From positions 22,508,001 to 22,572,000 of the forward strand of contig NC_087245.1 of assembly GCF_037042905.1 (NCBI RefSeq): DNA of 64,000 nt, in the 5' to 3' direction. Every line of letters begins with the position of its first letter. Positions within the stretch are counted from its first letter, which is position 1. This DNA is from Lytechinus pictus (taxonomy: Eukaryota). The translations under genes were made by a program, and so were the position numbers. Shown one piece after another: positions 1 to 64,000 of the stretch. Under the pieces are notes generated by a model, which was given only the letters and a program-made list of their open reading frames with translations, made no database searches and was not told the origin of the DNA.

Positions 1-3000
1 CCGTACGCTTACAGCATGCATAGGGTAACGATGCTGTGATTTCAAACGATTTGAAACATTACAACACTTTCGAAGATGCGAAAATGATGGATGGAGAAAA
101 CTTCCGAAGTAGACTTAATATGTTTAAGACATGTAAGATGAAAACAATAAATTGTTTCTTTGTTTCTGAAATTTGATGGCCTAATTTGTCTGAAGTTTAG
201 GCCTGTGGGCTGCTACACCGAAATGCCCCAAATAGGCCTATATACGTTGGGACAACATCCATTCTTCGTCAGCCCCACCCTGGAAAAAAACTCGAGAATA
301 TCGGCCTTCGTGGGCACACTACAACAATAATCCTCAACAAAGAAAGATGAACAGAAGACGAAATGCGGGCAGAGGAGGTCGAGCAACCGGTCGCCCGTCC
401 CGGCAGCAGCCCGACACCTATCTCTTGAAAGGCCGTTGGCTGACAGCTGTCTTGGTCGTCCGTATTCAAACAACATAAACTCTTTTTGATTTTCTCCTCC
501 AAATAGGTGCGCTGTACAAACAGATTTTCCGTTATTTTGGGCAGCTGCTTGGTAGTCTCATGTCACCCTTCACTTTACAGACCCGTCAAAACTCCATCAA
601 TGACTCCGTACTGGAATGATCCCACTCGACGCTTACAATGTTCATGCCTGTACTAAGTTGGCTCTCGAGAAAACAAATGCTGATAAAATGCCTTAAAAAG
701 TTGGTAACGCTCATCGTCAACAGGCGATGTTTTCTGTCAGAAACCAACCAACTTCACAAGAATAACAAACTTTCATTAAAAACTTAAACAAAGATTAAAA
801 ATAGAACGACGGCAAATATGGTATAGCATGAACTTCTCATAAACAATAAACATCGTCACCAGAGCAGAGAATGTTCACTTTTTAGCTCTTCAAAAACTCT
901 TTAGATTCTCAATCATAACGTTAATATCTTGACAAGGATTTTACCTTCAGATTTTCGCAATATAATAAAGACAGGTAAAGAAATGCCACATAAATTTGAG
1001 TGAGACGAAACAAGTAAATAGAATTAGCGGGAAACTTGCAGGACATAAAATTATTAGGACGCCCGATACTAACGCTACGTGGGCAAATGCAATCATGTCA
1101 GAAATGAACAATGGTGGAGCGCGACGCCATGCCATCTGGAAAGCGTTTCATGAATACTTTATCATGTTTATAGTAATGGATTTCGCTGACAACTGTTAAA
1201 AGCGACTGTAATCATAGATTCTGATTGGCTGATAGGAAAATACGAACATTTGCAGAAAAAACTCTTTATGAAAAGCTCCCCATAATTTCATGTCGATACG
1301 AGTCTTATCGTATTACCGATGAGTGCAAGATGCAAAACGTTGAGGTTGCCGTTCAAACGATTTCATTTCGCTCGATCTAGAATCGCGGTAACGTGGACCT
1401 TACTGTTTTCAAGGTGTCATCAATTTGCGAAAAAAAAACCCATAGATTAAATGAAATGACAAGAAACCCGACACTGATTCCAATTATGATATGATTCCTA
1501 TATATACCATCCCATTCAACTAGTTCGTCAAACAGAGGAAAAATATTTTCCATTTTAAGTTATTGACGGCTATCATAGTAATCTGACGCTACAGGTATTA
1601 CATCGATGATACTACCTCTTTCAAAAGTTCTGAGGGTCACATGACTCTGTCCCATTTGCCTTTTTCTAGTCATCATATTATATATTAATGTTGACGAATA
1701 TGATTGCGTTTGAAAAGAATATTGGCAGATGACGTTCCAATAAATCCAATTCAATCACAAAATCATCCGATATCTAAACCGTGTTATTTGCTGAATTAAA
1801 AACACACTTTATCATACATGCCATCTCATTCTTGGTCGGTGAAGGTGTGACGAGTAGATACAAATGACACCAATAGCGTGAGCGATCATGTCCAAAATAG
1901 TGTGACGTCATCTGTATTTGTCGTTTGTCCATGCGGGTGACCAAGGGCGCTCAAGGGCAAACCCGCGGTCATCGAGGTGTCCGTGCCATTGTGGACGAAG
2001 ATACACTTCACTCGTCGAATCGACCTCCAGCCATTGTAGTCAAGCGATTATCAAGGGACTTCATTGAAAAGGTAAACAAACTCAAAGTCAAACAAGATGA
2101 CAGCTGACGAGGTGCCTTCTTTTATTCCCAGTTTTGACGAAATCAAAGAGTGTTCGATGGATAACCCAACGATCTGGGGGTCATTAAGCTAATAATATAT
2201 CGTCGACAGCCAGTTAATCTACATCCAGGCGATGTCAGTTCGATAAGAGTCACGATTTCTCAGAACGAAGTTTGACAGCTATTCGCTGGCTTCCAACAAA
2301 ACAAATAACTTGGCTATCAGAAGTTCAGCTGATCTATGCTAGTAATATCCTAAGTGCGATTGAATTGGCACGCTTGGACCAGGGAGTGCCAGATATCACA
2401 ACATACTGTAATGTCATAATAAGTTATGTAGTTTAGTTTTCGTCGGGGTATTGATGATTTTCATTGAAATTATCGGGTATCGGATCGTTGACGAACTACA
2501 GCGATGTTGAAAGACGATCTGAAAAAAAAATCTGATATGATTTTAAAACAATGTACATTTCAATGCTCGTAGTTTATTTAATAAACTTCTTCGTCAAAAC
2601 CGTCGCAGCGATCTTCAGAAATTTTTTCATTTAAGTTCATAAAGTAACAAAGAAGTGACAAAGAATGAAATTGGAATTATATACATGGTGTGCCTTAATC
2701 GACATTATGTTTTTAACTGTCATAACTAAACATCTCTCTGCGACTCTCGTCAACAGCACCCTTCGTAATGCAATTCTCAAATAAAATACACTGTATCTTT
2801 GGAAGTAAGTGACCTCATTAGAATAAAACTGAAAATTAGCATATCTTATGATGACATGTGACAAGCTCGCTAACGTCTGATTCGTCAGCCAATCGCCCAG
2901 CACCCGTTGGTGGATAAGGGTTGCCATTTGGGACGCGCCGCTGCCTTTTTGTTCTCCAACTTCCCAAGAATAGACGAAATTTTATTAAATTGTCTTTTAC

Positions 3001-3014
3001 CTTGCACGGACTAT

Positions 3015-3480
3015 TGAGGGAAGAGAGGGGAGATTGAGACGGAGTGAGGGAGAGGGGATCAATTGCGAGAGGGGATGTCGGGTAGCGGGGGTACGGTAGA
3101 CGGAATGGAGAAGTGCGAGGAGGGGGGGGGGGATAGGATGGTAGATTTGGGAGTTGAAAATGATGTATACAAGCATGTAAAGCAAGGGAAGAAATGCGAT
3201 AAAGTGTTGGCTGCCAGTGGGAAGATAAGAAGAGTGTAGAGATATCGAGCGGAGCGAGAGAGATGGATGGGGGATGGGGGTAGGATGCGAGACAGGATGG
3301 GAAAAACGGGAGAGCTCGAGAGTGGTAAGAAGTCTGGTAAAGAAGTCAGATAAACATTAGAAAATGAGTAGACCGAGGGGAAGGGTGGATGATTGGTATG
3401 ATGAATTGCATTGAAAGACGCGAAATAGTGAAATAGAAACAACCATAAAGACTGAAGAGATAAGAGAGAGAGAGGTGGAA
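3015..3480 (+). repeat. Purine-rich (GA) low-complexity tract
   Basis: Strong G/A bias on +; a similar tract lies at ~49670-49850. Confidence 0.7.
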
Positions 3481-4428
3481 TCGTCGCAGTTGCAAATTGA
3501 TGAAGTGCCTAGCATTTGCCTAGAGATGGGGCCTAGATGTACAGTGGGTGAATGTCGATATCATTTACAACCTAGGTGTTGACTCAAAGAATACCAGACC
3601 CATCACAAATGGAAAATACTGACGGTTCACTTTGTTGTTTCACTCCAAATCCAAGTGAAACATCACGAAACGGCGCTGCCGTAGACATATCAAGCCGCCT
3701 GGAAATCAGCATCAAGACAATGTGCATAGACGCCACACGCTGCGCTGTCGGTAAGGGCATGAATGTCGCCGTAGTACATCCATAGTGAAAGCCAAGGCGA
3801 CGCACACGTGCATTTTAAAGGGTTTGGTCGGCATAGAGCTAAGAGCCTCTGATATCAAGGCACATTAAATTATATATTCACTACCTCTACAAGACAGTGT
3901 CCCCAAATGAAATAGAGAAAAGTCAATCACCGTCATTATATCGGCAACAAACGGCTACAAATTATCTCCCAATTACACTCTACAATCTCGAATAAGTTCT
4001 CTGTACCTATTTAGAAATGATTTTCATTAAAACGTCTTGATGTTATCACCTGAACCAACATTAATCGTAATCCAATCGTCATTAATCTTAATCCACTCGT
4101 AATGAATATTTATCAGATCGTCATAAATCTTAATTCCGATCGTCAAAAATATAACAAGAACTTCATTTGTCTTTCTCATATTCATTCGTCTATGTACCTC
4201 CCAAAGCTGTTGTGTTTTTCTTAAATTATAAATAAATTCTTTGAAAAGTCTTGGTGTTATTGCCTGTTTCTTTATCAATCTTAACCCGATCGTCATCATA
4301 AAAGTAAAACGAAACCTTAAGGCATTTTCACGTCCATGTCGCTAATTATACGAATATCGGTGAGCTACACAACATTTTAAGACCGATGGCATGCACATTA
4401 GTCTATAACGTGAAAGGTGAATACCTCA

Positions 4429-4583
4429 GGAGCGTTACATGAAAGGATTATTTTTTCGTCTCTGTTATCCGACTGCTTCCATCAAGCAGTCAGAAACGTG
4501 TGCCTCTCAGCCAATCAAAACCAAGGAAAGATGTCAGATATAATTACTCATCAGACGACAAAACGATGTTGATGAAGCGCTCC
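4429..4583. mobile_element. Same GGAGCG-TIR MITE family; a related decayed copy is at ~1138-1281
   Basis: GGAGCGTTACATGAAAGG...CAGCCAATCAAAACCAAGGAAAG...GATGAAGCGCTCC. Confidence 0.65.
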
Positions 4584-4744
4584 TTTGAAAGTGAGTTAAC
4601 ATTTATAGTTTATAGTTTACTCCTTCTTAATTTAGCTATTCCAAAATAAACCTCGATTTCGCCAATATCGAGCTGATTCGGGGGTGTGAGGATGTGATCG
4701 ATTTTTCTGTTATCCCTGCCCATTTCTATTTTCCGATCCCAGAT

Positions 4745-4896
4745 GGGTGTTTAATAAAGCTGTTCGTAAGTTAAGAGCGACCTTAAGAACGGCTGGTGAC
4801 TCTTTCTTACGCGCTAAATAATCCCCAATGAACATTTAAGCACCAGTCATTCTTAAAGTCACTCTTAACGTACGAACAGCTTTGTGAAATGGCCCC
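4745..4896. mobile_element. Short hairpin MITE
   Basis: About 50-bp imperfect TIRs: AAAGCTGTTCGTAAGTTAAGAGCGACCTTAAGAACGGCTGGTG / CACCAGTCATTCTTAAAGTCACTCTTAACGTACGAACAGCTTT. Confidence 0.7.
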
Positions 4897-7049
4897 CACC
4901 ATGTCACTGTTTCTTACTTTCTACCTCCTTCCTATAATTGGTGTATTATTCTGCCAAAATTCAACATCAAGTGGGGATTCCTTATGAGTTCGCCATACCA
5001 GCTGGGGGGGGGGGGTGTAAGGAATGTCAAATCAGATGGGTGTTAGTTCCAATTCATTTTAGGTATACCTTACTTTTATTTAATGTTAGATAATAGGATA
5101 CTATTAAAAGAAAAATTGATTTTTTTTTCTTCAAAATATGGTTATATATTTGGCAACTGACTTAAATGGTTGTTTTAGTTTAGATTAACTATAACTTTGT
5201 GAAAAAAATGATGGTTAATCTAATTCTAAGTGTTTCAAGACATCAGGGTTATCGTCATAAAAAACTAACTAAAATGTAACTTTGATATTATGTTATGCTA
5301 AAATCACAATTAAGGTTTCCGGCAAACTTATACCGTAATATTCATAAGACATTTTTTCGAAATGGGTTTAACAAAGCCACGATGGACACCATACCTTCTA
5401 TTGAAGCACTGGACTGAAAATTATATATATATTCTAAAGAATAATGTATGCCCCATGAAATGATTTTTTGAATTATGCAAACAGAATTCAATTGAGTTTT
5501 ACTTTTTTCAAGAATTGTGAAAAAGAAACGCGTATTAATCAATACGGTTTCAAAAAGAATTAACTATTCTCTAAATCTTCCATCAAAGAAACTTTGCTGA
5601 CGGTGCACATGGTTCTAGTTCAGGAAGTACCAGTAGAATCATATTGATTATTCTGTTTCATCATGCAAACTTGGAAGGAGTGGGACTGCTCCAGGAGTCG
5701 ACCCAGTGCTTATTAAATAATGGTACCGGATGTAAAATGTTATAGGCGATTGACGGCCGCCCGGAATTGAACCTTTTCTTGATAGAAGAACCATCGAAAG
5801 ATGAAGCACATTTTGACGGCGGAAATGACGTGTATGAGGCAACGGCGCTGAATTTTAAGGAAATTAAAAGGGTTTTACAATAAGCAGTACCCAGGACTGA
5901 TAACATAATTTAAGAAATATAATTTGGGTTTGATGTGTGGCAAATTGAGTTGATAATGTATTATGGGGCATGGATACTTTTTTGAATTCAGAATGGGAAT
6001 ACAACCAAATGAAATAGGATGAAACATTCAATCTATCAATCATTTAGATGGAAAACTCCTGAAACAACTTTACAAACACGTCGATATCAGTTTGGGATAG
6101 GAGGCAACATGGCCTCTTCATTTATGAATAAGGAGTTTTGTTTACCAGGGATCCTTATGTTTAAAACCAATCGGCATGCAAAGATGATGACTGGGTGGAT
6201 ATCCGTCACAATAATAACTTTATATTTATTGGTGCTGTCGCAAGACTCGTAGCTTGTGCATCAGGTTTCTTGTATGATCTTTTGACTTCCCGGTCAAGCA
6301 GAGAGCTTTCTTCGACGTTATTTATTTTTACTTGGCGTGATTGAACGAGAATTCATAACGAAATTGAAACCCACCAGGCATAGAATTGCCAACAGTTGAA
6401 ATAAAATAGCTCGATCTTATCACGGTCCTCAGATATGAAGAAACACTATGTGACTGATAAAACTTTGTTAAAGTTCATGAAACTAAAAGAATTGACATAA
6501 TGTAATGAAGTAGACAATGGCACAACTTTGGAGGTCAACATCATTAATTTTTGATAACTTCAAAATGATAGTTCTCGGTCCTTAGGGACCAAACATCACC
6601 AACCGTTAACATTTAAACATCAATTCATTGAAGTCATCATGCTTAAGGAGAATAATGGTGTTCAAAGGCAAATATTTATTCTTCATGGGTGTAGTTCATT
6701 TATTTTTCTCTCTCTCGGTCAAACTTCGTCATCGTACGATAAGCCAACTTTGCGACGCCGGAGCTAATTCGGCACGGCGAACAGTGAGCGCTTTCGTCAA
6801 CATTCTAAACAAATGCGTCCCAGACAGGACCATACTGTTTCATGAGTACCCCTTTCCTGAAAAAAAGGGGGAGTAAAAAGCCGGGCTCGACCTCCGCTGG
6901 ACTTAGAGTGAGAATTTTTGAAACTCGACAAGCCGCAGCGCTTTATCCACAATGGCCGAGCCAGTTGAGCGCCGAACTTATACTGGCGGAGTGCGTTGTG
7001 GCACGCGCTCACATCCCCGCACCTTGCTAACAAAGCCGTTCGTACAAAC

Positions 7050-7242
7050 GGCAACTCCGTGTGTAGAAGATCAGAAAGAGGCCGAGCGCCATACTTTGCT
7101 ATACCATCGTCAAACCGGCGTGTCTCGATACCAGATTTTCACTCTGTAAATCAGTTTATTGCCAAAATAACCCCGAGTTTTTCGCATGAGAAGAAGCAGA
7201 ATTTCCGATAGCCTGTATTGGAGGGATTCTTGTGTTTTGGAG
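7050..7242 (+). other. Probable non-coding first exon of the ZNF800-like gene (5' end approximate)
   Basis: CpG-rich segment ending in a consensus donor GAG|GTGAGT at 7242/7243. CpG content collapses shortly downstream. The next clear acceptor on + is 19019. Confidence 0.5.
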
Positions 7243-8654
7243 GTGAGTTGAGATTGGATTTTTTTTACGTTTTTCTGTCGTGTTGTCGACTCGTTTCGAG
7301 GCGGCTGGCTGTAGACGCACTGCGTCATGGCACGTACAAATTTGTGTGTCGAATGTTGTCAAAACGATGGCCAACATGACAGATGTTGCAGCTAAATTTG
7401 CATACGAGCTCGACGATTGTTAATTCATCAACACCGGTATGTTTTCTGAGGGATGTTAGTCTCGACTTAGGTCGGTCTTCTATTACCACTGGTGCTCGCC
7501 TCTAGTGATATTAAGGCCATTTTTCTTTCGTCTACCGAGTGCTTCCGCCGACTTTTTCCACACGGGCAAACAATGCGTGCAGAATTAATGAGAGAGCATA
7601 GCGTCCATTTTGCGTGTGTGCCTCAAGTCATAAATCGGCTGTGTTGCATGGGCGTGTGTACAAGCTATATCCAGACTCCTGTCTCATTCTCCAACCCTTT
7701 CTTAAATTAATACAGGATATGTGATGTCTGATATTTGTGTTCTTATTGTTTATCATATGCTTAGTAGTTGAACTTAAAGGTTGATGTCTTGCAAACTTGG
7801 TTAGTTGGTAATTTTGTCCCCTAACCTTATTCTTCAAGAGTTCAGTCTGTGGCTCTGTTGCAACCTTGGCCCTGCTTGTTCTAAATACTGTTCTAAACAG
7901 TTTGCTGCTGGTGTTGTCAGCTCATAGTGACAGAGCAGCATCCTGTTATTCCCTCTTTCAAAATAATAAACATTTTATTTTGTAGATTAACTTCTAATTT
8001 CTATTTTTTTATAAAACAAAAGAAAGGTGACTGAAATATTAGTTAATTAGTTTCTTTCCTAATCCTGAGTTGAGCTTGAAGAATATCATCCAGAACTTTA
8101 CAACTTTAATTTTCAAAAGTATTACTTTCCTAAATTTCTGATCCATTATTAAACATTTCAATTTTGTAATTTTGATTTTAACTCATGCTTGTAAATCAGA
8201 TATTTTTTAGTTAAAAATAAAAAGAAATCAAGAAATATGGCCTAATATTGAGTTTTAATTCTGGGCTGGACCTCACCTGGAGCGGTCTTCCTCCTATAAT
8301 GAGACCCTACTTCAATGCATTTTGAAAGTATAATAATGTTAGCACAAGACCATTGTGAATTTTCCACACTTCTTTAATACGGTACTATTTTCCTTTGATA
8401 CCTTATTTTTACAACTTTTCATAATATCTGGTGAGTCTAGGGGAGGGGCCTTTGTGTGATGCAGTATAACATGTGATGCATAGTTGTTAAAGTTTCATTT
8501 TCTTACTGGTTTTTGTCATAAAGAAAATGAAAAATGACAGTTCTGACCAGATGTAGTGGTGTGAGCGATTATTCAAATACCCCCCATCATCTCTGCTCAT
8601 AGCATTACTTTACCATGAAGTTGTGGGGGGGGGGGGGTCTAAATTTTTAGATGT

Positions 8655-9222
8655 TCAAAGTTAAGTTTACCCCACCAATACATAGAGGAAAATAAAACTA
8701 GGATGAATTAATGCTATCATATAAATTTCATCAAAATCAGATGTGAAATAAAGTTATGGAATCATGGTTCACATATTTTCACCTAACAGTCATGTACACA
8801 ACATGGGTCATTGCAGATGAGAGAGTCCATTAGGTCACACATTAACCATTCTTGTATTTTATGAAATGAAGTATAAAATATTCTTGCCGATTGACAATAA
8901 GAAATCTCATGATTGGATAACAAAAGGTAACAATGTCAAAAAAATCAGCATGTTCATGGAGGAATCAAATTACATTTTTCATTATAGAGGAGAAAATGAA
9001 GAAATAGTATGACACCATCAGTTACATGTATCTCATCTGCATTTTGCCGGTGTTATACACATATAATTGTTTTATGAAATTATGAATAAAACTTTTAAAA
9101 CGTCATTATGCCATTTGTTATTTTACATCCGATTTTTATGATAATTTTAGCTTTGTGTTGCTCAATATTTCTTTAAAATATTCAAAGAAATCCACTTGTT
9201 GTTTTGGCTTGATGTGGCATTC
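8655..9222. mobile_element. Old degenerate copy of the Kolobok-like MITE family
   Basis: Contains aaatttcatcaaaatcagatgtgaaataaagttatg and the reverse ttttacatccgattttt; the termini are decayed. Confidence 0.5.
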
Positions 9223-9757
9223 AAAATGTGCCAATTCTTAGGTATGAAATTTTTTTTCTTCAATTAAAAGAATTTACTTTTAAAAATGGACTAAAATACA
9301 GAATCTGCATAAAATGGAGGTTGTGTTTAAGATTTTCAAGAAAATTTGACCCATTTTCTGCATTTAATTTGGGATGGTTATCTGTATTTGGGTGTACAAA
9401 TAAGACTACTTTCAATTATTTTGTTTTATCGTTAACAGTATGTTTAATTAATAGAATTTAAAATTCATTTGTTCTGACATGTAATCTTTCATAAGCTTTG
9501 GGGAAATGCAGGAAGTGGTTTCATACTTCAAAAAAAAAAAAAAGAATCGGTCAATGTGGCAGCCAAATGTGTACTTTTGTTGTCAGATTTGTTATAGTCC
9601 GAACTGGATGTACATGTACATTGTACTTGTATGTCTGCAGATTTCGAAGCCACTAACCAACATAGATGACTGCCAGAGGCATTGTTTTTCAGGTTTTTTG
9701 TGTCCATCAGGTTTTTGTTCTCATATTAAATAAAGAATCGTGGCCAACATCAAACTT

Positions 9758-12700
9758 TAGTCCGGGTTATAATTGAGCAAGGTGCCACAAGAAAAAGGAG
9801 AAATTTTCATATAGTGCTTCTAGACCAGTTTTTTACGCTGAATATGAATATATGAGGTAACCAGGCTATATCCTGAAAATTAACCAGTGAGGGCGCTTTT
9901 TTCAAAATGGCCGCCAAATTTTCAGAACATTTGAATTTTCGTACATAGATTTTGACATAAATATTCCATTGCCACAAAATTAGTGTCATATGAAAGACAA
10001 ATAAATTTTCTACAATTTGGTACTATTTATAGGGGATAAGTAGGTCATTTGGCTGAGATTTTAAGTAGAAAACTGCATTTTTTGTCATTTTTTCCCAAAA
10101 ATTGAAAATTTAGCAAATACATGATTTTACATAATTCTGAGAAAAATGAATGAATTACCTTGAAATGTTCCAGAAAACTTTATTGACATACTATTATCAT
10201 GTGGATGAAATTCCAACTCTGTATCATTCTTCTTAGCAAATTTATAAGGTATCAAACTTGAATACTTCAATTTCAGAAATGTCGCTTTTTGTATGCATTT
10301 CCATAGACTAATACGTATAACATGTACATGTATAATATGTATAATGTATAGTTTAATAAAATTTAAAGGCAATTATCTCCGCTTTTTAACCACTTGGAGA
10401 GTTAAGAGTAGGCTTTTCTCTATCAGCTACATAAAACAAAATGTTGGCACATCGAGGCCTAACACTCTCATGGGGTGGGGGTGTCGAAGCCCCCCCCCCC
10501 ACCCCCTTTGGCTATATCATGTTGTTGTATATTGCCTATTGGAAAATCACTATTTTTTGAAGCACCCATTGAGGCAAAAGGCATTTCTGCTATACAGTAC
10601 AGCCATTTTAATTACTTTGAAACCACTTGGAGAGGAAAAGAGTAAGCTTTGTCATGTTTGTTCTACCAGCTATATCAAAAGAAGTGGCACGTACATCGAA
10701 GCCAACCCCTCTCGGGGGGAGGGCGCTGGGGAAGTCACCCCTCCCCCTTTTGCTTATTGCCAATGTATTTGGAAATTCACCATTTTGGACCCAACATTGA
10801 GGCAAAAAAGCGTTTGTGCTTTATAGTATTTTATCAATTTGAGAGAGTAGAGTTTGTTCTACCAGCTACACTAAAAGCGCTAGCACATCGAACCCTAGCC
10901 CTCTCATGGGCTGTCTAAGTCACCCCCTCCTCTATATCATGTATGTTGCCTATTTATTGGAAATTTCACCATTTTGGATCACCCATTGAGGCATAAGGGC
11001 GTTTCTATATCATACAGCCAATTTTATTTTCTTGCAATTACTTTGAGAGAAAAGCGTAGGCTTTGCTCTATCAGCTACAAATTATTAAGAAGCGCTGGCA
11101 CATCGAAAAATATCCCTCTCAGGCGCTGTCTAAGTCAACCCCTCCCCCTCTATATCATGTATATTGCCTATTTATTGGAAATTACACCATTTTGAATCAC
11201 CCATTGAGGCAAAAGTGCGTTTCTACTATATAGCCAATTTCATTTTCTTGCAATGACTTGTAGAGGAAAGAGTAGGCTTTGCTCTATCAGCTGCATATAA
11301 ACAAGTGCTGGCAAAGAAAAGCCTACTCCTTCCGGGATGCTGTTGAAATCACCCCATCCCTTTTGCATTATAGCATATTTATTGAAAAATTCACCATTTT
11401 GGAGCCCCCATTTAGGCAAAAAGGCGTTTCTGATATAGTTCTGCCACTTTTACTGCCTTGAAACCACTTAGGGAGGAAAGAATAGGATTTGCTTTATCAG
11501 CCACATATAAAGAAGTGCTGGCAAATAAAAGCCTACCCCCTCCGGGAGGCTGTTGAAATCACCCCACCCCTTTTGCATTATTGCCTATTTATTGGAAAAT
11601 TCACCATTTTGGAGCCCCCATTTAGGCAAAAAGGCATTTCTGATATAGTTCTGCCACTATTACTGCCTTGAAACCACTTAGGGAGTAAAGAATAGGTTTT
11701 GCTTTATCAGCTACATAAAAAGATGTGCTGGCAAATAAAAGCCTACTCCCTTTAGGGGACTGTCGAAATTACCCCCCCCCCCCTTGAAATTCACCATTTT
11801 GGAGCCTCCATTGAGGAAAAAAGGCGTTTATGATATATAGTTCTGCCACTTTTAAATCATTGAAACCACTTAGGGAGGAAAGAATAAGTTTTGCTTTATC
11901 AGCCACATATAAAAAAGTGCAGGCAAACAGCAGGAGGCTGTCGAAATCACCCATCCCTTTTGCATTATTGCCTATTTATTGAAAAAATCACCACTTTGGA
12001 GCCCCCATTGGGGCAGAAAGTCATTTCTGATTATGTTTCTGCCTTGTTTCACCCTTGAAAACTCTTGGAGAGAAAAAATAGGCTTTGCTACATATAAAGA
12101 CATGCTCGCAAATAAAAGCCTAGTATCCCCATCAGAGGGCTGTTGAAATCACCCCACCCTTTTTCATTATTGCTTATTTATTGGAAAATTCACCATTTTG
12201 GAGCCCTCATTGAGGCAAAAAGGCGGTTCTGATATATAGTTCTACCACTATTACCGCCTTGAAACTACTTGGAGAGGAAAGAGTAGGCTTTCCTCTAACA
12301 GCTACATATAAAGAAGTGGCTCTACTATATACCAGAAACACTTTTTTGCCTCAATGGGGCTCCAAAATGGCGAGTTTTCCAATGAATTGGAAAAAATCGT
12401 GAAAAAGGTGGGGTAACATCTATATAGTCCCCTGAAGTGGGTCAGGCTTCGATATGGCAGCAATTCGTTATATATAGCTGAAAGATGGGAACCTAATCTT
12501 TCCTCTCCAAGTGGTTTCAGGAAAATGAAATTGGGTGTTTTATACAGCAGGGCTCAAAAATTGTGAATTTTCAAATAATTAGGCAATAATGCAAGAGGGG
12601 TGGGGTGATTTGACAGCCGCCAAGATAGGTAAGCTTCAATGTGCCAGCACTTCTTTGTAGAGCAAAGCATATTCTTTCCTCCTTAATTGGTTTCAAGGCA

Positions 12701-14627
12701 ATAAAAGTGGCAGAACTTTATATCAGAGATGTCTTTTTACCTCAATGGGGGCTCAAAAAAGGTGAATTTCCAATAAATAGGTAATAACGCAAAGGGGTGA
12801 GGGGGTGATTTCGACAGCCCGCAGAAGGGGGTAGGCTTTTTTTTGCTAGCACAAAATTATGTCGCTGATATAGTAAAGCCTATTCTTTCCTCTCTAAGTG
12901 GTTTCAAGGCAATAAAAGTGGCAGAACTATATATCAGAGACGCCTTTTTGCTTCAATGGGGGCTCCAAAATGGTGACTTTTCAACAAATAGCCCAAAACC
13001 GAAAATTAGTGGGGTAACTTCTACAGCCGCTTGAAGGAGATACGCTTTGATTTGCCAACACTTCTTTATATGTAGCTGATAGAGCAAAGCCTACTCTTTC
13101 CTCTCCAAGTCATTGCTAGAAAAGAAATTTGCTGTACTATATAGTAGAAACGCCCTTTGCCTCAATGGGTGATGCAAATTGTGACTGTCCAATAGATAGT
13201 CAATTACCGAAAATTGGTGGGGTAAATTCTACAGCCCCCTGAACATTCTGAAGGGGATAGGCTTTGATTTGCCAACACTTCTTGATATGTAGCTGATAGA
13301 GCAAAGCCTATCTTTCCTCTCCAAGTCATTGCAAGAAAATAAAATTGGCTGTACTATATAGTAGGGACGCGCTTTTGCCTGAATGGGTGATCCAAAATGG
13401 TGAAATATCCAATAAATCGGCAATATACATGATATAGAGGGGGAGGGGGGTGACTTAGACAGCCCATGAGAGGGCTAGGGTTCAATGTGCCAGTGCTTAT
13501 TTATATGTAGCTGGTAGAACAAATTCTACTTTTTCCTCTCTAAGTGGTTTCAAATCAATAAAATGGGGTGTACAATAAAGCACAAACGATTTTTGGCCTC
13601 AATGTTGGGTCCAAAACTGTGAATTTTCAAATAAATTGGCAATATTAAGCAACCCCTCCCCCCCCCCCCGAGAGGGGTAGGCTTCGATGTGCCACTTTGT
13701 ATGTAGCTGGTAGAACAAAGCCTATAAACTCTTTCCTCTCCAAGTGGTTTCAAAGCAATCAAAGTGACTGTACTGTATAGCAGAAATGCCTGTTTTTGCT
13801 TCAATGGGTGCTCCAAAAAACAGAGATTTTTCCAACAAATAGGCAATATACAACAACATGATATAGCCAAGGCCAAGGGGGGGGGGGTGACTTCGACACC
13901 CCCACCCCATGAGAGGGTCAGGCCTTGATGTGCCAACATTTTGTTTTATGTAGCTGATAGAGAAAAGCCTACTCTTAACTCTCCAAGTGGTTAAAAAGCG
14001 GAGATAATTGCATTTAAATTTTATTAAACTATACATTATACATATTATACATGTACAGTACATGTTATACGTATTAGTCTATGGAAATGCATACAAAAAG
14101 CGACATTTCTGAAATTGAAGTATTCAAGTTTGATACCTTATAAATTTGCTAAGAAGAATGATACAGAGTTGGAATTTCATCCACATGATAATAGTATGTC
14201 AATAAAGTTTTCTGGAACATTTCAAGGTAATTCATTCATTTTTCTCAGAATTATGTAAAATCATGTATTTGCTAAATTTTCAATTTTTGGGAAAAAATGA
14301 CAAAAAATGCAGTTTTCTACTTAAAATCTCAGCCAAATGACCTACTTATCCCCTATAAATAGTACCAAATTGTAGAAAATTTATTTGTCTTTCATATGAC
14401 ACTAATTTTGTGGCAATGGAATATTTATGTCAAAATCTATGTACGAAAATTCAAATGTTCTGAAAATTTGGCGGCCATTTTGAAAAAAGCGCCCTCACTG
14501 GTTAATTTTCAGGATACAGCCTGGTTACCTCATATATTCATATTCAGCGTAAAAAACTGGTCTAGAAGCACTATATGAAAATTTCTCCTTTTTCTTGTGG
14601 CACCTTGCTCAATTATAACCCGGACTA
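9758..14627. mobile_element. Giant foldback non-autonomous DNA transposon (4870 bp), possibly Academ-type
   Basis: Ends TAGTCCGGGTTATAATTG...CAATTATAACCCGGACTA flanked by CTT (9755-9757 and 14628-14630). About 690 bp of near-perfect inverted repeat is followed by ~210-bp tandem units, forward to ~12320 and reversed after it. No transposase ORF. Confidence 0.9.
10385..13995. repeat. ~205-215 bp satellite-like units inside the foldback element (about 10 forward, about 8 reverse)
   Basis: Recurring core TTGAAACCACTTGGAGAGGAAAGAGTAGGCTTTGCTCTATCAGCTAC near 10617, 11248, 11458, 11668, 11860 and 12259; reverse complement near 12503, 12890, 13100, 13316, 13737 and 13979. Confidence 0.9.
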
Positions 14628-15075
14628 CTTTGTTCAAATATTTTTTAAGGGATTGACAATGATCATATTTGGGTTCATAAGGTCAATCAAGGCCACAGAG
14701 GTATACATTCAGATATATTGTTCTTGTGATAACTGAAGAACCTGTTAAGGGATAAACTTCAAACTTGGTCCGTGTATGTGCACATTTGATAGAGAACCAA
14801 TGGTCTGATTAGAAATGAGAGGTTGCAAGGTCAAAGGTCATAGTGGTCATTAAACCTGAAATATCTCTTTCTTAAGGAGACTAAAGAACTGTTGAAGGTT
14901 AAACTTCAAACTTGAATCATGGGAGGGATATTGACCTGATTGGATTTGGGGATAATGAGGTAAAAGGTCAAAGGTCACAGACCTCATTAAAATTTTAAAT
15001 GTCCTGTTCTCATGATAAAGTAGGGCCTAAATAACATCTTTAGAAATTGTCTTCAATCTAAAGAACTGTTTAAGG
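14628..15075 (+). mobile_element. Degenerate GGTCAAAGGTCA-type (Helentron/HINE-like) element interrupted by the foldback insertion; its 5' part is at ~9650-9757
   Basis: Removing the foldback restores catcaaacTTtgttc, matching the repeated cttcaaacttg...aaggtcaaaggtca units at 14750-14980. Confidence 0.5.
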
Positions 15076-17119
15076 GTTCCACTACAGGTATGAATATAAT
15101 TGAATGAATAATTCCATATCTTTTGACACAAAACTATCAATCATGTAACTTGGGGGGGGGGGGGGTAAAGAGGAGAAAGGAGGACAATAAAGAATAACAT
15201 ATTTATAGGATTTTGTGCCATATCTCCGCTATATGTGAATGCATTAAATAGTAGGTTCCTGATTCCAACATTTTGTGCCCTGTAACAGCTCCGAAAGTAC
15301 CTTTTTATAGGCATGATTGTAGACCAGAGTGTGCAGCAATTGCAAAGAAGTATAATCTCAGAGGGCAACTATTCGAGGGGAGGCAGAAAATGCAAGAGTT
15401 TAATAGGGAGAAAAAAAGAGAAAAATCAGAATCACTATAATAATACATGAGGCAATGTACCTGAAAGAAGCTTTTGAGGGATTGAAATACCTCACTTTTT
15501 TGGAGCTTGGTCGCATTTCTCCCTCTCATACATGTGTAATAACTTTGCTTGTCAGGATCTCAAAAGATTTAACAGCATTTGTTAAAATATTTGTTTATAC
15601 AGTTGGTTGTAAAATTAGGCCTTCAGTGGTATTTTGTCAAGGAATTTGTTAATTTTATCTTTCAAACTATTAAAGAAATTGGAAAACAGTTGAACATCTC
15701 TATCGTTCAATTCAGCGTACATTCCCCCTTGCTAATTCCATAATTAGTGTAGTCAGAATGGGAGGGGGGGGGCGTAACTTCAATGATTGCCGCAGACATC
15801 ATAATGCCTAGAAATGCCAATAGAAAAGATAGTCATGCACCAAATGTGATCTTTCTCAGTGTATTAATATATTTCTTTTTTGTGTGTAAAATGCTAAAAC
15901 AATTAATGGCGACCTTATATGCCGTACACCCTTACCCATTCATAAAGGAACAATAAAACAATGTATGACTGAGGACAAGGTTCGCTCTAATATAAGAATT
16001 CATGCCTCCAATCCTTTCACTGCAGGGTGATTTGCCGTTTTTCCTTTGATCAGTGAGGGCATCACATGAATCCTTAAAAGAATAAGACAGTTGTTTATAT
16101 GAATGAAACTTTTTTGACAGATATTAAATTGATACAAATTTGCATGCTGTAACATCTGCTCATGTTCAATGAACGGACAAAGGGAGCACCATGAAAATGA
16201 AACTATGTATCAACTGAATTGTGACTGTGTACATTCAGATGTTCAGCGGATGTCTATCATGAATTGATTACAATGGATAATTACTGGCCCGCACCAATTT
16301 GATATAATATTTTGCATGGGAGATATATCTCCTCTTATCAATGCTAGAATTGTATTTTCTTGGAAATGCCGCTTTCATATTAGAATTCAGTAGGAGTATA
16401 AATCTGGGTTTAAGTTTAACCCTCGTCCATCGCATTGTATCCCAGCCTAGCAATTGAGTTTGTAAACTCTTGTTGGGATGCTTCACATGGAGTGGAGAAA
16501 GTACATACATTGTGTGCGGCGAGCAAAATCTGATATCTTAGATACAGATCGCTTTAATAGATACATCATTCTATTTTATAAAGCACTATATTTTATAGTA
16601 AAAGTTGAATATTATTATCTATTACTGTCATTATCATCAATGCTCAGTTGTACCTAAGGCATTTCTCCTTGTCCAGTTTGATGCTTGGTCAAGACAAAAT
16701 TGAGTCCAGACCAGAAGCTTAGTTATTCAATCCTGAAAGCAAGTGCTAGTTCCTTTAGTTTCTGTCAAAGGCCTACCTACTTATATGTGTACATCCTTAT
16801 CCTTTTATAAGCAATGAATATTTCATTCAAACTTTGAAAGTGAATGCAGACTTTTACATTGTTGTAGAGCGGTCTAGATTTGTTCATGTAATGTGACTTT
16901 TGCAGCAACCATGATAAAGTAGTATTACTGGCATGGGATTCCTGTTTGTATCCAATTTTCACTTGATGATGAGTTCAGGAGTAGAAATACCTGCCACGGT
17001 TGAATGGAGACATCATGCATATACCTACATTTTGCTTTGGAATTCAATATGCCAAGCTGCTCATCCACCACAGAAAATTTGGAGGCACAAGTTTTGCCTG
17101 AGTACATATGGAGTTCCCC

Positions 17120-17465
17120 TTTTTGTCTCGTCTGCATAGCAGAGTGAGGCTATTTAGGCGCTGCTTTTCCGACGGTGGTGGCGCCGTCAACATCAAATCT
17201 TAACCGAAGGTTAAGTTTTTGAAATGACAGCATAACTTAAAAAGTATATGGACCTAGCTCATGAAACTTGGACATAAGGTTAATCAAGTATTCTGAACAT
17301 CCTGCCTGAGTTTCAGGTCACATGACCAAGGTCAAAGGTCATTTATGGTCAATGAACTTAGACCATGCTAGGGGAATCAACATCAAAATCTTAACCTAAG
17401 GTTAATTTATTTTAATTTCATCTTAACTTTGAAAGTATATGGACCTAGCTCATGAAACTTGGCCA
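17120..17465 (+). mobile_element. 3'-truncated copy of the same HINE-like family
   Basis: Begins tttttgtctcgtctgcatagcagagtgaggctat and is collinear with 17663 onward. Confidence 0.65.
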
Positions 17466-17662
17466 AGATGTTCTTGATAGTCTCACAGAATGTCAATTCA
17501 AGAATTACTCCATGGTTCATTAGTTTTCAATCATTTTGTTGTGTAATTTTATGCCTCATATTAAAATTTTATAATGTTCAAAATGGTTAATGTAAAGATG
17601 TATTAAAGACAACATTCTTCATTTATTATTTTCCAAACATATTTCTTACCGTTTGAAATTCA

Positions 17663-18346
17663 TTTTTGTCTCACCTGCATAGCAGAATGAGACTATAGGC
17701 ACCGCTTTTCTGACGGTGTTGGCGGCGTCAACATCAAATCTTTCAAAAGTTTTTGAAATGACAGCATAACTTATTAAAAGTATATGGACCTAGTTCATGA
17801 TACTTGGACATTAGATTAATCATGTATTACTGAACATCCTGCCTGAGTTTCAGGTCACATGACCAAGGTCAAAGAGTAATCAAGTATCACTGAACATCCG
17901 GTGTGAGTTTCAGGTCACATGACCAAGGTCAATGAACTTTGACCATGTTGGGGGCATTTGTTGAATTACCATCATAACTCTGAAAGTGTATTGTTCTATT
18001 TCATAAAACTTGGACATAAGAGTAATCAAGTATCACTGAATATCTCACGCAAGTTTCAGGTCACATGACCAAAGTCAAAGGTAATTTAAGGTCAATGAAC
18101 TTTGGCCATGTTGGAAGTAATTATTAAATTGCTGTCATAACTTTCAAAGTTTATACATAGAGGTAATCAAGTATCACTGACAAGTCTTAGGTCACATGAT
18201 CAATACGGTCAATGAATGTAGTATTGTATCATTATATGAATGGTGTTTTTTGTGAATAATTATTTTATAGTAGTTTTCAAAGTCAGCATTGCTGCTGTAT
18301 TGAATCTCGTAATGCAGGCAAGACTGCCAGAGGTGCTCTACTTGTT
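17663..18346 (+). mobile_element. Helentron-associated (HINE/DINE-1-like) non-autonomous element
   Basis: T-run followed by the subterminal IR GTCTCACCTGCAT (17668-17680), which pairs imperfectly with ATGCAGGCAAGAC (18312-18324) near a CTTGTT end. Internal tandem units contain CAGGTCACATGACCAAGGTCA. Confidence 0.65.
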
Positions 18347-19020
18347 CAACATTTCTACCTCTTTAGTATACATGTACATGTACCTTTGTCCACAGCTTTA
18401 AAACGTTTGATGAAAATAACATGATTTCGAATGAAGTGCCAAATTATAAATACTCCATGAAAATTATGCAGATTTCAAACTTTTGATTTATGTTTTGGGA
18501 TTTGTGGACTCTTTGTCTGCATACAGCTAGTAGAAGTGAGATACAGGCACTTCATTTCTGAATGCGACGGCATAAAAAAAGTTGTGACTTTGTACGTAAA
18601 GTCTGAGGTCCTATTTGATGAAACATGGACACTGTTTAAGTTTTTTTTATTATTAGACATGTACATGTATGTCAGGTCATAAATCAAGGTCAAAGGTCAT
18701 TTGATGCCGGTGAATCTTTACCATGTCATGGAATTATCTTTAAAAAAGCTTAAAACATAAAAACATAAAAATAAGCAGGATAATGAAGGTTTAATCAAAG
18801 AAAATTTTTGAGATTCTAGACCCTATTCCATGAAACCTTAATGATTATTAAGTGACATTAATTATGTGAAAAGGCCAATTGTGCTGTATATAGGTAAACT
18901 TTTCAAATGACATTAACAATTTATTTTTGAGAACTCCCTTGCTCAACTTTTATAATCATTATTTGAAATAGCTTGTATATCTGAAGACCATGCTTTCATT
19001 TATATTTTTTCTTCTGCAGG

Positions 19021-21789
19021 ATGGCTAGCAAGATGGCAGAGCCACCACAATCCAAAGGAAATGGCCTGGACAGTAGCCAGCTTCTACCTCCAATGCATAC
19101 TTCCAGGAGGGGCCTTCAACAAGTCCTGGACCTCTTCCGTAATGCCACACCCAATCTCAAAGAGCTCCTACTTCAGGAGGCAGATATTATCTATGAGTGC
19201 AGGGTGTGCAAAGGCCTCTTTCGTGGTCTTGTCAACTTCATTGAGCATAAGAGATCCTACTGCAAGCTGCTCTCTGGAATAGACCAGCACTGTGCTACAA
19301 AGACCTTGGGTCTAAACATGAGGGACCTCTTTCCCAATGAAGATGCTGCTGCTCCTCAGGTTGAACCCCAACCACCAACTGGCTCACCTGTAAATGAGAG
19401 AGGAGTGGCCAAGAGGAACGTGGTGGCACCAATTATAAATGATCAGTCTTCTGAGGTGGGCAACACCAATGCTTACTTGATACTTCGACCTATCCCAAAT
19501 ACAACTGAAGCCATTGAACAGCAGGTGGTGAGGTCTGATCACATTATCCATCATGATGAACTGGACAAAATGAGTGTATTTGCCCCAAAGCCGGAGGGAG
19601 GGGACACATCAAAGATAGTTGGTGAGATAGCCATTCGTCAGGCAACAAAGAATGCCAAAACAACCATTGAGAAACGAGAAACTCTCCATAGCCTTGTGAA
19701 GGGTTTCCGCGGCAAAAATTCTGCAAGGAGAGAATTGTTTGAAGGAGTGGAGAGTTCTCAAGAGGCACAGGCTCATGTTGAGAAGGTGATTGATGAAGGA
19801 AGGAAGAGTGGAGCTCCAAAGAAAGTTATTTCCCTGCCTGTCAAGCAGAGCAACCCTCTGCAAGTGCCAAAAGAAAAGAATCTGCCAGGTACTGTAGCTT
19901 GCCAACCAACTGAGTGTACAATTTGTAAGAAGAAGTGCAAGAATTGGACAGCATTGGCTTGGCATATGAGGATCCATAAAAGACCTATATTCAAGTGTTC
20001 TCTTTGTCGTTACAGCTCTGTGTCAGTCTACAACTTGCGTAGGCATATGCAAACAATGCATCATCTGCCTACTGCTAGGGTTGATGAACTCCTCAGTTTG
20101 AATGTGGGACAGCAGAAAATTGCACATGAGGGCCGTGAGAAGGAGGCAATGAAGCCAGGCGAGGGTAGCTCTTTGCCAACTTGTGATATTTGCTTCAAGA
20201 CCTTTGCCAATCGACGAAATGTGCTACGACACAAGGAAATCCACCGTCGTGAGCAGCTCAGCTCTGATCTGAATCGTGGAAGTGTTCCACAGACACACTC
20301 AAGAGAAGAGATTGCTCGTAATAAGGTGTTGCAGATTATGGATGAAAAGAAACTGAAGTGCAGACGGTGCCACAAGCAGCTATCAACCATGAGGAGGCTG
20401 CAACAGCATTGCTGCAATCACTTTGGATTTAATCGATATAGATGTATGCTCTGTCCATATGAAAATAATGACTATACCCAGATGAGGAGGCACATGATGG
20501 GAAAACACGGAAGGCAATTCCGTACTATCCATCAGATCTCTGAAGCAATTCGGAATATGAAGGTTGGAATTTGGGTAAACCTTGTTCAGAATGGAAATGG
20601 CTCCAGTAATGATGAAGTCGTAAGCCCCAATCCCAGGAAATCTAAAGACTTGATTGACTCTAAAATGACTGCTGTAAAACTTAAAGGCAAATGTGCTAAT
20701 GTTATCACACCAAAGAAATTGGAGATAGAGGACACATCAGATCTCAATGGAAATGATGTGGAAATGGAAGATAGTACATTGGAAATAAAAGGTCAACAGG
20801 AAACTGGAGCTAATAAAAAGGATGAAGAAAATGAGGAAGATGAAGCAGATGAAGATGAGGAGGAAGATGATGATGAAGAAGAAGATGAGGATGAAGACGA
20901 GGGAGAAGAAGAAGAAGAAGAAGTGGAGGAGGGTGAGGAGGAGGAGGAGGAGGAAGAGGAGAAGGAGGTTGATAATGAGAAAAGAAAGGCAGCAAGTAAT
21001 AAAGAGTCAGCTAAAAATGAAGGACGATCTGGAAAATCTCAGTCAAACAAAGAGAACAAAGTTGTTCCCAAAACACCCTCAAAGCAGTCTGCAGTTAACA
21101 GTACCACTGCCAAGGATATCCTGTGGACTCCTCCAAGTAGCAATGGAGCCAGAAAAAGTCCTGAACCTACTCCAAGTAGAGATATGCCCATCAGACAAGC
21201 AAGGTTGAACCACCAAAGTGTGTCTCCCCGCAATCAAGCAGAGAAGACCCAAGGAGAGAAGCCGAGTGCTGAAAAGACCCAGCAGGTCAAACGGGACTTG
21301 ACCAAAACATCCGGGGAAAAGACAAAAGGAAGCAAAAGCGAGATGGATGAGGAGGATAAGAACGCTCTGGAACTGTTGATGGACAAGCGGTTAGTGCGAT
21401 GCCTCAATTGCAACAAGCGTTATCAGTACCTCAGCTCATTGCAGAGACATGTCCGCATTCATCTCCTTCGCAATGAGACAGGCATACCACAGTCTACTGC
21501 AACAAAGAACCCTGCAGACACCTCCAAGAAACACAATGCCATCGAGTCGCTCATCAACACCAATCTCTTAAAGTGCTTGAAGTGTCGTAAGCGCTTTGAA
21601 AGCATGAGTTCCTTGAAACGCCATGTTGCAAGGCACTTGGGCTACAGTAGCTTCAAGTGCAAATTCTGTGGATATCTGTCACGTAACTACACCTGGTTCA
21701 AGCAGCATCTTAAAATGAAGCATGCTGATCGAATCACTGATATGACTCAGATGGGTAGTCTCATAGGTAGTATGAAGACCAAAAAATGA
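19021..21789 (+). CDS. ZNF800: Zinc finger protein 800-like (922 aa, nine zinc fingers, acidic tract)
   Basis: Long ORF. The N-terminal block GLQQVLDLFRNATPNLKELLLQEADIIYECRVCKGLFRGLVNFIEHKRSYC resembles the conserved ZNF800 N-terminus, and eight more C2H2 motifs follow, plus an E/D tract at ~20821-20970. A polypyrimidine acceptor (ttttttcttctgcAG, AG at 19018-19019) lies 1 nt before the ATG. Confidence 0.88.
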   Translation: MASKMAEPPQSKGNGLDSSQLLPPMHTSRRGLQQVLDLFRNATPNLKELLLQEADIIYECRVCKGLFRGLVNFIEHKRSYCKLLSGIDQHCATKTLGLNMRDLFPNEDAAAPQVEPQPPTGSPVNERGVAKRNVVAPIINDQSSEVGNTNAYLILRPIPNTTEAIEQQVVRSDHIIHHDELDKMSVFAPKPEGGDTSKIVGEIAIRQATKNAKTTIEKRETLHSLVKGFRGKNSARRELFEGVESSQEAQAHVEKVIDEGRKSGAPKKVISLPVKQSNPLQVPKEKNLPGTVACQPTECTICKKKCKNWTALAWHMRIHKRPIFKCSLCRYSSVSVYNLRRHMQTMHHLPTARVDELLSLNVGQQKIAHEGREKEAMKPGEGSSLPTCDICFKTFANRRNVLRHKEIHRREQLSSDLNRGSVPQTHSREEIARNKVLQIMDEKKLKCRRCHKQLSTMRRLQQHCCNHFGFNRYRCMLCPYENNDYTQMRRHMMGKHGRQFRTIHQISEAIRNMKVGIWVNLVQNGNGSSNDEVVSPNPRKSKDLIDSKMTAVKLKGKCANVITPKKLEIEDTSDLNGNDVEMEDSTLEIKGQQETGANKKDEENEEDEADEDEEEDDDEEEDEDEDEGEEEEEEVEEGEEEEEEEEEKEVDNEKRKAASNKESAKNEGRSGKSQSNKENKVVPKTPSKQSAVNSTTAKDILWTPPSSNGARKSPEPTPSRDMPIRQARLNHQSVSPRNQAEKTQGEKPSAEKTQQVKRDLTKTSGEKTKGSKSEMDEEDKNALELLMDKRLVRCLNCNKRYQYLSSLQRHVRIHLLRNETGIPQSTATKNPADTSKKHNAIESLINTNLLKCLKCRKRFESMSSLKRHVARHLGYSSFKCKFCGYLSRNYTWFKQHLKMKHADRITDMTQMGSLIGSMKTKK

Positions 21790-24700
21790 ATGTAATGAAT
21801 CTGCGCTTTTCTATAAGGAACCTATAACTTTTCAACTACAGTAGGGCTTAGTGGCTCATAAAAATTCAGATTATCAAGGGTCATGTACATGTAGTTCCTA
21901 TAATGACAAAGTTACTTTAATAGTAATGGCTAACATGGACATTCATGATAGCTGGTATGGTTGGGATATCATTTTGTTGTGAGGGACATTAGCTTAATAT
22001 CAGAGTACACGTACAGTATGTGTCCATGAAAGGATTGATTTTTGATTTGATATCCAAAAAACGATTGAAAAATTCATTCAATGTTTGTACATGTATGTTC
22101 TTTCTCCAAATGTCTATGTGAGAGCTGATAATGTTCATACACAGGAACCAAATTGAGATACTACATGTAGTTATTGTTTTGGTTTTTACTTAACAGTAGG
22201 TATACATTTCAGGGCAGAACTAAAGGATTTCAGTTTGTTTGTGCTGTGGTTTAATGGGTTAGTCTTTTACACTAAACCGTGATGAGTACTTACACATGTA
22301 TACATGCACATATGCAATGCAATTTAGTGAAACATCTGACGTATTGCATAAGATCAGTCATAGGCTCAAGTTTCATATTATTGGTACTGATATATTGTGG
22401 TGTGTGTTTTTTTAACACATTGGTTCTGTGTGGTGCTCTACCAAACCTATAAAAGCTTTAATTTCATGAAATGATTTACATTTCCTATCAGAGTAATTAG
22501 CCAAAAGAATTATGGCAATGATTTTCTGATGAAGTATAGAAGTTGTTACCCAAGGCAATATGCTTTTAAAAGCTGCTGAGCTAACGTATGATCTAACCTG
22601 TTCAAAACTTGGTAGCACATGACAGAAATTTATGTACCTTTATTAAATATGCTTATGCCTGTTGTGATTTTCGTCTAAATTCTAAACAAGTATGAACCAG
22701 TTCAGATAAAACATGATGCAGCATAAGCGTGAAATCTTCACAACGAAAAATATTTATTACAAGTTGAACGATGTCTGTTGTCACATCCCAAAACTTTATT
22801 TTTTTTGTGACAAAGAAAAAATGAAAGTCCTTAAGATGACAGTTACAGCCGAAGGGATGACAGCCACATGTTTTGCTGTGTATCTGTAGTCTTGTCTTGG
22901 TTCATCTGGTTTTATTGTTTGGGAGCCACTGCACAAATAAACACTTGCCTGTACATATGAATCTGTTGCATGCAGATCTTTCTGATAGCTAGTTTTAACA
23001 AATTGGCATTGACCTTGTCACTTGTAGGTAATTTGAACTGTTTATGAGAACTCACTTGACGACAGCATGGAGGAGGAGGATTTATATCAAACATATGATA
23101 AAACTTCTTGTTTTTGAAATACATACAATTCGAGATGATACAAATATAACTCTTCAAGAGAACAAGACTATAATTGATTTGATACTACATGTACATGTTT
23201 GCCCTTAGACACAAGATGTTAATCTCATAGGCCATATTTTGTACATAAATTTGCAATTTTCTGCCTCTTAATATATGTTGTTCTTGCCAAGAATAGATAT
23301 AACCCATACAAAGTTGCAAGGCAGTCATGAAGACTTGGTTGACCTCTGTAGTCAATATATGCCACAGACAAACCTTGTTGTCTTCCTTTCATAAGGTTGT
23401 GTGTTATTGAGCGTGTCGATTCAACGCGAATGCACCAACATGTATTGCAATGCCACGAGGTCAATACTCCAGGTCTGCCAACTGATCCTATTTTCCACAT
23501 TTCTTTAATGTGTTTTTCATAAAAATATCCTTTTCTCTGCTTTTCCTCTTTTGTTTTCATCCCTCAAAATAAAGCAATTCGCTCTATGAGGTTGGCACCC
23601 CTGATATTGGTTCTGTTTTGACCTCATTAGTTATAAAAGAGGGTAAAACCCTGATACAAAGTTATATTTTTTATACAAATTTTTTTTTATATGTCTTGCA
23701 TAGTTCGCTCATGATTCATGACATTCTGCACATGTTCCTGTTTTGCATAAAGAATATTAGTTGTTATTTTATAAAAAGGCTATTCTGGGTGATAGCAGCT
23801 GTGATGGTTCTTTTATTATATCAGTAATCTCCCTTAGTTTGAATACATAACTTGCTTGCTGCTATGCAAGCAAGCTTTGGTTTTTACAGGTTGTCAAAAT
23901 CACTTTAAAAGCCCAGCTCACACTGAGCTATTACACGTAGCTGTGTATTATTGCTTTAGCATAATACAGTAACACACAGCATAATGCAGCACTTTGCAGC
24001 AAAATATTTGTTTGCAACTAGGCTTAAAGATACAAAATTTGAATTTGATTGTATGAATATTATATTTTGACAAACCTATACTTTCCAGTTTGAACATGAG
24101 AACCTTGGCTTACAGCCTGATACTTAAGAAGAGGCTGCTAGTTAAAGGGACAAACCAAAAAACCTACCTTAGTCTAGACAGGTTTGATAGAAAAAAATAC
24201 ACAAGACAATCTAATAATAGACAGAAGATATAATACACTGATACACTGGCAGGGGGGGCAATGCCGGCACGTTCCCCCCTTTTGAGAGGCACAATTAAAA
24301 AAAATGCTTTTAAATCAGAAGTGTGCCACTTTTTGAAAGTGAAGACGTTTTTTTTTTTTGCTTGTCAAAATTGTTTGTGGACGAAATGTCCTTATTTTTT
24401 ATTGTTTTTTTTCTTGGAAAAATGTGCCCCCCCTTTGGAAAATCAGTGTAGTGTATTTTGGGGGACTGCTAGACTTTGTTGGCTTTTCATAATTCATACT
24501 AATCAGATATAAAGTAGATTGAAAATTACGAGATTCGAATACCAAAAAAACTGTCTGAAAGGAAAGCATCCCATATGATGGTTTCTGTGCATGGCTGCAA
24601 ACTGTTTGTGACTACATGTATATGGTAGAATGTCTCAATAGAAATATTTTCTGTATGTACATACAAACTGAACTGTGGAGAAGCAAAGCTCAAAAGATAT

Positions 24701-25339
24701 TGAAATCATGCATGTATTATGTTGGATTATATGATTAAATACAGCACATGTGTTTTTGTATATGTTGTATATTTTTCCTTACATATTAAAGTGCAATCTG
24801 TTTTTTTTTTTTTTTACACGATCCTTTTCAGTGTGAAAAGACGATTATCAAAGTATACTTGTTTGTACAAGTTCATTATTGTGATGATTATGTTACTTGT
24901 TAGGTAAAGAAAAGTTTGAAATATGACATCACTAGGTTTATTTTTGACAACTCTGATCACTTATATAGGTTAAGTTTATGCAGCTTGTGAAAATTGCAAT
25001 GTATCTGAATCACATTATAATTCTGTAATCATGATTTCTGGAAGCTTTTGTTCATATTGTTGGAAAGTAGTATTTAAAAATATATTGGAGTTGTATTTGA
25101 GAGCACTGGATGGTATTACTAAAGATGTTTTAAGATGCATGAAGGATCCCATTTCATAAAGACACCAATTGCACAATTTCTATAACAAGTTCACTTTCAA
25201 CCATTCATGTTGAATGGTTTCAGTAGCTTGAAACTGTTATTGAAAATGTATGATTGTAACAGGTTATATGAATTTAGCCTCTGTTCCTGGATGCTGAATC
25301 AGATTCACAATCATTTTGACTCCTGTTAGAAAAGTTGAA

Positions 25340-25770
25340 ATCGGGAGAGCATTTTCACCCACATTTCTTGTCTGACAAGTTGTCACGTCTGCCATCTTTC
25401 CTTGATTTAGATTGGCTGAGAAGACTGTTGCTATGGTAACTGTCAGATTTAAATGGATAAAGCGGGGGAGCATTTCGTGAAAGGACTTGTCAGACGTTTT
25501 ATCCGTACTAATGGTGGTTCATAGCCAATCAAAATCAAGGAAAGTTGTCAGATCAGACAACTTGTCGAGCAAAAATGTTGATGAAATGCTCCCAACTTGT
25601 CGCGCGAAAATGTGGAGCGTTTCATCACCATTTTCGCCTGACAAGTTGTCAGATCTGCCATCTTTCCTTGATTTTGATTGGCTATAGAGGCACTGTTACT
25701 ATAGTAACTGTCGGATAAAACAGGACTTGTCGGAAAAAATGTCCGACAAGTCCTTTCATGAAACGCTCCC
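25340..25770. mobile_element. Cluster of three short GGGAGC-TIR MITE copies in alternating orientation
   Basis: Copies at ~25340-25460, 25466-25593 and 25614-25770 share AGCCAATC-AAATCAAGGAAAG and GACAAGTTGTC motifs. Confidence 0.7.
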
Positions 25771-28700
25771 CGATCTGTGCAGATCCCTAACAAATATCTG
25801 AATGAACATTGATGATTTGTCAACTTTTGATAAAGATTTAGGAAAAAAGTAAACACCAACCAGGCTGGCTCTTTTTTGCCATATGTTGCCAGATGCTTTT
25901 ATACATTAGATTAGAAAAATGTTAGTTTACGGCAAATTTCAAAAGTGTAGGGGAAATGGCAAACTGTACAGAAAATCAAATGTGTTGATAAGTTTCAAGA
26001 TCATTTTTCTCAAAGCAGTCATACTAGTAGTATGGTGTACATAAGTTAAGACAATTGGCTATCTTGTTTTGTTGCTTTTCCTTTTTTAATCTAAATCTGC
26101 ATATCATGTACAAAACTACTGGTAGGATTGATCTCTAGAACATTTTGATAAACAGTCTGTTTTGTTTAATAAGTTTTTGTAGTTGAGAATAAAGATGATT
26201 GTTTAACTGAATATATCATTGATCAATATGAATGGATGTTGATGAATAAAAATTCAGTTACTGAGGTATTTACTTGTGTGTGGAAGATGTTAGTTCTCTT
26301 CACATGGCGAACCAAAATTTGAAGTCATAGCAAACCCTCAATGGGCTATCATTATGTTTCATGAAAGTTTAAAGTAAAAATGCTTTATTCACATAATCTG
26401 TTGGCTTTAGAATTGAAATTGTGTTGAATGAATGCACACAAGTGTAATTGCTTGTTGTTTGGTTCTTTGTTTTAAAATCATTCAATTTTGGTTCTAATGA
26501 CAACCATAAGACTAGGTTTGTCAAAAAGTGGTTTTAATTTTTCAGACTACAGGGCTGAATTGGACTGTATACAGCAAGTTTGGAATTGTGTTAGTCTTCT
26601 CTAAAGACCCACTTGTTTATTAAAGCTCAGCAATTCTTTCCGTATAGTGTTCAGACATTGTCAGACAAATAGTCTTTACTTATGCTACAAAATGTGCATT
26701 ACCCGCTTCGGTCCTCAACATTGTCATGAGTTGCGAGGAATATTTGCTTTATTACTCAAGAAAATTATATGTATGACAAGTTCAGTTGTACTTAATTGAT
26801 TAGAATAAATTATAAGTATTCAGAAATCAGAATTTGTATAATCAAGAAATCTATTCTAAATTCATCCATCAATTGATATATAGAGTTAGTACATGTTATT
26901 AGGCCCTTTCACATATATCTAGGTGTACACATACATTTGATAACAAGAATCGTGAATGTGAAGACATTCTAATGATGTTGAATTCTCCTTTTTTCTATAA
27001 TTTTACAAGAAATTTTAGCAATTGGAATATTGGATACATGTTATTCTTCAGAAAGAAAGAAAAATGGTAAAATCTATTAATTGGATGGCTAACTAATGGT
27101 AAAAATGTAGAAAGTGATATTCTTTCCTTAAACTCGTTACTCGATAGAAAATTTATATGAATTTATGTGATAATACAATGTTGGTTACCAAAGTTTTTTT
27201 TTTTGCTGGTTTAGGTACCTATTCATTGATTTTTCTTTTGATATCAGGAATATTAGTTGAATCATTGTGAATGCAAATTCCGAGCAAACTGAGTCAATAT
27301 AATGAATATTCTTTTTAAGTCCTTTGAAGCCAAAGTTTATTAGAAGGGGTGTTGTATTGGTTGCAATGCCAGAGAACTGCATGTAAAATAATGAATTAGT
27401 ATACGTTAAGAATGTAATTACAGAGGCTCCAAATTCATATGACAGACAGGTCCACATACATGTACAAGGAGCTAGAAACATGGGCTCACTTTACAGATCA
27501 CATCCCCCAGTATCAGACCCCTTCCCTATTTTCAAACATGCTCATTGAAATGTGGATATGAGTTACACTAGGCAAACTTTGTAATGTGTTGTTGTGCAAT
27601 GAGGCTCTGAAATTAAGATTGCAAGTTTGTGCAGAAAGAACAGTTTATTCATATTTATTTTGAGCTGGAATGTAGGACTTTAGTCTAGTTGTGTAATAGC
27701 TCCCAGAATGTATGCATTCACTTTTTGATTTCATCCCATTTATCCAGGTTCATGCTTATTCCATTTGGTTTATTGATACATGATGCATCATGTTTATATA
27801 GAGACTGAAGAAACAGCTGTACAAAAATATTATGTTCATAGTCAAGTCCTGACAGTATTAATGTTATGCATGTTATTCGGAAAGTTTAAAATGTATGGAA
27901 GTTATTCCTGGATGTTTGATTTTCATTGATATTATATGTTGAGCAGAGTGTACCACATTCAAATGTTTCAGCTGAGTGTATGACATTAAAATATTTCACT
28001 AAAGAATCAACTATTTTCTGACTTTTTTTTTTCCAAAAAGTGTTCTTAATTTTTGTTTTAGATGTTATTCGTTAGCTGCACTCTTAAATAAGATTAGGAA
28101 ATGTTGTGACTGAATTATCTTCAAGCACTAGTAATTGTATGCATGCAGAAATTTTATCTTTTCTCTAAAAAGTTTGCATATTCTTATCCATACTTCTACC
28201 TATTTTAAGGTTTTTCAGAAGACCTTTTATTCTTGTCCTGATGTCAATTTCCTATGCCACCGGGGACCTGTTGCTGAAAGAGTTTTATTCAAATATATTG
28301 TTTAGTAGTGGGAGAGTTGGTGCTTTGGAGGCTTAAAAAATGATTCCTATTTATATCATGATATAAGATCCTAAGTTCGTAGATCCGAAATTGCTATAGC
28401 TCTTAAAAATCTTCGGTTCACACATGCACCAACAACCCAAAAAAACTTCTGAATGGCAATGCAAAACTTTTTATCAATTTCACTTTTGGCCTTTTATTTG
28501 AATGCTACTATTACAGTATGTCCGATTTGTTTGTTTTTAGTAGCATTTTCAGAGATGCCAGCTTTTTAAATTAAGAATCAGGGAGGATTTCTAAATATTG
28601 AATTATGTACAAGTAGCGTATCCCAAGCGCGAATATTAAAATGATTTTAATTAAAATATTTTTCTGCAATGGGACCCCTACATTAATCAAAATGATATAA

Positions 28701-29160
28701 AGATCATTGATTTTAGGAATAGTTAAGACTGTTTTATAACTAAAACCTGCAGATTTTCTCTCTCGAGGAACATTTCTAATAGTTATTCTTTAATAGCAAA
28801 ACATTACAATTCATGTCCTAATCGTTCATAACAGTCATTCCAATCTTCTTTTTTATTTGGAGGAGGAGTTCGATTTGTGTTCATTCCTGCAAATGTGTAA
28901 AGACAGGTGTTGAGTTTCATGAATTGTGAAATATATATATTTTTAGAATGACCTTAAAATGTGATGAAAGATTCTTATCGATAATCGTAACTCATATTAT
29001 CATTTATTTTTATTTCATTTTATTTTTTAATCATCATCATCATCTTGTATATTTTATTTTATCATTAAATCCTATTTTCCTTTAATATTTCTTTTTCAGT
29101 TTTTCAAAAAAAAGAAGAAGATAATACATACACCTTATATCTGCAGACAAAAGACAATGA

Positions 29161-29478
29161 GGCCCGTATTCTGAACTCGGGTTTAAATTAAACCCTGTTT
29201 TAAAGTTGCGGTTTAACTATGGAGAGCCAGTTGGGGCACAAATCCCTAACAGTACACATCCAATTTATTAACTCATATGATACCTAAACTGTTCATAATT
29301 GTTTGGGAATTATAAATTAAGTATTTTGAAGTATTTTTCTTCATTATGAAAGCAAACTATTGAACATAAGAAATATACAATAGAAACAGAATTTTTGAAT
29401 ATTTGGCTCCCCATAATTTTAGCACAGAGTTACATGTAGGCCATGGTCTAAGTTAAACCTGACTTCAGAATACGGGCC
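29161..29478. mobile_element. Harbinger-like MITE
   Basis: TIR GGCCCGTATTCTGAA...TTCAGAATACGGGCC, flanks TGA/TAA. Confidence 0.8.
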
Positions 29479-31158
29479 TAAGTCTTGACACAATGTAACA
29501 GAAAAAAAGCTCTTATCCTGGTAACAATGGACTATTTTAATACTGCATCTTGAATATTAGAATCACAGTACAAGAAATACATACAAATGTGCATTTTTCC
29601 TATTTTTTTTTCTTTTCACTTTAATTCAAACACTACATTTCAAAAGGTTCATAAGACAATGGCCAACATTTACCATACCTCCAAATAAATAACTGCATCA
29701 TGATAGGAAATTAACTACACATAAACAATACATATGGAAAACTAGGATGTTTGGTGAAAGACAATACTACAAAGAAATACAATATACCAGTTGGGTCGGA
29801 ATTCATCAAAAGATGTATTACATGATTTAAGTACCCACACAGGAATAAAGCAGGTATGTTGAATACTCAGAAATTTCTTTAAAGGTATAAATGTATTAAT
29901 GAATGAATACACATTCTTAATCAATATGTGTACCATTATATAACTCCCACTTCCCTGATAATATTAAATTGGCTATTACAATCTTTTGGAATTTTGAGTC
30001 AAATAAAATTGTGTGGAGCATGGTCAGAAGACTGTGAAAACATAAGTTCATTTTCCAAGTGTTAAATGTACATTTATATCAAGTTCATAGGATTCAAGAA
30101 ATGCAATTTCTTCATGACTACCTTGACTTTTAGTCGCATGGTGTAATAAATGATGTCTATTCAGTAACTCATGGTACGCGTGCATTGTTACTAAAGATGA
30201 ATAAGAATTAACATTTCATGTTCATGTATAAAATTGCAAAAACCATCCCCATTTATTACAGACTAAATATATATTAATTTCTCTTTGATCATAAATTATC
30301 ATTATACATGTATATGAATACAAAGATTTAGAATACATATTGTAATACAAAAGAAAAGATTACAAAACAAACATATAGAAAACAATACAAAATAAATGTG
30401 AAAAAAGATACAAAAGGAATAGAAAAATCAATGCCTTTAAACATGCAATAGTTAGTGGAAAATAGATTACTTTTACCAGTTGTCTGATACCAAATGGTCA
30501 TAGGTTTTAGTATAAAATATTCATAGGATTACATGTATGCGTTTCTTGAACTTACTTATGCATTAATTTTTTGCAAAATATATTTATATTGATTGCAAAC
30601 TATTACTTTTTACTCATGATTACATAATTAACTTACACCAGCACAACCAAATGAGGTACACTTAATGATATTAGAAAAAAAAAATATTTCAGGCAATTTT
30701 CAGATTGCTAGCACGTTGAATTGAGCAATGGTTCAGACATTTCTCAAATACCCAGGTATTTATTAGTTATTCTATGAGGTACTCCTAATTGCACCATTTT
30801 TTGTATGGAGCCTTTTTAGCTCCAAGATATTTCATAAACTGGGGTAATAAGGACGAAATTGTGCCTTGTCTAAGGGCATTGGTGCCAAAGCAGCCAGTGA
30901 ACTTGGGGACAGGACAAGAGAGTCGAGAAAGCATCCACTATTATACCAGGACAATACTTTTCATCATGTATTGCTATGTATAATAAAAAATGTACTTAAA
31001 CGTTCTTTACTATCGAATTAAAGTAACACAGGATGTGAATGCCAAGTTGTGCTTCATAGATGACACAACTTATGCTCTAGAGACAATTGCTCCCGGCTTT
31101 ATTTCGTCTGAGATATAGGGTTAGTGTTAGGTTGCAATAGGGTTCTATCTTAGGTTTA

Positions 31159-31320
31159 CACCTCAGTCACATTTGCTCTATATTGGCCGTACGGTGAGTC
31201 GAAAACCTTCCTTTATATCATTTTTATTTAAACCACCTATATGTAGCTGGTACGAAAATTTTTATAACGGCTGTTTTTGACTCGTCGTACGACAGCCTTA
31301 GAGCAAATGTGACTGAGGTA
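31159..31320. mobile_element. Short MITE with a TTA duplication, nested in an older TTAGGG-like element (~31060-31426)
   Basis: TTA|CACCTCAGTCACATTTGCTCTA...TAGAGCAAATGTGACTGAGGTA|TTA. The host has gggttag-like repeats and a GCAATTGTTGCCGGAGCATATGTCATGGAACCG end, similar to ~62116-62151. Confidence 0.8.
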
Positions 31321-34300
31321 TTAGGATAGGGTACAGTATTAAATGAAGGGTTGAAGTTGGTCATTCCATTAGTGTGTGGAATTTACAGCGAAGCAATTGT
31401 TGCCGGAGCATATGTCATGGAACCGCTTCATATTCTACAAATCAGCACAATAATATCTGAAGAAAAATAAAAAAGAGTAAGCTACCATCGAGACATCCCA
31501 TGATGCAATTCAATCACCACCTGGCACGTACATTGTACCTTAAAACAACAAAAGTAACGCAAAAACCAATACACCCTGAATAAACAAATTAAATCACTTT
31601 GCTGGACACTTCAACACATCATTGCACACATTACACATGGATGGAAATTAGATGTTGCAGTTAACTAAAGCTATTCCTTGCTTCAAAATACTTTCCATTC
31701 TAACACCCCAAAATAAAAATCCTCCCTAGGATCATTTCCAATGGAGTCTTTTCGCTCGCAACAAAATACAACATGTATTTGGTCATATACACTGCATATG
31801 CTATGGGTACACCAGTTTGTAGTGGTACATTGTAACAAGTTTTCTGAAATTATAGAGCAATACTTGATGCATGCAAATTGAATGATATAGCTCTTTCTAG
31901 GTGCCCATAGCCAAAATGTGTACAAATTAAGATTATTCACCAGAACAATCTACTAATCACTCATGAAGTATTGAATGACATTCAGTTGAGGGTATCAATT
32001 TTTCAAGGGATTTAAAGTTTTCAAGGGACACCTTAGTTTTTAGTTACTTCTCAAAGTGCACCAATTCACTTTACGTGTTAATATATGTGGATATTAAGGT
32101 TCATTTAAGGGATCAACTAACTACAAACTGGCCTGTTGTTATCAATGAACAAGTTCACATAAGCAATTTATTTCAAAATTGTAAGTAGGAAAGCTTAATA
32201 GCAGGGAAAAAACAAAAATTTCAAATTTGTCTTAGCCAACCTTAGACACGTAATACGATACATGAACATGTAGGGCTGACTATGCAAAATTTAAGAGACA
32301 GGGACTTGTGTACTATGGAACAAGTCACAGAACTATCATTACATGATGCAATCATTTGTGAAAAAATAATATCCTTATGAAGTTATGGCAGCTAGAGAAC
32401 ACCATTGAACAGTCTGCAAATACATACTAGAATTATGGCATGTGACCTGGGACTTGTGCTATGTTGGGTTAAAAATAACTTCAGGTATTATTATTAAGTA
32501 CATTCCTGGTTAACATCTCTGCAGAGACTATTTAAGTAGATAATTTACAAGTGCTATTTCAGTTACAAATAACTGTGTAACAATCATGCTAGCTCTACAA
32601 ACATTCATCTATTTAAACATGGAGTGATTTCTTTTTATCATGGATTAGAAGCAGGGATCTTAAAACTATATTGGCAGTGAAACAAAAGTCAAACAAAACT
32701 AAACCAGAGGCTTGGTTCTGAATGACACAATCAGTGCTCAAAATATTAAAATAACTGTTACTTGACAAAAAGTGTGTTTGCCAAATTGCACACCAAAAAC
32801 ATCAAAAGATAGAGTTTCTACCCACTGAATCTTATGACACATATCATCAAATAAGTCTTGACAAGTCAATTGGGAGTCAAAGTGAAAAATAAATCTATAA
32901 CTGTCAGCAGGTTTGCTCAATAATTAGAGCATACATAACACCATGACAAAGTAAGATTCTTTCAATCAGAGTCCATGGCAAGGAACATTGATATGAAATC
33001 CCAAATCCTAACAATATATTAACTGTCTTTTATCCAGAGTATTTACTTGGCCGTATCAACATATATATATATTGCCCCGGTTTATACATTATAAAATACG
33101 TGTAGCATATACCTTGTGACATCATTTCATTACCTAATATCTTGCATAAATATACAGATTTCAACTGTATACCTTGCCTGCATACTGTACGTCAAATATG
33201 AACACTGTACATTGAAGAGTGATGATCACTAAAAAAATGGCTGCTATTATATACAAACAAGTCAAAACCAAATTATGCATCATGAATTCAAAGTGGAAAT
33301 GCATTATTGAGGAATGAGTGGACTCAATGGAGAAAAGGGTTTTGTGATGTGACGACGGAGCACTAAATTATAACTGTACAAGATTGGAAACTGTATAAAG
33401 ACAAAATATCATTACATCACACATACAGAATATATCAAGATCTTTCTGTGTATGTAACACTCTTCACTGAATGTAACAATTTTCTACTGAATAAAAACAT
33501 ATTGCTGCATTAATACATAAACTGAACATTTGTGAATGTATAAGCTTTTACAGTGTATTCCTGAAGAGATCACATTTTTACAATAATTTGAAAGGTAAAT
33601 ATTGGAAAGTTTAATTTGTCTTTTTTCATTTTTTGGCATGAGACAATCTTACACGTACATTTTATTTGAGATTGTAAGTGGGAAAATATTCATGGTATGA
33701 TCTGAAAGTGCATCAAACTTTTTAACACAAATTTCTTGGTCCCAACTGAATATATGATCTTCTAGAATACCACATATGTCTTGGTTTATAGTAATTTTTG
33801 TAGTTTGAAAAATACTCTCTCCTTTCAAGAAAAGGTATGCGTTCAACTCATGCATTGTAAATAGCAGGGATGCAGTCAATGCTGGTAGTTCCGAGTCTAG
33901 AGTCTCTAACAGACTCTGTACATGTGACATGGACCAAGGCTGAAGCCGAGGCCAAGGCTGGCAAAATGTGGCCTCAAGGCTGTCCTCAACAACATCCCTA
34001 GTACATCTGTAAACAGATCTATTTACCCCAGACTGGCCAATTAAATAATGTGATTATTATTTTTTGTTCTACTTTACTTACTTGACTCCAACGATGTTGT
34101 TCTTGACGTTTTTTTTTTTTTTTTGGATACATCATATCTTGGTCTTCTTGGTCTCAAGTGGAAATGAAGTGTGCATATGGAGTGTAAAAGGACTTTGTGA
34201 ATTCTGGCATTATTTCAAGGAAATAGTTGATTACAAACAAGTGCATTATCTTAGTGAAATTCAGGATTCTTTGGGAAATTAAAGGAAACAAATGCAATTT

Positions 34301-34398
34301 ATGAAAAAAAGAACAAAACATGGAATTTCCACACCATTTATCCTCAACAATGGTGTATTCCAACATAAAAGACACTCTAACACTTAAGAATATAAAGT

Positions 34399-34464
34399 CA
34401 AAAAGGGGCCTAAGCTTTCGATCCTAGCAGAATCTTCGTCGGAGGCAAACTTCGTCGGAGGCAA
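34399..34464 (-). mobile_element. Tiny Penelope-like insertion consisting of a minimal hammerhead motif, with a 17-bp direct repeat on both sides
   Basis: ACTTAAGAATATAAAGT at 34382-34398 and 34465-34481. The insert matches 58031-58080 and contains a 16-bp tandem duplication (CTTCGTCGGAGGCAAA). Confidence 0.75.
34408..34446 (-). ncRNA. Minimal type I hammerhead ribozyme-like motif (U4C core variant)
   Basis: The minus strand reads GCCU-CCGACGA-A-GAUUC-UGCUA-GGAUC-GAAA-GC-UU-AGGC: stem I GCCU/AGGC, a 5-bp stem II, and a palindromic AAGCUU in place of stem III. Confidence 0.6.
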
Positions 34465-35694
34465 ACTTAAGAATATAAAGTAATTCACCTAGAAATCAAA
34501 TAATTAATTCATATCATGAACATAGATCAAACACAATCAATGAAACACAGCAAAACAAAACCTTTCTTTCTTTATATTGAGAGTCACAGACCAAGACTTC
34601 TCACTACTTATTTCACAAGTTTGCAAAAATTCAATCTGTGAGAACTCCAAAATAAAAAGAAAAATAACAACAGTAGCACTTATAACAAAACAAGTCAAAA
34701 AGTGAGCAAAAAGTGAGAATTACATATTTCATGATATGGTAGATCAATATTTGGACCTTTCAAGAAGATCTCTACATAACTTATGATTTTAGTTGGTCCA
34801 GAGACAGCTTGAAAACCACAACTCTAATTTTGACGATATGCATCCACATCCAAACATTTTTCAATAAATTAAAAGCTAACGATCATCCAAATAATGCAAG
34901 TCATATATCAACATGATTACAAACTCATTATTGGAATGATGATGGTATGCTAAACACAATAAGTGCTTCAAAATTTTGAAGAATAAATTAATAATCCATT
35001 AACACCACTGTTCCATTATGAATATTTATTGTGCAGCAATGATTACATCACTGGTAAGTGATAATTATTATCATTCTGCCTCTTTGGATATCAACTGTCG
35101 GGCCTTGATTTTCTAGCTCTGTTTTTGTCCATTACAAGTTCCATCTCCGGCAAGTAAATATTTGCAGCATTTCCCTCTATGAATATCAACTGTTGAGCCT
35201 TGGTTTCCCAGCATTACTTGTTGAATACATGTAAGAATAACTCACTTCATAAAGCAGCTCAATGAGCTCATAAATATTGCCATCCAGGTGCTAGTTAATT
35301 AAAGCTTCCTTATCCCCACAACATCCTCCTCTTGCATTTCCATACAGTGAATTGCACATCAATTTACGGACTGGTATATTATTACCAACCATACTCTTCA
35401 TAGAGACACTTTACGTCAAGTCAGTTTATCTCAAGCTTTCATGGAAAGTAGATTAGAATTGCTAACTCCCCCTTTTGTGAGAACTTCTGATAGGTAAACA
35501 CCCTGTAAGTATCATATTTCCACATTGAAAACTGCCCCTCGACAGAGTTGATTAAGACCTGTTCATGCACCAGGCACAAACACGCTCTTCACAAAAAGAC
35601 CGGTACCTCGCACTCAAAGATGAGTTCATATTGCTCCTCATGGCAACCCATCATGTTGAAGATGGGGTTGGGCATCATACTCAAAGAGAGACTG

Positions 35695-35819
35695 TTACCC
35701 CATGTTGTCCAGGACAGTCTGTGCAAGCTGTTTGAGTTGTTCAGGATGAGATGAGGTCAGAATGGTGTCTACCAGTCTGGGTAATGATGATTCACCAAAT
35801 GCTGTCCTGAAGGCTTCCG
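35695..35819 (-). CDS. VAC8: Vac8-like last coding exon (13), 125 nt including TAA
   Basis: ttgcAG acceptor in the required phase 1; [41 protein letters not shown]. Confidence 0.75.
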
Positions 35820-38800
35820 CTGCAATTGATATAGAACCATCGTGAAAGGATGTCAAATTATGATCATTAACATTAAACATAAATGCCAGTAAAGGTAACA
35901 ATCTAAAAATGAACAGAACAGAATCCAATGAAATGATGAAATGTTTGTATGTATATGTATAAATATAAGTGCCAAATAATTCTAAATGTGTACTTTCTGA
36001 GAAATGAGCTAAATGAGCATGAGATAACGAGATGGAACTAGGTGTTGTACATGGCATATCCCTCTAACCTGGCTACATGAGGAAATTATAAACTGATTAA
36101 TAGATCCCTCATTCTATAGTCATCCTTTAGGCCACCTCTTTCGGCTGATTGCTGGTCAATAAAGGTCGATAGCCAGACGTAAATTATCATATCTGATTGA
36201 TACTCATCTGCAAAACTCCCCAAGCACAAACATTAAGGGACAAAAGACACATGGCAAGCATATACAAACCTTTTAGGAGATGAACAATGGTCCAGAGAGC
36301 AATGTGGATAAAGTTTGAATCTGAACTTCTGAGGAAACGGGTAAGGTATTTATGAGTGTTGGAAATATTGAGAGTAATCAGTTCAGACTGCAGACCTAGA
36401 AGGATAATAAAGACAAACTGGCTTTAGGAAGAGTGACATTTACTACCATTGTCATCACCTATATCATAACAAAGTAAAAGTACTTTCCCACCACTTCCAT
36501 CATTGTAAATCATCATCATCACCACTACAACCATTTTACTATGATCATCACAGCCATACTTTTCCTTATGGTATTCAGCAACATCATCCACTGTGATCAT
36601 TATCTGCACCACCACCATCACCACCATCATCATCATCATCATCATCACTATCATCCTCACCACCAACACCACCTTCACCATCACCGCTACCACCCTCACC
36701 ACCATCACCGCTACCACCACCACCACCACCACCCTCACCACCATCACCGCTACCACCATCACCATCACCATCATAATCATCACCCTCACCACCACCACCA
36801 TCACCACCACCACCACCGCCGCCACCACCACCACCACCACCACCACCACCACCACCACCACCACCACCATCACCATCATCATCACCATCACCATCACCAT
36901 CATCAACACCATCACCACCACTGCTGCCATCACAAATAATTTCCTCCTCCTCCTTGCATTCAGTATCACCATCCTCACCATATATATTCTACTATATTCT
37001 ACACCATCAACAATACCAACACTATCATATCTACCGGAGGAAGGTGCGCTTACTGAATAAAGCAAGTTGTCCAATGGTGCCTGCACTGTTATACTGAACC
37101 TCCCTGCTCGGTGAGCATGCTGCTAGAGATACCAATCGGCTGAATACACGCCCCTCACCAACATGGAGTAGTATCTGCTTGGCTTCATCTAAAAACGAGA
37201 GAAAAACACAGAAAACATTGAATTAGATGACTGGTTCTTATGATCTGTGGGTAAGTTGAATTCTAACATGGATACCAAAATCAAACAAAAATCTTTGAAC
37301 AATTGAAGATTTATCTATCAGCATCTTTGATACTTCCACTAACATGAACTGGGTAATAGTGGTTGATTCACAAAACAATCTAATACCAATTTATATTGTG
37401 TTTCGCTGTGAGTGTTGCAATCATACATATTCATACAGTTAAATTCCAGTGTTGTTTTCACTTTTGAAAACAATTTATTTTCTCTGTGAGCTTTGTACAA
37501 GAGAAGTTAACATGAGGCTATAATGCTTATTAGGAACTATGTATAGAATAAGTACCAGTATCAATGGTACAATCAGAAAAACAAGATTCAAAGAGAATAC
37601 ATAAAGAGCAATGGTCATCATTATCTCTTCAGAATTACTTAAATCCACAAAGAGTCAAATATATATTGCTTTCTTTATACTGTCCTTATATCATAATCCA
37701 ATGAAGGAGGGGGTAAATGTTTGGACACCCATGGTAATGCAACAAGACTTACCATTGCCAGCTATGATGGCCAATGCAGCGGTCACTTCCGTCTGGACGG
37801 CAACAGGTGAGGTGGACTCTAAGAACACTGATATCAATCCATCAAGGGCACCAGAACTCAGGATCATCTAAATGGTGATTACATACATGTACGCCAGAAT
37901 TAAACAAAGTATTTCTTTATTCAATTTCCTCATTAAATATACAACATAAGTAATACATATCTAACTTCAATATTTTACAATGTGGGGAATTCATAAAAAG
38001 TCTCAACCTTTTAATAACTCCAAAATAATCATGAGAATTGAAATTGATTGATATTTCTTGAATAAATCTTTAATTAACAAAAGAACATGTTTTTATTTTG
38101 GGGGTCCAACCATCATTTTAAAGTTCTGAAATTCAAAGAAAAATGGGATGAAAATATAATTCAATACATCAAAATATTGCCACTTTCAAGAGAGATTGAC
38201 TCTGTTCTCAATTTTGGGGTGTTTATTATAACTACATGAGTTGGCAGAATCAATCAAATCCATGATATTTCTGACATTTCTAATATTTTTTCCACAGCCG
38301 TCTCTAGTCTTGTTCCAAGCAATCTTACCTTAGTCTTACTCCCAGCAGCTAGATTACGTAATGTTCCTGCAGCATGGCATTGTGCATCCCACATCATGGG
38401 CTGTCTTAGAACGCTTGTGATCTCTTCTAAGAATCCCTCTTCAACTATCGGGATCTACAAGAAAAATAGTTTGTTCAAACGTTATTTAAATGAGTGACAT
38501 TGGTTGCATCGAGCAATTAGGAAAAGTGATCATTGGATATCAGTAAGATTTTTTAAAATCTTTAGTTCAGATTTCATTATTTACTGATATTCTCCAGGAC
38601 AAATATTTAAATTTGAAATGTTGAAGCCTCTGTAAATTACAAACTGTATGTTCAAAACATTTTGGAGTCTTAGAAAATATTGACAAGAAACATAAACGAC
38701 CATTACAAGAACTGGAAGAAAATCCGGGATGATGATAGTTTTCAAACATTTGCATTGGTGTTCACTTCCTTAGTATATAAATATTTGAGAATTTCAGACT

Positions 38801-41800
38801 AGCATTTTCTAACAACAAATTTAAAGATATGCCAATATTTTCAAGTATGAAAATTAAAATTCTTTAAATCTATAATGCATTAACCAATAGCTTTGATATC
38901 TACCTCATTGAGTCTATGGATTGAGAGGTTACGCAGCGCAGCGATGGCGGCTGACAAGGTCTCCTTTGAACTATCCTTCATAATGGCATGAAGATGAGGA
39001 AGCCCTCCTAATGTTACTATGGCAACCTGATTCTCATCTGATCAACAAGATGGAGAGATAAGGGGATGATACAATGTATAAAATTATAGGCATATAATTA
39101 TAGGCGCAAAGCTCTGTCGGTAGAGCAGGGATTTCGGATTAAGGTGACCCGGGTTCGATTCCCACTTGGTGCGCTAGTACCTTTAGGTAAGGCATTAATC
39201 ATCATTACCAGGCCCCTGGATAAAGACCTTAAGCATTTGGCCCTCTGGTTGCTTGCTTATAAGCATTCATACTTTCTTAGCAATCAGGTAAAATATAAAT
39301 CACCACCAAAAAATTCACAAAGATTACTTTTAATAACAGTAATTATTTTGACACCACTGTCGACAGCATTTAAATTCTGGAGTACTAGGACTCCTTGAGA
39401 GCAAGATATTGATACTTAAAAAATTTCTGTCTAATTGGTAAAAAATAAATAACATGATAAATTATAGATATAATAATGAATAATGGTTGAAATTTGTGAC
39501 ATCATAATCATTAATTCATCAATGAGTTTCTGAACTATTCTTAATAAAGAGACAAAAGTGAGCTTATTTGTGGAAAACTTAAAAAATTTTCATCTTTTGA
39601 ATTTCTTCTGTATTTATGTAAAATATTGTAACTGTTTATATGCATTTGTACGTATTCAAAATATATATTTCCACTGTAATGATGTTTGTATTTTTACTCA
39701 ATTGTGGAAATGATTTAATTTACTGAACCTGTCATTTAAATATCATACCCTTGGTCATTCATTGAAATCTAACATTTAGTCTCCTGATATCACAATACAT
39801 GTACATATACCATCTATGAAGACTGTGATTAAAAAATTGATACAATTTTAGCTTTTAGGAATCCAGAGCTTAGTGTGATAATGACTACTTTATTGTCAAG
39901 GGCAAAGGTATTGCATATTTAATAATGCAGATTTAAAACTGAATAATAAATCAAATATAAATTAATTCCTACTTGATAGGTTGAATGCCAGGACAATCAT
40001 TTCATAATTACCATTGTATGATGTCCAAGGCTACTTTCTATGATTCATTTGCAATAAAAGATACAATACATATCCTATAATAGCATTCAAATAAATTGCA
40101 CAAAACTTTTGTGAAATATCTCCCTGGTTGTTGAATAAATTCATGACAAACCTTTTTAAGACATGAACGTTACAATAATTTAAGCTTTGTGTTAGAGGAT
40201 AGGATAAAGTCAAATTTGTTCATGAGCCTTGGAGATAGCAAATCCCAGATAGGAAATGTTTACGCTCAAAACAATAAATATTTTTCAAATTTTCTTCCTT
40301 TCAGCTAATAACCAGGACAGAAATGCTTCTATGATATTTTTTTCCTCACAAGTTGAAACCTAAATAGAATAGCACATAATGGTTTCATTCCAGTAGATTT
40401 TTAAAGTGCATGGTGGGTAACAAAGTTATATTCAAACATTTTCATTCTAATTTTCTTCTACCAAATTCATAAATGATCTTTGATACTTACCATCGGAGGC
40501 TAGGTTTCTGAGAGCAAAGCAAGCTTGACATTTCACCTGTAAAGGCAAGTTTTAGATAACATAGTGTGAGTTATAGTTATTATTAAAAATAATTTAGTTA
40601 ACATAGATGGGTCTTATTCAGCCTTTTCCCTAATGATGTACTTACCAATGGAATCTGGAATGATACAAACAGAAACAAAATGATTGGGCTATGCCAAATC
40701 TACCAATGTCAGACATACAAAGCAATCCTTAGGCTTGAGACTCCCACCTTTGGATATCTTGCTCATACCCCAATATCTCCTTACGCCTGTATCACAGTCT
40801 ATTTCCATATACATCATACACAACGCCAGAGGGGGTCACTTACATAACAGCTATTTGGTCATAAACTTAAAGGATAGAAGGTTTGATGTCCGAAGCAGAT
40901 AAAAACATCTTTTGCTCTTGGTTTCCTCAAAATACATGCATCAATCAGCACAAATAATTGCGAAAGTGTTGCGATAAGATAATCTGTGATTTATTTTAAC
41001 AAAAATATTAAATATTGATTGCTAAAAGTTCTTGAAATTGCCATCTTCATTGGACAAACAACCCATCAAAATATATTCTTGGTTACCTACCTTATCAGCC
41101 GGTGAGTTTAATAGACTGATGAGCATCTTGATGACTTGATGATTACCTTCCTTAACCACGGAAACACGATGCTTCTCATCCACAGCAAGGTTACTGAGTG
41201 CCGCTGCACAGTAGTATTGGATGTCAGTGTCTTGTGACTGCAGCAATGTCAGGAAAGTTGTGACTGCACCCAGGTTTACTAACACAGTCCTGTTAGAATC
41301 TAAGGGAACAGAGAAGAAATATGGTTAACATGATGTTTCTGATCTACAGCAAGGTTACTGAGTGCCGCTGCACAGTAGTATTGGATGTCAGTGTCTTGTG
41401 ACTGCAGCAATGTCAGGAAAGTTGTGACTGCACCCAGGTTTACTAGCACAGTCCTGTAAGAATCTAAGGGAACAGAGAAGAAATATGGTTCACACGATGC
41501 TTCTCATCCACAGGAAGGTTACCAAGTGCCGCAGCACATTAGTATTGGAAGTCAGTGTCTCGTGACTGCAGCAATGTCAGGAAGGTTGTGACTGCACCCA
41601 GATTTGATATTCCTGTTAGAATCTAAACAAAAAGTGTGGTAAACAATGGAAACACTGTGATACCCCAATTACAAGTTGGATCTCATTATGTATTGCAAAT
41701 TCTTGAATTAAGAACAAATGTAAAATAGCTGGTACTAAAAAAAGTGTGTTAAAGGGATACTCTAGGCTGAAGATATTTATATTTAATAGAGTAAAATTCA

Positions 41801-44800
41801 CAGAGCAAAATGCTTAAAATTTCATCAAAATCGGATGACAAATAATGAAGTTATTGAATTTTAAAGTTCAGCAATATTTTGTGAAAACAGTTATATGCAC
41901 CTCGTCATGAATATTCATTCCGTGGGCTGATGATGTCACATCTCCACTTTCCTTTTTCTTGTTATTACATGGAATCATAATTGTTTCATTTTTTCATACA
42001 TGTGTAAATGATGTGTCTCCATTATGATGAAACAAGTTGCAGCAATAAATAACTAATGCACTTATCAGATGTCAATCCAATCGTTTTAGTTCTTGGTAGA
42101 AATTTTTTGAATAAACCTAATTTCATATAATAAAATACAAAAGAACAAGTGGGGATATGACATCATCAGTATGCTCATTGAATATTCATGAATACATACC
42201 TAAAACTTTTTCACTGGAATAATGCAAATCTTTTTAATTCAATAACTTTGTTGTTTATTTTCCGATTTTGATCAAATTCCTCTGTGAATTTTACTCTAAT
42301 TTATTTAGATATAAATATCTTCAGCCTGGAGTATCCCTTTAAGCATTGGACAGAAAAAAATCAACATGACTAAATGAAATACGTATGATGAAATCATTAT
42401 AAAACAGGGATGCCACTAGGTGTCCTCCACAAATACTGAAACTTATCGCGGGCAGGGACAGTGTCCAAGAACAGTGAATTGGGGCATTGGGGGCGGAAGC
42501 CAAAAAATTTAGGGGGGTCCACCTTAAATTTTGGGATGGACACAGGTAAAAAATTGGACAAGCAAGCAAAAAAAAAAAAAAGTTAACAAATTTTAGGGGG
42601 GGGGGTCCGTCACCCCACCTCAAATTTAGGGGGGGGGGGGGAAGGACCAAGTGGCTTCTTATCTTGTTGTGATCGATGACTTCGAAGTCAAGGTTTGAAA
42701 AACTGACGGTACTTAGTTGTTGTGTGTTGCTCCTAGAACGCTAGACCAAAAGCTTCAGTCTCTGTATTTTGGTTGTTCTGCTAAACCGCGTTGGCTCCAC
42801 TTTCTAATACATAGACTGAAGAGTTGTTGGCCAGTACGTAAAGACAACGTATCAGCTAAACCAGGGAGCTCCGGCCCACTTCGCGGGCCAGAGTGTCCTG
42901 AGTTAGCCAATACGTAACCCAGGGAGCTCCGGGACGCTTCGCAGGCCGGAGCTCCCTGGATTACGTATCGGCATGCAGCAGTAACGTTAGATCTAACATT
43001 CATCGGAAACCCAATGAAATTATATTGATCTAATAACCATATTTGTGTAAGTTTTATGAAATAGAGACATATAGAGATGATTTTTCTCAATAAATTACGA
43101 TTTTGAAAAAAAAAAAAAACGTACTAAATATGCCAAAAACATACTGGTTGGCAGGTCTGTATCATCCCTTCATTCTACAATACTTGGAAGTCAGAACCTA
43201 TGGAACAGGTTATGAGCATTCACTTTAATGAATAAAAAGAAGAGTCTATGATTCTATACCTTCGAGGACACTCCCTATCATTCCATGAGCATGTCTGCAC
43301 CAGGCAATGCAAGTAACACAAAATATCTGGAAAATTTCCTTTACTATTGCTAAGAAAGCATGAATGCTTGTAAGCAAGCAGCCAGAGGACATACGGCTTA
43401 AGGTCCTCTCCAAACCTGGTAATGAGGATTAGAGCCTTACTGAAGGGCTCTAACACACTAAGTGGGAATCAAAACCTGGGTTGTTGGAATACGAAACCCC
43501 TGCTCTACCGACTGAGCTATAACACTCCTCTCCTACTATTATCATACAGTCATTGTGACATTTTTTTTTTTTGGGGGGGGGGGCAATTGACTACAGTTAT
43601 GTGGATCGTAGAGTGACGTACAAGCTAATTTTCGTCGCAAACATGAGTTATCAGACCAATATCATGGAACTCTGGAGCCCCATGCAAAAAGCCCAGAGTA
43701 GTAAGGGTTGAGATGATCTGATACCAGACAATGTGGCTATAAAGTGTGTAGAGTAATGGTGAAGTAACCATTCGTGCTATTTTCAAGCAAAGTAGTCTAG
43801 ACGATTTTATATAGCCTATAGATGAGAGTTGAGAGTAATTACCTATGTGAGTGAGATTAAGTAATGCTCCAGCAGCATTGCGCTGAACTCTGATATCAGG
43901 TGATGTAGTCAATGAAATCAGAGGAGGGACACCGTTGCATGAAACTATGGCCATTTTGTTGGTATCTGGAAAGACAAAAAGATGGAGAAAGAGGAAGGAA
44001 GAGAGAGAAATGTATTACAGAGACATGATTTAAGTTCAGAATTATATAGCTTTATCACAAATCATTAGTATTATTATCATTATGCTTTCAGAAATAGAAA
44101 ACAAGACAGCATGTACAATGCAAGAATAAAATACAAAAAATACAAATAATTTTTAGACCCTTGCTCATACAACCAGGTAGCCTGGGTAGGGAATAGGCCA
44201 ACTAATAATAGCCTTGGCCCACAGGCCTTCCCTCCTAAAGTGATGATAGGGAGTTAGGGACTATGTTAAGAATTATATAGCTTTATCACAAATTATTAGT
44301 ATTATTATCATTATGCTTTCAGAAATAGAAAACAAGACAGCATGTACAATGCAAGAATAAAATACCAAAAATACAAATAATTTTTTAGACCCTTGCTCAT
44401 ACATGTACAACCAGGTAGCCTGGGTAGGGAATAGGCCAACTAATAATAGCCTTGGCCCACAGGCCTTCCCTCCTAAAGTGATGATAGGGAGTTAGGGACT
44501 ATGTTGGTGATAAGGATAATGATAAAACTAACAATGATCATCAAAGCCATTTTTGAAACTAGTATAATAATAATATTAAAATATCAATAATAATAACAAC
44601 ATTGACGATAATGATGATGACAATGATAATAATAATGAATTCTAAAAATAATTTCAAACTTACACCAATTTACAAAAGTCATTCATATCACACCCTATAG
44701 CACTTTAACAATACAAAACCCATTACAGTGCTACTTTAAAGACACACAATCATGCAAGGGTCATAATCATAGCGGCATGTAATGAAGACCAGACAGGGTT

Positions 44801-47800
44801 GATTGAGCTTAAGGGAATGGTTGTACATTGACTTCTATCAAAGTGAATAAACAAAATCAGAGCAATGCTGTGACACACACACAGTCTCTCAGTTTGTTTC
44901 ATATAAATGGATGTATACATTGTGGTCAGAAGAGCTTGAATACCATATGGCAGACAGGATGGGATGTTTAATAAGTTTGATCATTATAAAGGATCAGCCT
45001 AAGTTGAAACACAGACGCAGATTTACATAAAAACTCAACCTACAGGCCAGTATGCAATTGAGAAAGGCATATCACTCACTATTCCTTTTTCTATATGACA
45101 TATCATATTTCACCTTTCATCAATTTATTGATTTTCACTAAATCATAACTAATTGTAATAATGATGCTACATTTTCCACGATGTATCACATGAATCCAAC
45201 AAATATTGGGTTAAACAAACTTACTTGAGGTAGCGAGCGTAGTGATGCATCCACAAGCATTGCACTGGATCTCTACATTGTTTGAAGACAGTAGCTTGAT
45301 CAGCACAGGCAGAGCACCACACTTCACAATCACACTCTTGTTGCTCTCTGTTTCAAAATAAAATGCAATCAAAAGAGACAGACATCAAGGTAAATAAACA
45401 TTGTGGAAAAGACAGAAATAAAGCATTGTTACATTCATTTCATGATATTCAGGAAGAGTATCATAACAACAATGCTCCAATGCACAGAATTGTTCTTCCA
45501 GTGCACTCACATTAATACATAACAAATAATAGTTGACACTGAGGGGATGACAACCTAGCTGTAATCCCATAAATGCTTATCTGCATGCAGTGCATGTTAC
45601 CTTTGGGAAACTAATTTGTTATCATATGTTGATTCTAGTTCAGCAATCGCATTAGGTGCATTATGAACAGCCTTTCACAATCACTTTGATACGGTTACCT
45701 TTTCCTTTCAAATTCATAACCAGAATTAAAACTTATCTTTAAGAAGATTTTTAAAGCAATGAACACCTTTACTACAAATTCCAGAAAGTGAGAAATGAAA
45801 GATGAAGCGAATTAACCTTGAACATTATTTTGTTAAATTTTTGTACTTCCTTTTCTTTACAAAATACAAACATAAAAAAATATTTATCATGCATATCTTA
45901 CAACAGATTAATCTCCTGGGATAATTTTACTGACAATGTACTAAAAATGTCAATCATTGACATTTAATATATTTTAAATATTGTGTCATCTTGAATGATG
46001 CATTGACAATGTATCATTCAAGATGACATAACATTTTAAAGACACGTGCATTGGGAACAAAAATCAACTCATTCAAATACTTTGTAAAAGAATATATTGA
46101 TTGTGTTATTTAATGACATGACCCATTAATGAAATGAGCTATGACGACCTTACCGTGCCCACAAAGCGCAAAGTTACTGAGTGCAAGGGATGCTGCTTTC
46201 TGAGTCTCCACATCATGGGATTCCATCAACACAAGAATAGGTTCCATTACCTTGGATGATATCGGCTGCATTACTGAAAAAAAGAAAGAAGGATGACAAT
46301 TATAATGATGATGACGACAGAAGTGACAACAATACTCCAATCCATTCATATGTACAGCATTATCTAGTTGCCCAATCCAAGGCACTACTAATGAGACTGA
46401 CAACAAAAATGTCTTTTGATAATTCTAATTGAAAAAGATACAAATATCAACCAGTGCTACTTCTGAGGCCAAGGACGTGCAAACTGGCCCCTAGACATAC
46501 AACAGTGATAATAATAAATTAAATGTGACCTGTAAGAGTATTGAATAGAATAATGTGACCAGCCTACCCAAAATGAATAAGTCACCAGGGAAGGTTTTCT
46601 GTAAATAGTCAAAATAATAATTTTATTTTCAAATAGTAAAAATGAGAACATTTGCTCAAAAAAGTCATTCTTATTCTTCGTCGTGTTAAAATTTGAAGTT
46701 GTAAAATTGAATAAAAGACATGATACAATAGTTTCTTTGACTTATTGTTGGTTTGGGGGTGGCAGGTCACATAGGAGAAATCACAGGCAGGGATTCATAA
46801 CATCACTCTATTCCAAGGGGGAGGTCCCAACAGGTCATCCCCCTTGAACAATAGGTTTACTGCTCAAATTGCTGCCAATGGAAGCATTTTGTAGACTTGA
46901 AAATAAAGGTTTTTGAATCTTACATCTCTCGCTGATTTCTGCTAGGCATAATGCAGCTGACCTCTGTAAATCTGCATTCTCTGAATAAGTCAATGTACAG
47001 AGTGCTTCCAAACGCTCCTCAGAAATAGTTGGCTTCTCTTCATATTCTAGAAAAAAAAGAAGATACATACTGTGAGTACAAGTAATAGATACCAAATCTC
47101 AAAAGCATTAATATAAAAGCATTAAAAGCCCATTTGCAATTTTAAGATTTTGCATACAATTTCATTTTATACTTACATGTATGTAAAAACTTCAGGCATA
47201 ATGGGAAAGGCACAGTATATAATGTAATAATAAATAGTAATGATAATACAAGTAAGAATAATAATTGTTATCTTTATTTTGAATTAGATACAACCTACAT
47301 GTATATTGGCAAGGCAAAGCTTCCAGAGTGAGTTTATTTGTTGTTGGTTTATAATGGTTGTTTATCTTACATACTATTTGGAAAAAGTACATAAACAGAC
47401 CATATTCTTGTCAGAATTTACAATTGGAATCATGCCTGGTAATTTGAAAAATCATGCATGCAAAGTACCCTTTTTATGTGGTTATAGTTAAAAGACATAT
47501 TGCATAGGGACATATACAAATGACAGATTATTCTGCAAACTAACAGAAGTCAGTCACCTGACCTACATATAATCCCGCTATTTGTGATCCAGCAAATCCC
47601 AATCAGAACAAATCTCAATTTTATTTGTGATGAAGATGAGCAGGGTATTTTGTTCACTTAATCTCGAGATCGAAATCTCAACTGAACTTAATATTATTTG
47701 CAAGCTACATGTACATGTATTTCATGTATTGTCTAGCTAAGTGTAAAGCACATGTAATCTTGGGTAATCTTGGGTAAATGGAGTGGAAGGAAAGGGTCTG

Positions 47801-48544
47801 TACCAGCAGACTACCTGTAGTTCTGGTTCAACTGAATGGTACAGTATACCGGGTACATGTCCCTCCACTGAGAAAAGAACAACTTGGTTATCAAAAAAGA
47901 TAGTATTATATAGGTCTATACAGCTTTTCAAAGAGATTTATTAGCTTTTTTTTACTTTGAATTATTCATACAAAGATGACTAGGCACTAAAATGGCCATG
48001 CTTGAGGCTGTTTCATGGGACAGGACTTTGTTAACTGTATTTACCAGATCAATTACGTCTAGTCAGCAATTGTTATCTTAATATCAACAAGTCCAGTAAC
48101 AATTTTCATAAGCAAACAACTAGTCTTGATCATTTACCTGTTATACAATATCTAATATCATGGCCTCATTGCAAAAAATATAATATTACAATAACTTTGC
48201 AATCCGATGATAACTACTATGGGAACAATCAAAATAAATTATTAAGTATTTCATGAAAGTTAGCACTAGATGGCAAATTCCTCATAAATGTAACTTTTCT
48301 TTATTAGATGGGACCAAAATCACAGCTTATGCCATCAAACTTTTTTTACAACTAATTCGCACTGTCTGAAACAATAGAAGAACCAAAACTTACCTCTATT
48401 GAGATAATGTAACAGATCTTTGACTGCCTCCCTCTCAGTATCCAGCAGCAAGGGTTCATAGAGGTCATCGTCATAGTGACGGTATCTACTGTAACATCCA
48501 CAGCAGCAACAGAGGGAGAAGAGGTAATCCAAGCAAGAATCCAT
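35695..48544 (-). CDS. VAC8: Vacuolar protein 8-like armadillo-repeat protein, 13 coding exons, 551 aa (gene span)
   Basis: The spliced CDS is 1656 nt with all introns GT-AG and consistent phases. Motifs are collinear with yeast Vac8: [115 protein letters not shown]. An in-frame TGA lies upstream of ATG 48544. Confidence 0.9.
36270..36395 (-). CDS. VAC8: Vac8-like coding exon 12, 126 nt
   Basis: ccttctAG acceptor, GTTTGT donor; ...[26 protein letters not shown]. Confidence 0.85.
36505..36935. repeat. (CAC/CAT)n trinucleotide microsatellite in Vac8 intron 11
   Basis: Directly visible; it generates the spurious poly-His/Thr/Val ORFs. Confidence 0.95.
37054..37188 (-). CDS. VAC8: Vac8-like coding exon 11, 135 nt
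   Basis: tttttAG acceptor, GTAAGC donor; [45 protein letters not shown]. Confidence 0.85.
37753..37867 (-). CDS. VAC8: Vac8-like coding exon 10, 115 nt
   Basis: tttAG acceptor, GTAAGT donor; [38 protein letters not shown]. Confidence 0.85.
38329..38454 (-). CDS. VAC8: Vac8-like coding exon 9, 126 nt
   Basis: tttttcttgtAG acceptor, GTAAGA donor; [42 protein letters not shown]. Confidence 0.88.
38904..39037 (-). CDS. VAC8: Vac8-like coding exon 8, 134 nt
   Basis: cAG acceptor, GTAGAT donor; [45 protein letters not shown]. Confidence 0.88.
39103..39300 (+). mobile_element. tRNA-derived SINE
   Basis: A-box-like AGCTCTGTCGGTAGAGC, B-box GGTTCGATTCCC, an A-rich tail; homologous to 43340-43528. 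Confidence 0.75.
40491..40536 (-). CDS. VAC8: Vac8-like coding exon 7, 46 nt
   Basis: ctttacAG acceptor, GTAAGT donor; [15 protein letters not shown]. Confidence 0.88.
41091..41299 (-). CDS. VAC8: Vac8-like coding exon 6, 209 nt
   Basis: ttctctgttcccttAG acceptor, GTAGGT donor; [13 protein letters not shown]...[20 protein letters not shown]...SPADK. Confidence 0.88.
41163..41626 (-). repeat. Tandem triplication of a 164-bp unit spanning the acceptor and the 5' part of Vac8 exon 6
   Basis: Copies at 41163-41326 (functional), 41327-41490 (near-identical) and 41491-41626 (diverged, 5-nt shortfall, in-frame TAA). Confidence 0.92.
41753..42338. mobile_element. Kolobok-like MITE (TTAA target duplication)
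   Basis: TTAA|AGGGATACTCTAGGCTGAAGATATTTAT...ATAAATATCTTCAGCCTGGAGTATCCCT|TTAA with long imperfect TIRs. Confidence 0.85.
43340..43528 (-). mobile_element. tRNA-derived SINE, same family, opposite orientation
   Basis: Minus strand TAGCTCAGTCGGTAGAGC...GGTTTTGATTCCCAC...GCTTGCTTACAAGCATTCATGCTTTCTTAGCAAT. Confidence 0.75.
43843..43965 (-). CDS. VAC8: Vac8-like coding exon 5, 123 nt
   Basis: tctttccAG acceptor, GTAATT donor; [41 protein letters not shown]. Confidence 0.9.
44038..44505. repeat. Recent tandem duplication (~231 bp + ~237 bp) in Vac8 intron 4
   Basis: Two near-identical copies (44038-44267 and 44269-44505); the second carries an extra CATGTA. Confidence 0.92.
45225..45347 (-). 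CDS. VAC8: Vac8-like coding exon 4, 123 nt
   Basis: cAG acceptor, GTAAGT donor; [41 protein letters not shown]. Confidence 0.9.
46154..46273 (-). CDS. VAC8: Vac8-like coding exon 3, 120 nt
   Basis: ttttttcAG acceptor, GTAAGG donor; [40 protein letters not shown]. Confidence 0.9.
46924..47046 (-). CDS. VAC8: Vac8-like coding exon 2, 123 nt
   Basis: ttttttctAG acceptor, GTAAGA donor; [41 protein letters not shown]. Confidence 0.9.
48394..48544 (-). CDS. VAC8: Vac8-like coding exon 1 ([17 protein letters not shown]...LNR), 151 nt; the exon probably begins at 48626
   Basis: ATG at 48544, donor AG|GTAAGT after 48394, upstream acceptor ctgcAG at 48628-48627. Confidence 0.85.
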
Positions 48545-49058
48545 CTCGTTTACAGAGGGATGTTTCTCAGCCCAGATGAGTCAAAGAGAGAGAGAGAAAG
48601 AGAGGGGGAAATGATGTTGAGGAACCCTGCAGATAAGATTAATAGAGAAAATTGAATTATAGATTTGATTATTTATCCAAAAAAAAATTCATATGGTAAG
48701 AAATATGTTTGGAAAGTAGTTAATAAAGAATGTTGTCTTTAATACATCTTTACTTTAATACCATTGTGATTATTATAAAATTCTAATATGAGGCGTAAAA
48801 TTGCAACAAATAAAAACGATTGAAAACTAATGAACCATGGGGGTAATTCTTGAATTGACATTCTGTGAGACTATCAAGAACATCTTGACACACAGCCGTG
48901 TAGTGCTGTGCGGTATATGCAGCTCTCGGCCTACAGCCTACTAGCAATTTCATCCCACTAATGCATTTTAATTGAATCAATAAACTACTTCCAACCTGAT
49001 GCTTTTTACAGAAGTAGATCACATCTCCAGCTCACAATCAAGAATAGACTGTGTCACT

Positions 49059-49536
49059 AGGTGGTTTCAGACCGCCTCGAAGTTCGTCAGTTCCAGGTAT
49101 TCTCTGATCGGAAAATTTACCCCGATCAGAAAATACCAGGTATTTTGGTAATGTGAAAGCAAACTACGCGTAATTTCCCCGAAAGAAAATTCCTGCTAAA
49201 TAGTAGGTACTTGGAGAAATTACGAGAACTTTCGCGGGGATTTTTTTTCAAGGTCGCAGGTATTTTGGCCATGTGAAAGCAATTTACGGGAACTTTTAGC
49301 CCAGCGTGTCGTTGGGCGCGGGCGCCGTGGGTGGCTGCTGGGCTAGTGGTTTTGAATCTCGCGCCTTGCCTGCTTATTAGACCATACTGCGCATGCTCCT
49401 AACTTCAGGAATTTATCCCGAAGGGTATGTTTCAGGGCGGTGTGAATGCAGGAATAATTAATGGGTATTTTTTAGCGTAAAAATGTTCTCGTAATTTAAC
49501 GGGGATTCTTGTGATCGAGGCGGTTTGAAACCGCCT
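49059..49536. mobile_element. CpG-rich (young) MITE with a 3-bp ACT duplication (Harbinger-like)
   Basis: ACT|AGGTGGTTTCAGACCGCCTCGA...TCGAGGCGGTTTGAAACCGCCT|ACT. A TA-flanked reading is also possible. Confidence 0.8.
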
Positions 49537-50999
49537 ACTGTGATGCAAGGCAAAAACACACAACAAAGTGAACCACTGGCAAGCTAATTAATAATCATCA
49601 GATTTTACATGGCTTGGATTATGCCCAGGGTTCAGTAATGAGCACATGGTTTATGAAGGGAAATTTGGGAGTCTGGTAAAAGAGGAAAAGGAGTGGGAAA
49701 TGTGGAAGGGTAAAAGAAAAGAAAAGTGTGAAGGACAGGAATGAAGGAGGAGAAAGAGACAGAGAAGAAAGAGGAGAAAATAAGAATAACAATATAAAGA
49801 AGCAAAAAGGAGTCAGGGAAAAGATAAAATGAACAGAATAGAGGAAAAAGTGAATATTTAACCTTCAAATTGTCATGTTGATCAATTACATGTTTCTGTC
49901 ACATGGATGTGGTTACAGGCATTTCCATGCATGTGCTTTTATTAAAATGGCAAAAAAATGCTTCAATTATTCCATACCAGAAGCAGATCAATAAAAGCTT
50001 GTTCCCTCATTTACAATGAGTTTCAACAATGATACTGTAATTGGAAGAAATAATGCAACTGTCACAAGCAAGGTTGATGTACTGTTTATCATTTCTCTGT
50101 AAAAACACACTGGTCAGAATAATTGAATTCACAAAAGCAGGTTTTGAATAGCATAGTGAGCAGTATTTTTCTTTTTTTATAAAACCTTTTGTCTTGTGCA
50201 TGGAAAGTCAAAACAAGAAAAAAAAAGAATTTCATTACCCCCCCCCCATACATTACAACAAACAGATAGAGTACATGTACGTGTGTTATTTGCACATGTA
50301 CATGTACTGTAAAAAGTGCAATGTAGTTCAAGGAGACAAAAATACATAGTTCTCGAACAGAGGAACAGGTCTGTGAAAGCATCATTATAAGTACATGAAG
50401 ACATATGGCCTGAATATTACAATTAATATAGGCCTACAGGTACATAATTATGCAGAATAGTACCGTACTTTACATCCATCTCATGAAGGGAATAAATTCT
50501 GACAAAGAACAATTTTTATCTACAGGTATTAGTTTATTTGTTCAATGAGCAATAACTTGATATCACTACAATTACTCCAAAATTAGTTTTAATCATACAG
50601 AAAATGTACCCTCCCCCACCCACTATCTCTCTCTTTCATGTACATGTACTTTACAGTAATATGCATCTGCGATATTTGCAGTAATGAACTGGAATCTACG
50701 GAGTGGATAGAAAAGGGAACATACATGTACTGCACTATGATGTTATTGTATGCTTCACTTTGATCAATGCATACATGTATGTTATTCAGACTCAATCTGC
50801 ATGCAAAACAAGAGACATTATTCCCGGGTGAAATGATCCGATCAATATCAATCAGACTATTACATAGCAACATAATTACTACCTCAAGCTCCATTAGTTT
50901 TTGTCATTGGGAGTACATAGATCATTAAAGCCCACATGTTATTACCAATGACGTTCTAAACCAACCCGAACTGATCAAGGCATGTACAGGTATTATTAA

Positions 51000-51600
51000 A
51001 GGACAAGTCCACCCCAACAAAAAGTTGATTTGAATAAAAAGAGAAAAATCCAACAAACATGACACTGAAAATTTCATCAAAATCGGATGTAAAATATTAA
51101 GAAAGTTATGATATTTTAAAGTTTCGCTTAATTTCACAAAAGTTATTATGCTCATCCTGGTCAGTATGCAAATGAGGAGACTGATAACTTCATTCACTCA
51201 CTATTTCTTTATTACCGGTATATGAAATAACCTAATTTTCTCCTCATTGTCAAGTGAAACAACGATTAAATCCTCTCTGAATATGTAGAATTAGTATCAT
51301 GGTTCAGTCAAGTTGGTCCTTATTGTCAAATCTGTAAAAAATGAAATATCGTATAATTCAAACAATAAAAAACAAAAGAAATACCGTAGTGAGTGATAGA
51401 CATCGGCTGTCTCAGCATATCACTGAGTCGTGCATATCACTGTTTTGGGAAAAATATAAAGCGAAACTTTAAAATGTCATACCAACTTTCTTATTTTACA
51501 AATTACATCCAATTTTGATGAAATTTTCAGCATTATGCAAGTTTGATTTTTCTCTATGTTATGTATTCAAATCAACTTTATCCTGGGGTGGACTTGACCT
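51000..51600. mobile_element. Kolobok-like MITE (TTAA target duplication)
   Basis: TTAA|AGGACAAGTCCACCCCA...TGGGGTGGACTTGACCT|TTAA; shares AAATTTCATCAAAATCGGATG with 41753-42338. Confidence 0.85.
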
Positions 51601-53388
51601 TTAATATGACAGTTTAAATCCAAATGAATGCAAATCAAGAATACACTTGATGGTAATAATAATAATAATACATTGATAAGGGCCTAATGTAATGAACAGA
51701 ATATCTGCAGCATTGGTGAAGATACATACTGTACTATCTTGAAGTCTTAGACGATGTACATGTATGTGTACATGAAATGAGAATCTCACTCCAAGCAGCT
51801 TTTATATATCTCCCCCTTTCCTTCCTCCTAACTTCCTCCTTTCCTTCGTGAAGAGCCTTTCTTTGTCACACGCAGCTCATCTCAATTCATAATTCAATCA
51901 AAAACACTTGCGCAAAGCTTGGTGATGTGCACACAGCAACGTACATTATCATACACAGTATCACAGTACTACATGTATGCTCTGTATTTTTTTTCTTCAG
52001 CTGCTGGTGCTGTATAGGGAATGAGTGATCTTATTTTGGTACATTGTACATTGTACGTCAACGTTCAAAATGCCTCTGCATTGATGCGCATGTTAATACA
52101 TGAACATCCTAGTGGCTCTGGAGTTTGTACAGTAAAGATACAAACTACTATTCGTAGAGTTTCTTATCATTATTTCTCTTAATTGTTGCAATATATCATT
52201 TTGGTTGAAAATTGAATAGAATATTTGCAGGTCTGTATTGAAATGGGCAGCTTACATGTACGTACAATGTACGTGTGTATCTGAGAATAATAAGCTTGCA
52301 ATTGTTGAAATATTGTCAAAACCTGTCAACATTTTGAGTATTGCTTTGTCATCAGTTCAGTTTCTGCCTCATTCAATATCAATGACTGATAATGATAAGG
52401 AATGACTTGAACAGGCTTGGAAGTCTGGAATCATATATTTCTGAGAATGTTATTGGCATGAATTTGTCCAAACTTGGCACCTACACAGTACATTACGTGT
52501 ACATGTATCAAGCTTTATATAAGAGTGCATTCAACCAATTTTCTTAATAGTGATAATTGCTTTAGGGCAGGGCTCAAATACGAATCACATCATGTATCAA
52601 AAACAAAAAACAAAGGTAGAGTGGGAGTGGGACAGCAATAAAGCGATTTTCTTTGGTGAGAATTTCCTACACCATTGTGTGAAATATACATGTACATGTA
52701 AATATCTAAAAGACTTAAACACAAACCTCTACAGGTGGATAGCATTCAAATTTCAATCAATTTTTCATCATCCCTTATTCTACAATTTTATCTAATTTCA
52801 AGCTTAGCCACCACAGGGCCTGGGAGTAAAAATCGATTGATCAAATGGTTTGAATGAATGGCTTGCCGCCAATCCCGCTTAGACATTTGGGATACTTGTA
52901 ACTTGAATACTCAACTTCAAGTACACGTAGATCTAGTATTAAAATGACAAGATAACAATGATAACAATAAATATTACTGTAAATTATACTATAAAATACT
53001 CTGTGCAGTTTGACCCAGGAGGCCTACAGTGTACATTGCATCCAGTACTGTTGACAAACCTAAAAGCAGGTCACTAAGTGACATCATGACTGAGGTCAGA
53101 CTAATGAGTAATGAGATGTGTTCAACAATGGTTCTCCAGGATCAAAACCCACCCATTCCAGTGACTGAAAGGCACATATTTTTCAGATAGCAATAATGTG
53201 CTTGAACCATGGGATGGCTGTATAATAACTTTGAATGAAAACATATATTCTGGGGTTTAAAAAATAGGTCGATTGTACCCAGCCAAAGCGGCTTATTTCC
53301 TTTTCACCATTAAATCCGTTGATCTTTTGGTAATACATACAGGTACATGTAGAGTGCATGAGACATATTCCAATATAAAGTACATTAA

Positions 53389-54022
53389 TACCCTTTTTAC
53401 ACACGCTAAAATTTCCTTAACCCCGTACTATAGGTGGGGCTAAATTGCCATTTAGCACCACCTATAGTATGGGGTTAAGCTTAGCCCACTTTCTTTTTAC
53501 ACAGCATTTTTGCAAAGTGGGCTAACCCCACCTTTAGTACGGGATTATTTGGCCCTGCAAAAAAGCATGGTTATCCCAGCAATTGCGGTGCTAAGAGCGA
53601 TAGTATGGGATTAAGATCGCTAGTTTAAAACGTAAGTGGGCTAAGCGCTCCCATTCATGCCCCGCAACAGAGCAGGCCCTGTTATCCAATCAGAGGTAAG
53701 CATAACGAAAATTCATGAACAGCGAACACGGCGATGAGAAATTCCGAGTGAAGTACTTGTACTACGAATGATCGACAAATTTATTTAAAGCATGCGCAAT
53801 TATGGATATGACCCGAATGACCCCTCAGTGCGCTCGTGAATATTCATGAGCTACCACTAGTCTGGGGTTAGCGAGTTTCGTGTGTGAAAAGCAAGCATTC
53901 CTTATCCGGGGTTAGCAATAACAATTTGGCATGTGTGAAAAGGAAAAAAAATAGTACGGGGTTAAGGATAGTACGGGGTTAGCGATAGTCCGGGGTTAAG
54001 AAAATCCTCTGTAAAAAGGGTA
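53389..54022. mobile_element. PIF/Harbinger-like MITE, TAA target duplication
   Basis: TAA|TACCCTTTTTACA...TGTAAAAAGGGTA|TAA; many internal TAGTACGGGGTTAAG and GGGCTAA motifs. Confidence 0.85.
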
Positions 54023-54376
54023 TAACAGTAGGCAAGATAGAAAATCAGCATGATTTCTGGGAAACCTTTCAAATTAACCCGTTTTTCAAAGCCGTTCGTG
54101 GCAGTTGATGTGGGAATATTTTTCAAGTTAACAAGTCATTTTCTGGCATGGCAATACTGTTGGCCAAATAATATCTTGGCAGATTATGTGAGATAAACCT
54201 ATGAAAATTGATATTTTTTTACTTTAAAATGCAAGTCAACACCAACAAATGTTTACTTGAATAGATAGAAATTAAACAAGCCTAATAATACTGAAAATTA
54301 GAGAGCTACATGTATGTTATTTTTTCTATTACATGTAATTCATATCTGTTTTTAATCAATTTTTTTAGATGACTTG

Positions 54377-54486
54377 GTCATTTAAAACTATTTTTTCTTT
54401 CCCATAACTCTAGTCATTTAAAACTATTTTTTCTTTCCCATAACTCTAGTCATTTAAAACTATTTTTTTTCTTTCCCATAACTTTA
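54377..54486. repeat. 36-bp tandem repeat x3
   Basis: GTCATTTAAAACTATTTTTTCTTTCCCATAACTCTA starting at 54377, 54413 and 54449. Confidence 0.9.
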
Positions 54487-54900
54487 GTTATGGGAATTAG
54501 CTTTCTTAATAGCTTTCGTTTGTTTCTTTACAAAAAAAAGAAGCAAGTATTATTTCATACAATCCACTCTTTAATCTACATGTATTGTTATTCTTTCAAC
54601 ATTGGTTAAATATATATTTATGTTAAAGTGTATATTATGTTAAAGGTATATACATTTAGTCTACTCCTAACCTTTACCCATTCCTGCTTTTGACATTACT
54701 TCTCCCTCTGTATACTTTTCTTTTTGTATCCCCTTTCCAATATTATACATTAGTATACTTTATTTTTTTTTTACTGTTTTGCTTGTTTGTTTACTGAAAT
54801 TTTACTCTGTACAAATTTATGTAATTCAGCCTTTGGCTGCTAATTGAATTTTTATCACAATAAATACCATTTATCTATCTACAATGTATCTATCTATCTA
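54487..54900 (+). mobile_element. Possible 3' fragment of a non-LTR retrotransposon
   Basis: T-rich body ending in AATAAA and a (TCTA)n tail, followed by GTCATTTAA, which also occurs upstream (possible target duplication). Confidence 0.35.
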
Positions 54901-55722
54901 GTCATTTAACAAAATAATCTAACAAAAACTATATTATGAAACTCTGACATGTTTTCTTCATTACAACCAATACTTCAAGGTTGAATTTATGGGTAGAATA
55001 TGTAATTTCAAGTTATGAAATATAAACAAAAGCAACAACAACAAACATGTATAAAGAGCTTACAAAATACATTGGTTACAAAACCTTGATTACAAAACTC
55101 AGCACATGTTCAATCAAATCTGTCCATCTGTTATCATTTGAAAACAAAAGCCAAATGTTGAACAAAAGGCAAAGTTGAGTGAAATAGATTTCTCTCTCTT
55201 TGAAACCAGATCTGGAAAGATATCGATTTTTGGTGTTAGATAAAGATGGGAAATGTGAGATAAATTGCATCTGCTAATGGAAATGTGAGAACCACATAAA
55301 AGGGATTTAACCAAAATGGCATTTTGTGTCTAAAAGAAAATACATTGGTGAAAGTTAAACAAATAGACAAAATGTAAAGAAGTAGAAGTTGCAATCACTG
55401 TGCAAGGAAATTTCACGTTGGCTGAATAGTTCAAGCATGTGTAAAGCTTTTAAGGGTCAATAATGAGAATGATATTCAAATATCAATATCAGTCTAATCT
55501 TTCAAAAATGTAGCACCAATTTACGATATACTCATGCGTACAGTCACTGATTTCATTTTCAAATATATTCCTAAATTGCAATTTCTTTCAAAATTTCGAC
55601 ATCCAAGGGGCCCCATGCCCCCTAAGATCTGCACGGTCTACATTCTGTGTGGTGAATGGAAGTGACGGAACAGATCTATTTGTGACCAAAGTGATGTGAT
55701 ACATGTTCAGCACTCATTGTAA

Positions 55723-56229
55723 TATGCTTTTCACACTACTTTTTTCCCTTAACCCCGGGAAATTGGTGGGGCTAAGGGGGGCCTTAGCCCCACCAATTTC
55801 CCGGGGTTAAGCTTAGCCCACTTCGTTTTAACACTACGTTTTTAAAGTGGGCTAGCATGGTAAATAGTACGGTACTATCTAGCCCTGCAAAAAGGCAGGG
55901 TTAGCCGGCTTATTGTGGTGCTAGCACCACAATTGCGGTGCTAAGAGATGCAGTGTGAAACGAAACTGGGCTAAGGAAAAGTGGGGCTAAGCAATAGCCA
56001 ATCACAGAAGTCAAAATTGCACGTTAATCACGCTCTGTATGGTAAAATAATCAATATTCATGAGCTGTGGGATAGTCCGGGGTTAAGGCGTTAACCCCGG
56101 CTAAGCAGATAGTATGGGGTTAAGAAAGACAGTGTGAATCCAAAAAAAGATAGTATGGGACTATGGGGTTAAGGATAGTTTGGGGTTAAGGATAGTATGG
56201 GGGTGAGGAAATGCAATGTGAAAAGCATA
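55723..56229. mobile_element. PIF/Harbinger-like MITE related to 53389-54022, TAA target duplication
   Basis: TAA|TATGCTTTTCACA...TGTGAAAAGCATA|TAA; shares GGGGTTAAGCTTAGCCCACTT and GATAGTATGGGGTTAAG with the previous element. Confidence 0.85.
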
Positions 56230-56813
56230 TAAGAGTGTTTTAGATATTAAGCAAATGCTCATATTTCATTATGAATGACATACGACACATACATAGGCCT
56301 ACATTGTTACTGTGGCCCACATGTGGGAATGCAAACATCTTTGTAAATATTGTCAGTTTTTAGTAATCTCATTGTTACCTACAATGTACCGCATATTGGG
56401 TGCAGTAGGGTCAATGATTGAAGGGTTAATAATTACTGTGAAAATACTGCACAGACCATCTTACGTGCATGACAGGTTTTCAAATCATTGTGACAATGTA
56501 AAAGAAAGAAGAAAAAAGTCTCTGTGGATCAGTGGGTAGCAATAAAACAAGTCAAATTATATATATTTACAGGTAACTGTATAGTACTAACAGATTATTA
56601 AATCTATTTTTGAAAAATAGACTGACACAGCAAAGCACATCACCTTGAAAAAGTTGAGAAGACAGGAATTTCAATTACATGTAAATCTCATCTTTTTCCA
56701 GAAAACCTGCTTTGACTTATTTTTTGAAAATATATCATTCTGTTAACTATTAAATGAATGTCCATGTGCAATGTGCATGTAATGCATTTTCAAAGTAATA
56801 TAAAAGTACTCAC

Positions 56814-57157
56814 TATCTTTCCCTGATCCCCAGCTGGCAGACGGTACAGAGCTGGGAAGATAAGGTCTTTCTGCTTGAAATTCTGAAGTCAGGTTGAACT
56901 GTATCCTGAAGCAAACGTGGCAACCCAGTTTTCTGCACAAACCAGAAAGGTGAAAAATCAAGAGACCAACTTCTGATGAAGAGCAAGGTAGGCAGGCTAC
57001 TATCCAGAGGATAGTTTAGTTCACACCATCCAGACTGATCTGCTAGAGCAAGGAAGTGACCTTTTCATGATATTTAGTCCATTGTCATCAGAGTAGACCA
57101 TCTTCATGCTTTTTGAAGATTTCACGGGCTTCAGAGCACCATCTTTACTTTAGAGCT
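56814..57157 (-). other. Candidate non-coding 5'-UTR exon of the Vac8-like gene, containing short uORFs
   Basis: GC-richer 344-nt block bounded on - by tatacAG and GTGAGT, with stops in all three frames. Confidence 0.35.
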
Positions 57158-57983
57158 CTGTATACATATAAGAATAACAAAGGTGTATTGGGTTGAGGGT
57201 TGAGGCTAAACACTTCATTTGGCCCTATTTTTGGCTCTCTCCCTTGCTCGTTCTTATTCACAAAATCTTGCCTGCACTGCTACAGTAAACAAACTTTTGT
57301 TTACAATATTTACTGGATGGAGGAGCACAAGTGTACATGTATGTGTCCATGCAGTCCCCCTGCATATGAAACATGCAATAGTAGATCGGACAGATCATAC
57401 ATTGTATCAACCTCCTTTTCCCCCCCAAGGAATGACAAATCAGACAAGTCAATTATCATATTTACACATAATCCAGGTCAATGTCGCTACATGTATAGAT
57501 ATTGTCTGCATGTGGCTACTTTAATAAGAAGAGTAAACGGTTCGCCCTGACAATAAAAGTAAACAACAAATAGTTGTTATTCATTTTGTTTACATGAAAT
57601 GAGTCACTCCAATGAAATATCAGAAGGTTAAGAAAAATTCAGGCAAGGCCAAGCCCCTGTAAAAGCACATAGTTGAAGGGCAGAGTACTGCAATCAGCCA
57701 GGTCTTGGCTGCAGATTGACTATATATATGCAATAAAATGTTAAAGTTGTGATATTATATTTATAATTGAAATTAAAATTTGCATGAAACAGATTTTTTT
57801 TCAAAAAGAAGAGAGTTTGAAATTGGATATCGTCAGTGTTTGCTCAAGAGATCCATGCAATATTTTAACCCATTCTGAACCAATTTTGCCCAAATAAATA
57901 ATCCTTACACTGGGAGCCTAAACAAAAGGATAGACATTCTCAGGCTGAATGTAACATGCAATCAACCCTGAATTCAATCATGC

Positions 57984-58260
57984 AGGTCGAAAACAAGGCA
58001 CAAAGCGCTGACTTTATTTTATTAGAAAGTCAAAAAGGGGCCTAAGCTTTCGATCCTAGCGGAATCTTTGTCGGAGGCAAAATGACAAACATATAAAGTG
58101 GAACAACCATAATATAGACCACAAACAAGCTACAGCAACACTAGAAACAAGGAGACAAAAGGGGCATTAGTGAGTAGAGAAGACCAATCAGGTTAGTGAA
58201 GGGGATGAAAGAAAAGGAGTAGGCAGACACAAAGGGAAGTTAGTGTAAGTAAGGCCAGTA
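57984..58260 (-). mobile_element. Penelope-like pseudo-LTR fragment with a hammerhead-like motif at 58040-58078 (core CCGACAA, G8 mutated); boundaries approximate
   Basis: Near-identical to the 34.4-kb insert. On - it has a pyrimidine-rich leader, the hammerhead motif, then AATAAAATAAA. Confidence 0.6.
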
Positions 58261-59535
58261 AAAAGCCTCAAGCCAAAGAGCAACTAATTAATTGTTCAAA
58301 TTGATGAGAACAATCATGTAATGTACATTTTAACACAATAATCATTCATAATGCAATTTATCAGGAAAATTATACCCTGTAAACACTGTACATGTACCTT
58401 CTTTTTAACTGAACATATTTATTTTTTAATCATTAAGGGCAGAAAAAAAATACTTGACTGCAACCCAAGAATCATGGAAGCAAACAAAAGTACTTTGGGA
58501 GTTCACTGATGGTTTGAGTAATTTCAAACATGATAGCGAATTTGTGATGGCTGATATATCGGGCAAGTGATCAACATCTGTTACAACATTATGCAAGCCT
58601 TCTGATCTTGATCACAAGTACTGTAGGCCTACACTGTACGTGCTATTTGTCATGTACACATACATAACTAAGGCCAAAATGAGTCATGCAGGCTGCCGAA
58701 TGAGTGTTAAACTTTCACTCAAAATCTGACATTCTTTACAGAAACCATGCATATGATTCTATTACAAGCGAGAGTTCCTGAATGATTACTTCGGATTTGT
58801 TAAAGGAAATCAAAAGAGTACTGTATAAAAAGCAAACAAAATAATTGTTCAGAATCTTTATTTTTAAGACAATGTTCACACTGAAATCAATATAAAAAAG
58901 GGTCTGCGAAAATCCTAGCAAGAATATAAGAGTTGATGAAGAAAAAAATTTGATTTTTAAACAACACATACTGCACATGTATTATAACAAGCCATCTATG
59001 CATATACTGTACATGTACAGTGTATTAATAAATTTCATGTAATACAAATTACACAAAACCTTAATACTTTATTATGGTTCATGATGATTGGAAATATTAC
59101 TCATCGAAGCATGTATCACTGTGTCTGAAAAGAAATTAAATGCACAGGTACATATGTTTTAATATTTATGTACATTTATAATCATTTTCAGATTGAGGAG
59201 AAAATTGTATTATTCGATATTAGTTGCTCACATATGAATCTTCATTAACTGTTTATCTATACATGGTGGGTTCCAGTCTAACGTTCAATACTATGATTTT
59301 CTCAATTTTCCATTATGAAAAACAACTTCTTAAAATTATTCATTGCATATAATATATTCATGGCCTTGAATAGTTTTGTTGAAACATCTATGGTTTTCAA
59401 TAAATTCTTTATCAGATTTTGAACATTAAAGTTTGATGAATGAGTCAGAGTTTTAGTTAGCTAAGTAGTCTGCAGTCCCAGACCCAAATTGATTCGAAAA
59501 AAAGTATTTTTCTAGACAAGTGTGCAACTTCCATT

Positions 59536-60217
59536 GGGTCAGATGCATAAAAAGTAGCAATTGCTTTTGCTAGGCTTTTGCTTGATTCCGTATGCATAAA
59601 AATGAGCGAGCAATTGCTTTTGCTAGTAAGATCAAGGAATAGCTATTGACTGTTAGCATTTCCTTGACAATTATACAGCTACTGCTAAAAACCGTATGTA
59701 TAAAGCGAACATTTCGCTCGAACATTAAAGCACTTGCTTGGGTTTTTTCAAGCTCCGTCAGAGCAGCTTGGGCGTTTGCTTGATCAGGGCATTAGCAATT
59801 TTTAATCACATTTATGCACCTGAGAGAGAACTCCAAGGTTTACTGTAGCCTACATGTACATTTTTTATTCCTAAGACTGTAGTGAAAATCGAATGCCAAA
59901 TATTTGTTGAAAAGAAACAACTTAGTTTGACACAACCTCTGAGGAAAAAAATGTATGAAAGCGGTAAATTGCACTGCCACATCAATGCGTTCGAGTCCTG
60001 CCTTTTCTGTGAGTCGTGTTCACACCAGTGTAACGTCGCTAATGTTCAAACCACTAGCAACTGCTTTCTGAAGGCAAGAAAAGGGTTCAAGCACAAGCAA
60101 AGGGTTATGCATATGAAATACAGCAACTGCTTAAGCATTATCTTTTGCTTGGTTAGCGATTGCTTGTGCATGAAGCAATTGATTGCCAGCAAATGCTACT
60201 TTTTATGCATCTGACCC
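59536..60217 (+). mobile_element. Harbinger-like MITE, copy A
   Basis: TIR GGGTCAGATGCATAAAAAGTAGCA...TGCTACTTTTTATGCATCTGACCC; flanks ATT/AAT. Confidence 0.85.
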
Positions 60218-60220
60218 AAT

Positions 60221-60706
60221 GGGTCAGATGCTTTTCTTGCCTTCAGAAAGCAATTGCCAGTGGTTTGAACAATAGCGACGTCACGCTGGTACGAACACGA
60301 CTAACAGAAAAGGTAGGACTCGACCACAAAGGTGTGGCAGTGCAAATTACTGCTTCTTTCCTAAAACATCTTTTCCTCAGACGTGGTGTCAAACTATACT
60401 CGTTTCTTTTTGATAAATTATGTGGCATTTGGTTTGCACTTTAGGAAGAAAACCAGTACTACATGTATTTTACGGTACACCTTGGGATTCTCTCTCAAGT
60501 GCATAAAAACGTGAATACCCTGATCAAGCAAATGCTCAAGCTGCTATGACGGAGCTTGAAAAAATTCCAAGCAAGTGCTTAAACACACATGCGAAATGCT
60601 CGCTTTATGCATACGCTTCTTAGCAATAGCTGAAATGCTAGCAGTCAGTTAGCGATCACTTGAACTAGTTAGCCAAAGCAATTGCTACTTTTTATGCATC
60701 TGAACC
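60221..60706 (-). mobile_element. Diverged, internally deleted copy B of the same MITE, tail-to-tail with copy A
   Basis: Its reverse complement is collinear with 59536-60083; ends GGGTCAGATGC and GCATCTGAACC|ATT. Confidence 0.8.
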
Positions 60707-63700
60707 ATTATATTTACTGTGTGGTGTCATGGTATGTCCATTTCAGCTAAGTAACTCTGCAATTACTGACCACTGTTAACATTTCAATAAACTGGAAGTT
60801 GCTCCTGCAAACTATTCTACATGTACAATTTACACATGTAACTACATGTACAACCATAATGATGATCTGTTCATGGAAATTTTTTTTGAAGTCATATTCA
60901 TCCTCTCCTTAAATCCAAATTTGGCGAAATTCACATTTTCCTTTCATTGCTACATTATCCTCTTTTTAAATAAACTGCAGAATTCATAACTGTATGGAGA
61001 CTAAAATTAATAAACAATATCAGTACTTTATGAAAATTTGCCAATTTGCACGTACAAGTAAAACAGTAGTTTTGAGTTTCATTTTGTTGAAAATCTTACC
61101 GATTTTACAGTAGTTTAGTGCTTATTTGACACTACTTATTTCCAATAGAGTTTTTATTATTTAAAAAGATTACCATGAAACTGAGCACAAATTTTTGTGC
61201 TTTTTTATTTCTTAAAATATGTCTTTGCACAAAATGTGGTCACTTTTTAGCAAAGGGGTTATACATGTACCTGAACACAGCGAGTACAGCTCTAGAGAAA
61301 TGTCTTTCACTATTACACTGTACATGTACATGTATTAAAAAAGCCTCCATTAATTACCTTTATTCCAATTAATCCATTATTAATTCCATTTCTGTAAATG
61401 TTACAATAAAAACGCAGGTCCTTGTATCAAAATAAGTTGGCCAACATGGCCTTCAAATACACACCTTGGTCTTAAAGATGTAGTTCCTCATACGTTCACA
61501 ATACATAATTTTCTTCAGCAAAATACCTATTCTATACACGCATGCAGCGTGATCTCGGTCAGTACTCGCACATGAACGTCAAATGCCAATTTATATTTAC
61601 CTGCTCACAAATGAAGCTCATTGAATTCCCTTGTATGGTAAAGATACTTACAAGTAATAATTTACATCTTTACCAGCATGTCTGTACAGTTCCAACCTTT
61701 GCAAACAATACCACATTATGCTTTGTTGTTCTCCAGCTCTTTTATAGCCACTCTGAACAATGTTATGCATGCATTATTCAATCGCTCACTACAAACACAA
61801 TAGCAGCAGCTACCATCGTTTGGAAAGGTTAAATTCATTATGCATGCTCAAGTGCAAGCACAAGGGTCCCTGGCTGAATAGTGAATAGTCTATGATGCAG
61901 ACTCTCACATGTTGCCAGCAATATTTAATTAACTTCAAAATAAAAAGAAAAAAGTTTGCATGAAACCAATTTGCATATAAAAAATACATCTAATAACCTA
62001 CATTAGGCTACCGGTACTAGTATTCTGGACATACCGGTATGTGACTAGATCTCTTTTGTCTGCACAAGGGTGCTGAGTAAACGCTATCACATACATGTAC
62101 ACGTACAAGTATATCCGGCAATTTTCTCTGGAGCAAATATCATGGAACCGCATGTCGAGATCAAGACCAATGATAACCATACATGAAAGTTTAGAAATTA
62201 TTAATAAGTTTTGTACAAAATGCTTTGAAAAGATCCACCTACATGTAAATGTATGGCAGGGCTGTACAAATGGGGAGGGGGAATCCCTTGAAATTTTTAT
62301 TTAAGGAGCAATTATGTTTTGGGGGCAATAGGGACTTTTTTTGCTTGTCAACAAATTATTGACAGAGAAATAATTCAAATTTGCATGGACTTGTGGGCTT
62401 GCACATTCAAGTATTAGTGCCACATACAAAATTATTTTACAGAAGCTCTTTGACATGTGATGTCATGTATGCTGTCTGTACATTTGTCAGCACTCTACAT
62501 GTATTTCAAAGACATCTGGTGATTTTTTTCTGTAAACGATGACTCACAACTAGCTATGCCTTGATCACACTGAAAACCGGGTTTAAACTTGGCACATTCT
62601 CAAGCTCAACTTTTGTTATTACAGACAGGGTGCAAATAAATATATTGGGCTCTATTCCATGCACATGCACTTGCATTGTGTATGGGAACACCATATATGT
62701 TTGCCATTGCTTGCAAACACTTCACTTTTTTTTAGGTCAAATTATTTTTTCAAATTACAAACTGCTTTATCAGAAGTCCAAAAACAGCACAATATACTGT
62801 ACAGACCTGTATACATTAATATGGAGAATATATGCAGGATGTTTTCATATAGGGCTGTGCTGGGTAATTTTCTGAACCAGTCGTTTCTATGAAAATTGAA
62901 TTATAATAACAACAAAATCAAAAAGAGAAAAAGAGGAGAGCATGCATTTTTGTTGATTTTGAATAAATGTTCAAAATAATAAAGTTCATAATTCTAGAAC
63001 CCCCCATGTACACAATAAACAACTGGTTCAGGAGACTACTCAGCACATCCTTTTGTGAAAAGCCACCCCCATTCTGTTGTCTTGAAAGGGTGCAGCCCCC
63101 GGGGGGGGGGGGGGGGGGGTGGCACTCATATATGCTTGTGGTACGGGGACTTGCCGCTTTGATGACCCCCTTTTTCAGACCTAATTTCTAGATCTCTAAA
63201 TACTCCAAATGACAAAAAGTTCCATTCAAAAGCCACCTCGCCCTGCTCTCAAGACCTCCGCTACAAAACATCTCAGTTCTTCAATTGTTTACAAAATGGT
63301 GAATAAATGTGTTTTCAAGCTATTTAGAATGCTGAACAAGAAATTAATACTCTTATGTATCTGTATGTGTCTCAGAAGTATTTTGTTTATGTAAAAAAAA
63401 GGGAAATTAAGTTTTCTTCATTTGATTGAAAGTCAATGTAAATTTAGCGTATGGGTGCTTACGTGTCAATGAAAGTAAATCAAACAAATTTATGTTGATG
63501 AGTATACAGTAACATACATGTACATGTAGAGGGCGTAGGAAATGTAAACAAACCGCATTTTGGTGAATGGATGTTAGTTTATTACAGATTATGAGAATAA
63601 AGTTTTAATAAAGAAATCTTATTAGGAGAAATTGAGCTTAAAGTGAGCGAATGAATATATAAACATTATTAGTTCAAAAACCATAACAGCGGTGATGAAG

Positions 63701-64000
63701 CTGATATTCTGTTTAATTCGTGCAAAGCATGAAGGGGTGATTTTAGTTGTAGCTCATCAGTTTTTATATTTTATAGGATTTGACAAAGACAAAACTACTA
63801 GTAGTATATACATTTATTTTATTAAAAGCAAAGGGTATTTAAGGCGATAATTTACATAAAAATAAGCCCTATTTACCGCTCATCAGACTCATGAATAATC
63901 ATACAAGTCAGAGGTACTGAATTCTTTTGAAGAATGTTTACATTTAATATTTATACAAAAGGAAGTACTTCCTTCAAGAGTTTCTGTACGCATATAAAGT

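Follow-up and report, generated by a model that had tools for sequence, protein, structure and literature searches.

A dense field of TA-bounded TACATGTA words as probable footprints of Tc1/mariner/pogo-type excision

The 64-kb stretch of DNA analyzed here, called the window throughout, is scattered with one short palindromic word, TACATGTA, which raises the question of how the same octamer came to be written so many times into non-coding DNA. An earlier note on this DNA had described dozens of copies with few expected by chance, and our counts bear this out: 56 TACATGTA sites are present, ranging from 9023 to 63521, while dinucleotide shuffles of the window yield a mean of 1.64 and a maximum of 7 (0 of 100 shuffles attain 56) and an order-2 Markov model predicts 3.2. 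All eight TACATGTA coordinates cited by that note carry the word. The field as a whole (9023..63528) comprises 56 words in 51 chains, together with the centre-variant relatives TACWGTA, TACAATGTA, TACACTGTA, TACACGTA and TACAGGTA. We consider it probable that TACATGTA and its relatives are end-joining donor-site footprints of Tc1/mariner/pogo-type, CA...TG-ended elements, mostly of the +6 type.

Distribution of the word along the window

As claimed earlier, no TACATGTA lies upstream of 9023 or in coding exons, the latter being marked by eye. The word is missing from positions 1-7700 and from 5,142 bp of exons, a C2H2 zinc-finger ORF of 922 aa (19021..21789, forward strand) has none, and CpG-poor non-coding DNA (47,437 bp) holds 55 copies, about 1.2 per kb, and the edge of a satellite block holds one. 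The block without the word at 1..7700 has a CpG o/e of 1.03 and is presumably unmethylated upstream or intergenic DNA. That the words concentrate mainly in gene bodies, as the earlier note held, is only partly supported, since the contrast is with one 7.7-kb CpG-rich block, and CpG-poor DNA itself ranges from 0.24 to 2.29 TACATGTA per kb, roughly ninefold. The sparse end of this range is a zone at 30601..47000 (4 words, 0.24 per kb), which is CpG-poor (o/e 0.34) and lies mostly within an Armadillo-repeat gene (33650..48544, reverse strand, exons by eye, first ATG near 48544). The densest zone, 50001..64000 (32 words, 2.29 per kb), probably represents 5' introns of the same ARM-repeat gene, judging from splice signals and from a contig matching the exon at 56813-57157. 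The sequence hosting the field is the non-coding DNA of two adjacent animal genes.

Gain of whole words at TA

The earlier note had also named three duplicated sequences in which a word is found in one copy only. All three controls are real, and in them words arise at TA as whole units, the gains amounting to 5-7 nt when a further site is included. Control (a) is a 232-bp tandem duplication (44031..44505, forward strand) with TA at 44168 in one copy and TACATGTA at 44400 in the other; apart from the 6-nt word, the copies are distinguished by two substitutions and a 1-nt gap. Control (b) is a foldback element (9758..14627) with TAG...CTA ends, a CTT direct repeat and an internal 210-bp satellite; its arms are alike over the outer ~750 bp except for a 5-nt word (TA at 10325, TACAGTA at 14054) and about two substitutions. 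Both (a) and (b) are situated at TACA, and both are unpolarized, so that deletion instead of gain could account for them. Control (c), the TACCGTA at 51382..51388 (forward strand), lies in a TTAA-flanked MITE (50996-51604) whose arms differ by CCGTA. Since other copies of this MITE read TA followed by GTGAGTGAG, with loose ends behind 51383 in 295, 314, 242 and 65 contigs of four runs, the word at 51382 is an insertion. The further site is the TACAATGTA at 54880..54888 (forward strand), which interrupts a (TATC)n tail; other copies are 7 letters shorter here in 9, 7, 8 and 4 contigs of the four runs, the identity of these letters following from their position. The inserts at 51382 (+CCGTA) and 54880 (+7) are hence polarized by the family consensus in public contigs, and neither is derivable from its own flanks. 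At all four sites TA is duplicated around the insert where the empty site has a single TA, a pattern that is polarized only in (c) and at 54880.

Two weaker controls involve diverged copies. The TACATGTA at 29431..29438 (forward strand) belongs to the right arm of a MITE with GGCC ends (29161-29478), and the left arm is shorter by 6 nt at the corresponding place; the TACCGGTA at 51213..51220 (forward strand) has a paralogous arm at 41936-41995 that is likewise shorter by 6 nt at this point. When every word site was checked for paralogues within the window, only controls (a) and (b) came out cleanly; these lie outside 44600-64000, the stretch over which contigs of the four runs were compared, and the 12 of 873 indel rows listed from that comparison all fall in high-copy repeats. 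At 10593 and 13771, in satellite units, TACAGTA goes back to a substitution in TATAGTA and does not represent an insertion. Between organisms, the number of gap letters in sister-organism contigs increases with word density (Spearman 0.63, compared with 0.07 for mismatches, over 24 overlapping and therefore non-independent pieces).

Stacked words are also found in metagenome contigs, at no fewer than 116 loci, which were chosen for containing the word, so that word counts within them are biased. Their CpG o/e extends from 0.12 to 1.40, and CpG-poor DNA is therefore not generally required. Seven listed pairs of such loci were compared. In the pair L054/L061 (99.1% identical), TA versus TAGGCTA is the sole indel longer than 1 nt, and the other six pairs show mixed indels, many of them unrelated; a looser, TACATGTA-like +6 indel was seen in one case, the L091/L096 pair.

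Word spectrum, stacking and the origin of the words

When TA..TA words are ranked by insert length, TACATA/TATGTA comes first of 10, TACAGTA first of 32 and TACATGTA first of 136, and TACAATGTA and TACACTGTA take the first two ranks among 512. For insert lengths 2-5, the best-ranked word thus equals the left plus the right stub of a CA(N)...(N)TG-ended element. The words vary at the centre of the junction while the outer letters stay constant: centre variants of TACATGTA are enriched (TACTGTA/TACAGTA 23 versus 10.7 expected; TACAATGTA 10 versus 1.7) and outer-letter variants are not (TAATGTA 16 versus 19.9; TACCATGTA 0 versus 0.8). In terms of gained length, +6 is found 54 times against 2.9 expected, +4 75 times against 60 and +5 23 times against 10.7, which corresponds to an excess of about 51 for +6 and about 15 for +4. 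The 3+3 word TACAGCTGTA is uninformative (0 versus 0.08 expected). The other scar words of the earlier note do exceed expectation over the window (TACAGTA/TACTGTA 28 versus 12.5, TACCGTA/TACGGTA 7 versus 2.8, TAGGCCTA 4 versus 0.4) but much more weakly than TACATGTA, TACCGTA and TAGGCCTA being minor classes; neither TAGGCTA/TAGCCTA (3 versus 2.9) nor TACCTA/TAGGTA (21 versus 20.3) is enriched. Words other than TACATGTA also extend into the first 9 kb, at 233, 2404, 3092, 5331 and 8378, and the coding exons, delimited by eye, contain three TACWGTA.

Repeated hits at old scars had been proposed from stacked words, and the stacking is confirmed: 17 of the 56 TACATGTA have their TA in common with another word (~3 expected), and five TACATGTACATGTA stacks are present in the window. 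A slippage microsatellite (ACATGT)n was rejected as the source, since 39 of the 51 chains are single words and eight TACATGTA join a different word at the TA (1.7 expected). A footprint of elements with a 3-bp target duplication was likewise discarded, 3-bp direct repeats flanking one of the 39 single words. Across the 51 collapsed sites, the flanks prefer C (-4), A (-3), Y (-2) and R (-1), with chi-square P values between 1e-4 and 7e-3 and no bias at -5 or -6. They resemble the Tc1 target consensus CAYATATRTG (PMC9635669), so that a scar would be a good target, yet -1 prefers G over A, and decayed adjacent scars could produce the same bias.

What was observed directly is the enrichment, the gain of whole words at TA, the variable centre of the spectrum, the flank bias and the stacking. 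In the mechanism that we favour, an element enters at a TA, which is duplicated, and later leaves by staggered-cut excision with 2-3 terminal bases staying on each flank; the former step is established, and the latter is established for Tc1 and Sleeping Beauty. As the word spectrum suggests, germline end-joining would then mostly retain both 2-nt stubs to give TA-CA-TG-TA (+6), and less frequent stub pairs would give TACAGTA (+5), TACAGGTA/TACACGTA/TACAAGTA (3+1) and TACAGTGTA/TACAATGTA (3+2). All CA-ended families would converge on one +6 word irrespective of their third base, from which its dominance would follow. Since each excision would put CATG next to each TA, and thereby nearly recreate the preferred target CAYR-TA-YRTG, scars would be hit again and stack, and slippage may lengthen homotypic stacks.

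What counts against footprints is that the window contains no intact TA|CA...TG|TA element, that TACATGTA itself is polarized at no site and that the +4 excess is small (75 versus 60). Of the several TA-targeting families invoked earlier, one candidate can be named, a very high-copy MITE (judged from contig depth) at 49058..49537 with TA|GG...CC|TA flanks, a candidate donor type for TAGGCCTA if its TA is a target duplication. The elements at 53389 and 55723, TA-flanked at first sight, were dropped as TACCGGTA donors because TAA duplications with TA-starting ends fit them better. None of the TTAA-flanked MITEs, the GGCC-ended MITE and the foldback, with its TAG ends and CTT repeat, duplicates TA. 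A 26-nt MITE pattern had no match in the metagenome contigs; for an 18-nt part of it, two viral-collection matches were taken as chance, BLAST to the window giving nothing of >=100 nt.

Among the alternatives, transposon-free templated repair fares best, though we regard it as unlikely: a break near TACA/TGTA would be followed by snap-back synthesis or hairpin opening to give TACA-TG-TACA, and slippage would stack the words. The reconstructed empty site is TACA/TGTA in 15 of 39 single words against 16% of all TAs (P=6e-4), a surplus that local templating predicts likewise, controls (a) and (b) sit at TACA, and homotypic stacks hold 10 of the 56 words. However, a Tc1-like target preference gives an equal flank bias, the template is missing in 24 of the 39 single words and from both polarized inserts, and a single fixed word over varied flanks is not what templating predicts. 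Less probable still is a host transposase-like or terminal-transferase-like enzyme, domesticated or abortive and perhaps chromatin-guided, that cuts TA and itself writes the word, no inserted element persisting. The unusually uniform product, the absence of a donor copy from the 64 kb despite ~1.2 words in each kb of CpG-poor non-coding DNA, and the stacks in many unrelated eukaryote-like contigs would suit such direct writing, but the centre-variable spectrum fits two joined ends, and we know of no enzyme with this activity.

We find it improbable that point mutation built TACATGTA as a protein-binding site, of the Irx-type homeodomain or MYB-type kind, and that selection then kept it. PsMyb37 binds it in Phytophthora (PMC11134190), PMC3520976 names it as an Irx site, and perfect copies weigh far more than one-mismatch copies once expectation is considered (55 perfect copies, beside 77 one-mismatch copies observed versus 46-52 expected); yet the words enter young repeats as whole insertions, are missing from the CpG-rich upstream block and go with more gaps, not fewer, between organisms. 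CpG deamination of the fixed-length precursors TACACGTA, TACGTGTA and TACGCGTA in methylated DNA, an objection raised by the earlier note itself, is very improbable and largely refuted by the sibling count: the restriction to CpG-poor DNA and the enrichment of TACACGTA/TACGTGTA (7 versus 0.9) agree with it, but the equally likely sibling TACACATA/TATGTGTA is found 8 times (3.8 expected) in a region where TACATGTA counts 54 and TATGCATA 4, the CpG-rich block is without precursor, and decay leaves length unchanged whereas the controls gain length.

Relation to known footprints and motifs

Several systems in the literature come close to the words described here. The scar TA-CAG-TA, which the earlier note gave as established, is of the Sleeping Beauty type (cag/ctg; PMC5224488), while the dominant TACATGTA figures in PMC3520976 as a Tc1 footprint, its +6 length being called rare. 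With C. elegans Tc1 the window has in common the TA target, the CA/TG stubs, the TACATGTA word and, apparently, a flank bias near CAYATATRTG (PMC12632400, PMC3520976, PMC9635669); in the C. elegans soma, however, +4 (TATGTA/TACATA) makes up 78% of footprints (PMC12632400), whereas here +6 dominates at ~1 per kb and the 64-kb window has no donor element. The TA-cag/ctg-TA of Sleeping Beauty and ZB is the second class here (23 versus 10.7; PMC5224488, PMC7913693), but those are engineered single events and +5 is minor and partly background in the window; ZB shows slight gene-body enrichment (PMC7913693, PMC5224488). The model-system lengths (+4 for Tc1, +5 for Sleeping Beauty) are hence not matched, but footprint length varies between families, so that +6 dominance marks a variant and does not exclude membership.

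Phytophthora motif-1/AM-20 is the identical octamer and very abundant in non-coding DNA. There it is a promoter site bound by PsMyb37, and its authors weighed and then dismissed a footprint origin (PMC3520976, PMC11134190); here the words avoid the CpG-rich upstream block and arise by insertion. The Trichoplax (ACAGT)n unit equals stacked TACAGTA and is surprisingly abundant near genes, but was published as a microsatellite and possible binding site with a pentamer, not hexamer, unit; the main text of that paper lacks the words 'footprint' and 'excision' (PMC2871265).

Excisions are normally invisible, so that surveys of genomes register just the elements still in place. A uniform scar at ~1 per kb would make the history of insertion plus excision readable from sequence alone, would reveal germline repair choice (+6 versus +4 or +5) and chromatin bias, would contribute appreciably to short indels and would explain by mutation how motifs now called binding sites or microsatellites became abundant. 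We tentatively extend this, on balance doubtfully, to a mutational process that would feed on itself and follow chromatin in many eukaryotes: all CA-ended families converge on TACATGTA, each scar improves the target for the next hit, stacks give rise to (ACATGT)n and (ACAGT)n repeats, and the palindromes produced in mass become binding sites. If so, published motifs like AM-20 of Phytophthora and ACAGT of Trichoplax would have begun as transposon scars, and the density of scars would chart the accumulated transposition and repair of the germline. As a footprint the word is not new; its scale, +6 dominance and self-retargeting were not found in print. Our search met no account of such scars at genome scale for any animal in main texts, with few subscription papers covered, and the main text of PMC4284660 contains neither 'footprint' nor '6 bp'; supplements of lancelet and echinoderm genome papers may contain indel spectra. 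What the 64-kb window contributes are the controls and the centre-variable spectrum.

Abundance and length spectrum of the TA words

The 8-nt palindrome TACATGTA, which can be read as a 6-nt scar at a TA, occurs 56 times in the window, including five two-unit stacks, and is the top-enriched 8-mer once homopolymer runs are set aside. The earlier note, whose quoted coordinates for this word are all correct, had expected only a few copies by chance. In 100 dinucleotide-shuffled sequences the word averages 1.64 occurrences and peaks at 7, none reaching 56, while an order-2 Markov background predicts 3.2. The TACATGTA field is a real and strong feature of the window. Weaker enrichment is seen for TACAGTA/TACTGTA (28 vs 12.5 expected), TACCGTA/TACGGTA (7 vs 2.8) and TAGGCCTA (4 vs 0.4); two TACAGTA copies in the satellite block derive from TATAGTA through substitution.

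The spectrum of TA..TA words was determined across 49.3 kb of CpG-poor sequence; the main word was collapsed before the background model was trained. For each insert length, the highest-ranking word is the stub pair of a CA...TG end, the stubs being the terminal bases that an excised element leaves on each flank: TACATA/TATGTA (75 vs 60 expected, rank 1 of 10), TACAGTA (23 vs 10.7, rank 1 of 32), TACATGTA (54 vs 2.9, rank 1 of 136) and TACAATGTA (10 vs 1.7, rank 1 of 512), with TACACTGTA (5 vs 0.7) ranking second of 512. These words could be decay products of TACATGTA, but decay would not stay confined to the centre of the word, as the observed variation does. Deletion of a central base is found 23 times against 10.7 expected and deletion of the C 16 times against 19.9; only the two insertion variants at the exact centre, out of eight, are clearly enriched, as are substitutions of the central A (7 vs 2.3, 7 vs 0.9 and 9 vs 4.0) but not of the C. 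Such centre-confined variation is what the joining of two fixed stubs would be expected to produce. Across the six outer positions, substitutions sum to 55 against 43 expected, so most copies would, as a rough estimate, be young and a few percent diverged.

The words are thus probably footprints built up by repeated excision of TA-targeting transposons with CA ends. They share TA duplication and stub structure with Tc1/mariner footprints. However, published work describes +4 footprints in 78% of somatic Tc1 events (PMC12632400), calls TACATGTA rare as a Tc1 footprint (PMC3520976) and reports cag or ctg for Sleeping Beauty (PMC5224488), whereas here the +6 word TACATGTA dominates. The footprint word is already known; the length spectrum seen here departs from the Tc1 and Sleeping Beauty models. 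No genome-scale account of such scars in animals was found in the literature searched.

Before/after comparisons and alternative explanations

Alignment recovered the differences in all three before/after pairs proposed earlier, of which only the third is polarised. The tandem copies at 44168 and 44400 are distinguished by the 6-nt word together with two substitutions and a single 1-nt gap, without polarity, and could be two haplotypes assembled side by side. The foldback arms (10325 and 14054), likewise not polarised, are near-identical across ~750 bp, a 5-nt word aside. For the MITE word at 51382, 295, 314, 242 and 65 family contigs from four public runs match to 51383 and continue with GTGAGTGAG; these contigs, which are without CCGTA, polarise the case. 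At 54880, a new case, 9, 7, 8 and 4 contigs of the four runs are without 7 letters; their removal leaves a pure (TATC)n tail, and therefore TACAATGTA, its letters deduced from position, was gained. Weaker cases, from diverged arms, are +6 differences at 29431 and 51213 (TACCGGTA). The MITE copy at 50996-51604, which lies in the densest scar zone, has at least five small length gains adjoining TA relative to its family, with extra letters at 51095, 51481, 51496 and 51558-51564 that could arise from slippage. Across 24 of 32 listed pieces (organism A; the 8 from run X11, of another, closer organism, were excluded), word density correlates with gap letters per base at Spearman 0.63 and with mismatches at 0.07; because the pieces overlap, the rise in gap letters is only a hint.

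Templated repair as the origin of TACATGTA has partial support, as a TACA/TGTA site lies under 15/39 single words against 16% of all TAs, but it fails for the other 24/39 and for both polarised cases. A selected binding site, documented for the octamer in Phytophthora (PMC11134190, PMC3520976), does not fit whole insertions into young repeats, and direct writing of TACATGTA by a host enzyme seems unlikely. CpG decay of fixed-length precursors, which the earlier note named as an explanation at odds with its reading, fails, since it predicts TACACATA/TATGTGTA to be as frequent as TACATGTA (8 vs 54 observed) and is unable to add length.

Flanks, stacking and gene setting

When stacked words are collapsed into 51 chains, their flanks show a preference for C at -4, for A at -3, for C/T at -2 and for G at -1, where T is depleted, whereas positions -5 and -6 are unbiased. 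For Tc1, the published target consensus reads CAYATATRTG (PMC9635669). If the words are excision footprints, a scar would set CATG beside each of its TAs and so should attract new insertions. In line with the proposed repeated re-targeting, 17 of the 56 TACATGTA copies have a TA in common with a further word, where ~3 would be expected, and 8 copies do so with a word other than TACATGTA (1.7 expected, P=2e-4); three-word chains lie, for example, at 58619, 59005 and 61314. Slippage can explain the homotypic stacks but not the mixed ones.

CpG o/e is ~1.0 up to ~7.7 kb and then mostly 0.1-0.6, a sequence profile that would fit mosaic gene-body methylation. The window contains a zinc-finger ORF (19021-21789, + strand) and an armadillo-repeat gene (~33.6-48.5 kb, - strand), which we take to be ZNF800-like and Vac8-like, respectively. 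An exon with AG/GT borders (56813-57157, - strand), matched end to end by an X11 contig, has no full open frame and may belong to the armadillo gene as a 5' untranslated exon. An intronic (CAC/CAT)n array of >300 bp occupies 36549-37001, and a 164-bp tandem triplication at 41163-41626, with copies 2 and 3 diverged, copies most of an armadillo-repeat exon plus its acceptor side, possibly an exon duplication or an assembly artefact.

Per kb, TACATGTA numbers 0 at 1-7.7 kb, 0.76 at 7.7-10.3 kb, 0 in the satellite, 0.6 at 14-19 kb, 1.02 at 21.8-30.6 kb, 0.24 at 30.6-47 kb, 1.33 at 47-50 kb and 2.29 at 50-64 kb. The 510 TAs of the CpG-rich block carry none, against ~7 expected at the mean rate per TA but only ~2 at the rate of the sparse gene-body zone; the absence, seen in one block, is suggestive. 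Exons, with borders set by eye, also carry none at 230 TAs. The claimed absence of the words from exons and from the first 9 kb hence holds for TACATGTA, but TACWGTA occurs three times in exons and other named words do occur before 9 kb.

Candidate donors and other repeats

No TA-CA...TG-TA element was found within the 64-kb window, the matches being chance, satellite-internal or due to the words themselves. A very high-copy MITE (49058-49537) reads TA-GG...CC-TA, from which a 2+2 rule predicts TAGGCCTA; 3-nt and +4 counterparts of TAGGCCTA are not enriched in CpG-poor DNA. Four metagenome contig loci picked for stacked words (L030, L036, L045, L057) carry ~130-bp palindromic MITEs flanked TA-CAGGGTGG or TA-TGGGGTGG, with stacked TACATGTA on the contig; L036 and L057, from one sample series, have TA-CAGGGTGG...CCACCCTG-TA MITEs. 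Two further loci (L054/L061, 99.1% over 1.74 kb) have TA versus TAGGCTA as their sole indel >1 nt, a polymorphic scar-like event in an organism other than Lytechinus pictus.

The 4.9-kb foldback at 9758-14627, presumably Academ-like by its ends, has outer arms perfectly complementary over 570 bp, TAG...CTA ends and a CTT direct repeat, and holds a ~210-bp satellite in two arrays of opposite orientation; we assume Kolobok-like and Harbinger-like affiliations for the other repeats. Two related high-copy MITEs (53389-54022 and 55723-56229) differ in their terminal bases but have the same TAA...TAA flanks, both contain internal CCTTAACCCCG repeats, and both share a TAGTCCGGG motif with the foldback end at 9758. 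Nested inverted-repeat elements lie at 59531-60706, the inner one (59923-60396) ending in TAGTTTGAC...GTCAAACTA, and a short hairpin at 42906-42972 with TA-CG...CG-TA ends, 19/20 complementary, sits in a locally CpG-rich patch.

Follow-up and report, generated by a model that had tools for sequence, protein, structure and literature searches.

Penelope-like elements carry minimal hammerhead ribozymes (min-HHRs), for which Cervera & de la Pena and, reportedly, Lunse et al. (PMC5785218) are the sources. In the description of the former, the min-HHRs of metazoan Penelope-like pseudo-LTRs (pLTRs) have a short helix I, an extra nucleotide between A9 and G10.1, a G10.1–C11.1 pair and a palindromic 15.2–16.2 segment, and most copies are single and dispersed, so that dispersed single motifs are as such already described (Cervera & de la Pena 2014, PMC4209133). 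The hammerhead family that we report here, represented by an insert downstream of the Vac8 gene, shares all these traits, as well as the covariation to U3–A8, which is found in one of its relatives. It differs from the min-HHRs described in that paper in that C4 is fixed (1,501 copies vs 22 with U4) and the copies are very uniform, in that the motif lies 8 nt from the predicted RNA start and overlaps a DPE-like motif, and in that stubs with defined ends and target duplications occur. The function of Penelope-like hammerheads is described as unclear (PMC8557442). The anole min-HHR cleaved only with the protein of its element, and insertion could proceed without the motif (PMC11167929; review PMC6765202). 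The hammerhead of D. virilis Penelope adjoins an intron end (PMC4209133). The present family bears on how these elements are copied and on what role their hammerheads play.

In its protein and copy structure, the family resembles the Neptune and Nematis clades (Craig et al. 2021, PMC8557442): a single ORF encodes the reverse transcriptase (RT) followed by GIY-YIG, with a DKG motif and a CX2-5CxxC linker, and copies show 5' truncation, partial tandems, head-to-head inversion and an optional tail. This tail is about 60 nt long in our family vs 30–40 in Neptune/Nematis, and the shared features place the family with Neptune or Nematis. The family also resembles PAc (Poseidon from Anolis; Frangieh et al. 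2024, PMC11167929), with its two internal RT start sites bounding the tail, its AT-rich targets, its use of uncleaved RNA as template and its lack of ends at the hammerhead cut site. By contrast, PAc is described as priming without homology, but in our family 3' microhomologies a few bases long are frequent; in the accessible text of that paper we found no mention of run-off stubs or of a cap G.

The core change itself has a precedent in a viroid U4C hammerhead, which has a much lower activity in vitro and is viable in vivo (cited in Perreault et al. 2011, PMC3088659). The viroid motif, however, is a complete hammerhead that makes tertiary contacts, whereas in our family the change is found in a minimal, dimer-dependent motif. 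Finally, animal non-LTR retrozymes are likewise non-coding and equipped with a type I hammerhead, with a proposed descent from pLTRs, but they form tandem arrays (10.64898/2026.07.22.740005), whereas the stub considered here is a single 60-nt unit. A retrozyme identity was ruled out by this single unit at 34382–34481 and by the lack of any head-to-tail array in 53 copies.

A retrotransposed insert downstream of Vac8

The window, i.e. the whole stretch of DNA analysed, comprises 64,000 nt (C1:22,508,001–22,572,000), and the genome searched comprises 812 Mb in 368 contigs. Element positions are numbered from the A of TCATTT (+1), 5 nt before helix I. The features discussed below are the following.

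34382–34398, minus strand: target-site duplication on the element's 3' side, 17 bp (direct repeat)
34394–34407, minus strand: part of the element beyond the ribozyme, down to the first of the family's two 3' end sites (about +57..+63); its final 5 nt also belong to the target (microhomology)
34408–34446, minus strand: motif of a minimal type I hammerhead, with the cleavage site predicted to lie between 34412 and 34411
34420–34424, minus strand: 3' strand of helix II, which agrees with RGWYV, the DPE consensus, and lies at +28..+32 relative to the Inr-like TCATTT found in intact copies; putative promoter function
34450–34465, minus strand: tandem re-copy of element +3..+18 (5' strand of helix I and first core box), from which no second complete ribozyme results
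34465–34481, minus strand: target-site duplication on the element's 5' side, 17 bp, 100% identical to 34382–34398
35025–35030, minus strand: AATAAA, the sole AWTAAA between the Vac8 stop and the motif; putative poly(A) signal
35695–48544, minus strand: coding span of Vac8 (armadillo-repeat vacuolar protein 8), with the last exon at 35826–35698 and the stop at 35695–35697
58020–58276, minus strand: second family copy in the window, 257 nt, a 5'-truncated 3' end (3' UTR and hammerhead) located 9.5 kb upstream of the Vac8 start codon; its motif differs by G8A and by a change in helix II

An initial annotation of this DNA had noted an insert of about 66 bp between perfect 17-bp direct repeats, and this structure is real: the repeats at 34382–34398 and 34465–34481 bracket a 66-bp insert, and the probability of finding a given 17-mer of that composition at one place by chance is about 7e-10. 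Within the insert, 16 nt (34450–34465) are a tandem duplicate of the 5' part of the hammerhead motif (period 16, 100%), and a similar duplication is present at another locus (L002). Positions 34394–34449 are 100% identical to an intact family copy over 56 nt. Since the element sequence extends 5 nt into one of the direct repeats, the target-site duplication includes microhomology. The insert starts at +3, without the Inr-like motif and without the diagnostic extra G described below. An arrangement in which the 17-bp repeats are element sequence, the unit being a tandem or circle of about 67 nt, was ruled out by separate flanking element sequence and by locus-specific duplications. The data support the reading that a minimal dimeric hammerhead of the Penelope type, with U4C in its core, was retrotransposed with target-site duplication.

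We also observed that the first 9 nt of the target duplication on the minus strand (34473–34481) coincide with a 9-mer that the element has in its 3' UTR, immediately upstream of the repeat; this match is probably due to chance or to a preference for AT-rich targets, 5 of the 9 nt being the 3' microhomology.

Fold, core and covariation of the motif

On the minus strand, the motif reads as the initial annotation had described it, and all of its parts could be located: a 4-bp helix I (34446–34443/34411–34408), the core CCGACGA (34442–34436) followed by one bulged A, a 6-bp helix II (34434–34429/34425–34420), GAAA, the palindromic AGCU (34416–34413) and U17 (34412). The core positions are C3-C4-G5-A6-C7-G8-A9 and then G12-A13-A14. 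The MFE fold recovers helices I and II. With z values of -0.37 (45-mer) and +0.90 (insert), the folding energy was not above that of shuffled sequences, and no hammerhead family was among the nine matches at E<=10 in an Rfam scan of 33500–35500. Support for the hammerhead therefore comes from copy number and covariation.

Ten related loci were available from metagenome contigs, six with the motif and four without a descriptor match, and the covariation alignment comprised eight sequences: the six relatives, the window copy and one intact family copy. In this alignment, 98.1% of the cells are paired and three pairs are changed on both sides; pairing drops to 18–55% in slid controls. The covariation amounted to 0.206 vs 0.106 for shuffled and <=0.06 for slid alignments, the sequences being few and related. 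Covariation occurs in helix II, in the C3–G8 pair (U3–A8 in one relative, an unpaired C3–A8 in another) and in the palindromic helix III. Helices I and II, with the G10.1–C11.1 pair and the bulged base after A9, are present and supported by covariation in these eight related sequences.

The helix III palindrome is AGCU in the window copy and AAUU, AUAU, ACGU or AGCU in five of the six relatives, being broken in the sixth; it is also palindromic in 14 of the 14 sister-family loci fetched. That it varies yet stays palindromic is sensible only as pairing between two copies. For the AGCU duplex, the calculated energy is -2.5 kcal/mol; in the predicted homodimer, pairing takes place through helix II instead. 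Formation of a dimer in cis from the 16-nt duplicate was ruled out by the absence of a second GAAA and helix III. A descriptor that excluded the U4C family matched 897 places vs 106 for the control, and 95 of the first 100 have U4, with many different helix II sequences.

The core agrees with the consensus C3-U4-G5-A6-N7-G8-A9...G12-A13-A14-A15.1...U16.1-H17 except for C at position 4. The U4C assignment of the initial annotation is thereby confirmed, and C4 is the state of the whole family (1,501 C vs 22 U). As the family is uniformly C4 while the related elements have U4 (6/6), U4C is derived and fixed. Twelve of the 22 U4 copies were inspected and proved to be scattered across all copy types; the 22 would fit C-to-T decay at CpG. 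The family motif resembles the Penelope min-HHR in its workings and descends from it, but departs from it at U4, one of the defining positions of the core, and is hence a variant rather than a canonical member. Our literature search found no Penelope family with a fixed U4C; Lunse et al. may list C4 variants. A family that fixed a core change absent from its relatives and stayed highly active is a natural experiment on whether cleavage matters.

The insert belongs to a young Penelope-like family

A 17-mer from the motif matched 1,928 places genome-wide with at most one mismatch (one per ~420 kb), vs 2 for the reversed control. A BLAST-type genome search gave only five matches, and copy numbers were therefore derived from pattern counts. 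When aligned, family copies display a common upstream region, a downstream tail and head-to-head pairs.

The hammerhead copies are linked to a Penelope RT and GIY-YIG, as the initial annotation had anticipated. At one locus (L036), two motif copies 4,922 bp apart enclose a near-full element with a broken RT and GIY-YIG ORF, the motif being present at both ends. At another (L052), the motif follows an intact 907-aa ORF with DKG (residue 304), YIDD and a CX4CxxC linker (residues 770–778). This ORF matches RVT_1 above the cut-off (E 8.9e-9) and GIY-YIG below it (E 0.0014, 19.3 bits vs a cut-off of 22.6), and PF01541 is listed for many homologues of the protein. An entry from Lytechinus variegatus is 96% identical to the element protein, with 57% of the query aligned; together with the match of the neighbouring gene to Strongylocentrotus Vac8, this points to a sea urchin. 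An RT search yielded at least 119 matches from the 117 of 715 candidates that were scored; many of these are 96–98% identical, with open frames of up to ~900 aa, which indicates that the family is young. In full elements, the unit -3..+60 (or ..+120 with the 60-nt tail) forms a terminal repeat at both ends. The source family is thus likely to be a young, active Penelope-like element of the Neptune/Nematis type.

In L052 and L036, the 5' UTR has a ~150-bp tandem duplication and a 3'-splice-site-like end just before the likely start codon; an in-frame upstream ATG extends the ORF to 907 aa. The second copy of the window (58020–58276) is on the same strand as Vac8, 23.6 kb from the 34408–34446 motif.

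Copy ends are defined and often carry an extra G

Ends were determined by simple alignment extension in a set of 53 distinct copies, with 17 loci chosen by similarity or U4 pattern; an unselected set of 33 motif copies consisted of the first 30 loci of the 17-mer match list and the window's two copies. The 5' ends fall at -3..+4 in 28 of the 53 copies, and in 13 of the 33 unselected ones vs 4 over -4..-100 (L032 was counted although it is identical to L013 near the motif). As for the 3' ends, 36/53 lie at +53..63 and 15/53 at +113..123, with two others. By our own reading of the alignments, 10 of the 33 unselected copies are simple stubs and eight form four head-to-head pairs. Genome-wide, the junction with the upstream 3' UTR is found in 969 copies and the tail continues into the 5' UTR in only 34, so that most copies starting at -3..+4 are stubs. 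About half of the copies are devoid of the rest of the element, a rough figure, as the patterns behind the counts of 969 and 1,928 are not equally long. The term stand-alone, used earlier for the insert at 34382–34481, is apt as a description but does not denote a special trait, 10 of the 33 unselected copies, or roughly a third, being likewise simple stubs: this insert is one of hundreds of short stubs and is not special to its locus.

At -4, where the element has T, 144 copies carry another base, and the first 100 of these, counted by eye, comprise 72 G, 20 A and 8 C (p about 3e-21 for 72 G relative to base composition, the junctions including paired or duplicated events that are not all independent). 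The G of the stub junctions precedes -3, not the Inr A. Indeed, a cap G at the Inr A (+1) was not seen, the control position -1 giving 14 G in the first 100 of 108. Element sequence was present upstream in none of 22 G junctions (20 fetched regions); in 11 G junctions with a duplication of at least 8 nt, the G is absent from the target in seven and present in four. These data suggest that the extra G at stub 5' ends may be a copied cap, as an untemplated 5' G has been read in L1 work (PMC9341517). However, R2 5' junctions obtained in vitro carry non-templated G and T (PMC13000458), so the extra Gs need not derive from a cap. Copies starting at the predicted cleavage site (+41) were not in excess (4 vs 3 at a control position): cleaved RNA is therefore not a frequent template, which does not show that cleavage is absent.

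Head-to-head pairs of short units were seen at L018, L027, L030, L033, L041, L043, L045, L047, L050, L057 and L062; usually, one end lies near +60 and the other near +120, and re-copied 5' pieces are often found at the joint. The near-identical stub pairs L069 and L070 (C3:16,919,011 and 16,923,848), 4.8 kb apart with the same flanks, are a local segmental duplication, not two insertions.

Promoter-like motifs overlap the hammerhead

We take TCATTT to be an Inr-like motif, in view of the Inr consensus. At +28..+32 from it, RGWYV occurs with exact spacing in the family and in four of the six related elements, and is off by one in two. RGWYV is the DPE consensus at +28..+32 (PMC5580651), an internal promoter of the Inr/DPE type is described for the D. 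virilis Penelope (PMC2377424) and the repeat of a rotifer element contains an Inr-like motif (PMC3846280). We infer that the family carries a putative internal Inr+DPE-like promoter overlapping the hammerhead. Among 14 sister-family loci, the arrangement was found in only one. A closing stem predicted in the intact copy (-3..+1 with sequence after helix I) was also considered and rejected: its 3' strand is changed in three of the six relatives while the 5' motif is kept, and the 5' motif is therefore better read as DNA.

A second family (L087:1-131) likewise carries TCATT and, at +28..+32, an RGWYV match that the 3' strand of its helix II supplies; its loop and helix I differ in length.

Origin of the stubs

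The insert at 34382–34481 is probably a dead-end run-off product from the 5' end of the RNA of an active Penelope-like element, most likely inert and placed by chance. Transcription would start at about -3, from the internal Inr+DPE-like promoter, and the element's RT would be primed at an AT-rich nick through a few bases of microhomology. RT would start internally, at +57..63 or +113..123, and both RNA ends would carry these start sites. A start at the 3' copy of the repeat would yield an ordinary 5'-truncated element; a start at the 5' copy would let RT reach the cap within ~60 or ~120 nt and run off there, leaving a hammerhead-only stub with target-site duplication or a head-to-head pair. 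In the window copy, RT would have run to +3 and copied +18..+3 once again before the product was joined; the RNA of this copy would provide one half of a dimeric ribozyme, unpartnered and slow (U4C), and would most likely be inert. A sharp 5' end with a cap-like G, combined with two fixed 3' ends, makes the stubs best read as run-off copies and not as random truncations; as the window copy starts at +3 without the diagnostic G, its own assignment to run-off follows from the family pattern. The initial annotation had proposed that target-primed reverse transcription copied only the ribozyme end of the element: retrotransposition with target-site duplication stands, whereas copying of the far end does not, the sharp 5' site and the cap-like G pointing to run-off.

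An extension of the run-off scheme, conceivable though doubtful, is that RT, having started near the 5' end of the RNA, reaches the cap after copying the ~60-nt hammerhead/promoter unit and switches from there to the RNA 3' end, where the repeat serves as R region. Failed jumps would then account for the stubs and head-to-head pairs, and the ribozyme of this family would persist chiefly in the role of promoter DNA and RT-start structure. If so, this strong-stop step would rebuild the pseudo-LTR in a retrovirus-like manner, and U4C could become fixed in a spreading family of ~1,900 copies.

It is unlikely that the stubs are 5'-truncated copies on which RT paused mid-RNA. Such pausing is not expected to generate the sharp -3..+4 cluster or the extra G at -4 (72/100), and RT stops 5–12 nt past helix I, not at helix I, even though 5'-truncated copies of all lengths exist (10 of the 33 unselected copies extend more than 100 nt upstream), single motifs have been ascribed to truncated elements (PMC4209133) and the window copy has no cap-like G. 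Recombination between the terminal repeats of full-length insertions, as for solo LTRs, would keep the duplication and any cap G and would account for the same ends; rotifer solo pLTRs have been ascribed to recombination or deletion, though without target duplications (PMC3846280), and one full element (L007) starts at -2. We nevertheless regard this origin as quite unlikely: only 34 copies have the 5' UTR vs several hundred stubs, in a family whose ORFs are 96–98% identical, the repeats are just 60–120 bp long, and neither the head-to-head short-unit pairs nor the 16-nt re-copy are products of recombination. Very improbably, the stubs could constitute a separate non-autonomous element (mini-retrozyme or SINE) with its own Inr+DPE, mobilised in trans: stubs starting at -3 or -2 do retain both promoter-like motifs and the RT start site, and animal retrozymes have been proposed to be pLTR-derived (10.64898/2026.07.22.740005), but the 53 copies examined contain neither a head-to-tail array nor private sequence, the stub ends coincide with those of the parent element and the window copy is without the Inr-like motif.

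The feature is thus real and of a known kind, and what we did not find in the literature is the fixed U4C, the run-off/cap reading and the promoter overlap. The search returned neither a run-off/cap mechanism nor a promoter overlap for Penelope hammerhead stubs; the figures and supplements of PMC4209133 and the preprint 10.64898/2026.07.22.740005 could bear on this point. While the locus is ordinary, the value lies in the family, whose hundreds of stubs record RT start and end sites and a probable cap signature.

Position relative to Vac8

The identity of the neighbouring gene is clear: over 89% of its length, one Vac8 exon piece is 69% identical to S. purpuratus vacuolar protein 8, and the last exon shares 95% identity with the C-terminus of the S. 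purpuratus protein. The motif is in sense orientation, with helix I starting 1,249 bp downstream of the Vac8 stop, in agreement with the ~1.25 kb originally given, and the AATAAA noted at ~35025 is present at 35025–35030.

The insert had been suspected of cleaving or destabilising the Vac8 mRNA. For it to act on Vac8, it would have to lie in the 3' UTR and to cleave or destabilise the mRNA, either by itself or in trans, paired with RNA of the element. Its sense orientation 1,249 bp past the stop, its identity with intact copies over 56 nt and the fact that long 3' UTRs are common among echinoderms count in favour of such an action. We consider it extremely unlikely: a single min-HHR did not cleave and dimers had only low activity (PMC4209133), a related Anolis motif cleaved only with the element's protein (PMC11167929), U4C lowers activity (PMC3088659), the AGCU duplex contributes only -2.5 kcal/mol and the predicted homodimer uses helix II, the AATAAA lies upstream of the insert, and chance alone should place a sense copy within 1,250 bp of the stop in 30–45 genes (assuming a total of 20,000–30,000). 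Moreover, the motif is without a partner in cis, the duplicate lacking the second core half and the other window copy being 23.6 kb off and G8A. A search of sequencing runs listed no RNA data set among those containing the stretch, which is neutral as to transcription. With a lone monomer, a weakened core and tens of genes expected to be so placed by chance, regulation of Vac8 is unsupported.

Other features of the window and of sister families

Within Vac8, an exon (residues ~213–259) is tandemly repeated 2.7 times at 41037–41616 (164-bp unit, 92% matches); the first exon copy is partial with a stop and the second is open, and the repeat could possibly provide an alternative Vac8 exon. Elsewhere in the window, a single-exon-like 934-aa ORF (18985–21789, plus strand) contains several C2H2-type zinc-finger motifs and an acidic stretch, as identified by eye, and two arrays of ~210-bp repeats (10946–12318 and 12658–13417) seemingly face in opposite orientation. 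Finally, in the sister hammerhead families L084, L085, L089 and L093, a pyrimidine run ending in CAG lies 4–6 nt before the core, like the intron end beside the hammerhead of the D. virilis Penelope (PMC4209133).
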